A stretch of DNA of 64,000 nt from Leucoraja erinacea (Eukaryota), in NCBI RefSeq assembly GCF_028641065.1, contig NC_073408.1, positions 12,710,001 through 12,774,000 of the forward strand. Reading direction: 5' to 3'. How positions within the stretch are numbered: position 1 is the stretch's first letter; every line of letters begins with the position of its first letter. The notes under the pieces are model-generated. The model was not told the origin of the DNA, did not search any database, and saw nothing but the letters and a program-made list of their open reading frames with translations. The translations under genes and the position numbers were made by a program. Shown here piece by piece: positions 1 to 64,000 of the stretch.

Positions 1-389
1 TGTCCAGATGCTTCGTAAATTTTGTGAGAATCTCTGTCTAAATGCCAGGCATTGTTTAAAATTGCAGCCATCCTCTTAGTGAAAAGAAATCTCCACACTC
101 AACCTATTTCTCACTGTGAATCTACATTATGTCCTCTGCTCTTGTGCACCGTTGCCGTGGGGATGTTTGATACTATTTACCTCACCAATGCTTATCATAA
201 TTTTGTATAGCTCTTTCAGATTCCAAAAAAACTCTTGAAGCTGTCAAACATGACTTCAGAAATCCATGTTTTACACCCAATCGCATCATTTATTTTGTGT
301 CCTGTTACCAATAATAATGTTTTTTTTTTACCATTTTTACCATTTCTGGTATTGGGTTTAGAGGGATCTAGAAGTAAATATTGCACTGA

Positions 390-740
390 AGGTGGCATCG
401 CAAGTACACAGGGCGTTGAAGGAGGTTTTGGTGTCTTGGCCTTCAGTCAGGGAATTGAGCACAGAAGTTGGGACTTTGTTACAGTTGTATAAGACACTGG
501 TTAGACTGCACGTGGAGTACTCTGTTCAGTTTTGGAACACAGTAGGAAAGATGTCATTTAGCTGGTGAGAGTGCAGGGAAGATTGACAAGGATTCTACCA
601 GGACACGAGGATTCTGAGCTATAGGGCGAGATTGGATTGGCAATTACCATTTCTTGGAGTGCAGGATGTTGAGGGGTGATATCACAGATGAGAATAAAAT
701 CATGAGCAGAGTAGATAGAGTGAATTGACTAATCCTACCT
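390..740 (+). mobile_element. Decayed CR1-type LINE fragment (3' part of ORF2)
   Basis: Contains typical CR1 stretches such as 'ttgtataagacactggttagactgcacgtggagtactctgttcagttttgg' and 'tttcttggagtgcaggatgttgaggggtgat'. No open frame. Confidence 0.75.
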
Positions 741-1092
741 TATCGTGTTTTATTTTCCAACATTTCAATTAGTTCCCTTGTACATTCTACCATTCATGCA
801 CATGGTAGGAGCAATTTATAGTCTCTATAAACCTAGCAATCTGGATTTGGAATGTATGAATGTTTTTGTATGTTTCATACTGTGTGAAAAATCTGTCCCT
901 CACCTTCCCATTAAATCTTTCTCCTCTTACCATAAACCCATCACCTCTAGTTCTTGATTCCCCAACCTTGGGAAAGCAGAGCACCTTTAAGAAAAACCCA
1001 GTCATGGGGAAAATGTGCAAATTCGATACAGACAGCACTAAATATCAAAATGCAACACGAGGCACTGAAGCTGTATGACAACAACTCTGTTA

Positions 1093-2100
1093 CAAGGCTG
1101 CCAACTCTCACGCATTGAACATGAGACTCACACATTTAACGAAATTCTTCTCACACTGATCACAGAATTCCTCACGCTCAAAAAAACAAATTTTGGTTTA
1201 AAAAAATAAATAAATAAAGTCACAGGCAATTCAATTCGCCCAAGGCTTCCAGATCTCCTCCACACTCACCAATGAGAATAGTTTTCTGTCGGCGGGTTTC
1301 CCGTGAAGAACGAACAATTTGATTGCTTAAGCCCATCGCACACTATTTAAAATGTAACTGCAGTACTAATCATTCCATTTGACATTCATGGAACCAAAAT
1401 CTGCAGGTGCTAGAAATTCAAAATAAACTAAAAATTGTTTTAGAGGTGAGTAAAAATAAAAACCATGAGGGGAATATATATGATAGTTTTTCCCGGGATA
1501 TGTGATTCAAGATCTAGAAGGCATTGGTTTAAAGCCGGGGTGTCAAACTACCGGCCCACGAAGGGGTCCAATCCGGCCCGTGGGATGATCTGGGGAAAAT
1601 AAGTAGTTTAGTTTAGAGTCGAAAATACACATTCCCGTACAGATGGTGTGATAGGTGAGACACAGCGGTAGACCCAGCACCGACCCCTGAGGCACCGCTC
1701 ACAACTCTCACCCTCAATTCCGGCGGCTCTGTGTCCGTTGTCCGCTATGTCCACACCCAATGGAGTTTTAACCCCGGCCCGGAGCCAGCAGTGGACCGGA
1801 TGAGTTGGTGCCGCCTCCGGAGCTGCGGGGATGAATCTCGGGCTAAGGCACCGCTCCGACGCCCGACCCCCGGGTCATTGACCCTCAACCTCCCCTGTAA
1901 GTGTAAGTTAAAAGACTCGCCACAGTGTGCACCAGATTGCACAATTTCAAGCTGAAAAATGTAAAAGCTTTTTACCGTGTGACGGGGGACACCTTCCTCA
2001 CCTCCACCACCCCCCCCCCCCCCCCCCCCCCACCACCACCTCGGTCGCTGCACTCCCTCACAATTTCTCACTCTCAACTCACCCAATGTTGGCAGCCCTG
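1093..2100 (+). mobile_element. hAT-superfamily non-autonomous element with nested fragments
   Basis: TIRs CAAGGCTGCCAAC (1093) and GTTGGCAGCCCTG (ends 2100). Flanks ctgtta/ttgtta suggest a 6-bp TSD with one mismatch. Confidence 0.6.
1535..1600 (+). mobile_element. hAT/Charlie-like left terminus
   Basis: CCGGGGTGTCAAACTACCGGCCC...AATCCGGCCCG resembles the CAGGGGTGTCAAAC Charlie-type end. It follows gtttaaag inside a CR1 remnant (~1440-1534). Confidence 0.6.
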
Positions 2101-2472
2101 TTGTTAGCTATGTCACTGCTGTACTCCGTTCTGTTCCTTCCAAGCAACAATACACACAAGCCTTAATTGCAGCCTATGTTAATACATCATCTCAAATCGA
2201 GTTTGGTAATTTTCCTGTTAATTGATTCAAGATGCCCTTTGTTAAAGGTCCTAATTTATATGCATATTGGTTTATAGTGTAGTTGGCATTTTGTGTTTGT
2301 ACCGTGGAAGAGCAGAAACCTGATAATAGACAGTCTCTTTGTCAACAACGCTTAAATAATCTGCTTTGTGCTGTAAATTGTTTCAGATTTCATCTTTTGC
2401 ATTTTTAGAATTTTTCCATGTTCTTGATACATTTCAAATATATTATTTTGACCTCACTCAAGATTTAAGTTA

Positions 2473-2737
2473 AAACCGAGATGAGAAGAACTTTTTTCAC
2501 ACAGAGAGTGGTGAATCTCTGGAACTCTCTGCCGCAGAGGGTAGTCGAGGCCAGTTCATTGGCTATATTTAAGAGGGAGTTAGATGTGGCCCTTGTGGCT
2601 AAGGGGATCAGAGGGTATGGAGAGAAGGCAGGTACGGGATACTGAGTTGGATGATCAGCTATGATCATATTGAATGGCGGTGCAGGCTCGAAGGGCCGAA
2701 TGGCCTACTCCTGCACCTAATTTCTATGTTTCTATGT
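2473..2737 (+). mobile_element. CR1 LINE 3' end
   Basis: 'gagatgagaagaactttttcacacagagagtggtgaatctctggaa', the 3' UTR 'ggctcgaagggccgaatggcctactcctgcacc' and a (tttctatg)n tail. Confidence 0.9.
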
Positions 2738-3344
2738 TAAGGATGTTAAAATTATTTTTCATTTGGTGAATTAGTCAGAAATGTGAGTTTGTGAATGACT
2801 GATCTTCCGAAAATACATATTTGCCTCTGCTTCTGACATGTCTTATGTTGTTAAATAACAAAATGAAGCAATTACTAATTGATAGATCTCCAGATTTTAA
2901 ATTCTGACCCCATAGAAGAATACTCTTTAAAATTGATGAAAGCAGTTCAGAAAAGCATCAGTCGTTTTTGCGTGAAACATCTGAATTATCTTCAATATAA
3001 TTTCTCTGCACTCAATGCATTCAACAGGAGAGTAGGCGTATGAATCACGCCTATTAGCACAGCTTTCATAGTTATGGTTTTTCTCAACCTGTCATCATTC
3101 CCTGCAGATCGAGAAGTTGTTAAAGCATTTCTGAGAAGTGCAAAGACCCAGTTTGCAGCCCAGCTGAGATTTAACATTATTTAATATTCATGTCTGTGGG
3201 CATGGTATTACTGCACATGCTGGAAATCTCGAAAATAAGACCAGGTGATGCGTGAAAAACTCAGCAGGCCAGGCAGCATTTGTGAAAAGAGAAATCGAGT
3301 TAACATTTCAGTTTGAAGACTGTCAGTCCAAGTCTGCATTCATT

Positions 3345-4036
3345 TAAGGTAGACACAAAATGTGGGGCAGGAGAGAAGGAATGGGTGACGTTTCTGGTCG
3401 AGACCCTTCTTCAGACTGATGTCGGGTGTGGGCGGGACAGAGATAGAATGTAGTCAGAGACAATAAGACTGGTGGGAGAACTGGTAAGGGATGGAGAGAG
3501 AAGGAAAGCAAGGGGTATTTGATGTTAGAGAAGTCAATGTTCATACCGCTGGGGTGTAAGCCACCCAAGCGAAATATGAGGTGCTGGTCCTCCAATTTGC
3601 GCTGGGCCTCACTCTGACAATGGAGGAGACCCAGGACAGAAAGGCCAGATTGGGAATGGGAAGGGATGTTAATGTGCTGAGCAACCGGGAGATCAGGTAA
3701 GTTAAGGCGGACTGAGCTGAGGTTTTCAGCGAAACGTTCGCCGATATACAGGAGTTGACACCTGGAACAGCGGATACAGTAGATGAGGTTGGAGGAGGTG
3801 CAAGAGAACCTAAAAGGAGTCCTTGGATGGAGCAAGGAGGGAGGTAAAGGGACAGGCGTTGCATCTCCTGCGGTAGCAGGGAACAGTACCTAGGTTCTGG
3901 GGGTGGTTTGGGTAGGCAGGGACGAGTTGATCAGGGAGTTCCGGAGGGAACGGTCTCAGTGGAAATCAGAAAGGGGTGGAGATGAAAAGATATGGCCAGT
4001 AGTGGAATCCCGTTGGAGGTAGCAAAAATGTTGGAC
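3345..4036 (-). mobile_element. Penelope-like element, GIY-YIG endonuclease fragment plus terminal repeat
   Basis: ORF 3344-3835 reads FSCTSSNLIYCIRCSRCQLLYIGE...PVAQH...RKLEDQHLIFRLGGLHPSGMNIDFS, a GIY-YIG-type domain of Penelope elements. It is followed by the ctgaagaagggtctcgacc.gaaacgtc terminus. Confidence 0.85.
3387..3414 (-). ncRNA. Minimal hammerhead ribozyme-like core in Penelope terminus
   Basis: Minus strand CTGAAGA-AGGGTCTCGACCA-GAAA-CG-TC gives CUGANGA / stem II / GAAA / palindromic ACGU stem III / UC. There is one stem II mismatch. Confidence 0.6.
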
Positions 4037-4330
4037 ATTTCGAGGGCCATAGGACATAGGTTTAAGGTGAAGGGGAAAAGACATAATAGGATTTTGAGGG
4101 GGTAACTTTATCACACAAAGGGTGGTGGGTGCATGTAACAAGCAACCAGAGGAGGTAGTTGAGGCAGGAACTATCACAAAGTTTAAGTAACAGTTATGGA
4201 TAGGTCAGGTTTAGAGCGATATGGACCAAACGCGGGCTGGACGGACTAGAGTAGCTGGGACTTGTTGGCCTGTGTGGGCAATTTGGTCTGAAGGGCCTGC
4301 TTCCACACAATATTGCTCCGTGATTCTATG
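4037..4330 (+). mobile_element. CR1/HER1-type LINE 3' end
   Basis: 'ggacataggtttaaggtgaagggg...aactttatcacacaaagggtggtgggtgcatg' and tail 'ctgaagggcctgcttccaca...tgattctatg'. Confidence 0.8.
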
Positions 4331-5420
4331 CTCGAGTAACTCAGTGGGGCAGGCAGCATCTCTGTAGAACATTGATAGCTGAGCTTTTGGGTTGGGACCC
4401 CTTTTCAGACAGATTGTGTGTTGGTGGTGGGGGATGGGAAAGAAAGCTGGAAGAGAGGGGCAGGAACAAAGCATGGCAGATAATAAGTGAACACAGGCGG
4501 GTGGGGGTGGGGGGGGGGGGGGGGGGGGGGGGTTGATATGCAGATGATTGGTAAATACCAGGGATGAAAAAACAGATGATGTGAGACTAGAGGATTGAAG
4601 AGTTGTGCATTGTGGAGCCAAAGGTAGGAATGTAGTTGGATGGGGGAGAGGGGAATATGTGTGAGTCCAGTGGGGCACAGGGAAGGGGTGGGGATGCAAA
4701 CAAAAGGTGGGGGAAGGATGGAGTGTTTGTTGGAGGTTACCTAAAGTTGGAAAATTCAATGTTCATACCGTTACCCAACTATCACAAGCTACCCCAAGCT
4801 ACCCAATTGGAATTTGATATGCTGTTCCTCCAGTTTGCTTGTGACCTCACTCTGCCAAAGGAGAAGGCCCAGGACAGCATGGGAATGGTTAGCAACGGGG
4901 AGATCCATTCGGCCTTGACAATGAGTGTAATTGTTCAGCGAAGTGGTCGCAGCGTCTGATCTGTGATGCTTGGTCTCGCCAACGTAAGGGATGCCATATA
5001 CAGCTGATGAGGTTTGAGGAGGTGCATGTGAACATCTGTCTCCACCGGAAGGAATGCTGGGGTCCCGAGATGGATGTAAGGGAAGAGGTATAGGGACAGG
5101 TGCAGGATCTCCCATTGTAGCAGGGGTAAGTACCTGACGTAGTTTAGATGGGAAGGCATGAATGAACCAGGGAGTTGTGGAAGAAACCGGTTCTGCGGAA
5201 GGCAGAAAGGGGTGTGGTGGGGAAGATGTGAATGGTGGTGGCAGAAATGTCAGAGAATACTGTTTTGGTTAGTGGAGCGAAAGCTGAGGACCATGGAAAC
5301 TTCATCCTTGTTCATGGAGGGGGAGAGTGAGATTAGATACAGAGGAGACACAGGTGAGGGATCCATCTATGATAGTAGGGGGACACCACTTTTACTAAAG
5401 TAAGAACTCTTCTGTGATGT
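4331..5420 (-). mobile_element. Decayed Penelope-like element
   Basis: ORF 4789-5115 contains YVGETK...DLPVANH...KLEEQHIKFQLGSL, with a terminal-repeat-like segment at ~4335-4410. Confidence 0.8.
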
Positions 5421-5832
5421 CCTAAATATGACCATGTATAATGGTGCCTGCACCTCATATTTTCCATTGATGTGTTTTGGATCATTTACATGATGGCTCA
5501 AATTATGCATTCTGATATGGGCGGTGATGTCTCAGAAGAATTATGTTTATCCTGGGCAGACATCAGAAAGATTCCTCTATAATTATCACAATCAGAAATC
5601 TTCTTTCATGACGATTGTCATCATTACAGCTTATCTGCAATGCTCTCTCTTCTAATTAGATATGGAAAATGAGGTAATTGATTTGTTTTTGGAGTGTTTC
5701 TTGCCATGTTTACTACTTCAGCAGGATTTCGTCTGATCCAGACTCTTGTTTTCAGTTGTTGCATATCCTTTTAAACCACCTGCTAAGCGTGGTTATGATG
5801 GGGTTGAATCATGAATCAAGCAACAGAATAAT

Positions 5833-6125
5833 TTAGTTTAGTTTAGAGATACAGCGTGGAAACAGGCCCTTCTGCCCACCGGGTCCATGCCGATCAGCGA
5901 TCCCTGCATATCCTACACACACTGGGGACAATTAAAAATATATATATTTACCAAGCTAATTCTGTTTGGAGGTACGTATTTGTAATGTGGGAGGAAACTG
6001 AAGATCTCGGAGAAAACCCGCGCGGTCACGGGGAGAACGTACAAACTCCGTACAGACAGTATCCTTAGTCGGGATCAAACTCGGGTATCTGGCATTGTAA
6101 GGCAGCAAATCTATGCTGTGCAGTG
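5833..6125 (-). mobile_element. tRNA-derived V-SINE (HE1-like)
   Basis: tRNA-like head with B box (gagtttgatccc on minus), V-domain-like 'tctgtacggagtttgtacgttctccccgtgacc', CR1-like tail and (ctaaa)n end. Confidence 0.85.
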
Positions 6126-7239
6126 GTAAATATTGATTAGTCATAACTGAATAGGTTAATATAAATGTATTCTGGGATTTTTAACTATTTTTGGAGTCCA
6201 GTTTCATAATCCTATTCATCCTATTCATTCCTCTGAATCTGGTCTTAACATTACTCTGAATCTGGTATATATCTGGTATATATGTGTTTTTTGGGGTGCA
6301 ACTCACAGCTTTGCTGGTACTGGGTCAGTTCTTGGTTTTTGCATTATTGACGAGTGGGGGAGTCCTGGTAAGGAAAATAATTCGAACATTCTATGGTTAG
6401 AGGGAACATGTCTAACATCATGGAGTTTGCCATGTTTTGGGAGTAATGGCATTCTTGAGCTTTTGAAACCGTCATGGTACTGTCCTATCTATTGGGATAA
6501 TGGGGTACTCCTATCTGTTCATATAATGACTAACAGAATTGAAAGTGTCTCGCACTTAAGAACTATTGGGAACATTCCTAGGCAGAATTGAATGCAGAAT
6601 TCTAAATTTCCACCAGGGAGAGCGTGGTAAATAAATGGAAGATGATTATACCATGAATTTACAGTGCTGCTCTACTTTGTGTGGAACATAAACACTGGCT
6701 TTGACTAGTTTGGTTGAATGCCTTGTAGCTGTATGGATATTCTGTGCTAAATGCACTTTGAACATCACTTGTTTAGAAAAAACAATTCTCAATACACAAA
6801 TTGGTATCGAACCAAAGCCTTGCCCAGTCTTTTATTATACCAACAAAATGTGTTAACCATCTGAACCACAATGAAAGCAAGATTATAAAACATTTATCAG
6901 AATGCACCATGAAAAATTGGGAAGACATTTATAAGACACATGAACAGTGTCAATCCAACCATCAAAGCAAATATTTGCAACATGATATTAAATTGGGAAG
7001 TGATATTAGTTAAATAGAAAAATAATCTTGTATTTAATAAATTATGTAGTTTTCTTAAAATTTCAGAGGCAGAAACCCCTGGAAAATCTACATAACGACA
7101 TACATATGTCTTGAAATGTAGTTTATCATAAACATTTTCAAAACTTAATAGCTCTTGAATTTTCTTTTTTTCTGAAATCTTCTCTCCGGCTTTCACTCCC
7201 CCCCCCAGTCTTACCCATTGCAATGCTTAGCCTGTGCTT

Positions 7240-7680
7240 TGCAGTTGCCTGTCACTTTAATCCTCGCCCCCCCCCCCCCTCGCCCACAACCTCCCCCCCA
7301 TCATTACATTTAGCCTCTGCCTTTGGTTTCATACGTTGCTTCAATGGTGCCCAAGTGGATGTGAAGAACAGCACCTCAGCTTCCATGTGGGTATCTTGCA
7401 ACCTTCAAGATTTGATGCTGAATGTAAGAATTTCAGGTGTCTAGGTTTTTTTCCCCGAGTTACAGCCGTTCCTTTCTGTTTCATTTTATCTCCCAGAACT
7501 GCGCTTCTTAAAAAATATTGTCTTGTCTTTAGTACATAGATTATTTCTGTTCTTTCCACATGCCCCACTTCCCTGCAGCTTATAACATACTTATTTACTT
7601 GTTTTTCCAGTTCTGAAAGAAGCTGCTTGACCTCAAACATTGACTATCTGCTGTATTTTAGATGTCTAACATCAACAGTT
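7240..7680 (+). mobile_element. Old Penelope-like fragment
   Basis: Translated pieces AVACHFN and EEQHLSFHVGILQPS match the GIY-YIG C-terminus. A decayed ctgaaagaag...aaacattg terminus lies at ~7612-7642. Confidence 0.65.
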
Positions 7681-8189
7681 CTTTGCGCCAATTATATTTG
7701 GATAGTTCACTTTCTCTCCCATTAAAGAGAATGCATAGTTTATCACAGAATAGTGCAGTTTTAGAATAGAACATCATTGCTTATACTGTTCAGTTAAGGA
7801 AATAAGTATAATTGGCCATCTAACCATTCCAGCTGCAAACCATGAACGATCTATTTGAAACAAGTAATTAAGCACAGATTTTGGCCCTTATTTGTTGATT
7901 GACAGTGAAAGGCGATTAACTTTTGAAGGTAGTTACTGTATTCCTATTTCAACAAAATCAGTTTGTGCCGAATGGCCTAATTCTACTCCTATCACATATG
8001 ACCTTGCGCCTGTTATACTATTCAGTAAGATTCTACCTGGTCTTTACTTCAGTTTCACTTTGCTGCATTAAACCCACATCTTTTGATCTAAAAATATAAA
8101 ATCTATAGGTTGCCCTGCCTTTTTTTGTGGACAAATTGGTGCCAGTACACATCAATTAAAAATGGAGCTACATTTATCAATAATATTTT

Positions 8190-8565
8190 ACCTGAACTCC
8201 CGGTGGCTCAGCACTTCAACTCCCCCACCCATTCCCAATCCGACCTCTCTGTCCTGGGTCTCCACCATTGCCAGAGTGAGCAACACCGGAAATTGGAGGA
8301 ACAGCACCTCATATTCCGCCTGGGTTGCTTGCGACCGGATGGCATGAACGTTGAATTCTCCCAGTTTTGCTAGCCCTTGCTGTCTCCTCCCCTTCCTTAA
8401 CCCTCGAGCTGTCTCCTCCCATCCCCCCGCCCTCGGGCTCCTCCTCCTCCCTTTTTCCTTCCTTCTCCCCCCCCCCCCCCCCCAAGGGTTTCCCCAACGT
8501 CGCCTATTTCCTTCAGTCTAGAAGCTGCACCCACTGGTTTCTCCAGCATTTTTGTGACCCCGATC
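8190..8565 (+). mobile_element. Penelope-like 3' fragment
   Basis: ORF 8110-8373 contains ELPVAQHFNSPTHS...RKLEEQHLIFRLGCLRPDGMNVEFSQF. Confidence 0.85.
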
Positions 8566-10154
8566 TTCCAGCACGTTCCTTCGAATATTTTACCTCAGTT
8601 TTCCCTCCTTCTGATTTTGACGAGCAATTTCTAATTTAATAAACTAACAACTAAAAAGTGAAAAACTGAGTTAAAATTCTAAAAATTTAATCTAGTTTTT
8701 AACTTTTAGAGTACCATCATACAAATAGCACTGGATATATGTAAACAAATACCATATTGATCTGTGGAAGCAATGCCGAGATCTTGATTGCAGTGGTCTT
8801 GCTATGGAGCAGTCTACATTGGAGATGGAGCATCTACATTGCAGATGGACCATCTGCTTCATTTTTGTCACCTCTGATGGCTGTTAAGTCCACCAAACAC
8901 TGAGCTAAGGTTAATATTTTATACTTGTTGATGTGTAACTGCACTATTTTAGTGGCAGTGGGGTAGGTTCTTCCTCAGCTGAATGGAAGTTATCAAAATG
9001 TGTCGCGGTGCTCTTTAGGCATACATCAAGGCAATTCTTTTCAGTGATAGTGGGTAATTAAAAGATTTCCTCGAAAGGTAATAGTGACGACTGGCCTATT
9101 GATTATTGGCAATGAGGATTTTGTGAAGTGATATCTATTTTATTGCTTTTGTTCTTTGCCTTGGAAAGACCAGTAATATTTTTGATAATCCTAGATTTAA
9201 GCTTGGTGCGTTAGTGTAAATTTCCATTAAACCAGATTTTTGAAGGAGTAGAGTTGCCACATTGAGCCTGTTGTTGCTTGAACAAGTTGGAATGAGCGGT
9301 GGAGTGGTATCAATTAGTTACAAAAGATGATTATTAAATCTGTTTATTCGATTTAGGAAAATATTGAATTTTGACACTTGGGAGGCAAATAATGGTAGTT
9401 AAAATGAAAATATAACATTCCTATCTGTTATATTACCATGCAGAGATTTGCTGGCTTTCAACTTCAATTGCCAATAATACGATACATTTATACAATTAAA
9501 TTTTTTTTCTTTTGGGATTTAGATAACTACACAAGTTGTACTTTCAGTCAAGGATATGATCAGTCAAAACTACAATGTAAAATTGTTTGTATTTTTAGTT
9601 AAATATTATGAAATATATTTGTCTATGTAGCTATATAATTGGTTTGTAACCCATTGAAATCCTCCGGAGTGCAAATTGGACCAATAAATTTGAAAACTAA
9701 TTTTGTTGTCACCATTCTGTCAGCTGCTAAATGCTTAAAAATAAAGAGGAAACTAACAGACGCCGAGTCTGTGATTAAATATTGAAATACAATTTTGATT
9801 TTGAGGGGATTTGCTTTTATCTTGCACATCTTGGAACTTGCCAAAGTACAACATCACCAATTAATGAAGAAAATTGTCACCGCTTGTTTTCACGAAACGG
9901 CCTCTTGAGCAGCAATGAGACCAAGCAATTTTAGTGGTGCTTGAGTCTTCTTAAATTGTGACCATATAATTGAATTGAATGTTGTAAATATAAAAAACAA
10001 TCATGTTATTGAGAGCTGTGGGGAATTTGTACAGAAGCGATGAGTTGATCAGCCATAATTATATGGATTGAGGGGCTGAGTTACTCTCCTATGTCCCTAG
10101 TTTAGGTTAGATTTTATTTTGCCATATTAATTCAAATTTATTAAGATTTATATT

Positions 10155-10460
10155 TAAGTTTAGTTTGAATATACAATGAGGAAACAGACCGTACGGCCCA
10201 ATGAGACCGCGCCGACCAGCGATCCCCGTACACTTGCACTATCCTACACTCTAGGAACAATATACAATTTTTATCACAGCCAATTAACCTACAAAACTGT
10301 ATATCTTTGAGTGTGGGATGAAACTGGAGCAACCGGGGCAAACCCATGCGGTCACGGGGAGAACATACGAATTCCATACAGACAGCACCTGTAGTCAGGA
10401 TCGAACCCGGGTCTCTGGCACTATAATGCAGCAACGCTACCTCTGTGCCACCGTGTTGCC
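10155..10460 (-). mobile_element. tRNA-derived V-SINE (HE1-like)
   Basis: Same layout as 5833-6125. Head 'ggcaacacggtggcacagagg...cccgggttcgatcctg' has A and B boxes. Confidence 0.85.
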
Positions 10461-10749
10461 CTTTCATGATAAATGAAGGGAGAAAACATAGTTAATACCT
10501 AAACCAACTAACTAATCTGTTCCTCTGTTTTATTAAAACATTGGGTCAAATTTAATGGCAATAAAAATGTTCAGTTAAGAAGAATTATGCGAGGTTAAAT
10601 CTATTTCCTATCTGAATTTGGATCTTCTGTACCTTACAGAAACTTCATATCCCAGATTGCAATGAAGTGGCTAAAGGAAGAATGCTGGAAAAGCTGAAAA
10701 ATAACTGAAAAGATTTTTAAACAGTCTAATTGTTTATTCCCTTTTGCAA

Positions 10750-10905
10750 CAGAGCATTACAGTGAGGAGGTGCTTGGTAGACTCACTGTGGTGGATGTTA
10801 AACTGTGTTCATTGTGTATTCTGTTATTTTATTCTCTGTCATGACTGCAAGGTACGTAATTTTGTTCAAACTAAAAGTTTGAATGACAATAAAGGATACT
10901 TTATA
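10750..10905 (+). mobile_element. Non-LTR retroelement 3' UTR remnant
   Basis: Similar to the reverse complement of 44845-45003 ('gtgaggaggtgcttggt..actcactgtggtggatgttaa'). Ends in aataaa plus a short repeat. Confidence 0.7.
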
Positions 10906-10910
10906 CTTTA

Positions 10911-12036
10911 ACTATATCACTAAAAGTCTGACCTAGACCACTTCCTGTTCTGTATACTGATTTTAGAAAAAACGCTGCCACTTACGGCTGTGATTTTTGG
11001 CCATCGTACTCCCCTCTGCTGTGCAGGACAAGGGGATATTTCCCATCGATGGATAATAAAAGAGTTATTAGTGTTTAAAAAAATGTTGAGATTCTCTCTC
11101 CTGAAGGCCACGCCCCTTCCGCAGAGACTATAAAACCGGGAAGTGTTGAGTGCCTCAGTCAGTCTCTGCAAGATGGGGGAGCGAGAGGGTCACGTCTCTC
11201 AGTCTGAGCTGTGAATAACACTGAACACATGTCTACTAAACTGTGAGTGGTTTTACTGACCTGTCAGTGCCCTTAATGTGGTTTGATAATATAGTTTGGA
11301 AATGCTAAAGCTGTGTTGCCTTTGGTTTGGAAATGCTAAAGCTGTGTTGCCTAATGCTAAAGCTGTGTTGCCTAATTAAAGTTGCCATGCCTAATTAATG
11401 TTGGCTTGCCTTATTAAAGTTGCCTTGCCTAATTAAAGTTGCCTTGCCTAATTAAAATTGCCTTGCCTTCTATATAATTAAAAGTCTAATCTTGATCACT
11501 TTCTGTTTACGCTTTATGTTCATTTTAGAAAAAAACGCTACCACGTATCTTACTCGGAGTCCTCCTCCGTTCATCAGGTGCTGAGGATTTTTCCCATCGA
11601 CGAAAAATAAAAGAGTTATTAGTGTTTAGAAAATGTTGAGATTCTCTCTCCTGTCAATCATGCCATGAAGGCCACACCCCTTCTGGTGTGAGGGGGGTGA
11701 GGGACTATAAAACCCAGAAGTGTGGGCATGGCTGAGTCTCTGCAAGATGGAGGAGGGAGAGGTCATGACTCGGTCTTTAGTGGTCTTGCACCCTGCTTGA
11801 AATGGTATGAAACTGCACTTGAATTTGGTGGCCTTGCACCCTGCTTGAAATGGAATTTCAAGGAATAGCCGTGAGTCAACTGCCAGCTCACCAGCTGTGA
11901 GTGAGTGAGCTGCCAGCACAACGGGCTTGAGTGACTGAGCCGCCAGCCCAATAATCCATTCGGCCCACAATGTCCATGAAGGCCCTCTGGAAACCAGTCC
12001 CTTCAGCCCACAACACCCATACTAGCACACCAGAAA
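10911..12036 (+). mobile_element. Non-autonomous Helitron with two tandem 5' ends, 3' end apparently truncated
   Basis: The Helitron-type start TCTATATAATTAAAAGTCT is at 11469, with a diverged copy (actatatcactaaaagtct) at 10911. The ~280-bp modules are homologous. It has internal minisatellites and no TIRs or TSD. Confidence 0.65.
11290..11468. repeat. Minisatellite inside Helitron (aatgctaaagctgtgttgcct / taattaaagttgccttgcc units)
   Basis: Directly visible tandem 19-21 bp units. Confidence 0.9.
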
Positions 12037-13050
12037 ACATTGGGTATGTTGCATTGGGTTATTGGAAACATGTAATCCTAGAAAATATTGTAGCACCCAA
12101 TCTTTAGATTCCCAGTGCAGGCAATGACAGGTGAACATGTTTAATCAAAAGTACACATCATAAGTGTTTTTCTTAATGATCCACCCATCTTCGAATCTTT
12201 TGTGTTTGCATACCCCAGACACATCTCTTCCTGCAGCAGAGCAAGCACACTAAACTAATCAGGTCCCCGGACTAGAGTATTGAACTTCTTTGCTTCCATG
12301 AATATGTATTGAAGCAAAAAAAATAGTAGTTACTAAAACAACGTCCTCCCCACATGCGGCTTAAACCTCATGATTTTTATGTTTTGAAAAGCCAAAAGCT
12401 ATGTACCTGTACTGATATTTGTCCACAGCCCTCACCCCTGAATCAAATGACTTGGCATATTATCACAGTGAATAAATGTAAGGATTAATTTTCTCCTATT
12501 GTGTCTTCATCGTCTGCAACTCACCTACTGCGTTTGAAGTTGATTGCACAAATCAGATATGTAGCTCCCATAATTGCTTTCTCTCCTTTCATTTTAATCC
12601 TCGGCACTCAATCTAAATGGTCCATCCACAAAACAGGCACTGTCAAAATTCCATAATTATAGATGATTTGTCTTTCTGAGTGAAGAAAATTTGTCAGATT
12701 TTTGCAAAAATGAAAGAACCATCTAAGTTCTTATCAAACCGGCTGTCAAGGAAACCTTTGTGTACATGATAGATAGTCTGGGAGATTCTTCTGCCTACTT
12801 TTGTCCATCATTTTCTCTGAAAGCTCTTATGAAGTTAGGCAGTGCATTATATTCAAGCTGAGCAACAAAACACCGTGAATGATTACTTCATGGAATACAA
12901 ACTAGCATAACTGGAATGTTTTTTGAATAACATCAAAAATAGTTAACTATAGATAGAATTCTGTGGTGATTTAGAAATTATGAATTTTACTAAATTAACT
13001 ATTCATATCATGCAGCAAAATTCTGATAATTCTGTCAGTTCTGGATCTGG

Positions 13051-13270
13051 CTCACCAGGGCAGTGTTTCCCAAATTCCCCTTGATCTCACCAGGGCTTGG
13101 TTTTCAAATGCCCTTTAAACTCCCTGGTGCATATTTTCTGCGCTCTCTTTATGCTTATCAGGCCCCTTTTCCATCCACTTTTTAAACTCACAAAGGCTTA
13201 ATTCCCAAGCTTCCCCAAATCATTTTTAAATTCATCAGTTTTTGTTTCCCCTGCTTGCTTTAACCTCGTC
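13051..13270. repeat. Ancient degenerate ~34-bp tandem repeat
   Basis: About 6 units starting ctcaccagggc / ctcaccagggc / ctccctggtgc / cttatcaggcc / ctcacaaaggc / ttcatcag. Confidence 0.6.
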
Positions 13271-13407
13271 TTCTTCAAAATGTACCATACTATTATGTAA
13301 CTTTACAAAAAAAATAAATTAAAGTGGATTGGAGTATTAATAGGGATAAATTCAATTATCTGCAAGATCTGCCAGATCTGCTTTCAGTGAAATTCACTTT
13401 ATAAATA

Positions 13408-13585
13408 CAGGTGCACAACCTTTTATCCGGTGTTCCAGAAACCGAAAAGCTCCGAAAACCGGCCATTTTTTCCAGATGTCGTCTGCGCACCAAAGCTCGC
13501 GTTGGAGATCAACCCAGGTCTGTATACTGTATTTCCTGGAGACCGGGAGACGTTTCAGCTGTAAATCAAAGTAAATGTTAATCAG
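13408..13585 (-). mobile_element. Truncated Tc1/mariner (Tigger-like) MITE end
   Basis: TA|CAGGTGCACAACCTTTTATCCG. Matches the reverse complement of the right end of 49817-50788. Confidence 0.85.
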
Positions 13586-14992
13586 TTTAAATTTGATTCA
13601 GCATCTTTATTATTACAGACTAAGACTGAGTGCCCAATAAGATTCGGGTGATTAGATCTGCTTTCAGTGAAATTCACTTTATAAATACTCTGAATTATGG
13701 ACATATAGTTAAAGTGTTGTAAAAACAACTTACATTTACATTGGAGACACAAGGCGGCCACAGATGCTGACATCTTGAGACCCAGTAAACATAGTGCTGG
13801 AGGATTTGGAACTCACCAGGCTCAGGCGGAGCCCCCAGCATGGGAGTCGCCGACCAGGTAGTAGGGGAGAGAATGGTCACCCCTACACCACCAACACATT
13901 CCCTCCAAAGTGGACTAACATTTTTTTTCTCAGACTGACTTTTCGGCACTCTAATCTACGCTAAAAATCTTCCATTTGCATTAATCCAACAAGTGTTGCT
14001 TCTTTACCTGTATGTATGGATATATAATAATGTCCAAAGGTGTGTGAGCAAAAAACATAGAACTTACCAGGTCAGGCAGCATCTGTCAGCAACCAGTGGG
14101 ACTTTTTATCAGACTCTCTCTTTTGTTAAAACTAATGTAGAAAACAACTTGATAGTTGAAATTTGGTTGTCCATCAGCACTATGGGAGTTTAATGAGAAA
14201 TCCAAAAATATTGGGAAAAGTTAATGTGGACTTTTGTTAAATTCATGTCTTTTTGAGATAATAAGCAAGTTACCTCACAAATTTATTATCTGCACCTTAT
14301 GTATCTTATTTGGAAATGATTTACAAAATGCTCATGATAATTAAGAAAGTTTCACATTTCCCTACTGTGTGGTCATTGATTTTGTTCTTTGGTTCAAGGG
14401 AATCAATTTGGCCTGTCCTTAATTATTCACATTGGTATTAAAAAGGGTATCATTAGAAGTAATGAGGCATTCGTTCAACATTCATAATATAAATATATCA
14501 AAGGATGGTTTTCTCAGTGGAATATCGGATTGAGATAAGAATATCTCAACTTTACCACACTTGGACTAAGAAGGAGAGTAGTTAATGTGGTTATTGTGCA
14601 AGTTGATATGAAATAAAATAGCTGGCAACTTGTTAATCAAGGCCTCCTTTTACTCGCATCCACTTCGCTGGAGGTCAAATGCAGGCTGTTTCATTATTAT
14701 ATTAAAATGATACAAGATCACAGTTAAACACTTTTTATATGACCTTTTGGTATTTACACTAAGCCATTACATTGCCAGAGGCCACCAATAAAAACAATTG
14801 ACTTCAATGCTTGGCAGTCAGCAGTTCACCAAAGTGAACTAGGTGCAAGGGAAAGGGCAACTCATGAGTTTCTATGGCCATTTTTTATTCTTTCATTTTC
14901 TTTGTGTAATCAGGTTCTCATGGACTCTATAGCATTTATCAAATTTTAATGGGAATCATTTTTATTAGTCAGTCCCTTGGAATCAAGGGTTA

Positions 14993-15160
14993 TGCCCCTG
15001 TCCCACTTAGGAAACCTGAACGGAAACCTCTGGAGACTTTGCGCCCCACCCAAGGTTTCCGTGCGGTTTCCAGAGGTTTTTGTCATTCTTCCTACCTGCT
15101 TCCACTACCTGAAACCTCCGGCAACCACCTGCAACCTCTGGGAACCGCATGGAAACCTTG
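14993..15160. mobile_element. PIF/Harbinger-type MITE, one end only
   Basis: tta|TGCCCCTGTCCCAC terminus shared with the elements at 23894 and 40333. Internal ggaaacc/ggtttcc repeats. Confidence 0.7.
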
Positions 15161-16689
15161 GAATCTGAAGGGTGATCTCGTAGAGGTATATAAAATTGAG
15201 GGGAAGAGATAGAATAGTAATAGGTATTAGTGCAGCTAGCCTTGCAGTTAAAGACACGATATAAATCTCTGCCTCAAGACAGAGAAAGTAGAAGTGTGAA
15301 AGTAAATGGGTGTTAAGCAGAAGAGGCAAAATAACAATAGGGGAATTTATTGCTGATTCTTAACATAGCAGGTAACTTCTTTGTTTTATGTTTCCACTCT
15401 CATATCAGGAGGCTGAGGAAGTAACTCCAAGCTACCTGTTAGTGGGCTGTTTTAATTGAAGTTTTCCTTTACCTGTTAAACAATTAATAGCAGAAGGAAA
15501 TAATGGATATAAAATCTTAGCAGATTTTGTCATTGAAGGATTTAAAACAACTCTTTTGCAGACATTAACATAAAGCCCAAGAAAAGAGAAGCAATAGTAT
15601 AAGAGAAGTAAATGAAAAGGAACCAATTCAAATTGTACCTTTACCACTGATCTTGCAAATATCATGTCATCACAAATTTATGGGGAAGTTGCAATGTCTA
15701 ATGAATACACCAAGTTGATGTTAAATCCGTTGCATTTCCAACCTTTGCATGTTGAATTATTGCACCATTAAAGTCTTGCCGTCTCATAGATGAGAGCTCA
15801 AAAGCTAGTGAATAAAAATCTTAGCCCGACAATAGTAAAGGAAACGGTGAGAAACAATAAAGTAAAGGTGAGAAATGCATGTTTCCAGCAACCATCAGTT
15901 CCATAACTTCTCTTCTCAGCAAAGGTACTGTTACTTTCAACTGCAGTAGGTCAACCCACAACAGATCTGAACATCACATACAGAAATAAAATTGGGTGGG
16001 CAGTCCCAAGTGCAAATTTGGAAAATAAATTCCGATATTCTACCACATTGTGGTCAGTTGCCCTTTCCACTTCTCTTCTCCTTTCCATTGGGTTTAAACT
16101 GGCACTTACAAAAAGGTGTGTTGTAGAGATGTAGAAATGCAACATGGACTTTTTCAATTAAACAATCTAGCAGCAAATATCTTACAAAGATTTTAAACTT
16201 TTCCACAGTTGAGTGCATGTGACCTGTGGAAGACTTTTAACGAGTAATTTACCCTCATTGGAAAAGTGAACTGAGGTACCATTTGAATTAGTTCCTTTTC
16301 ATTCACTTCTCATAGTATTTCTTCCCTTTCCTTGGTCTTTATGATGTTTTAAAACTTTCTCTGACAGAAACGGCAAATATTTTTCTTCCGTTATTTTATA
16401 TAATGACTTCATTCTAGATGGGATAGGTAGGAAATAACTTGTTGGGGCCCTGGCAGAGACATCTGCATCAACTTTATCCACGATTGAGGTACCATAAGAC
16501 TGGATGTTGGCAAATATAGTCACTTTATTTAAGAAAGAGTGCAAGGGCAAGTCAAGGACCCACTCCCCTAACCTGAACATCTGGCAGTCAAGTAGTGACA
16601 AATCTACCTATTGAGGGAGTTCTAGATTATGCCAAAACATTTATGCTCATGTTGAAAGGGAGAGCATTGACACGTTCACAAGCCCCTGG

Positions 16690-17590
16690 CAACCCTGTAA
16701 TCCCTGTCTCAGAGACCCATACAGCCTGCCAGCCCGAGTGCTAAAGACCTGTAGGGACTAATTAGCTGGAGTATTCAGACATCTTCAATCATTTTCTTTT
16801 GTAGTCTGAGGTTCTCACCTGTTTCAGAGGGGCATCTATCACCCAAGAAGAGCACAGTGATCTGCTTCAATGATTGCTATCTAGTAGCTGTTACATATAC
16901 CATAATGAAATGCTCCGAGAGGTTGGCGATTGCATGAATCAACTAGTGGCTCAGAAATTACCTTGATACCCATCAATTTGCCTATCACCACAATAGCAGA
17001 TACGATTTTACTGGCTCCACTCTGCTCTGGATCATCTGGACATAGGCTGCTGTTTGTCAACTGCAGCTCGCTGTTCAACATTATCGTCCCCTCCAAACTC
17101 ATCACCAATTTTCAAGACCTGGGCTTCTGCGCCTTCCTTTGCATCTGGATCCTTGACTTCTTCATTAGCACTCAATCAATGTGGATCGGTGAGAACATTT
17201 CTTCCTCATTGACCATCAACCAGATTCACCTCAACTGTGTGCTTTGCCCCCTGCTCTCCTCTTTGCACCAGTGACTGTGTGGCTCAGCATAGCTCCAATG
17301 CCATCTTGAAATTGGCCATCTTCACCACTGTGGTCAACTAAATCAGCGATTGACCTGAGCATGATGCAATCACAAAGAACTGTGCCAGAGCCTCCATTTT
17401 CTGAGTAGTTTAATGAGATTCGGCATGATTCTGAATATTCTAACAGGTCTTTACAGACGTAGTGTCGAAAGTTATCTGACTGCATCATGTCTTGGTATGC
17501 TAATTCCAATGCACAGAAATGCAAGACGCTGCAGAAAATGATGGCCCAGTCCATCATGAGCGCAGCCCTTCCCTCCATTGAAAGCATTTA
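16690..17590 (+). mobile_element. Decayed Rex1/Babar LINE
   Basis: RLLFVNCSSLFNIIVPSKLITNFQDLG...LCIWILDF is homologous to 45005-46830. Confidence 0.8.
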
Positions 17591-18229
17591 CATGGAGGGA
17601 TATGGTCCTAACACAGACAGGTGGGATGTGCAGATGGGGCATCTTGGTTGGCGTGGGTGAGTTGGCCCTAAGGGTCTTTTCCATGCTGTATGGCACTATA
17701 ACTCGAAAGAAGGATGAAATTAAAAATCTCATTGCCTTGAGGAATTTACAAAGAAAGCCTACTAGCTGGGTGTTATTCTAGATGGTATTTTGTATATCGT
17801 GAATTGTTTTTATTTAGTTCTAACTATTCAAAAACAGCATCATAAGAACAAGAGAAATACTAGCAGGAATTAATCTTTGGCCACACGTGCTTATTCCATA
17901 ATTAAACAATTATCTTCCCTCTTCTCTCACAGCACCACTTTCTTACACTAATTCTAAAAGGGGTAGGTCTTTCATGATCTTGGAGAAGGCATTTCTTCAT
18001 TTGGGGCATAGTGAATCTTTGAAAACCCATTAGGAATGTGAAGACACAGTTACTGAGTATATTTAAGATCAATAGATATTAGGTTATTGAGAAATCTCAA
18101 TATTGAGGAATAATAATATCTTCAATTGAGGAATATTGCTTGATTTTATCAATACGCTAATATCTGTTGTGTCTTTGCAAGCTTTATCAATACACTAATA
18201 TCTTGAATGTGTCTCTACAAGCTTATTGG

Positions 18230-18640
18230 GAATCAAAGAACATTTAGCCTCTAAACAAAGACATTTCTTCTCAGTCCTAAAAGACCTACCATTTTATTTG
18301 TGGCTGAACTCTGTATCCACCCCGTCAAGAAGAATGCTGTGTGTTTCAATGAAGTTCATCTTCTACTTCATTAGACAGTGTAGAACCGATCTGTATAGTC
18401 TCTCCTCACAGAGCAATTCCACCAATCCCAAGAATCTATGCTGTGATTCTTTGTTGCACTTCCTCTTCATTAATTAGGGAGATTTCACCTATACATAATA
18501 TTACAGCTGCTGTACCACTAAGGCTCTGGTATAATTGCCATAACATGTCTTTATCATTGTAGCCCAAAACTCTTGCAATAAAGGCCAACATAATATTTCC
18601 CTTCCTAATGAATGACTCTACCTGTACATTAAACATTGTC
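18230..18640 (-). mobile_element. Decayed CR1 fragment
   Basis: ORF 18436-18636 contains IRKGNIMLAFIARVLGYNDKDMLWQLYQSL, a CR1 ORF2 C-terminal motif. Confidence 0.7.
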
Positions 18641-19982
18641 CTCTATCACTTCCACAATCCTTTTCACTTGCCTATTTTGAATGACACCTTCCCCTCTCTT
18701 CTCCCCTCCCCTTATTATGCTGTGGTCAATTTGCTTGTCTGCCTGCAGTCTCTGCTCTTGACCTCATAGATTTCAAAACATTTTTGTCCTGTGTGTACTC
18801 CTTTCTACATGTTACTGATTTCTCTAAGGCATTAAAGAGGTGCATAGTTTGGAAACCCACACATTAGGTTAAATAATTTACCAACTGCTTAAACAGATGT
18901 GTTTGCGACTAAGGTGGACTTACAGCAGATAGCAGCATGCTAACATGTAATGATTCTCTCTCGCTGCATTTCTTCTTTCATTCATTTGGCACCCAGTGGA
19001 ACAACACGGACAGCAATAGTATTGGCTTATGTATGGTAACAGTCTTGCTGAGCTGTGAGCAAAAAAGTTTTGTCACTGTACCTTGATACATGTGCGAATA
19101 AAGAAACCATTGGCGGGTATTCTGTATTCTGCTGTGAAGTCTATTTTACGAAGAGTATTAGGAATCACAATACATTTGTGACCAATACAATAAGAAATTG
19201 AATATGTATCATTGATCAAATTGATCTAAAAGATATTCCAGCTCAGAAAATATAGTACTTGCATTCATTGGATTAAATTTATCGCATACTTCACAAATGG
19301 CGAATGTGGACATTTTTTCTGTCATAAAACATGGATTTTTATAGCGTAGAACAAAGCTACTCCCAAAATATATTCCTATTTTATTTATCTAATTTATTTC
19401 TATGTAGGAGCATGTTGAATTATCTGGAGACAAATTCAGCTGGGGAACATTAGTAATTTATTGAGAATGACAGATGAGAAGGGGTGTACTCAAAACATGT
19501 CGGCTAGATAAATAAGTAGGTGGTGCCATAGTTAATTTTTCTAAAAACGAAAATGTATATTGTTGAACATATTTCCTTTTAATATTCATCTTGATTGTGG
19601 TAGTTGTCAGATTAGCTGATACAAAACATTATATTTTGTTGTTAATTTAGACAAATTAACCTCAGTTAAAGTTTCTTGCAAAAAACATTCATCACTGGCT
19701 GGAGATTTTTTGATCAGTTCTGATTTGAAAATGTATTCTTTTAGAAGCTTAATGAGATACAACATGGAATAAGCAATCATTTTTAATGAGCAATTGGTAC
19801 ACTGTTGCTTGTAACTTTTGTAAACCTCTAGGAGGCACTACGGGTTAGCATTTTTACTGTGGTTCAGTAAAGGTTCATTATTTAGAAATATAATGAATCA
19901 TGGTAACTAACTGACTGAAGGTGCTAGATCATGACACTTGGTCCGATCTGCCATCTGTATCTCACTGTCACCCCTCATACAG

Positions 19983-20000
19983 GAATGTAATGAAACGAAG
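19983..20000 (+). other. Candidate 18-nt microexon
   Basis: ctgtatctcactgtcacccctcatacAG | GAATGTAATGAAACGAAG | GTAAGA. Length is divisible by 3 and it lies in non-repeat sequence. No gene identity is supportable. Confidence 0.35.
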
Positions 20001-20949
20001 GTAAGAACATTTAAGGAAAAAGGTGCAAATATGTCTTCAACCAATTTCTATAATCGTGCAGGTATTATGAATGTTTTGAAGTCACTTGTATTAGTATAAT
20101 AATTCAGGAAATAATAACAGTACTTTTCTTTCAGTAACCTGCATACTTCGTTAATAATTCCAAATGGGAATTTATTATGCATTAAAATTACTTCACGGGT
20201 GATGCTGTGGGATACACCTATTGTTAATTTTATTTGTAACTTAGCACGAGGGAGTTAATTTTGATTCTTCAGTGTATTGTCACTCATTATCTTGGAACTT
20301 CGTAGGTCACACTGGAATTCAGTTGATCAGATTTTTTTCACATGTAATTGAGCTCTTGCACAGCTGAGTATCCCTTGTTAAAATTAAAATTGTAAAAACA
20401 AGAAACCTGAAAAAATATGTGAATTCTGTAAATCTTACCCTATCAAAAAATAAAAGTTTGTATTTTTAGTTGGAAAGCTTTATCAACCTCTTGATAACAA
20501 AAAATATATTAGTGTAATTTTTTGTAATTAGATTGTCAAAGGAAGGAAAAATTATCTTTAGCTTCAAGGTCTTGCTCATTTTATTTTAATGTATTCCATA
20601 CCTTGTATTCATCTGTGAAATCTAATTAGAATATTAGAAAATTCAAGTAAACATGGGTTAAAAAATATGGAAGTGAATGCAAAGTATTATTTTTGTTATG
20701 GAAGTATTGATTCCTTATATTAAAGACTCATTCTTGCTGGAGTGCGAGCTGCTCACTCATTATATTCGCCATCTGAACCTTCTGTTCCACTGACTTCAAA
20801 GGAACTAACTAAGAGGCAAGTACAAACAGAATACTGATATTCTCAAACATATTGGTAGCAACCAAGGGAAAGTTTTAACTATTTCTAACTAAAGGTGAAT
20901 AGTGCAATTCTAGAGAAAGGAAAATATATCTGCCACCTTTTAATATGAG

Positions 20950-21270
20950 AGTAGGTCGCAGAAACAAGCCCCTCAAAACAGCGAGTCTGCGCCAACCATC
21001 AAGCACCCATTTATTCTCATTTTAAACTAATTCTATTTTATTTTTTTACATTCGTCTCAACTTCTTCCAGATTCTACTATTCACCTACGCTTTTGGGGCA
21101 ATATACAATGGCCAGTTAATCAACCAACTCGCATATCTTTGGGATAAGGCAGGAAACCCGAGGTTACTAGGAGTACATGAAAACTTCACAGACAGCACAT
21201 AATCTCAGGATTGAGATCAGGTTGCTGGAGCTGTGAGCAGCAGTTCGACTTACTGCACCTCTGAACCACG
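20950..21270 (-). mobile_element. Old V-SINE remnant
   Basis: Decayed match to the V-SINE layout ('aatcaaccaactcgcatatctttgggataaggcaggaaacccgagg', 'caggttgctggagctgtgagcagcag'). Confidence 0.65.
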
Positions 21271-23893
21271 CTATTGAATAGGCACTTTAAATTCGGAATC
21301 TTCCTAAAGCAATTTTTTTTTGGTTTTCCCTTTTTTATTGGTGATCAATTTGAGTATTTGCGGAAAGATTTGTCATTCCGATATCATGCTTTAACTGTCA
21401 TGTTATTCGGTTGATAAATAGAAATACACAGTCAAGAAAGAATTACATTACTTGTCATTCGAAACTGTGGAATTTCTTAAGTCCAGCAACAATGTACAAG
21501 AAAAACCAGTGAAACCCTTAAAAATAAATATATATGTTTTCCTCATATGGCTACTTTTGTTGAATGCAATGAATGATCAAAATAGATTTTATGGAACTGT
21601 TACCCTAGTCTCACCTAATGAATTATACACAATTATTTGTATGCAAAACTTGGGTATGGATTTTGTTTCTCACCTCGAAAGACTGTTCAACTTTCTTGAA
21701 AGTCCCCGCAGTTTTTTTCTGAAGCAGAAATATATTGTAACCTGGTGTTCCTTCATGGTAACTTTTAGATGAGTTCTATGATATTTGTGACGAAGTAAAG
21801 GAACACCAACTATTTAAAATATCAAACTGAAGTCACATAGGAATTAATCCTTTTTTCATTTCTTACTACAAAGATGTTTGATTGTTGGCACTGAATAGAA
21901 GTGGTTTCAATAAACACTGCAGGCACAGAAGTGTTCAATGGAAAATATTAATCAACCAAGTCGGACTAAGATAAAAGGTAAACAATTCTGTGTGATGATG
22001 ATGATCAGATTGTCTTGATTATGATAATTATATCCCCATCAAATATTTGACATGGAGTACAAACAAAGGTAAAATAATTTATTCAACAATTTGAAATATT
22101 TTTTTAGAATATAAGGAATATAAAGATAAATAAGTAAATTAAATGTTCTGTAAAACATAATTTTACCTGACACTGGTAATATGGAATGTCATTGCAAGAC
22201 ACAGTTTTCAAGATGATATGTTGGAAGGCCTTAAACATTTTTTTTGTTGGATTTTGAGAATTAAGTTGTGGCTCAAAGACTCTGAATGTTATATATGCAT
22301 GATAGTGTTGAAACTTAATGGAGGGAGCTAGATTGTGTGATTTTATTCTGTGTTATTTTCTTATTTGTAGCAATTCTTACTTGAATTTTTAACAAGGACT
22401 CAATGTTCCCCCTAAATTACATCGGATTAAGAAATGTAAAAATATTGCAGAGCTCCTTGGAGGTAATGCACTGAGCATTGAGCATTTTTGAGCATATTTT
22501 GCTCCATTTGTTGAGCAGTTTTGAATATATTTTTGCTGCGTTTGATTTTACTTATTACAGTACATGAATCATTGGGATTCCAAAGGAAAATACACAGGAA
22601 GTCCACACCAGCTTCATCAGTGTCCGAAAGGTAAAGATTAATTGGCATATTCTTTGCCAGCCTAATTTTGTTTTGTTTTTTTCACAATTTATTGTCCCTC
22701 TTGATCAGTTTCAATTTGAGGGCATGAAATTGAGATACCATGAAAAGAATGAAGGAAAATACTCAGGAATATTGATCACATTTTTCTGCTCATGAGCTAC
22801 AAAAATCTCTAATTGCAGGAGATGGCAGTTTTTGGCTTCTATCAGAGTAGAGGAATGAAGGGGAGGCTTGGGTGGGGTTCGGATAAGGGAAAATCTGTGT
22901 GTGGAATCATTGCATATTTGCAATTGTATTTCAGATCAATGAACTGAATAAAAATATCTTGTAAAATAGCCGTCTTGAAATTGTTACAAATATTAATCTC
23001 CAGCATATTGGATTGAAACTATTTTTATTCCACTATAACTACCATTCTGAAGCAGTCTATAATTTATTTTCTTGTACGTGTTATCAAACTATTGAAATCA
23101 CAGTTGTACATGTGCAATATTTTATTTATTTGAAATATGCATAAGGCAGTTGTATCTAATCTTATTAAAATCTAAATCAAAATTATTTGCAACATTTTAA
23201 GAAATGTCAGCTGTGTTCAACAGTGTCGCTCTTATAATTATTTCTAGTAGAGTTAAATATATCTTGAATTCTGTGTAGCCTGGTTTTAAGCCAGTAATTA
23301 GACATTTTAATTACTGACAACTCATTGTGTGGGTAATTATTCCAAGATTCAAAGATGCACCATTCTAATGCACATTTCATTAAAGTGTCAATATCTTGCA
23401 TTATTCCTTTCCAACCCAACCCATAACTAACAGCCAGGTTTCTAACTGTACTACTGACTGGTGAAACCCTGTTGGGGCTTATGGTATTCAGAATTTTGGG
23501 ACCTTTTCTATAACTCTCCATATTTTTCTCATGGAATTATAAAAAAAATACATTTATACATTCCTTTTATATAGGAAGCTGAAGAAACTTAAAATATTTT
23601 TTACTTTTCAAGATCCAGAGATTAGACATTAATAAATACTGCTTCTGCTAGTGAGGCAGCTGAGGAAGCTAACTTTGCTTATTATTTCTGAAATCTTTTA
23701 ATGGTCCTTATAATTAATTTCAAACCCATTTTTAATAGTGCGACAGCAGGGGAAGACACGGTGGTTGACTACTTGGGCAGACAGAAAAATACATAAATGT
23801 TGTTCCTTGATTATCTTTGAAACATTGTTTCCCTCCTGTTTTGCTTCATTGGTTACAATGCTGGCATTAGATTTCTTTTACACAGAAGAGTAA

Positions 23894-24223
23894 TAGCCCT
23901 GTCCCACAGTGCGAGTTCATTCAAGAGCTCTCCCGAGTTTAAAAAAAAATCAAACTCGTGGTAAGCACGGAGAATGAATGTAGCGGGTACGTCGGAGCTC
24001 GGGGACGTCTCTTAGCGGCTCGTAACGCTAACGGCAGGTACTCGGGAAGACTCGCTAACGGCAGGTAAGCACGGGAAGACTCGTGCAGATTTTTCAACAT
24101 GACGAAAAATATCCACGAGAGCCCCATGTACCGACGAGCGGCCATTACCGTAAATCTCCGAGTTCGAATCAGGGCAAACTCGGGAGAGCTCTTGGAATGA
24201 ACTCGTACCGTGGGACAGGGGTT
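23894..24223. mobile_element. PIF/Harbinger-type MITE (complete)
   Basis: ~45-bp imperfect TIRs (TAGCCCTGTCCCAC... / ...GTGGGACAGGGGTT) with a TAA TSD at 23891-23893 and 24224-24226. Confidence 0.85.
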
Positions 24224-24509
24224 TAAGATTGTTTTGGATATGGTACTTGATTGCTGTTAATACTGCTGAAAAAGTGCTTTTCAATTTCCATAAGTGAAAC
24301 TAGGTTTTTGCTTATGACTTGCTTATGCTAGATGTTGGCATTTCAGCATTTCTGGACTATTGCAGAATAGAATATGGTGCAAGAGTTTATTGAGTTTGTA
24401 TAATGACAATTGTTAAAATGCAAGTTACATTTTGAGCAATATGTCATATTTTTTCATCCCACTTTGATGAGCAAATATAATTGTAATATGTTACAGCGGT
24501 TCTCAGTAG

Positions 24510-25607
24510 AACATAGAAACAGAGTACAGGAAGAAGCCCGTCGGCCCATAATGTTCATGCTGAATATGATCCCAAGTTAAACCAATCTCCTCTGTCCGAA
24601 CATGATCAATATCCCTTCATTTTCTGCATTTCCATGTGCCTATCTAAAAACATCTTGAATGCTATAAACATATCTGCTTCCAGCACCACCCGTGGCAATG
24701 TGTTCCAGGCACCCACCACAATTAGTGTAAAACGAAATACTTGCTCCGCACAACATCTTTAAATTTTGCCCCCTCTCATCTTAAAGCTAGGCTCTCTAGT
24801 CTTTGACATTTCTACATTGGGAAATGATTCTGACTGTTCACCCTATCTATGTCTCTCTTAGACATAGGTTTATATACTTCTATCAGGTCTGCCCTTGGCC
24901 TCTGGCACTTCAGACAAAAACAATTCTAGTCTGTATAACCTCTCCTTATAGCTAATACCTTCTAATCCAGGAATTTTGTTGAACCTCTTCTGTCCCCTGT
25001 CCAAAGCCTTCACCTCCTTCCTGTAATGGGGCAATCAGAATTAAATACAATACTCCAAATAGGCCTAACCAAAGCTGCAGTATGGCCTCCTGACTCTTGT
25101 ATTCAATGCCCCAAGTCATTCCTTCTCTCCAGAGATGCTGCCTGTCCCGTTGAGTTACTCCAGCGTTTTGCGTCTACCCTGACCAATGAAGGTTTACAGA
25201 GTATTTACTTTCTTTACAACTGCATCTACTTGTATTGCACTTTCAGTGACCTATGGACAAGGACCCCGAGATCCCTCTGTATATCAGTGCTGCTCAGAGT
25301 CTTACCATTAACTGTATACATTCCCACTACATTCAACCTCTCAAAATGCAACACCTCATACATACTCAGATTATACTGCATCTGCCATTTTCCCCGTCCA
25401 TATCTGATCGATATCCTGCTGTAAATTTTCTTCACTGTCTGCAACTCAACCAATTTTGGTGTTGTCACATATTACAAATTTATCTGCTCATCACGGTGGA
25501 ATGAACAAAATGTGACATATTGCTTAAAATTTAACGCATTTTAACTGTGGTGAATTATCATTGTACAATTTGGTGTTGTCTGCAAACTTATTAACCAACC
25601 CATTTAC
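24510..25607 (-). mobile_element. CR1 LINE 3' fragment with internal insertions
   Basis: (tttctatg) tail at ~24510. ORF 25226-25468 contains KWQMQYN...EVLHF...YTVNGKTL...QRDLGVLVHRSLKV. Carries a Penelope-terminus piece (~25116-25180). Confidence 0.85.
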
Positions 25608-25770
25608 NNNNNNNNNNNNNNNNNNNNNNNNNNNNNNNNNNNNNNNNNNNNNNNNNNNNNNNNNNNNNNNNNNNNNNNNNNNNNNNNNNNNNNNNNNNNN
25701 NNNNNNNNNNNNNNNNNNNNNNNNNNNNNNNNNNNNNNNNNNNNNNNNNNNNNNNNNNNNNNNNNNNNNN
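25608..25770. other. Assembly gap (run of N)
   Basis: 163 consecutive N. Confidence 1.
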
Positions 25771-25949
25771 GTTATAGCTAGGCATAAGATATTTTACGGA
25801 ACCTCTGGCCATCAGCATGATGACGCATTGAGTTGAGTCGAAATAAGTACAAAACTATTAAAAATTTTAGACATCATGTGTAGCCTAAGTCCTCTTATCA
25901 GATGGTTGGCTTGCAGTGACTCTTAATCTGTGCCTCTTAAACTATTTCA

Positions 25950-26696
25950 GTGTCATTCGCCCTTGAGTCTTTATAACAAGGTTTCATTCACCCTCGACTA
26001 CATTTACTTAAGTGTTTATTTTATTCAACTTTTTGAACATCCTAAAAATATGTAAAGAAAACTAGGAGTGAAAAAGAGTTTACCACTGGAATTGGAAAAT
26101 CATTCTATTAGAATGATAAAAAAACTTTCCAACGTCTAAACAATGGGCATCAGCCCCATCCTACCCTTTCGGGCTTTGATTACTGCAGTTTTTTTCTTGG
26201 AAAACTAGCTCAAAAAACCATGTAATTTAATAGATTAGTATCAAGCTAATATAACTTTCTATAACTCTCCCCGCCAAAAGCTCACAATACCACCAAATAT
26301 CAACTTTGGTAGCGAAATGCTACACAAAGTAAAGTCACAGTTCAACAGTTGCCTACGGCGATCCTCAAGTGTTGCCTTTTATAAATTTATGACCCCATTA
26401 GCTCGCCTGGTCTTCCCTAAAAGGTTATATTACAGTAAATTAGGGAAATATCCTGCTACTTTGAATTTAGAAAACCATAGGTAGAGAGGAAAGAAAATCA
26501 AATTTCCAGCTCCAATGCCATTAAAACCAAAAACCGATACTTCAATGGCAGTGGCTTTTTTAAGATATTTTAAGAAAAAAAGAAATATCTGAATAAATTA
26601 AGTCATTCGCCTTTCATTCACCCCTCTAAGTTGCATTCACCCCAAAATAATTTCATTCGCCCTTGGGTGAACCATTCACCAGTTTAGGAAGCACTG
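25950..26696. mobile_element. hAT/Charlie-like element end
   Basis: Ends ...CACCAGTTTAGGAAGCACTG (reverse complement CAGTGCTTCCTAAACT), with multiple subterminal TCATTCRCC repeats. The other end was not found and may lie in the gap. Confidence 0.6.
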
Positions 26697-27149
26697 TCTT
26701 AAATTATGGACAGGATGTGCCACGGCACAAACTTTATTCTTTTCCGTTTTTTATTTTCAGCCATGATCACATGATCACAGTGAATGGAGATGCTGGCTCG
26801 AAGGGCCGAATGGCCTACTCCTGCACCTATTGTCAATAAAAGTGGTACATTTTACAGAGTGAATTTAATTTGGATGTCCTAAAAAACGATTAGATGAATA
26901 CAAATTATTTGTTATTTTACTTTGCTTCATCAGAAAGGGTGAATTATTAATTTGTAAATTCTTGCAAGAATCTTGCTTGCTGATAACGTACTTTGCAACA
27001 TGGTTTGCCACAATTGCGCAAACATGCTGATTAATGATACACAGCTCAAAATTGTACTTATCGGTTGATCTAAAATGATGAAAGTACAAATCGTGCTTTA
27101 CTAATTCAGGGTAGAACCTAATTATGGTAAAGTAGTTCAGTCGTGTAGT

Positions 27150-28060
27150 CTAGTAAAAACATAAACAGTAAAAACTTTCAATAATATGTAAAAAAGAAAA
27201 AGATCAAAGCAATGGGCATCTTACAGAGATGGTAGAAATTATTTTTAAGAATAATGAAATGTCAGAGAAATGCATACTTTCTGCCTGAAGAACTATTGGG
27301 CTCAAATGAAGAGTGAGTATTAGTTAAAAATTTGTATTTGAAAATGAATTTGGCTGAAAGCAACAAATCCCCAAGTCATGATGACTTTCAAGCTAAGATT
27401 TTGAATCATCTTCCAAAATTTCATAGATTCTAGAATGATTCCCAAGGTTGGAAAGTAGCAAATCTACAATTTAAGGAAGGAAGAAATTAAAAAAACAGAA
27501 TAATACAACAGTTAGCCTGATGCTGGACAAAAATATTGGAGCTCCTTATGTGGCAAATGGTAAAAGGAAAGTTTAAAAAATAACAAAAGGATTGCGCAGA
27601 GTCAACATGAATTTATGTAAGAATATAATGTTTGACAAACCCGTGGCACTTATTCAGAGGTACCTGCATATCTTTGGACACAATTCATCAAAAATTAAAA
27701 TAGCATTGCATTAATAAAATTAATAGGCATAGCAAGCAATTACAAAGGTAAATGACATGTTGACCTTCATTGTAAAAGTGCTTGAATGAAAATATCTAAG
27801 AGGCGCAAGGAATAAATATCTAAATCTAATTATGTAGAATCCTGGTGAGACTACATTGAAAATATTATGTACAGTCCTGTTCTCCCTACATAAGATACGT
27901 GATGACACAGTGTACTGCAGATTCACCAGAATGATTCTCTGGTATCCAGGGGGTGGGTTTTGTCGTATAATGAAAGTTTACTTAGCCTAAGCCTATGCTC
28001 GCTTTAATTTGGAACAATGAGATGTGGCATCATTGAAACATGCAAAGTGCGTATGGGCCT
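27150..28060 (+). mobile_element. Highly decayed CR1 ORF2 fragments
   Basis: 'aaatccccaagtcatgatg', 'cagagtcaacatgaatttatg...aatgtttgacaaac', 'ggtaaatgacatgttgaccttcattg'. Confidence 0.6.
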
Positions 28061-28089
28061 TTTCAGAATTTCTGGGCCTCTTAGTTTTG

Positions 28090-28700
28090 GATAGGCCTTG
28101 CACAATTCCAGACATGCCCTTCTACTCTTGATCAAGCACAAAGCAACAACCAATGCTCGCTGGGATGAGTATTTGCTGTACTGAACCAAGATTCTCTTTT
28201 ACATGAGTGTCCTTAACTCCATACCCCTTGAACTCCATCACCTGTGAAAGCAGAGCATTCCTAATTTTGGTCCTGTCTCACTGCCATCTCAGACTGAGGC
28301 TTAAAAGTCATATAATAATTAAAAAAAAAACAAGAAGCCTCCGGAACATGTAGTATGCCTCTGGGAATTCTGAAATTTGCAGAGATTAATGTTTGACACA
28401 AGCCCATCTATCTTATCTGGGAAATAAAAGGAAATGACATGGGATCCGAGTGATGCTGTGATAGTGACTAACTTTTTTTTTAAATGGAGGCAAACCAGAT
28501 TGTGGTATCTGCAGTGCAATCTCCATGCTGATTGTTACAGGGAAAGTCATCACAACTCTTTGACAGAAGGTAAAGCTGTGTGTGGAACTTTCTTTTCAAA
28601 TCTGCCAAGTATTTTTACATTTTTCAATGTCTCTGACATTCACAGATATTTATAAACTGTTAAAAATGAGGGAACTATTCAACTTTAAGCTTTTTCCATT
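28090..28700 (+). mobile_element. Decayed RTE-clade LINE fragment
   Basis: Frame-broken match to the RTE ORF region ARW.E.F..LLNQDS / K.ASG.DG / DAVIVT.FK.G....CG..R.IS.L...GKV. Confidence 0.6.
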
Positions 28701-28731
28701 TAGTGACAAATCTTTGGAATTCTTTGCCCTT

Positions 28732-29080
28732 GTGGGTGATGGAGGTAGGGTGGGAAGCAGTGTAGTCCAGATAGCCATGGGAGTCAGTAGGCTTGTCGTA
28801 GATGTGAGTCAGTAGTCGGTTACCTGCGATGGAGATGATGAGGTCTAGAAACCCACTGACTCCCACGGCTATCTGGACTACACTTCTTCCCATCCTGCTT
28901 CCTGTAAGGACTCTATCCCCAACTCCCAATTCCTCTGTCGACGCCGCATCTGCACCCAGAATGAGGTGTTCCACACCAGGGCATCGGAGATGTCCTCATT
29001 CTTTAGGGAACGGGGGTTCCCCTCTTTGACTATAGATGAGGCTCTAACCAGTGTCTCTTCTATAATGCTCTCACTCCCCA

Positions 29081-29112
<32 letters not shown>

Positions 29113-29975
29113 ACTCGTTACAAGGACAGTCCACCTTACCCTCGCCTTCCACCCTACCAGCCGTCACACACAACAGATAATCCTCCGACGTTTTTGCCAC
29201 CTCCAACGAGATCCCACCACTGGCCACATCTTCCGATCTCCTCCCCTTTCTTTCCACTTTCCGCAGAGACCGCTCCCTCTGTTACTCGCTGGTCAATTCG
29301 TCCCTTCCCACCAAAATCACCCCCTCCCCTGGTACTTTCCCTTGCAACCCCAGGAAATGTTACACTTGTCGCTTTACATCCCCCCTTGACTCCATCCAAG
29401 GACCCAAGCAGTCTTTGCAGGCGAGGCAGAGGTTCACCTGCACCTCCTCCAACCTCATCTATTGCATCCGCTGGTCTAGGTACCAACTGCTCTACATCGG
29501 TGAGACCAAGCGCAGCATTGGCGATCGCTTCACCCAACACCACCTCCACACAATTCGCATTAACCAATCTGATCTCCCGGTGGGTCAGCACTTCAATTCC
29601 CCCTCCCATTCCGAATCCGACCTTTCTGTCCTGGGCCTCCTCCATGGCCAGAGTGAGCCCACCGCAAATTGGAGGAGTAGCACTTCATATTTTGCTTGGG
29701 TAGTTTACACACCAGAGGTATGATCGTTGACCTCCAGTTTCAGGTAGTCCTTGCTTTCCCCTTCCTTCCCCTCCCCTTCCCAGCTCTCCCAAAACCCACT
29801 GTCTCCGCCTCTTCTTTCCTTCTTCTCGTCCCCCCCACCCTCACATCAGTCTGAAGAAGGCTGTCGACCCGAAATGTCACATATTCCTTCGCTCCATAGA
29901 TGCTGCCTCACCTGCTGAGTTTCTCCAGCATTTTTGTCTACCTTCGATTTTTCCAGCATCTGCATTTCTTTCTTA
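28732..29975 (+). mobile_element. Penelope-like element (RT C-terminus plus GIY-YIG) with inverted 5' segment
   Basis: PTDSHGYLDY, FHTRASEMSSFFRERGFP and FTCTSSNLIYCIRWSRYQLLYIGETKR...PVGQHFNS. Hammerhead-like core at 29851-29878. Segment 28732-28850 is in the opposite orientation. Confidence 0.9.
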
Positions 29976-30419
29976 AACATATACATACCTATGTATCTAT
30001 TGATAGGTCTTATGTCTCTTCCTGAAAGTCCACTGCAGTTCAATTTCTGTAATTTAAGCAAAAAAGTGCTTTAATCCATATTTCAGACCATGAGATGCTC
30101 TTTGTTAACATTCTCTGCGTTTTAGAGCTTGCGAAGATCTACATAGACTGCTCAATCTATACTTGTGCAAGTGTAGACATGGCCATGAGAATAGGAGTCA
30201 GAATGTATGGTATTAATTGTGGTGGTGCTGACATCTACCTTCCTGTCTCTCATAACATTCCTGCACTTTTCTGCGTGTGCTCCTCTCTTGTTGCTGCTTA
30301 TGCAACATTTCTGTGTCCCTGGTGAATGTCCTCGAATCTTAATACCGTCCTGAATGCTCTTACTCTGTTTTGACTGTTCATGGGCCAGGCATTCCCAGTA
30401 TTTCATCAAGGAGGCTTTC

Positions 30420-31650
30420 AGCCTGTCTGCCTGGTAATCCCTTCCCGCGAGTCGTGTTAGTACACAGTCACATTTAAATGATTCTAAGAATTGAGTTAGC
30501 GATAACATGCATTTTATGTGACGGCGCATGAGATGCCAATCTTTCTATTTGCTGTGCAAATAATTGTGAGGGGGGGGGGGGGGGGGGGGCTTTTGAAGAG
30601 CTGATTTGCAGAGTGTACCTATTTTCGGTGCATTTGGCCTCAACAAATGAACATTTCAAACAGATGAGATTATGACAAACAACGTAAAACACATTACGAG
30701 CTGGAGATATGATTAGTTTGTGCAGCAATGTATGGAGCCAGTTTGTAATGGTTCGCTGATTTCTGTCAAGACCACTCTCGTACAAAATAAATTACGATAA
30801 AGCTCTTTACCGGTGACGTTGAAGTTCTGTTTTTAATTGCGTGCCCATCAAGCAACTTTGACGAGCTGATAGGCTGCTTTCAGTGGTCTGTTACATTTTG
30901 ACGCACACCGTGCGAGGTGCAGTGTAGCTAACGGAATAGCCTGGCCCTGCCTCCGGCCTGGAATCATTGGTGCTGAGTTCGGGCCGATTACATTGGCCGG
31001 GTTTATGATTAGTTAGTATGGCTGTCAATTAGAACTCCGAGTTTACACTGTGACTCCGAGTCGAGCGGGACTGAATGGAGGCAACTACTGTATTGCATGT
31101 GCGGGGGTTAGTTAATTAGGTCATGATTTTTTATTTTCGCAAAAATATATTTTAAACTTACTGTTCTTGCATGTTTACGGTATCAGTATAATACCAGTTT
31201 ACGAATGAGCTACAGGCAATTTGTGTTTGTGAAAGTTAGAGAAATTGCATCTAATGAGTCCAACGCTTCGCTGTAACCCCCTAAACTGGCAAATGTCTGC
31301 TGTATTTGACAGGAAATCTAGAGTGGTGAGAAAAATAAATCTCGAAAGTAAAAGGAACTGGTGTTCCGGTTCTGAAATATTTCAAAGGCAGAGTGGGGAT
31401 TAATTTCTAACGTTGTGTTGGAAGTGGAAGGGTAAGTGAAACGCGTAGAGATCCGGGGGATGAGGGATAGTGTAAGGGGAGCTTTGCGAACTGGTCGAAT
31501 GATAGCATCAGACTGATGCTTTGTGTGTTCGCGGAAAGTTACTGCAACATTTTGGAAGAACAGTTATTCCAAGAGTTAAAGGCCGTTCGAGCATCTCTTA
31601 TAGTAGAACAATCGGCATTCTTGTGAAATGACAAATACCGAAGTATTTTT
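30420..31650. promoter_or_regulatory. CpG-retaining unique block, candidate conserved enhancer
   Basis: No TE signature, many CpGs in AT-rich context, and clustered TTTATGA/TGTCAATTAG/TAATTA motifs at ~31000-31120. Confidence 0.4.
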
Positions 31651-31884
31651 AAACAAGTATTTTAAAGATAGAAACTTTCTTGAAAAAAGACACAAAGTGC
31701 TGGAGTCAGCTGGTCAGGCAACATCGCTGGACAACGTGGATAGGTGACGTTTCGGATCAAAAGTTCTGTTAAACTTTCTTAACTTAGATTTTGTTTTCAG
31801 AAAGTTATCTATAAGTATTGGATTGCTTTGAAATACTGATGTCAAAGTATTTTGGAGTAGAGGTATTAAGACAATTGTTGGTAT

Positions 31885-32120
31885 GTGTAAGAAGGAACTG
31901 CAGATGCTGGTTTGAACTGAAGATAGACACAAAAAGTTAGAGTAACTCAGCGGGACAAGCAGCATCTCTGGAGAGAAGGAATGGGTGACGTTTCGGGTCT
32001 GTAGAAACCCGAAACGTCACCCTTTCTTTCTCACCAGAGATGTTGCCTGTCAAGCTGTTACTCCAGCTTCTTGTGTCTATCTTCGGTTTAAACTAGTATC
32101 TGCAGTTCCTTCTTACACAC
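31885..32120. mobile_element. Palindromic (head-to-head) Penelope-terminus element
   Basis: Arms gtgtaagaaggaactgcagatgctgg... and ...tatctgcagttccttcttacac, with centre gtgacgtttcgggt-ctgtagaa-acccgaaacgtcac. Confidence 0.85.
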
Positions 32121-33705
32121 GTTCATTAGGGTTATTCAGATATCACTTTCATGAATTATAGTGTTATTAAAACACCATTTAAATACTGTCATTCAGGACC
32201 ATGACAAGTTTTTTTTAATTTCCTGTGGCAAAAAGTAAACTGTAGAGGCAAAGGGATACTTTGGTTCAAGACCCAACCTTTGTTTCCTTTTTATGTTGGT
32301 TGGAATTACTAAAAGTCTAACTATGTTAAATATTGTATTTTAGTCAATGTAAACATTCATAGATTGCACCTTTATTTTTGGGAGGCATAACCTATGGTGT
32401 TAAATTGGAATTAGAAGCAGAGTTGATCAGAATGAATTGTTCACATGAAGGGTTCAGACAGTAAATGATTACAGATTTTAAAATTAAGTGAAAGAAAAAA
32501 AACGATTTACTTTTAATATGGAGTAAGATAACATTGTAGTTGTTTGAAAGTGTAGTAGATCTCACATACACGGAGATGAATTACTAATGGAAGAAGATAG
32601 CAGCAAATGAAGAATGAAAATTTGAGATTACTCAAAATATAATCTTTATTGCTTCTAGAAATTTGTTATTCGGTTTCATTTATTAATCGTGATTTTCCAT
32701 GCAATTTTGTATGCCGCATCCTAACACAACATTTATAACTAATCAATTAGTAAACTTCTGAAGAAGAAAGTAATATTTCAGTAGAATCTTTTGTACAACA
32801 GGGGTCAGATGTCATTAATGAATGCAGAAAAAGCTGAAAAGTAATTGAAACAAAACATTGCAACTCTCTTCAAGTATTGTTTCATAAATTTGAAAGACAT
32901 GTTGAAGTTGGCTTTGTTCCACTTTCTGCATTCACTGTCAAGCTTAGGAGGCCTTGAAGAACAAAAGATTGTTGTTACTTGCCGCTGGTATTGCACTAAC
33001 TAATCCAGCAAAAGGAAAACATTTTATTGCATTAATGTATCCTTTTAATTTCTCACATAAATTTCTCACATCATGCATCCTTATTACTTAGGAATCATTG
33101 TGCTGCATGTTACATGGAGCATGTGCTATATTAAGCATGTCTTGCTAATTGTAACCAACACCAAATAGTGGACAGTTTTGTGCAATGGCCAGCAGAAAGG
33201 AAGCATTCAACATCACTAGTTTGGGCTGTAGCAGACATTTTTCAATTGAAGAGAATTTTTATCAAATGTTATGGTTCCATCCAATCCTAGTAGTGCATTT
33301 GGTTTTTGTTTGCCTTCAGCAGAATTTCCAAGATATTTCTTTAAATTATTTTCATGTATGTAAAATTTAATACTATAGTACGAGGGCATTTTGCTATTAA
33401 TTTATCTAGACTACCACAAAGGGGTGAAGTTGATTTAAAAAGCCAAGAATCTGAAACAAATGCAGAAAATAGTTAACTCGCAGGAACATAGTCCAGAGAA
33501 AGCTCCTGTTATCTTTTAGATTTCCTCATTCAAATGGCTTAATGTTTTCCAGAAATAGGCCATGTCACTGGAATTTTATCACATAGTGTGGTGTTTTTGT
33601 TTCCCAAGATATATTTTAAGTCAGCAGCAAGCTTTATGAAATTAGATTGGAGATCATCTTGTGCATTACCTCTCTGGTTTCTGAGGTATAATTTCTACAT
33701 GCATG

Positions 33706-35095
33706 TAGAAACATAGAAAAATACATGCAGGAGTAAGCCATTCGGCCCTTCGAGCCAGCACCGCCATTCAATATGATCATGGCTGATCATCCACAATTAA
33801 TATCCTGTTCCTGCCTTTTCTCCATATCTCTTGGTCCCAAAGAGCTAAATCTAACCCTCTCTTGAAAAAGTCCAGTGAGTTGGCCTCCACTGCCTTCTGT
33901 GGCAGAGAATTCCACAGATTCTCAACTCTGGTTGAATAAATTTCAGTCCTGAATGGCCTACCCCATTATTCTTAAACTGTGACCCCTGGTTCTGGACTCC
34001 CCCAACATCGGGAACATTTTTCATGCATCTAGCCTGTCCAATCCTTTAAGAATGTTACATTTTTCTCTAAGATATCCTCTCATCCTTCTAAATTCCAGGG
34101 AATACAAGCCCAGTCGACCCATTCTTTCATCATATGTCAGTCCTGCCATCCCGGGAATTAACCTGGGGATTATGCTGCACTCCCTCAATAGCAAGTATGT
34201 CCTTCCTCAAATCAGGAGACCAAAATTGCGCATAATACTCCAGCTGCTGTCTCACCAGGGCCCTGTACAACTGCAGTAGGACCTCATTGCTCCTAAACGC
34301 AAATCCTCTCGCAATCAAGGCCAACATGCCATTAGCTTTCTTCACTGCCTGCTGTACCTGCATGCTTACTTTCAGTGTTCAAGAAGGAACTGCAGATGCT
34401 GGAAGATCGAAGGTACACAAAAAAGCTGGAGAAACTCAGCGGGTGCAGCAGCATCTATGGAGACCCTTCCTGTCTGCCAACCAAGAAGGGTTTCGGCCCG
34501 AAACATCACCTATTTCCTTCGCTCCATAGATGCTGCTGCACCCGCTGAGTTACTCCAGCATTTTTGTGTACCTTTTGCTTACTTTCAGTGACTGATGTAC
34601 AAGCACACCCAGGTCTCGTTGGACCTCCCCTTTTCCTAATCTGACACCATTCAGATAATAATTTGCCTACCTGTTCTTGCCGCCAAAGTGGATAACCTCC
34701 AATTTATCCACACTATACTGCATCTGCCCACTCACCCAACCTATCCAAGTCACATAGCATCCTCATCGCAGTTCACACTGCCACCCAGATTTGTGTTATC
34801 CTTAAACTTGGAGATGTCACATTTAATTCCCTCGTCTAAATTATGAATATATATTGTAAATAACTGGGGTCCAGGCACCGAGCCTTGCGGCACCCCACTC
34901 ACCACTGCCTGCCATTCTGAAAAGGACCCGTTAATTCCTACTATTTGCTTCCTGTCTGCCAAACAGTTCTCTAACCAAGTCAATACCCTACCCCCAATAT
35001 TCTCTTGTGTGGGACCTTGTCAAAGGCTTTTTGAAAGTCCAGATACACCACATTCATTAGCTCTACCTTATCCATTCTACTTGTTGCATCCTCAG
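33706..35095 (-). mobile_element. CR1 LINE 3' ~1.2 kb (RT fragment)
   Basis: ORFs WLENCLADRKQIVGINGSFSEWQAVVSGVPQGSVPGPQLF and QQAVKKANGMLALIARG, plus a (tttctatg) tail. Confidence 0.9.
34378..34575. mobile_element. Palindromic Penelope-terminus element inserted in CR1
   Basis: Inverted arms flanked by a perfect 15-bp TSD tgcttactttcagtg (34363-34377 and 34576-34590). Confidence 0.85.
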
Positions 35096-35679
35096 TAGCT
35101 TGTTTAAGGTTCCACCTAAACTAAATCCCGCTAACCCTGTTTTTTCTTGGATTAGTCGATAACCCTGATTGACTATGAATAGGACAATGGAGTTTAAATT
35201 AGATTACCTTTTAATTTTTTTGTTGCATTGAAAGAAAATCACATTAAACTTAATTATGCAGGCCCAACCAATTAATGAAATTTCTTTATACACAAAACCT
35301 GGAAACATAGAAACATAGAAAATAGGTGCAGGAGTAGGCCATTCCACTCTTCAAGTTAGCACAACCATTCAATATGCTCATGGCTGCCATTCAATATGAA
35401 ACAAACAATGATTATGTACCATTGAATGTGTGGTGCTGCAAGTGACAATAAATGTAAAAATAAGGTTCTTGGAATTCTCAGTAACCTTTTCCCAGTATTC
35501 AGTTTGTTTGTTGTTACTATAAGACAATATTTTCAGTTAGAAAATACCACATGAAGTGTATAACACAATTAATGATGGGACTAATTGTTCAAACCCATTT
35601 CACTACCTAGTTGAAAAATGAACATGAATATTTTGGTTATAATCCTTCTTTATTTTCTTTTAAATTGGGGGAAAATACA

Positions 35680-36175
35680 ATTGTTGCTATTGAGGGAGTG
35701 CAGCGTAGGTTTACAAGGTTAATTCCTGGGATGGCCGGACTGTCATGTGCTGAGAGAATGGAGCGGCTGGGCTTGTGTACTCTGGAATTTATAAGGATGA
35801 GAGGCAATCTTATTGAAACATATAAGATTATTAAGGGTTTGGACACATGAGAGGCAGGATGTTCCCGATGTTGGGGAAGTCCAGAACGAGGGTCCACAGT
35901 TTAAGAATAAGGGGTAAGCCATTTAGAACGGAGATGAGGAAACACTTTTTCTCACAGAGTCTGTGGAATTCTCTGCCTCAGAGGGCGGTGGAGCCCGGTT
36001 CTCTGGATACTTTCAAGAGAGAGATAGATAGGGTTCTTAAAGATAGTGGAGTCAGGGGATATGGGAAGAAGGCAGGAACGGGGTACTGATTGGGGATGAT
36101 CAGCCATGATCATATTGAATGGCGGGGCTGGCTCGAAGGGCCGAATGACCTACTCCTGCACTTATTGCCTATTGT
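35680..36175 (+). mobile_element. CR1 LINE 3' end
   Basis: AIEGVQRRFTRLIPGMAGL...RGNLIETYKIIKGLD, followed by the CR1 3' UTR. Confidence 0.9.
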
Positions 36176-36229
36176 CCCATTCAGTGATGTACACTTCAAT
36201 TATTTTTCTTCGAGATTACCTTATAATAT

Positions 36230-36420
36230 TGCTACCATGCCGAGAGCAGGCGGCAGCTCTTGGACAACTCCTGCATCCTACCCCTTGACCATGACCCCAC
36301 AGATGAACACCAGGCTAACATCTCCCAAACTGATGACCTCACACCTCAGGCTATGCATCTCCCAAACCTGTTTAACTGACCCCATCCCTGCACTGGCTAT
36401 GCTCCTTCCCCACAAACTGA
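36230..36420 (+). mobile_element. Penelope RT fragment
   Basis: 'gccgagagcaggcggcagctcttggacaactcc...ccccttgaccatgaccccacagatgaacaccagg' corresponds to the AE..RQL.D...Y.PLDHDPT.EHQ motif. Confidence 0.55.
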
Positions 36421-37522
36421 CTGGCCCAGTAACTTGCCTGTTTTCCTAATTTCCCTGATTTAAAACTTCTTGCACATTGATATCTCCTTCGAAAGATACA
36501 ATTGCATTAAAAGACTTGTCCAAAATGTATCTTTATCAACAATAAAAAAAAAATTGGTCTTTATCAAATGGCTGTTTGTTGTATCTTCCTATGCTTATTA
36601 TATTTATCTGCATCATAAAAATGTCTGTACTTCAAAAGTACATTGTTGATTGCAAGGAGATCGGGGATTTTGTAAAAATGACTGTAAAATGTGCTGTGAC
36701 CAATGAAATTAAGTGGCAATCTTGAGTAAAAGATATTATACCCAATCTGCCTTTGAAACTTAATTTCTGTCAATAGTGTTATTAGTTGTCTTTTTCAACT
36801 AATTGCAGATGAGGAAGTCTCAATGATAAGGATCACAGTATTTGAATTTGGTACCACTAATATACAGAAAGGGGTATAATTTGTTGATCATACCAACTTT
36901 CAGTAGACAGGCCATCAGCAACTGCTTGATCAATCTTTACATGTTTCAAACCTTGGGAACAGAGAGTTTTAGTGCTCTTGATGTCTAAGAATTGGTTCGT
37001 TCATTTTCTTCCACGTCATACTGTGGGATTTTCTGAATCTGTGTTCATGTTATTGTTACCTTCAAACAATAGTTTTTGGTTATGAAGTTTGAGAATACCA
37101 ACATTTTTGATATACAAATAGCCACCAATGTCTATTTTCCCCCCATATATAGACAGTAATTGGCGTGTTGCTTTACTTATTACTATCTTTAACTGCCCTT
37201 ATTCTAGGTGCAATTAAAACGTGGTTTGCGCGCATTTTATTTGGAATGGGAGGCAAACCTGCAGAAATTTTGTGTAATGTTCAAATGGATAGTAATATGG
37301 CACAATTCATGCCAATGTCTGTTTAAATATTAACAATAAACATCAAGGCAAATTTATTTTTTAATGGCGATGATGTTCTAGTAACAGGAACTGAATAAAA
37401 GATCTATAATTGTATTCACTGGAAGATGAAACCACAGCACCCACAACAAACTGTTTGGGAGCAAATCTACAATACAGCCTTTATGTTGAGGAAACAATTA
37501 TGTCATATGTCATTTATTATTC

Positions 37523-38302
37523 AGTTCCCAAGTGGGTCACATTGTTCTTGTGCAGATAGTTAGTCATTACATGTTGCTAAGAAACCATCATGGGAGCATC
37601 TTTGACTTTTTTTTTACTATTGCATAATAATAATAATAATTGAAAAGTTAAAATCCATGAGTCAAATGGTAATTCTGAAATTGTGGTTTTTTCATTGCAA
37701 TTCTTGGGCAATTCTTTGAAGTTTTGCAAATATTGCAAAATAAAAAGTATGCCGGCTGTCGCATTAATTGATAGTTGGATCTCAGCCTTTTGGGGCTTAG
37801 GAGACGAGGAGAAGGAAGTGACGGTGAAATTGTTTCTCAACTTTTATTTTAGTGGTGAAAATGTCAGGATAAATCGTGAGTTATACACTCGTCTGTGATC
37901 TCAACGTGAAATAGAAGTTGAAGATGCATGACAAAGTAATTAGTTTCATTCGTGGGCATTATGGGGATAACTATCATTGCAACATATTTGCTGACCTAGA
38001 GGCAGTTTGGATTGGTTTTGCATAATTTTGAAAGAGGTTGTGGTTGCTATCATTTCCATGTGAATTACAGGGAATTTTGCAGAATGTAACTTTTTATTTT
38101 GCAACATAACTTCAAAGAATTGACCAAGTATTGCAATGAAAAAAACACAATTTCAGAAATACCATTTGACATGGATTTTATTAACTTTTCAATTATTATT
38201 ATTATGCAGTAGTTAAAAAAAAAAGATGCTCCCATGATGGTTTCTTAGCAACATGTAACGACTAACTATCTGCACAATAACAATGTGACCCACTTGGGAA
38301 CT
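37523..38302. repeat. Long inverted repeat (arms 37523-37748 and 38089-38302)
   Basis: agttcccaagtgggtcacattgtt...gcaaaataaaaagt is reverse-complemented at actttttattttgc...aacaatgtgacccacttgggaact, with a ~340-bp spacer. Confidence 0.95.
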
Positions 38303-38520
38303 TGAGAGTTCTGAATTTGTGGAATTCCCTGCCACAGAGGGAGGCCAAATCACTAGAGAGAGTTAGATAGAGCTCTTGGGGCTAGTGGAATTAAGGGATA
38401 TGGGGAGAAGGCAGGCACGGGTTATTGATTGGGGGTGATCAGCCATGACCACAATGAATGGCGGTGTTGGCTCGAAGGGCCAAATGGCCTCCTCCTGCAC
38501 CTATTTTCTATGTTTCTATG
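38303..38520 (+). mobile_element. CR1 3' end
   Basis: 'gaatttgtggaattccctgccacagagg...ggctcgaagggccaaatggcctcctcctgcacctattttctatgtttctatg'. Confidence 0.9.
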
Positions 38521-39857
38521 TTAATTGCCCAAGTATTGCAATGGAAAAAACACAATTTCAGAATTGCAGAATATAACAATGTTTAAAGGAACGTTCCATG
38601 TAACTGCAGTTCATTATGAGAGAATTATAAAGCAATGTCGCCAAACTTCATGAGCCCAGCATAATAAGCACTTTACTGTATAATTTGGTGTGACTATGTA
38701 TATAGTTTATTTTATAAAAGTCATCTATAAATGTTGTGATTGGTGTAGTTAGATCTACCTCTTAAGGACAAAGGAACAAAGGGATATGAGGAGAAAACAG
38801 GAACGGGGCACTGATTTTGGATGATCAGCCATGATCATATTGAATGGAGGTGTGGCTCGAAGGGCTAAATGGCGTACTCCTGCACCTATTTTTCTATGGT
38901 TTATGTTCTAGTTCTTGTTTAATATATTTATTGATCTTGTGTGCAGTGAGTTATAATTTAATATATTTAAGCATATAGAGCATTGAAATAAGTTCTGCTA
39001 ATTGATCAAATTGGACTATTCAGTCATTGAGCTTGTTCTATTCTTTATCTTTCTAATATTAAATGTACAAAGTCTGAGCCAGGGATTTATTAAATGGTGA
39101 CCAACTGAAATTTCTTAATCACTGGTGATTTTAACTTTATTTAAAAAAAGAGAAAATGTTGGAAATATTCAGAAGATTCAGCAACATTCAGTGAAGCGAG
39201 AAGCAGAGTTAATAATTCAAGTAATCAGAATGCACTGGAGGCCACGTTATCAGATTGATTTGACCATCTGTTATTGATGTGAAGAGTAATTCCTTTGCTC
39301 AGGGTGATGAATCTTTGGCATACTCTACACTTGAGATTTGTGGCAGCATAAACATTGAGATCATTCCCTACTACATTCAATAGATTTTTTGATTAAGAAA
39401 AATGGGGGTGGTGCCGAAAATAGTTGAAAATTGGCCAAATCTTGATTAAAAGCTGAGCAGGTTTGAAGGCAGAGGGCCTACTCCTGTTTCTATTTCTTGC
39501 TTTCTTATGTCCTGGGCTCCATGGCCAAATTAACTCTAAAGGATAGTGGGGTAAATGTTGATGGGAAATCCATCGGCACGGCTTTAACAATATAGTCAAG
39601 TTACTGCATTGATTTCAGGCTACAAACTTATTCCATTTATTTCAAAAGCATTTATTTGGTCAGCTATATCATCAATAGATGACCAAATGCTACAATGATC
39701 TGGATGAAAATGTCGAAGGCTTGATTAGTAAGTTTGCCGATGACACTAAAGTGGGTTATATAGTAGGTAGCAAAGATGGTTATCAAAAATTACAGTAGGA
39801 TCATAAACAGTTAGGCAATTGGGCTGAGGGAATTGTTAATGGAGTTTAATGTAGTCA

Positions 39858-41857
39858 CAGTGCTCTCCATAATGTTTGGGACAAAGACCCATCATTTATT
39901 TATTTGTCTCTGTACTCCGAAATTTGAGATTTGTAATAGAAAAAAATACATGTGGTTAAAGCGCACATTGTCATTTAAATAAAGGCATGCAATGACTGCT
40001 TGAAGTTTGCAATTCATGGACATCACCAGATGCTGGGTGTCTTCTCTGATGATGCTCTCCCAGGCCTGTTAGCTTGTGCTTGTTTTGGGGGCTAGTCCCC
40101 TTCAGTTTTCTCTTTGGCATATAAAAGGCATGCTCATTTGGGTTCAGATTGGGTGATTGACTTGGCCACTCAAGAATTTACCATTTTTTAACTTTGAAAA
40201 ACTCCTTTGTTGCTTTAGCAGTATGTTTGGTATCATTGTCTTGCTGTAGAATGAACTGCCGGCCAATGAATTTTGAGGCATTTGTTTGACCTTGAGCTAG
40301 CAGGATGTGTCCATACACTTCAGAATTCCTAAAGGGGCTGTCCCACTGCCGCGACCTAATCTGAGAGTTTAGAAGAGTTTGCCCTCGACTCAAACTCGCA
40401 GCGTGATCGACACGTGGTCCTAGGAGGTCACTGGAACTCTCCTTCATGCTCGAGGGAAATTCCTGCCTACTCGTGGCCTCAGCTAGGTCGTGGAAAATTT
40501 TTCAGCATATTGGTCGGCATGGTTCTTTTGAACTCATAGTGGAGTGGGGTCGCTATGTAGTTACAGGCAGTCTTGGGCAGCCGTAGGCATCTCCTTCGCT
40601 GACCGGGCATTTTAATTGGCTCATTGGAGTTTTCAGGACCAAGGAAAAACGACCGGTAGGTTAAATGCCGGCTAAACTTTATTAAACGTTGTCTGACTTC
40701 TTAAAAGTATCTCCACTCCTTCTCCCCCTCTTCGCCCCCGCTTCTCCCCTTCTCTCCCCTTCTCTCCCCTTCTCTCCCCCCCTCCGCGCTCTCTAAAGGA
40801 CTTACAGTACACTGTGCAGCCGTCTTTTGCCTTTCTGTCCATCGCAAATGTGAATTTCAGACAGCGCTCCCCCGCTTTCCCTGGCCCCCGCCTTTGAGAT
40901 GTGTGTGTGTGTGGTTTTTTTTTCATCGCTGACAGTCGATCCAGCTCGAGGTTTTTCAGGCGAATGCCCTCGAGCTTGATGGTCGAGGACAGCCGCTGAA
41001 AGATCGCCGCAGTGGGACAGCCCCTTTATGCTACTACCATCAGCGGTTGTATCATCAATGAAGATAGGTGAGCCAGTACCTTCAGCAGCCACACATGCCC
41101 AGGCCATAACACCCCCACCACTGTGTTTCACAGATGACGTGGTATGCTTTAGATCTTGGACAGTTCCCTCTCTCCACCACCGTCTTGCCATCACTCTTAG
41201 ATGACGTGATCTAAACGTAAGCAACCAAAAGTTGCTCAAAGTACAAACTGTCTCACTATTTTTGGGCACGGTGGTTTATCTTGCAGTGCTTCTGTATTTT
41301 TGTTTAGTCTTCGCGACATCATTTTACACCGCGACACGAGTGCACGGACGATTTTTCTTTATTATAGCGTAACTTTTGTCATCAGCATGGAGGTGCAAGC
41401 TCACCAGTGCTCGCCGTGAAACATATTTTGGTAAGCCAGGTTTGGCTGACGTCTCTAACAGTTTTATTCGCGTTTCTCAGTCTCAGGACTTTTTGGGATG
41501 TTGATAAACAGCAATAAAATCCTTCCCACTTGGGCGCCTCCTGCATGACGCGCAAATGACCTTAAGTGCTGAAAGCTCTCTTGTACCTGCATTAAAGAGG
41601 CAATTAAACACACCTGAGCAATTACAAACACCCGTGCAGCCATGTGTCCCAAACATTATGGTACCCTGAAATGGGACTGTGTATAAGCAAAGCTATAATT
41701 TCTACATGGTGAGACCAAAATGTATAAAAATGGCCTTTATTAAAATTTGACAATGTGCACTTTAACCACACATAATTTTTTTTAATTACAAATCTCAAAT
41801 TGTGGATTACAGAGGCAAATAAATAAATGATGGGTCTTTGTCTTATGGAGGGCACTG
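39858..41857 (-). mobile_element. Tc1-like DNA transposon, transposase pseudogene
   Basis: TIRs CAGTGCTCTCCATAA.../...TTATGGAGGGCACTG|TA. ORF pieces HTTSSVKHSGGGVMAWACVAAEGTG and FILQQDNDTKHTAKATKEFF are from the Tc1 DDE domain. Confidence 0.92.
40333..41025. mobile_element. PIF/Harbinger-type MITE inserted in Tc1 transposase
   Basis: TIR AGGGGCTGTCCCACTGC / GCAGTGGGACAGCCCCT with TAA/TTA flanks. It interrupts the transposase frame between GSSI and NSEVY. Confidence 0.88.
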
Positions 41858-43768
41858 TAAGTGTAAGGTCTTACATTTTGGGAAGTCAAACCAGGGCAGG
41901 ACCTTCACAGTGCAGATAGAGTGCAGATAGATAATTCTTTAAATGGCATCACAGGTAGGGTGGTCAAGAAGGGATATCGGCACATTACCCTTCATCAGTC
42001 AGGGTATGAGTATAGAAGTATAGGGGGGGGGGGGTAGTTGAGGCAGGTACTTTTACAACACTTAAAAGACATTTGGACAGGTACATGGGGAGGAACGTTT
42101 TAGAGGGATATGGGGCAAACACATGGACTAGTGTTGATTGGGTATATGGGTCGGTATGGGCAAGTTGGGCTGAAGGGCCTGCTTCCATGCTGTATGACTT
42201 TTTGTTCAAAAAGACATTTGCTCATAATTTCTTGGTTAATTGCAGCCAGAGTGCGTGCCACTTGGTGTTCATTTTTGCGCCTGATAAGTGAGCTTGACAC
42301 AATCTTGTGCCGAACTCTGACACTTCACAAATTAGATCTGACACCTGTATTCTTTTGTACGTATAGATGAATAACATTTTGCCTGGGTTTATTGTGATTC
42401 AATTAGTTTTTTAAAACTCGAGACTAAAACAACTTAAAATGATTCAACACAGCTGACAAAAAGCCTGCACTCCCAAGACTTAATAGTGAAAGGGAAATCT
42501 TTGTAACTTATGCTTTTAAATAGAAAAAAAAAACTTTTTTTTGTACTTTTAGATGTTTCTTCAAGTGCATCTAATTTTATTTAATATTTTGGCATGTTCT
42601 AATTAATTCTCACACTATGAGGAGATAATAAAGAATAATATGAGAGTGTAATGTCAGTATCGTGTTCAGAATTTGGGTGCTTTCCTGATGCAGTCCTGCT
42701 GTTGACATGAGCATTGACTTGAATGCTTCCTTGGCTCTGACCTAGTGTTGTTCTGGATGTTCCCCATAAGCACTGGTTACTGAAGCATGCCAGTTAGTGA
42801 AATACTACTTAACCATACGTACTTCTGTTGCAAAAAATGTTGCTGGTGTCATTACCAAAAAATATTCACACATTAATTTGCGTGCAATATATGGAAACAT
42901 TTCCAATTGACCATGCCTATCATATGGTTGTGGTTTTCTTTTCTTTTATCAATTACCAGTGTTACAAACAGGCTGTGTCATGCCTATATTTTAACAATTA
43001 TGAATGGACAATTTTGAAATTACTTGTATATCCTTGTTGGTTTGGAAGACTCTTGGTGTTCTTATGTAGCTTTTAATATTTCAGTGAAAATACTACATTT
43101 TTATGCAGAAACAAGAAACTGAAATAATGTTCTTGATTTATTAGTGATTTAATTCCATGTTTGGATTTCTAAGGGCAACAAAGTGGTTTGTGAAGGATGC
43201 TGGTCAGAGATAAAATTATTTAGCCCTCAAACCATTCAGTTTCAATGTTTTTCTATTTAAAAAAAAAAGAAAATTACAGATTGCCAGCCATTGTTTTGGG
43301 AGATGAGCTATTTTTTATTTTCTCAGAGGAAAATGTTGCAGTCTTCGTTTATCATAAGTCTAAGTTTAGAAACCACAATTTGCACTCCTTTCAACTTCTG
43401 ACTTACCAACGTGAATCAACAAAGTCATATTTTTGGAAACTACGAGATTGTTGGTAGAAGTAGTAATGGGTTGAGATTTAAAAGTATAAAGTAAAATTAA
43501 ATGTTTGGTGCTGTAGAAATGATAAATAACACTTTACCTGTCTGAAGTGTTACAGGTTTACAGTACATCATCTTGGTATATTCTGCAAAGCTGATTATTT
43601 TGCTGAGCAAGTAGTGAACGATGTGATGATCAAAGCATTCTATGGTAGCTATTGTATCTTGTTTGAATTATAGGCTGAACCAGTAATTTAGAGGCATTGT
43701 CAAAGACTGCAATTTTTTCCATGATGTAGAGATAGAACATTCCACCCACTTCTGAGCACAGCTGGAAT

Positions 43769-44530
43769 AAACGAGTTTGGTATTCTGAAAAACGCTAGGA
43801 ATCATGGGATTTGTAAAATGTCATTCGAGAACAAAAAAGCGAACGGGGGCGCCTGGTAGCGGGGGAGAGTGGGGTGTAACAGCGGGAGAGAGGGGGCAGA
43901 TGTGTGTGGGAGACGGAGGGAGAGACTGGACCGGCGGAGACGGTGAGAGGTGGGGTAGAGAGAAGGGGGTGGGGAGACAAGAGCAAGGTTTCAGTTAGAC
44001 AGACAGCCACTGGTAAAGTCTAACTAGGAGAGTCACGAAAATGTCCTTAATCGAGAGATTGCAACTTCAGAACCCTGAGATTTCCGCGGGCGCAAGGAAT
44101 AAATTACCTAAAGTTTGCGTTGACTGAACTGAGTGTTCTTACTGTCTTCATCCTCACTGTAAACAGCCGTTTTGACAGAGTGGTTGGATCCCATCTTCAG
44201 CTCGGCCAACGTCGGTCACATTAACCGGAAAGGCGGTGGGGGAATCAGGAGATGATGTGAGGCATCAGTGATGCTCTGGAATCCTAGCCGGCCGCCGCCG
44301 AGCAGCGGGGTCACCGCCGAGCAACACCCGACAGGTGAGCGGCCCGCAGTAGCTGATGCCTCTCCGCACGCTGCTGGAAGAACTGACACATTTACTCTCA
44401 GGTCGGGCACTAAGAACACTTACCAGGACGGTAAGAACACTCAGTTCACTCAATGCAAACTTTAGGTCATTTGTTCCTTGCACCCGCGGAAATCCCCGTT
44501 CCCATCCATCCCAACCACGGCACATGTCTA
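43769..44530. mobile_element. Relative of the AT-TSD MITE at 61772 (one end), GC-rich interior with 68-bp inverted repeat
   Basis: AT|AAACGAGTTTGGTATTCTGAAAAACGCTAGGAATCATGGGATTTG matches the reverse complement of the 62280-62337 end. Inverted repeat at 44079-44146 / 44427-44494. Confidence 0.65.
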
Positions 44531-44844
44531 ATGTGTAAGAAGTCTGAATGAGGGTCTTCTATCCAGAGGTGCTGCCTGTCAGTTACTCCTGCATTTTGTG
44601 TCTATCTTTCGAACAAAAGTGCAAGGTGCCTTAAACCATCTGAAACGGAACCCACCATATACCCGTCAACAATAAGGTACTGTGAGGTTGTGGCTGCGTG
44701 CTTGGGAGGAATTGTAAGCAGCAAGGGGGAAGGTGAAAAACAAAGTGCTAGAGGATATCAGCGGGTCAGGTGACACATCTCTGAAGAGAGGACAGACTAT
44801 GTTTCAGATCGCGACCTTTCTTCAGATCAGGAAGAAGAAGGTAA

Positions 44845-45003
44845 CTTGAATTTGAATTTGATTCCTTTATTGTCATTCAGATCTTTCGGTCTGAATGAAA
44901 TTACGTTGCCTGCAGTCATGCACAGTAACAATAAATAACAAAACATACAATAAACACAAATTAACATCCACCACAGTGAGTTCACCAAGCACCTCCTCAC
45001 TGT
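44845..45003 (-). mobile_element. Non-LTR retroelement 3' UTR remnant
   Basis: (ttcaaa)n tail and aataaa on minus strand. Same family as 10750-10905. Confidence 0.75.
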
Positions 45004-45004
45004 A

Positions 45005-46830
45005 GAGAGTCCAGATACAACCATGATAAGGCCATCAAAAAGGCCAAAAGGGACTTCTGCTCCAAGCTGGAGGATGGGGCAGATGTTTGGCAGCTGTGGC
45101 GGGGCCTGAATGCAATCATCTCCTACAAGGCAAAATCAGGAGGTGGGTCGAATGTCGGCGAAAAATCACTCCCTGACGAGCTCAATGCGTTTTATGCACG
45201 CTTTGATAGGGAGAACACTGATGTGCCTTCCCGAGCCCCCATTTGCTGTGATGGTATTTCAGTCTCAGTCACAGAGGCTGACGTCAGAAAATCCTTCAGA
45301 GGAGTGAACCCCTGGAAAGCGCCTGGACCTGATGGTATACCCAGTCGTGTTCTAAAAACCTGTGTGGACCAACTGGCTGGAGTTTTTACGTACATTTTCA
45401 ACATCTCACTTCTGAGGTCTGAGGTTCCCACCTGATTTAAAAGGGCATCAATTATACCGGTGCCTAAGAAGAGCAAGGTGATGTGCCTCAACGACTATCA
45501 ACCAGTGGCACTAAAGTCAGTGGTGATGAAGCGCTTTGAGAGGTTGACCATGGCGCAAATCAACTCCTACCTCGACAAAAACCTGGACCGACTGCAGTTC
45601 GCTTACCGCCACAACAGATCAACGGTGGATGCAATCTCGCTGTCTCTCCACTCTGCTCTGGACCACTTGGACAACAAAAACTCATGTCAGGCTGTTCATT
45701 GATTGCAGCTCGGCATTTAATACAATCATCCCCTCCAAGCTGGTTACCAAGCTCTCAGATCTGGGTCTCGGCGCATCACTCTGCAATTGGATCCTCGACT
45801 TACTCATTCAAGGACCACAGACTGTTCGTATTGGTGGAAATGTGTCAGCCTCGATAACAATCAGCACGGGAGCACCTCAAGGCTGAGTGCTCAGCCTCCT
45901 GCTGTACTCACTCTACTCATGACTGCGTGGCCGGTCAAAGTGCGAACTCCATCATCAAGTTCGCTGACGACACCACTATTTTGGGACGTATCACTGACGG
46001 GGATGAGTCAGATTATAGAAGTGAGATCGACCGACTGACCAAATGCTGCCAGCACAATAACCTGGCCCTCAACTGCAGCAAAACCAAGGAACTGATTGTA
46101 GACTTTGGAAGAGGTAGGATGGGGACCCACAGTCCCGTTTAGATCAATGGAGAGGGTCAAGAGCTTCAAATTCCTGGGCGGGCATATTTCTGAAGATCTC
46201 TCCTGGTCCGAGAACACTGATGCAATTATAAAGAAAGCACATCAGCGCCTCTACTTCCTAAGAAGATTACGGAGAGTCAGTATGACAAGGAGGACTCTCT
46301 CTAACGTCTACAGGTGCGCAGTAGAGAGCATGCTGACCGGTTGCATCGTGGCTTGGTTTGGCAACTTGAGCGCGCAGGAGCAGAACAGACTACAAAAAGT
46401 AATAAACACTGCCCAGTCCATCATCGGCTCTGACCTCCCTTCCATCGAGGGGATCTATCGCAGTCGCTGCCACTAAAAGGCTGGCAGTATCATCAAGGAC
46501 CCACACCATCCTGGCCACACACTCATCTCCCCGCTACGTCAGGTAGAAGGTACAGGAGCCTGAAGACTGCAACGTCCAGGTTCAGGAACAGCTACTTCCC
46601 CACAGCCATCAGGCTATTAAACTCAACTGAAACAAATCTCTGAACATTAATCAACCATTATCTGTTTATTTTCACTTTATCTGCTTATTTATTGATGTGT
46701 GTATATATTTATATAATGGTATATGGACTCACTGATATGTTCTGTATTCATGCCTATATTGTGTTGAAGCAAAGAAAGAATTTCATTGTCCTATCTGGGA
46801 CACATGACAATAAACTCTCTTGAATCTTGA
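45005..46830 (+). mobile_element. Rex1/Babar LINE, 5'-truncated RT pseudogene
   Basis: KAPGPDGIPSRVLKTC, LQFAYR, SSAFNTI, TGAPQG, IIKFADDTT, FKFLG, KKAHQRLYFLRRL, with several frameshifts and stops. 3' end has aataaa plus (tcttga)n. Confidence 0.93.
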
Positions 46831-47475
46831 ACTCGTTTATATTGCACATTAGATTTTCAGCCATATTATTGTAGCTCGTCTTCACTGTAGGTGATATGTT
46901 TAAATTTTGGACTTTCTGATTTAAATTTCAAGCATTTTTCTCGTGGCAAGGCATTACCTCCTCAAAGGAAGATAAATATAATAAGTAAATGAGACATTAT
47001 ATACCATATTTGTAAAAATATATAGATTTGAATCACTTTCTTCTATGCATTTATATCAGAACTGGATTTTTCTCTACATATTTATAACAGAAGTGGATTT
47101 TAGTTCTAATTGTGGAATTTAATTCCTGGTTATGAATTCAACCCTTCATTGTCGTGTGATGAGTAGTTATGGTGGGTGATTCATATATAATATAAACACA
47201 GTGATTTCATATCATTAGAAGGTCATTGCTTGAATCGAGGGTCTGACGTGAGTGACATATTCAGAACGTCCCTCAAAATGTTTATTTCTTTTTATTGCTC
47301 CCTACCACTATTAAATGCAGTGGAATTGCTATTAACTATCAGCATTAGGAGTAAGTTATTGACAATACGAGTACATCAATTGTTAGAGTAAAATAGTGTA
47401 TCTGCAAAATTCCTTTAAATGGAACCATTTCTAAGTCAACAAATTACATTTTGAGCACTGAACTAATCTTGGTAC

Positions 47476-47790
47476 TTAGTTTAGTTTAGACATACAGCAC
47501 GGAAATGGGCCCTTCGGCCCACTGGTTCAACGCTGACCAGCGATCCCCGCACATTAACACTATCCTACACCCACTAGGGACAATTTTTACATTTACCAAG
47601 CCAATTAACCTACAAACCTGCACATCTTTGGAATGTGGGAGGAAACCGAAGATCTCGGAGAAAACCCACACAGGTCACGGGGAGAACGTACAAACTCCGT
47701 ACAGACAGCACCCGTGATCGGGATCGAATCCGGGTCTCCGGCGCTACATTCGCTTTAAGGCAGCAACTCTGCCACTGCGCCACCATGACT
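47476..47790 (-). mobile_element. tRNA-derived V-SINE (HE1-like)
   Basis: Head 'gtcatggtggcgcagtggcagagttgctgcc...cccggattcgatcccg', V-domain and (ctaaa)n tail. Confidence 0.88.
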
Positions 47791-48269
47791 GTCGCAGATT
47801 TGAAAATATAAAGGTACTGATGTAAATACACACACACACAGTGCCCAAACACACTCGAATGAGTATTTTAATAGACAACAATCAAAGTACTGTGCAAAAT
47901 ATTTGGTGCATTTTATTGTCCATTGCATCTGAGTCTCTCCATTCTTTGTTATCCTGCATAATTCAGAGTCAGTAATAAATAGACCTTTGCCTCTTCAGTG
48001 TAAGAGAGATTTCCCTTGAGAAATGCTGCATAAATATTTTTATTTCCTCTCCCAGCTTCACGATGTAAACTGGAGTTCACCCGTGAGTTCTCATGGTCTT
48101 GGGTCAACTTTCTCAGATTTCCCTTACTGTCCAGTACACACAATATCCTCTCCCTCACACTCTCCTGTTCTTTCTCTCTCTTGCCCTTTCTGCCCTCAGC
48201 CTTTGGGCCCTATCCTCGGCCAGCCCCCTCCACTTGCCAAACCTTCCCCCCTCGATGAACCATTGCTGA

Positions 48270-48820
48270 CCTATCCCGCTGCACTCTCCCCATATCCCTT
48301 GATGCTTTTTGCATCCTATCCAAAACTACTTATTTTAAGAATACTCATCACTCTTCATGATAACGAATTTCACACTTCCTCCAAGCCCTGAGCGAATGTT
48401 GCCCTGTACCCTGAGACAGTGACTCATTGTTTTAGACATCCCACTTGTGGGAAACAGCCTCCCCATGTCCAGTTAGTCTGGCTTGCCAAAATTTGGTCAT
48501 CTTCAATTTGAACCTCATTTTTCTCAATGGCAGTGAACACAAACCTAATGGACTTAATCTCTCCTAATATGGTAGTTCCTCAATCATGGTAATCAGTCTG
48601 GCGAACCTTTGCATTCCCTTTTTAATAAATATACAGCGTTGAGTCAACCTTCAAGTAATGAGACAAAAAACTGTATACAGTACTACAAATATGGCCTCAC
48701 AGATGACCTGTGTCATTGTTGCAAGATATACCTGTTCCTGATGCACATAAATTCTCTTGCTACTAAGACTGGTGTATCATTGATGCATTTACTGCTTGCC
48801 TCACCTGCATATTTCCTTTA
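48270..48820 (-). mobile_element. Decayed CR1 fragment
   Basis: 'ctctccccatatcccttgatg' and 'aaactgtatacagtactacaaatatggcctcac' are reverse-strand CR1 3' signatures. Confidence 0.6.
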
Positions 48821-49816
48821 GATAGATAGATAGGTTTTATAGTGTATCTGTTTCTGTAACTAATTTCATCATACAGTGGACAGAAGAATAAAAGTTCACT
48901 TCTTGCCCATCAAATGCCAACTATTTCTAATAATTTGAGGCTGTTTTTCAACTCAAATAAATTGACCAAATCTTTGTGATGTTGATTAGATTATTGGATG
49001 CATATTCCTGAGGCCAGATTTGTGATTAGGGATGCAAGCATCAGTCTCACTTGATAGAGAATTAAATTATATTACATTAAATAAATCTGGAATAAAAACG
49101 ATAACTTATGTCAGTCATGATGTCATGAAACTGCTGGACTGTAAAAGAAAAACAGTTTCAATAATGCCAGATACACTCTTTGCCTTGTCTGCCTTTTCTG
49201 TGTTGGCTCTTTACTGCCCTCTGTAAAGGCCTAATAAACTGCTGGGTTGTCAAGAGGGCAATTCACGATTTCATTTCTAAGGACAATGAAGGTTTAAGGA
49301 ATGAATACCTGGGATGCTCCCAGTGATGCCCTGCAAATAAATTAAAAACAAAATTTGATGAGTATAGGGGAATGTTGTTGACTTAACGCGCAGTTTATTT
49401 TAAGAAATGTGGATGTGTGCAAATCTAAAATCTTGAAAATGTAGCATGAAACATTAACCCTGTTACTCCAGCAGATATTGCCTGCTCTGCTGAGTATTTC
49501 TATTTTATGTTTCGACCTAATTTGTCATCTTAGCTGCAAAATATTTTAATATAAAAATCTATTAAATTTTGAAGTTTCTTTTATGGAGATCATTTGAACT
49601 TTATGGCATCATTTTCACTTATTCTCAATCTTGCAAAACCACTGTAATTTAAAGTCAGCAGCAGGCTTGTTTAATGAAAATCGCAATAAAACAGTCCTGA
49701 AACTTGACTTTGAAGTGGCACAAGTCTTTCTTCTGTCTGATGTAGTTTTCCATTTAAATGAATGTCTGTCAGAGCATCAAATTGCCTGGGGATGCTGCAC
49801 ACTTTATTTTATATTA

Positions 49817-50788
49817 CAGGTGCACAACCTTTTATCCGAAAGCCTTGGGACCAGTCACTTGTCGGATTTCGGACATTTTCGGATTTCCGAATGGAAGATT
49901 TTTAGCATAGATTAGGTAGGTAGCGCGGGCGGCTTGAAAAGTCTGGAACAGCTGCCTCCTCCCCGGAGACCGGGAGAATCATTGCATAAATGTTAGTCAG
50001 TTAGTTTGGAAGGATTTTATGTGGTGGTGGTGGTGGAGTAGGGGTGAAGGGGGAAACTTTAATTCTTAGTCCCCTACCTGGTCGGTGACTCCCAACCTCG
50101 CGGAGCTGGGGGCTCCGTCCGGCCGCGGGCGGCGCCGGTTGGAGCTCCGACCCCGGCAACTCTACCCCTGGCTGCGCGGCTCCAAATCCAGCGCTGCTCC
50201 GCGAATGTTGGGGAGTCGGCGGCCACAGCGCTCCGGAGCTTGCCGCACGGCGACCCGGTAAGGCATTGCCCGCTCCCCGCTGGTGTCCCAGCGCTGCGAT
50301 GCCGCCGACTCCCAACATTCTCGGAGCTGGGGTGCCCGGCCGCGGGCCGCGCTGGATTTGGAGCGCCTCGCAGCCAGGGGTAGAGTTGCCGGGGTCGGAG
50401 CTACAACCGGCGCCGCCCGCAGCCCCACCGGCCACAGCGCTGCGGAGCTTACTGCACAGCGACCCGGTAAGGCATTGACCGCTCCCCGCCTCTCCGACCA
50501 GGTAGGGGACTAAGAATTAAAGTTTACCCCTTCACCCCCCCTTCACATAAAAGCCCTCCAAACTAACTGACTAACATTTAAGCAATGATTTACAGATGTT
50601 TAAGCGTCGCCCGGTCTCCGGGGAGGAGGCAGCCGCTACAGTAGTACAGACCTGGGTTGACCGTGGGTCGTTTCGGGTCAAGTTTGGCGCCAAACGCGAG
50701 CTTTGGTGCGCAGACGACATCTGGAAAAAATGGCCGGTTTTCGGAGTTTTTCGGTTTCCGGAACTCCGGATAAAAGGTTGTGCACCTG
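49817..50788. mobile_element. Complete Tc1/mariner (Tigger-like) MITE with palindromic GC-rich interior
   Basis: Perfect TIR CAGGTGCACAACCTTTTATCCG and TA TSD on both sides (49815-16, 50789-90). Confidence 0.93.
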
Positions 50789-51929
50789 TACAATGTTATT
50801 GTCTTGAAATGATTGTTCAATTACAAATTTTAAGACCACAACAAGATTGATTAATGGCAGAATACTAGTGTAAAATTAGATTTTTTTTTCATATCATTAT
50901 CCTTAGTTGTGAGGATTAATGTTTAGAACTTTATTTCTTCCAAGTTTAAAAATATATAGTTTACAAAATATACAGGATATTTTAAGTATTCTTCTAGGTA
51001 TTTCATGAATCCTCTTTAATTTATCCCTGTAAAGAACCAGGGGAATTTCAGCTGGCAGTTCCCCGATGTTTCAATAAAACCATATTCAAAAATGCCTACA
51101 GGGTCTTGTTAGTACAACTTAATCCAATGAGTCAAAATGAAAATGTAATTAAAATCTTTGCTAGCACCATCTAATTATTCAGTGTTGGCAACAGATACAT
51201 GGTTTACTGGAATGCAAATGTGATAGGAAAAAGAGATTTTTGAAAGGGCAATGTAATAAAATATCAGTAGCTGCACTATAAAGGCTTCCCCATAAAAGGC
51301 TGACTTTTATCTTTATTTTTGAAAATGTAGAGGGCTATTATCATCGCACAAACCTTCAATGATCAATTATTCTCTCCAATAGTATAGGTGGTATAGTATT
51401 TTTTACCTACAATTACTAAGTGTTTAAATTGACTCTATGCTTCCATAGAAGGTTATGGGTTCAATCTTCACTACAAAACCCAAGTACACATGCATAGTCA
51501 GAGGTGAAAACATTTGGATGAATACATGATCCAAGGTCTTGACTGCTTGATTAAGACAATGTGAAAGAACTCATAGCATTAATCGATGAACCATATTTTT
51601 GAGTTCATGAAATCTTCTGCACTGTTTGGCTGCAGTGCTTTTTTTCGTAAGAATAGAGACTGCATTTTAAATGTATATCATCAGCTCTAAAGGGCATGCA
51701 GGAAACCATGTAAACAAGATTCACACTTGACATGAAAATGCCTAAACATTTCAAATATTATGGTTTATAATTAGAAATTTGGTATAAAAAATAAATCTAA
51801 TTCTGTTTTGCTCTTTCATCCTTTGTATTCTATTACATCGTCAAATTTGCCATAATAATATCATTATCCATCCAGTTGTAACCTGAGAATCACAAGCAAA
51901 TGTATCACGTAATAGCTTCTCTTTGTGCT

Positions 51930-52500
51930 TCCATGGGGCATCTCGGATGTCCTCATTGGTCCCCTACATTTGTTTCTCATCTACATGGTCTCACTCAGAT
52001 ACCTGATTACCATCTAAAACTACATCCACTTTAAATTGTCACACAACATCTCTGAGGATGAAGAATTTCCCCAAAATGTTAAAAATAATAAAGCCATGTT
52101 TTCTTCTGTGCTGACTCAATATCTAATCCTGGTCCACCATCTCTCAACAGGCTTTTTGTAATCTTGGTGTCATTATTTAACAACAATATGAGCCTCCGAC
52201 CACATATTTACACAGTCATTAATGTTCCTCTCTCCGCTTCCATTCTACTGTTTGGATTCTACCCATGTCTGGGCCCTGCTCTTGACAGTTATTTCTGCAT
52301 ATCTAAATCTAAGATCTGCATATCTAAATATGACGTTGTTTAAAACTCTGCAACCTGTCACCTGATTCTTTTCAAGTTCTCTCCAGTTGTTTTTGCTTTC
52401 CAGTTGTTCTTGATATCCCGTTAATTAATACTTCAACTTCAAAATTCTCATCTTTGTTTTCATATTCTTCCAGGATTTCTTCCCTCCTCGACTCGACAAA
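51930..52500 (+). mobile_element. Ancient L2-like LINE remnant
   Basis: 'ggtcccctacatttgtttctcatctacatg' (GP.LFLIYM-like) and 'gtaatcttggtgtcatt...atgagcctccgaccacatat' (NLGV...S..PHI-like). Confidence 0.5.
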
Positions 52501-52637
52501 GCCTCTTAAAACTTGCCTCTTTAACAAACTTTTATTGTCATCTACTATAATATGATCTGTAGAGTTGTTTGCTGTCACTACTTTGCTGCAACATGAGATG
52601 TTCTTTCTATGTTCAAAGCAATACTGTTCTTGTCAAA

Positions 52638-55500
52638 TACGATACGATACGACACGATAGGACTTTATTTATACCAGGAGGGAAATTAATTTGCCAACAG
52701 TCATAAAAAAACACAATAATACATGAAACATGAAATTAAAGTGACGAGTGGTAAGGCTTTGGGGGTGTGCAAAGATTAAGGGGGGGGTCAGCCTCGGTCT
52801 ACCCCACGACAGAAGGGGGAAGAGTTGTAATGTTTGGTAGCCATAGGGAAGAAGGATCTCCTGTGGTGTTCTGTCTTGCATCTTTGTGGAACCAGTCTGT
52901 TGCTGAAGGTACTCCTCAGGTTGACCAGTGTGTCATGGAGAGAGTGCTGTGTTGTCCAGGATGTTCCACAGTTTGAGGAGCATCCTCCCCTCCAAGACAA
53001 CCTCTGCCCCCAGGATGGAACCAGCCTTCCTGATGAGTTTGTTGATCCTGTTAGCGTCCGCAGCTTTTGATCTGCTGCACACGGCAGCGAAGAAGATGGC
53101 ACTGGCTACCACCATTGGTAGAACATCTGCAACATCTTATTGCAGACGTTGAAGGAGCGGAGCCTTCTCAAAAAGTACAGGTGGCTCTGTCCCTTCTTGT
53201 ACAGGGCCTCAACATTCCTGGACCGGTTTACTGTCCAGATACACTCCCAAGTGTTTGTACTCCCTGGTAAACTGCCCATCCACACCATTGTTAGAGACAG
53301 GGGACAGGGATGTTCCTCTCCTCCTAAAGTCCACCCCCAACTCCTTAGTCTTGTCAGTGTTGAGCTGCAGGTGATTGGGCCCACACCACTCAAAGTCGTT
53401 GACTGCACCTCTGTATTTAGCTTCCCTCCCCTCACAGATGTAGCCCACAATTGCAGAGTCATCTGAAAACGTCTGCAGGTGACAGGAGGCGGAGTTATAT
53501 CTGAGGTCCGAGGTGTAGATGGAAAAAAACAAGAAAGGAAAGAGGACCATACCCTGTGGGGCCCCTGTGTTGTTCACCACCATGTCCAAGACACAGTTCT
53601 GTAGCCTGACATATTGTGGTCATCCAGTCAGGTAGTTGATGATCCAGGACACCAATGGAGCATCCACCGCATTTTCGTCAGTTTGCTCCCTAGCAGTGCA
53701 GGCCGGATCGTGTTAAAAGCACTGGAGAAGTAAAAAAACCCCATCTTCTTGCGTTTGAGGCAGCAGAGGTTATGTAACGCCCTCCAGGCGCTGTAGCCAG
53801 TTCAATGTGCTGTTGCCGAGGGCCATGAGATCTACCCCTCCACCAGGGGGGGCGGATGACAGCGCAGTCGAAAATGATGTGCTACGCTGCTTGCTGGTCT
53901 GCTCCACACACACAGGCTGCTGATAAAAGCAGCCCCCAGCGTGCATGTTGACGTTGAACTGGCCGACCCCTGTACGGAGCTGGTACAGGGCGACCCACTA
54001 TTTACGGGGCAGGGCGGGGCTATGGTGTTCGGTGCAACAGAGGATTGCGTAGGTCGTGTAGTCTGTTCCCAGCTGGTTCTCCATGCTCCTAATGTGTTGA
54101 AACCGCTCGCTGCGATACCTGCGAGATCCGTCGGAGTGGGACGTAGGCAGCCAGTGATGATCTGCATGGTGTCGTTGAGGATGGCGTCTAGCTTGCTAGT
54201 ATAAGCGCTGCGGCACCATGCTGGGGCGGCATACTCGGCTTTGTACATGAATGCAAGAGCACTGGTTCGGAGAGTGCATGTCCTGGCGCCTCATAACGAC
54301 CCAGCCAGGCAACGCAGGAGGTTGTTCTGCGCCGAGACTTTAGCACAGAGAGCTTCAAGCTGTTGCTTGTAGGTCAGCTGCCGATCTAGTTTCACCCTGA
54401 GGTATGTAGGAAATGGGTTAAAGGGTAGGGGTGACCCATTGAGGTTGACGGTTTGCTGGCGTTGAGCTTTCTTATTGTTCAGGTGAAGGCCATTGTAGTG
54501 GTTTTTGCCACACTCAGTTTTAGTCTGTAGGTCTTCAGATAGCCTGCAACGTTCCATATCCGCCAAAAGCACATCCTCCACGTTTGACCAACTCCTGTCT
54601 GAGTGCAGTAGGGCCAGTTCATCTGCATATCCATACTGGCGCGAGGTTGTGCGTGGCAGATCGCTGATATAGTGATTGAAGAGCATGGGGGCCAGTACCG
54701 AGCCTTGGGGGACTCCGTTTCTTGGGTGTCGCAGTTGGCTAGATGTCCGTCACCGGTCTTGAGTACAAAACTGTAGTTGTCAAGGATGTTGGCAAGGAAC
54801 CGCACTAAATGGAGGTCAGGAATGGTGTGGAGGAGCTTCAAGATCATGCCCTGGTGCCACACTGTATCATAGGCGGCGTTTTACAAAAAACATGACTTTC
54901 ACAATTCTTCTTGCCGTATCCAGGAACCATGGAGCAGATGGATGATGGCATCCTCAGCCCACAACTTTGTTTGGTAAGTGAACTGCAGGGGGTCCAAGTA
55001 GGGTTTAACCAGAAGTGGTAGGTGAGTGAGCACCACCCTCTCCAGGGACTTCATGATGTCTGTAGTCATTGGAGGAGCTGGGGCACGTCCTCTTTGGTAC
55101 AGGAACCAGGCAGGATGTCTTCCATGTCACAGGAACCCTCTCCAGGCTCAGGCTCAGGTTGAAGATGTGCTGTAGTACTGGCTGGCAACTGGCTGGCACA
55201 CGCCTTGAGTACCCTACGGCTGACATCATCGTAACCAGTAGCTTGGCCTGGGTGGAGTCTGCTCAGCTCCTTCCTCACCTGGTCAACAATGGTCAGGCTC
55301 GGGCAAGACGGGGCAGAGGAAGTGGACCAGGGGGATTGAGGGGGAGAGACTGTTGGGAGCATGGGGAAAGGTGGGCAGCGGCCCCACCATCAAATCTATT
55401 ATAAAACAGGTGTAGCTCATTGGCCCAGTCCTGATTGCTTACCCTCCCCAGGCCACTGGTCTTCTTGTAGCCTGTAATGCTCTTCATCCCGCTTCACATC
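52638..55500 (-). mobile_element. Rex1/Babar LINE interrupted by Vingi insertion
   Basis: NTGAPQGMVLFPFLF..YTSDL, FSDDS, LQLNTDKTKEL, KKGQSHLYFLRRL and WKTSCLVPVPK, with a (tatcg)n tail at ~52638-52660. Confidence 0.9.
53743..54878 (-). mobile_element. Vingi/Ingi-like non-LTR retrotransposon, 5'-truncated
   Basis: AAYDTVWHQG, LFNHYISDLP...YADELAL, YLRVKLDRQLTYKQ, AEYAAPAWCRS..T.KLD..LNDTMQIITGCLRPTPT. 3' end caaacgcaagaaga. aaaaaac is present on both flanks. Confidence 0.75.
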
Positions 55501-56024
55501 CCAAATCTTTCATTGACAGTGTCATTGTGGGATCTGCTCTGGTCTACCATTATCAAAGTCAAAATCACAGTCAAATGTATTCGTCACATGCACCCGAAGG
55601 TGACTAGTACTGATGAAAAGAGTAGAATAAACAAAGCAAAGCAACTAACCCAACTCCCAACTCAAGTAGGTACAATGGTTATATTAGTTAACAAATGTTG
55701 GCATTTTCTTAACGGTTATATTTGCTTTCATGTTGCATGGCATCATTTTGAACTCCCTGTTGCCTATGCTTGGCACCCCACAATTGGCCAGTTTAAAAAA
55801 ACAAAACAATTTTGCAGATAACAGCGGAAATGTGAAATGGAAATAGCAGCAGGCCTCTTAGCCCATCATTCAGTAAAGTTATGGTTGATCTTAAAACTCT
55901 ACATCAATTTCTTGCACAAACTTATCTGTAAAATCTCCACCATTTTCATAGCCAATGCTTTCATCTACCTTTGAAAAAAACACATCATTTTGTAACTCTG
56001 ATCAATGGAAAAATACATAATTTA

Positions 56025-56368
56025 CAGTCGGAAGAAGGGTCTTGACCTGAAACACCACCTATTCCCTTTCACTAGAGATGCTGCCTGACTCACTGAGTTA
56101 CTCCAATGTTTTGTGTTTATCTTTGATTTAAAGCAGCATCTGCAGTTTCTTTCTACACATTTTGTCTGCTCCCCACTGCACAATCTCCTTATGGTATGCC
56201 TACTTTGAAGATGTTCTCTTTCCAACGGGTTTTCTGAGTCTGAAGAAATGTCTCAACTCTAGAAGTCACCTATTTCCTTTCACCAGAGATGCCTGACCCG
56301 ATGAGTTACTCCAACATTTTCTGTTTATCTTTGGTATAAACCAGTATCTGCAGTTCCTTCCTACACAT
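56025..56368 (+). mobile_element. Tandem pair of Penelope-terminus modules
   Basis: Two direct copies (~56025-56158, ~56238-56368). Each starts with a decayed c(t/g)gaagaa...gaa..(c/t)cacc core and ends tctgcagtt..ttcctacac. Confidence 0.8.
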
Positions 56369-57560
56369 AATTTACCGTATGATTTTCTCCATACACGGCA
56401 TTATTTTAAGCCCACTGTCTTGATTGTTCCACACCCTGTGTTGTCATAATATATTGTCTGCTTAAAGTAGTTGATTAATACTCTTAAAGAGATTTCTGGA
56501 TTATATTTTAACATAAGTTTCAGGCACAATGTTCTATGTTTAGCCATCCTCGGCCATTTAATCTTTTTATACCTTTCCTTTAATGAACAAGTGAACTTTT
56601 CACCAGTTGACCTGGTTGTCATATATCATCTTTGTGGCTCTGATGAAAAGGGTTTGACTTTCCTGTTTCTCTGTGCAATAAGAAATGTATTGCTGAGTCT
56701 TTGATCAGTGGAGTATATTTCTGCCTAGGTATTTAGATTTACCTAGTCTTCCATACATTACCAGTTTCCCAATGTGAGATAAGCAACAAAGTCAATATAC
56801 CTTATTGTTCTCATGTGTCCTGGATTAATTCTTCTCTCTCCACCGTTTGAAGATTTTGTTTATGTGAGTTTTTGAACCAGTTAGACAAACTTGAATGTTT
56901 ACTTGGTTGAAATGTAAGATCACAAACAATACTCCAAATATACTTTTTCAAAGATCTTGTGAAGTGAAACATTACTTCCTTGTTTTTGTAATCCATCCTT
57001 CTGACAGTAATACCAAGCAGTTTTTTAGTGGCAACTGACTATGGTTGTTTTACTGGATTTATAAATCCTGTTGTGTGTTTGAACTCTTTAATGGAATAGA
57101 AATTGTAATTTACTATGGTCTGAATATGTGTTGGCATGAATGCATACCTGTAATTGGAGAAACAAATGTTGAACACTAATTAACAACTGTTCTTGCAGTG
57201 GAGCTAAAAATAGGGGAATATAGTTCAGTTGTGATAAAGAGTCTCAAACATCACACTGCCTGGCTTGCTGTTTGTTTCCAACGTTTCCTATTTGAGTTTG
57301 CAGGATTTTTGCTAGTCGAGATATGAAGTGATTGGTGCTTGCATGAGATGCGAAAAAGAGGCAAGAAAACATGTACGCATGGACAGATTGATAGAGAATG
57401 TAAGAGAATCATATAGTGAAAAGGTAAAACGCAAAAACAATGGAGATCCTTGTCATGAAATAAATTAGTTTGAGACAAATGTTGGAGGAAGAAAGGATGT
57501 GATGCCAGAGTATCATGTCATGGTGTCAATTTAATCTATAGAGAAGCTGTTTCAAACAAT

Positions 57561-57670
57561 ACAGGCTATTCCCGGGTATGAACCCTCACTTGCATACGCT
57601 GTTATGAACGTATGAGTTCCCAAAACATTATTAAATTCAAAGGTTTGACATATGTACATATGCTTGATCC
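57561..57670. mobile_element. Decayed Tigger-like terminus
   Basis: ta|caggctattcccgggtatgaac resembles CAGGCAGTCCCCGGGTTACGAAC-type ends. Confidence 0.4.
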
Positions 57671-58199
57671 TCGAATGGCTGAATGATGTTGCTGAATGAT
57701 GAAAAACTGGATGGGTTCAGTCAAGCAACTTGAATCTTAACTCACTGTGCATAAAGTGTTATCGTTGGCTCCTCGCTGTGGGTGGCTGAAAATATGTGGA
57801 GAAGCCTAATAATTATTTAACTTCACAAAATTAATCTGAGTCACAACTGTTTTCACAGATTAAAAAACATTAAAACGACCTTGGCCTTGTATGGCTAAAT
57901 CAATTCTATGAATTAAATCAGTTCAAGAGCTTGTCAAATGTGTAAAATCATAACTCTTAAAAGTGGCAGAACACAAATTAATGTTTGCATTTCTGTGCAA
58001 TTTCTCCATAAAAAGATTGTCCAGTGACCCATTTTAGTTATATAAATAAACTAAATAAAGATGTAGCAACTGCAGTGGTATGGATGGTATATTTTGAAGT
58101 ACCAGTAAACAATTGAAAGATGACAGATTAGGTTAATCTAGCCATTTAAGCCACTGAACTTTTTTTTTTAAATCAATACTACGTTCTTTAAATACATCT

Positions 58200-58800
58200 G
58201 TAACTTAGGGAGAAACGGCGCAAATTTGCTATGACTGGTTTTGAAGAAAAAATCCTGGTGAAAACGATTTGTGCCATTTGAAGTAGAAAGTAGATTTTTG
58301 AAATCAATTTTAGGCCGTTAAAGGGGAAGGTATTTTTAGTTGACCCAAGCTAATTTTTTGCAGCTGTTGAAATTTGTTCTTTTTTATAGCAACAATGGTT
58401 AAAGCAATCACACCGTTTACTGCAAATTGTACAGATGAGATTTATGTTCCATTAAGACCTTGGAAGATAGCATCTGACCTTAATTATTGACAATGATATG
58501 AAATGATGTGTTAAGCAATTATTTCTCTTTTTTATTCTTAGTACACATGTAACTAAACAGTGACTAAATGATTTCCATAATTAAAGTTCATGAGTGGCAG
58601 TGATGGAGAAATAAACGCAATCCATTTACTCTTGTGTCAATCATTATTACAAAGCTCCACCTAACCTATCCAGTTGAAATAATTAGTTCACATAAACACG
58701 GCTGATGGCTACATTGTAAATGTCAATCACAGTGCATGCAAATATACCATTAAGAAAATAGTGGCATTATTTTTGATACAGCCATTCCATTAGCTGAGAG
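58200..58800. promoter_or_regulatory. Candidate conserved non-coding element
   Basis: Non-repeat block with AACAATGG (SOX), ATGCAAAT (POU octamer, ~58736), TGTCAATCA twice (PBX/MEIS-like) and several TAAT. Confidence 0.3.
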
Positions 58801-59559
58801 TTTATGGGCTTCAATAAAGAGTATCATGTTGAGAGTTTGACTTCTGTTTTTGACCTTGCAAGAGATGCAACATTGATGATGAGGATAGTATGTTACAGCA
58901 AGATAATGACCCATTGTGAGGAAAATAGAGAGTGTAGTGCTATAAATTAAACAGTGATGATCGTAGGCAGTGGGTATGAGTTGAACATTTTAGTAAGAGG
59001 ATAGGACCAGTCTACACCTGCAACAAGGACCATTTTTCATAATGGTATATTTGCATACACTTGGAACAAGGACTATTCGACAACAAAAAGACAGGTATAA
59101 CTGCGGTTCATGTGAGTGCCCATGACTACACCTTTAACTTGGAGAAAGAGAAGTTGTTAAGGGTGAGGATAAATTCTGCTGTGGGGAGGAGAGTGGAAAC
59201 TAAAAGTTATTAATGATTTGAAGTGTGTGTGAGGTGTAGTAGGAGTAGCATGGTGGAAAGATGGGGAGGGCAGCGGGACACAATGGTTGGAAGTGGGGAG
59301 TAGTGGGGAAACAGGAGACTCAGGCTATATTGTGTTCTTGAAGCCACCTGCGTGGAAGCTCTTGGCCTGGAGCTGAGCCTGGAACTCGGGTGAGTGGTCT
59401 GCTCCGGCCTGCTGTTGGGCGGGGAAGAGGAGAAGATCGGGCAGCCTGCTGGGGGCCAGAGAGCAGGTAAGGATCGGTGGTGCCAGTTTTAGAAAAGGAA
59501 CTGAGTAACCAAAGTAAAAGATTGTGTCTGGGCGAATAAATAAGAAATAATAAGTAAAT

Positions 59560-60580
59560 TATTTTACGAATCGGAAATAGTATTGAACAACTATGTTAGA
59601 GTACTTTAATGATTTAGCTTATCGCATGGATATGAAAGAACCTGTAGATGTAGTGTATTCAATTTTATAGAGCACTTAATAAGATCGATATCAAAACTTA
59701 CTGTACAAGGCGAGAGCTCATGAAGTTGGAGATAATAAATAACACGGATAGAGGATTTGCCGACTAACAGAGATCAGAGGTGGGATGAATGGATTAATTT
59801 CTGTTTGGCAAACTAGCATTGTAGCATCCCAGAGAGATATTGTGGCATCACTTATTTACCAATTATATTAATTACATAAATGAAGGAATTGAGCGTCTTG
59901 AAGTTAAATGGCTCGATGATACAAACGAATGATACAAATGAGAAAGCAAGTTGCTTGGAGGACACAATCTGCAAAGGGATATAGATCAATTACGTATGAC
60001 AGTCGACCATAATGTTGGAGACTAAGGTTATCCACTGTGGTGGTTTAGAGGGAGCAAAATGACGGAATTCTGTTGTGCAGAGGGATCTGGGTATCTACTT
60101 ATACAAAACTTGGATATTTAACATGCAGCTGAAAGAGGTAATTATGAAAATAAATGGGATGTTGGCTCTTTTGGCTGCAGGGCATTGAATGCAAAAGCCT
60201 TGCTACTGTGCAGGGTGTTAAACAGATACTATTTACAGTTTTGGTCTTATTTATTTTAGAGAGCGAGTTTAAAGAAGGTTCACTGATTTGATTTGTAGGA
60301 AGAGGAGTTTGTATTATGAGGATTTATTGAGCAGATTTAACATTCTTCATTGAAGTTTAGAAGAATAACATGCAATCTTACACACACTTAAGGTTCTGAA
60401 GCGGATTGAGGATGTTTCCGCACATTGTAGAATCTAAAAATAGAAGGCCTGTTTCAGACTACGGAATCACCATTGTAGATGAAGATGAGGAAGAATTTAT
60501 TTTCTCAGTTATGAATCTGGAATGCTCAATCCTAGAGAGCTGTGGAGCTCTAACATCATGAAGCATTTAAAGTTACTACA
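59560..60580 (+). mobile_element. Decayed CR1 ORF2/3' region
   Basis: 'gaacctgtagatgtagtgtatt', 'gtgcagagggatctgggt', 'gagtttaaagaaggttcactgatttgatt', 'gatgaggaagaatttatt'. Confidence 0.75.
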
Positions 60581-61771
60581 CTTGAATATTTCCAAACAAA
60601 ATATTTAGAATAAAAATCACTTGATACGAGTCCTTTCTGTGCTGGACAGGTGCAAAGTTGCAATCTGATACTCCTGCCCCTGGATAATCCATACAGGAAG
60701 CTTGGAACTGATAGTTCCAGTTTTGAGCAGCTGTTGAATATTGTGGCAGGGGGTAGCTACATTGACTGCTGTGGGTACAGCAGATGGTTCAGTAAAGGAT
60801 GCTCTACAAATATTGGCGTGCAACTTGCATCAGGAGCTAAATGTTTTTAGCTTAGTTGTTTCAATCAGTTACCAAAAGTGAAAAGTGCACAACTTCGCCA
60901 TGGTTAGCTGAAATTCGTTTTTTTTTGGAGATGGATTTAATTTGCATCTGAGGAACATTGTGTACGATTGAACCTGTGGCATTGGGAATATCTGAGAAGA
61001 GAATGGACTGTAATAGACACAACGAGAATACAGGAATGATTGTCAATTTATCACATAGCAAATAAAACCACAAGAGATTAAGTAACATGATCTTCACAAA
61101 TTCTTTTTAAATTGTCTTATTTATAAGAGAATGCATTTTCTTTGATAGTTTTTCTCTGACAAACTGTAATTGCCATTTGATTATTTACTCAAGTGCCCAA
61201 GGGTTTTGCCCATGATAATTACTCTAATGGGATACAGGAACAGCATAATTTACATTCTCTTTTCCACATCCTTGAACCTGGAATCAAGGTATTTAGAAAC
61301 TAGATATTTATTTCCATTTGAATAACAGTGAAATTAATTGGGTTGCCAAATTCTTTATTACCTCCTCCACAGGTATGTATTTTTGTTGTATCCAGCTTTA
61401 AGCAAAAATGATGATTGTGTGTCTTATGATTTACCTGAGTTTATCTTGCATTTGGAACTCACTGCATATATATATATATTATTCCTCCAAATAATGGTCT
61501 GGTATATTGATGCTACAAAAATTATCAATAGTTGCAATTTCAATTTGTGTAATTTAATGGAGCAGGAATGCCAATACATTTATTCAGGGTAAGCCTTTGC
61601 TATGCAGTGGTTGCCTTCTTCCACAGTTGCTTATAATCTAGAATGGTTCTTGCAGATTGAAGGGTAACAAATGTAAATCCATGATTAAGAAAGGAGGGCG
61701 AAAGAAGCTAGGAAGTGTAGACCATCTGACCAGTTAATGGGGAAATTGAGAGAAAATGTTTACAGGGCAAT

Positions 61772-62337
61772 AAGCGAGTTCGGTATTCCGACCGCATGCC
61801 CAGGTCCTAGGTCACTCGCCACAAACGATGATTTTGTAAATTTTTACTGCTTTATGCTTCGGTGAGTGAGCAAGATCGTGCTGCTGCGTGGGGTTGGAGT
61901 CCGTGGTCGGGGTTGGGCCCGGGTCTCTGCCGCAGCGGGCGCTGTTGAGTTGCTGCTGGGCCGTCCCCATCCCCTCCTGGGTGTTCCATCCCTGTTCGGG
62001 GTGACCCTGACCACCTCGGGGGGGGGGGGTCTAATGGCGGTTCGGCAGCGCTTGCTGCAACGGGGACACGGGTTAGATCCTGGCTGCGGGTGAGGCGCGG
62101 GTCTGTGTGCGTGCTATATCCTGTCTCCCACTTGCATCTACCCCCTCACTCTCGCTGTTACATCCTGTTCTCCTGCTACCTAGCGCCCCCGTTCCTCAGA
62201 TTAAATATATTTTTACACATAAATTATGCATAAAGATAAGTATGTACAGCCAGCACTTTGTTTGCTTTTTCTTTATGGCGAATGACCTTTGACAAATCCC
62301 ATGATTCCTTGCATTTTTGAGAATACCGAACTCGCTT
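61772..62337. mobile_element. MITE with 17-bp TIRs and AT TSD (ISL2EU/Harbinger-superfamily-like)
   Basis: AT|AAGCGAGTTCGGTATTC...GAATACCGAACTCGCTT|AT. Removing the element and one AT restores a plausible CR1 sequence (gggcaATtagaaat). Confidence 0.8.
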
Positions 62338-62403
62338 ATTAGAAATTACTGAAGGGTCAACTTACATTTAAGGAGAGGAAATCATGTTTGAATACCTGAA
62401 GAA

Positions 62404-62502
62404 TGTCTGAAGAAGGGTTTTGACCCAAAACATTGCCTATTTCCTTTGCTCCATAGATGCTGCCTCACCCGCTGAGTTTCTCCAGCATTTTTGTCGACCT
62501 TT
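62404..62502 (+). mobile_element. Penelope-terminus module inserted in CR1
   Basis: gtctgaagaagggttttgacccaaaacattgcc...ctccagcatttttgtcgacc, flanked by duplicated tttgaatacct. Confidence 0.75.
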
Positions 62503-63280
62503 GAATACCTATTAGTGTTTTTGATGTTGTAATTTGCTAAATCTATAAGGGGAAACCAATGGATGTAGTGTATTTGGACTTTCAGACGACTAGTGATAAG
62601 GTATTACACAGATGGTTATTAATAAAATAGAGATTAAGAGTAAACAGGTTGCTTATAGATTGAACATTTAGGGGATGCCACAGTGTTGGCTGCTGGCACC
62701 TCAGCTTTTCACAATCCATTTTTTTTTTTAATGAACAGGCCAAAAGTAATATATCTGAATTTATTGATGAAATAAAGCTTGAGTTGCGGAGCAAATTGTG
62801 TGGAATGTGCAGAGAGGCTTCAGGAGATATAAACAGGCTACATGAATGTCCGTGAACATAAATGATTAATAGTTAATATGCACGTATAGCAAGCAGTTAG
62901 GAAGGTGAACAGTATATTGGCCTTGATTGCAAGAAGTTATGAGTAAAAATGTAAAGATGTCTAAGTAATCACAATCATATTGGGCTCTGGTGAGTCTGCA
63001 CATAAATTGTTTTGCACACGCTGGCCCCACAAGCTTAGGATATATAATAGTTCCGGCAAGGAAGTGCCAACAAAGAATCACTAGACTGATTCCTGGGATT
63101 GGTGGGTGGGGGGTTGGTTGCTGGTCTTATCCTTTCAGGAGAGTTTATCCAACTAGACCAATACACTCATTTAGAGGAACGTGAGGTGATTTTATTCAAA
63201 CATACACAAAATTCTTACAAGGCTTGACTGGGTAGATGCAAATAATAGTTTCTCTTGAATGGGATGTTCAGAGCCAGGTA

Positions 63281-64000
63281 CAGGTGCACAACCTTTTATC
63301 CGAAGATCCAAATAACGAAAACCTCCAAATAGCGACATTTTTTCAGTCCTTGAAAAAAGGTCCTTGAAAACGTTCACGGAGGGCGGCCCGCAGAGGTGAC
63401 AGCGGAACCTCCGGTCGGTCCTCGAAGAAAGGGGAACTAAATCCCCATCCATAAAAGAGAAGGTGAGGGTATATTGCGCGGGAGGGTTAATAATTGACAA
63501 TATGCTGCTGTCTGCCCGCTGAGTTAAAAAAGTTCCCACGGTAGACTCACGATACACAGTGTATCGTGAGTCTTGCGTGGGAACTTTTTTAACTCAGCGG
63601 GCAGGGAGCTGCAGATTGTCGCTCCCTTCAGTTTCACCCCACCTACACCCCTCTGCTTCCCGGCCATGTGTGTGACCCCTTCCCTCCCCTCTCCAGATCC
63701 CCGCCTATTGCACCGGCGCGGGGGCTTTGCACTGTCTTCACGTCGGCAATGCCAGTCACCGGAGACATCAGGACCAACGGGACACCGACCCCCAGGCCCA
63801 CTGCAAGCACGGAGATCCCAGAGACCCACAGCCAGCAGCAGCCCAGCCCCGTTCCAACTCCAGAGGAAAACTGCAAACTAGCGGGAGACATCGGGACCAC
63901 CAGGAGCCGCTCCCCGATGGGCCGCTACGGCGACAAGTGGCAGTTCGCCCACAGCCCGAGCTGTGCCCCCTCATCGGGACACCGACCCCCAGGCCCACTG
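63281..64000. mobile_element. Tigger-like MITE (same TIR as 49817) with different interior, runs off the window
   Basis: TA|CAGGTGCACAACCTTTTATCCG. Internal near-perfect hairpin at ~63512-63604 and a repeated gggacaccgacccccaggcccactg. Confidence 0.85.

What the first reader, a model, noticed from the sequence alone, without database searches (positions are those of the whole stretch)
3387..62435. Dispersed family of hammerhead-ribozyme-bearing Penelope terminus modules
Seen: a ~130-bp module recurs about 10 times (3387-3414 minus, ~4385 minus, 29851-29878, ~31745 minus, 31985-32020, ~34482-34508, ~44544, ~44800-44825 minus, ~56029, ~56240, ~62407). The reconstructed consensus CTGAAGA-A-GGGT-CTCG-ACCC-GAAA-CG-TC reads as CUGANGA / stem II / GAAA / loop-less palindromic stem III (ACGU) / UC cleavage site. 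Known: Penelope-like elements carry minimal type I hammerheads with palindromic stem III that are thought to work as dimers. Inference: in this genome the ribozyme-containing terminus also moves without the ORF as a SINE/retrozyme-like unit, seeding many potential self-cleaving motifs into introns. Caveats: no copy here is perfect, most have CpG-type decay, and stem I looks short (gt/ac).
Basis: partly seen in the sequence, partly recalled or inferred. Interest (0 to 1): 0.7.

Follow-up and report, generated by a model that had tools for sequence, protein, structure and literature searches.

The report
Penelope run-off stubs carrying minimal hammerheads
The repeat is the end piece of a very abundant Penelope-like jumping gene and carries an already described kind of predicted self-cutting RNA motif; the copies here are broken, and the lone copies are likely short by-products of copying the start of the element's own RNA rather than a separate ribozyme-driven family.

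Summary
The module is the pseudo-LTR of a 3.9-kb Neptune-like Penelope element (RT, CxxC linker, GIY-YIG). Its consensus is a minimal type I hammerhead of the kind Cervera and De la Pena described, with a 2-bp stem I. Lone copies and head-to-head pairs are true insertions, with 9-17-bp target duplications. Lone copies start 1-6 nt before the CUGA core, seldom at the cut site, and end at two sites about 35 nt apart. They share haplotypes with ORF-attached copies. The best reading is run-off cDNA from the 5' end of the parent transcript, not a retrozyme or an independent SINE. No window copy keeps a complete hammerhead (18 of 318 sampled do), cores decay almost like flanks, and no host gene was found, so 'seeding ribozymes into introns' is unsupported. 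This scan reported the same family and reading before, on other DNA of this and other genomes.

The parts
3335..3420 (-). pLTR module (hammerhead core from 3414; G10.1-C11.1 pair broken; internal deletion) at the 3' end of a truncated Penelope copy
3528..4030 (-). Penelope body remnant (linker and GIY-YIG region) upstream of the 3414 module
   Evidence: blastn to the full-length unit, E 9e-76; translation
3210..3316 (-). old partial module 18 bp downstream of the previous one
4328..4413 (-). decayed module of an older copy with shared upstream sequence; body remnants at 4799-5241
8192..8555 (+). 3' end of a Penelope copy (GIY-YIG end, 3' UTR, module at 8484-8555 with the CUGA arm deleted)
25117..25182 (+). 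lone partial module without the hammerhead part
28741..28851 (-). inverted 5'-truncated piece of the Penelope copy that follows (cause of the chance Rfam hairpin hit)
28845..29979 (+). 1.1-kb 3' part of a Penelope copy: RT thumb, CxxC linker, GIY-YIG (frameshifted), 3' UTR, module with tail; hammerhead at 29851-29878, decayed
31679..31761 (-). lone partial module lacking the CUGA arm; a 10-nt word is shared by its flanks
31884..32120 (.). head-to-head pair of modules, both cores incomplete; no target duplication found
34373..34581 (.). head-to-head pair of the young subfamily, tail on one arm only, 15-bp target duplication
44545..44625 (+). module with an internal deletion through the hammerhead
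44736..44826 (-). old lone module starting at the core; stem III palindrome lost
49445..49501 (+). weak, very old module remnant
   Evidence: E 0.007
56025..56368 (+). tandem: module with tail, about 70 bp of the Penelope 5' UTR and ORF start, second module with tail; 11-bp target duplication; both cores damaged
62404..62505 (+). lone module without tail, 11-bp target duplication, core damaged

Best explanation
The module is the pseudo-LTR of a recently amplified Neptune-like Penelope retrotransposon, and its lone and head-to-head copies are likely run-off cDNAs made from the first 95-135 nucleotides of the element's own uncut transcript. Shown: the module bounds a 3.9-kb RT/GIY-YIG unit, the ORF starts 164 nt after the core, lone copies start 1-6 nt before the core, end at two sites about 35 nt apart and carry target duplications. 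Inferred: transcription starts at the initiator-like TCAGT just before the core. The element's protein binds the first 200 nt or so of the RNA and primes at two internal sites, as shown for the anole element PAc. Priming at the 5' copy of that site runs off the RNA end and gives a lone module. Priming from both target strands gives a head-to-head pair. A jump back into the bound region gives tandems with ORF-start spacers. ORF-bearing copies would come only from priming in the downstream pLTR of a read-through transcript. The hammerhead is probably kept by selection in the master elements, where it would need a partner copy or the protein to fold; in the scattered copies it is a decaying passenger.
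For: Parent: module about 130 bp after the GIY-YIG stop and at both ends of a 3,933-bp unit; about 150 RT matches 98-100% identical with open frames up to 1,085 aa. Context of 318 hits in 664 kb: 111 head-to-head, 11 tandem only, 44 with shared upstream sequence, 90 lone with the core, 62 lone and partial. In 89 lone copies base composition falls to background by position -5. In the first 30 young copies, 14 lone ones start at -1 to -6, 11 are attached and run back at least 113 nt, and 5 are head-to-head. Genome-wide, 2,939 and 1,656 of 15,778 exact young copies break from the parent at -3 and -4. Against that, 468 copies have a purine before the cut-site product, and about 7 of 30 inspected are lone starts there. 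3' ends cluster at +91-97 and +128-130. Target duplications: 15 of 89 against 8 of 882 shuffled; 22 of 38 young lone copies against 15 of 743; 22 of 55 head-to-head pairs against 5 of 323. Junctions vary. Array L196 has units that begin at -2 or 0 joined to ORF positions +201 to +210. Subfamily consensuses vary at 1 of 20 core and stem positions against 17 of 61 downstream, Fisher p 0.026, and the stem change keeps pairing. Literature: internal priming, the tail and a dispensable, protein-assisted hammerhead in PAc (PMC11167929); transcription from an internal promoter in the pLTR (PMC2377424).
Against: No transcript start was observed: the RNA runs show no pile-up of read starts at the module edge, though fragmented libraries would hide one. 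An untemplated cap G is only weakly enriched (38 of 100 and 36 of 100 by my hand count; p 0.03 and 0.015 against base composition; none in the older sample). 62 of 318 hits start inside the module, so ordinary truncation also occurs. One young sub-lineage had 5 lone, 4 head-to-head and only 1 attached copy among unselected copies, which could mean re-copying from lone modules. Arkhipova et al. argued for antisense templates for head-to-head junctions (PMC3846280). Neptune placement rests on motifs, not a tree.
Confidence: 0.62

Rival explanations
1. Barrier truncation: all copies are primed in the 3' pLTR, and reverse transcriptase tends to fall off, or the RNA to be processed, at the edge of the hammerhead fold or the pyrimidine tract before it.
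For: 5' truncation is the rule for PLEs (PMC8557442 passages); body coverage falls steeply towards the 5' end: 23 GIY-YIG, 9 thumb, 2 RT and 1 ORF-start hits in 664 kb with a young probe; the cap-G signal is weak.
Against: The edge is the same in subfamilies with different upstream sequence. Units that hold the ORF start also begin at -2 or 0. The edge coincides with an initiator-like motif. The hammerhead fold is not the predicted stable fold (stem II probability 0.1 or less).
Confidence: 0.17
2. SINE-like family: lone modules carry the internal promoter and priming sites, are transcribed on their own and are re-copied in trans by the Penelope protein.
For: Fixed ends, target duplications and about a million copies; a sub-lineage rich in lone copies; pLTRs suffice in cis for trans-mobilisation in Adineta (PMC3846280 passage); one derived composite with a fixed seam did spread to about 1,800 sites.
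Against: The two commonest young haplotypes are shared by lone and attached copies (11:9 and 6:13). Lone copies lack the ORF-start region that PAc needs for priming (PMC11167929). There is no tRNA, 7SL or 5S head. No lone copy inspected shared carried-along 3' flank with another (seen by eye).
Confidence: 0.15
3. Retrozyme: tandem modules are cut by dimeric hammerheads, circularised and reverse transcribed.
For: The motif is a dimer-type hammerhead conserved across subfamilies; tandems exist (window 56025-56368, L196); pLTR-derived retrozymes are reported in vertebrates, including one chondrichthyan (bioRxiv 10.64898/2026.07.22.740005).
Against: Copies start about 30 nt before the cut site, which a cleaved template could not give. 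Tandems are few and their junctions vary. Most L196 units lack the hammerhead. The active dimer is about 21-24 kcal/mol above the dimer's best fold.
Confidence: 0.05

Closest known systems
Minimal hammerheads in pLTRs of metazoan Penelope-like elements (Cervera and De la Pena 2014, PMC4209133; parts 1-2 of 4 read)
   Same: Type I core, extra base between positions 9 and 10.1, G10.1-C11.1 pair, palindromic 15.2-16.2 with no loop 3, mostly single dispersed motifs, opposite-strand pairs.
   Different: Helix II is 4 bp and helix I 2 bp (closest to the 2-bp helix I of D. virilis). Copy number is far higher (72,915 matches to a core pattern against 4,000-9,000 in coelacanth and Xenopus). The parts read give no fixed 5' start or target duplications for lone motifs.
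EN+ Penelope-like elements, Neptune type: pLTR, inverted 5' copy, 30-40-bp tail (PMC8557442 and PMC3846280 passages)
   Same: RT plus C-terminal GIY-YIG, CX2-5CxxC linker, partial tandems, inverted copies, tail at one end, target duplications.
   Different: In Adineta several solo pLTRs lacked target duplications and were ascribed to recombination or deletion; here lone pLTRs have them and a sharp common start.
PAc, Poseidon of Anolis (Frangieh et al. 2024, PMC11167929; parts 1-2 of 4 read)
   Same: Two internal priming sites that define the tail, both strands extended, hammerhead upstream of the priming sites and not needed for insertion.
   Different: There the ORF starts inside the hammerhead; here it starts 164 nt after the core. 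Run-off lone copies are not described in the parts read.
Non-LTR retrozymes (PMC7229834 passages; bioRxiv 10.64898/2026.07.22.740005, parts 1-3 of 5 read)
   Same: pLTR-derived, non-coding, hammerhead-bearing, 100-300-nt units.
   Different: Retrozymes are tandem arrays with a hammerhead in every unit and make circular RNA. These modules are mostly single or inverted and are copied uncut.

Membership tests
EN+ Penelope-like element (Neptune type) | ORF with RT and C-terminal GIY-YIG | tested here: met
   L207 (1,085 aa) and L206: RVT_1 E about 1e-6 and GIY-YIG E 0.006-0.011, both just under Pfam's cut-offs; the L214 copy is split over three frames
EN+ Penelope-like element (Neptune type) | pLTRs formed by partial tandems | tested here: met
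   module at both ends of a 3,933-bp unit, the upstream copy with its 3' UTR, in L205, L206, L208, L214
EN+ Penelope-like element (Neptune type) | inverted 5'-truncated copy and 30-40-bp tail at one end | tested here: met
   111 of 318 hits head-to-head, tail mostly on one arm; 3' ends at +91-97 and +128-130
EN+ Penelope-like element (Neptune type) | CX2-5CxxC linker before the endonuclease (absent in Penelope/Poseidon) | tested here: met
   C-x4-C-x2-C in L111, L114, L207; definition from PMC8557442
EN+ Penelope-like element (Neptune type) | RT groups with Neptune in a phylogeny | not tested
   no reference PLE RT set was fetched
Minimal type I hammerhead of PLEs | conserved core, base between 9 and 10.1, G10.1-C11.1, palindromic 15.2-16.2 | tested here: met
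   all five subfamily consensuses; 18 of 318 genomic hits and 0 of 17 window hits keep all of it
Minimal type I hammerhead of PLEs | helix I of 4-5 bp | tested here: not met
   2 bp; an extension across a 2x2 loop is predicted to be less stable. D. virilis also has 2 bp (PMC4209133)
Minimal type I hammerhead of PLEs | self-cleavage as a dimer or with the protein | not testable with these tools
   folding puts the active dimer at -6 to -7 kcal/mol against -27 to -31 for the best dimer fold
Non-LTR retrozyme | tandem array with a complete hammerhead in consecutive units | tested here: not met
   21 of 318 hits have a 5' tandem neighbour; the window tandem has both cores damaged; no such array among the 18 TRF rows
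Non-LTR retrozyme | monomeric linear and circular RNAs cut at the hammerhead | tested here: inconclusive
   no read ends piled at the cut site in 4 runs, but these are fragmented libraries
SINE | head derived from tRNA, 7SL or 5S RNA | tested here: not met
   no such Rfam match on any module; the whole unit is pLTR sequence
SINE | own source lineages with diagnostic changes absent from the partner element | tested here: inconclusive
   main haplotypes shared, one sub-lineage rich in lone copies, 70-74 copies only

The most novel reading that the evidence does not exclude
Penelope elements routinely make a strong-stop-like cDNA from the first 95-135 nt of their transcript and insert it. The million lone modules would then map the transcription start, both priming sites and, through template-jump arrays ending at +200 to +220, the RNA region held by the protein. 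This would explain why lone minimal hammerheads flood animal genomes, why active PLEs need a tandem arrangement, and how pLTR-derived retrozyme arrays are born in one reverse-transcription event.
Probability: 0.45. Interest if true: 0.6.

Novelty: new member of a known kind. Interest (0 to 1): 0.32.

Why it matters
The ribozyme and the element class are known, and the window copies are dead. The value lies in mechanism. How Penelope elements transpose, and what their hammerhead does, is still open. This genome holds a recently amplified family with roughly a million footprints. They point to an uncut template, a sharp 5' edge, two priming sites and frequent two-strand priming, all testable by 5'-end mapping and by the published in vitro assay.

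Tried and rejected
Rfam: no hammerhead model hit. A first core pattern with the wrong spacer length was at chance level. Splicing or back-splicing from a donor-like site after the tail to the AG before the core: rejected, 1 exact and 3 one-mismatch junctions in the genome. A uniform MITE-like palindrome family: rejected, junctions differ among 55 pairs. The window tandem as a fixed retrozyme dimer family: rejected, 19 relatives have different junctions. Cap-derived extra G: weak, not relied on. Better conservation of the core in genomic copies: small difference only, 6.4% against 8.3% mismatch at invariant downstream columns, and the selection of near-full copies favours the core. Sequencing runs: no RNA holder listed for 55900-56500. 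RNA runs added by species label were laid; that they are the window's species is not established. Module reads were several- to tens-fold deeper than body reads and came in both orientations, which fits copy number and passive transcription and says nothing on cleavage. Lunse et al. 2016 on dimeric PLE hammerheads was not held, so only its title was seen. No supplements were read; those of PMC4209133 and of the 2026 preprint may list chondrichthyan motifs. No structure prediction or RT tree was run.
Full report
Positions are counted from C3 of the hammerhead core (0); the predicted cut follows +27. The genome is 2.19 Gb. That it is a shark or ray rests on my recall of its other repeats and on earlier scan notes, not on a call.

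Observation. A profile seeded on 30 genomic copies and rebuilt on 664 kb (the window plus 60 arbitrary 10-kb stretches) gives 318 hits, 17 of them in the window, and 0 on reversed sequence. The 301 hits outside the window extrapolate to about 1.1 million module hits. Rfam has no model that hits it.

Parent element. Four window modules sit at the end of Penelope body remnants (3414-, 4408-, 8484+, 29851+). The GIY-YIG region has 110,488 first-look candidates in the genome. A young subfamily has about 150 RT matches at 98-100% identity, with open frames up to 1,085 aa. Full-length copies show module, 3,933-bp unit, module; the upstream module is preceded by its own 3' UTR (partial tandem), and the ORF starts at +164. 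Pfam finds RVT_1 and GIY-YIG, both just under the curated cut-offs. A C-x4-C-x2-C linker precedes the endonuclease, which Craig et al. give as absent from Penelope/Poseidon (passages). The module is therefore the pLTR of a Neptune-like PLE; no tree was built.

The hammerhead. The consensus has the four traits Cervera and De la Pena list for minimal PLE hammerheads: consensus families, a base between 9 and 10.1, G10.1-C11.1 and a palindromic 15.2-16.2. Among five subfamily consensuses, 0 of 10 core, 1 of 8 stem II (pairing kept as U-G) and 0 of 2 stem III positions vary, against 17 of 61 downstream (Fisher p 0.026). Loop II and position 17 vary within what a hammerhead tolerates. This fits selection in master copies, although the same bases may also serve as promoter elements. 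Stem I is 2 bp. The active dimer is predicted at -6 to -7 kcal/mol against -27 to -31 for the best dimer fold, and stem II probability in the monomer is 0.1 or less. The anole element's hammerhead cut only with its protein and was not needed for insertion. In genomic copies the core decays about like invariant flanks (6.4% against 8.3% at non-CpG sites, 26% at CpG). 18 of 318 hits keep core, stem II and stem III; none of the 17 in the window does.

How the ORF-less copies arose. Of 318 hits, 111 are head-to-head, 11 tandem only, 44 share upstream sequence, 90 are lone with the core and 62 lone and partial. Lone copies are insertions, not deletion remnants: target duplications in 15 of 89 old and mixed copies (8 of 882 shuffled), in 22 of 38 young lone copies, 9-17 bp long (15 of 743; 24 of these 38 came from a search that favours lone copies), and around 22 of 55 head-to-head pairs (5 of 323). 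In the window they flank 34373-34581 (15 bp), 56025-56368 (11 bp) and 62404-62505 (11 bp). The 5' edge is sharp. Composition reaches background by -5 in 89 lone copies. The first 30 young copies split into 14 lone starting at -1 to -6, 11 attached reaching back 113 nt or more, and 5 inverted. Genome-wide, 2,939 young copies keep -2/-1 but differ at -3, and 1,656 keep -3 to -1 but differ at -4, while 3,541 match the parent exactly to -11. Starts at the cut site are rare: 468 copies have a purine before the cut product, and of 30 inspected 7 were substitutions, 11 inverted junctions and 12 'starts', of which about 7 are clean lone starts by eye. I had no neighbouring-position control, so a small peak there is not excluded. 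3' ends fall at +91-97 and +128-130, the tail of PLEs, which Frangieh et al. tie to two internal priming sites. Inverted pairs mostly carry the tail on one arm, and their junctions differ.

The window tandem. The spacer at about 56160-56228 is the 5' UTR and ORF start. Its 19 relatives are followed by a second module within 530 bp, at different junctions. Locus L196 holds at least 14 young units of 165-212 bp (one further piece is shorter) that end at +201 to +219 and start at -2, 0, +21, +31 or +44. I read these as template jumps on the protein-bound 5' end of the RNA, with later local amplification possible; this is inference. A splicing origin was rejected.

Mechanism. The edge lies on an initiator-like TCAGT kept by subfamilies with different 3' UTRs. 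D. virilis Penelope is transcribed from an internal promoter in its pLTR (passages). The simplest account is that priming at the 5' copy of the priming site runs off the transcript's end. The steps 'transcript starts here' and 'primed from the 5' pLTR' are inferred. The cap-G test was weak and RNA-seq showed no pile-up of ends. A SINE-like lineage is not excluded: the two main young haplotypes are shared by lone and attached copies (11:9 and 6:13), but one sub-lineage had 5 lone, 4 inverted and 1 attached among unselected copies. Separately, a derived composite with a fixed 34-nt duplication seam matches 1,802 sites, clustered near contig ends in the first 100 listed. Most sampled loci show it among about 67-bp repeats and often inside older modules, and it lacks the CUGA arm. 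So secondary spread of module DNA does occur, but without a whole ribozyme.

Host effect. No host exon was found in the parts tested, so 'into introns' is not shown for this window, and no window copy is predicted to cut.

Novelty. Minimal hammerheads in PLE pLTRs, single and opposite-strand copies, inverted pLTRs, tails and pLTR-derived retrozymes are in print. Six literature searches listed no paper on a fixed 5' edge of lone pLTR insertions or on this family, but most subscription papers, Repbase and all supplements were out of reach. The fixed-edge reading was first suggested to me by earlier notes of this scan and recurs in many of them. I tested it here with my own samples. Verdict: a real, new member of a known kind, with modest interest for what its copy ends say about Penelope transposition.

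Noticed in passing
G000, 1,802 sites; loci L217-L244 (ends of C8, C10, C11): A composite built from module pieces (about 67-bp tandem units around a palindromic block with a fixed 34-nt duplication seam) is dispersed near contig ends, often inside older module copies. It lacks the CUGA arm, and the seam also appears in RNA reads.
   Followed up: partly
L196 (G000:C1:24092402-24095436): At least 14 head-to-tail young units of 165-212 bp (module plus ORF start) with several different junctions; looks like serial template jumping.
   Followed up: partly
L205, L206, L208, L214: Near full-length young Penelope copies in head-to-tail tandems with a period of 3.7-4.0 kb; the N-terminal part of the coding region is long and proline-rich.
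   Followed up: partly
window 28736-28906: The hairpin that gives a sub-threshold Rfam microRNA hit is the inverted 5' truncation of the Penelope copy at 28845-29979.
   Followed up: yes
window 2572-2740, 26759-26850, 33718-33922, 35304-36172, 38355-38897: 3' ends of another abundant repeat, by my recall a CR1-type LINE of sharks and rays.
   Followed up: no
window 5835-6113, 10157-10439, 47478-47762: Three copies of a repeat of about 280 bp, by my recall a tRNA-headed SINE on the minus strand.
   Followed up: no
window 53106-53619 and 53832-54880 (minus): Two decayed non-LTR reverse-transcriptase fragments (RVT_1 E 0.004 and 1e-7).
   Followed up: no
window 11294-11490: 19-bp minisatellite, about 6 copies, inside a stretch with a 70-bp direct repeat at 11013 and 11564.
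   Followed up: no
window 37523-38302, 39880-41842, 50121-50424: Inverted-repeat pairs 60-88 bp long and over 90% complementary, possibly MITEs or DNA-transposon ends.
   Followed up: no
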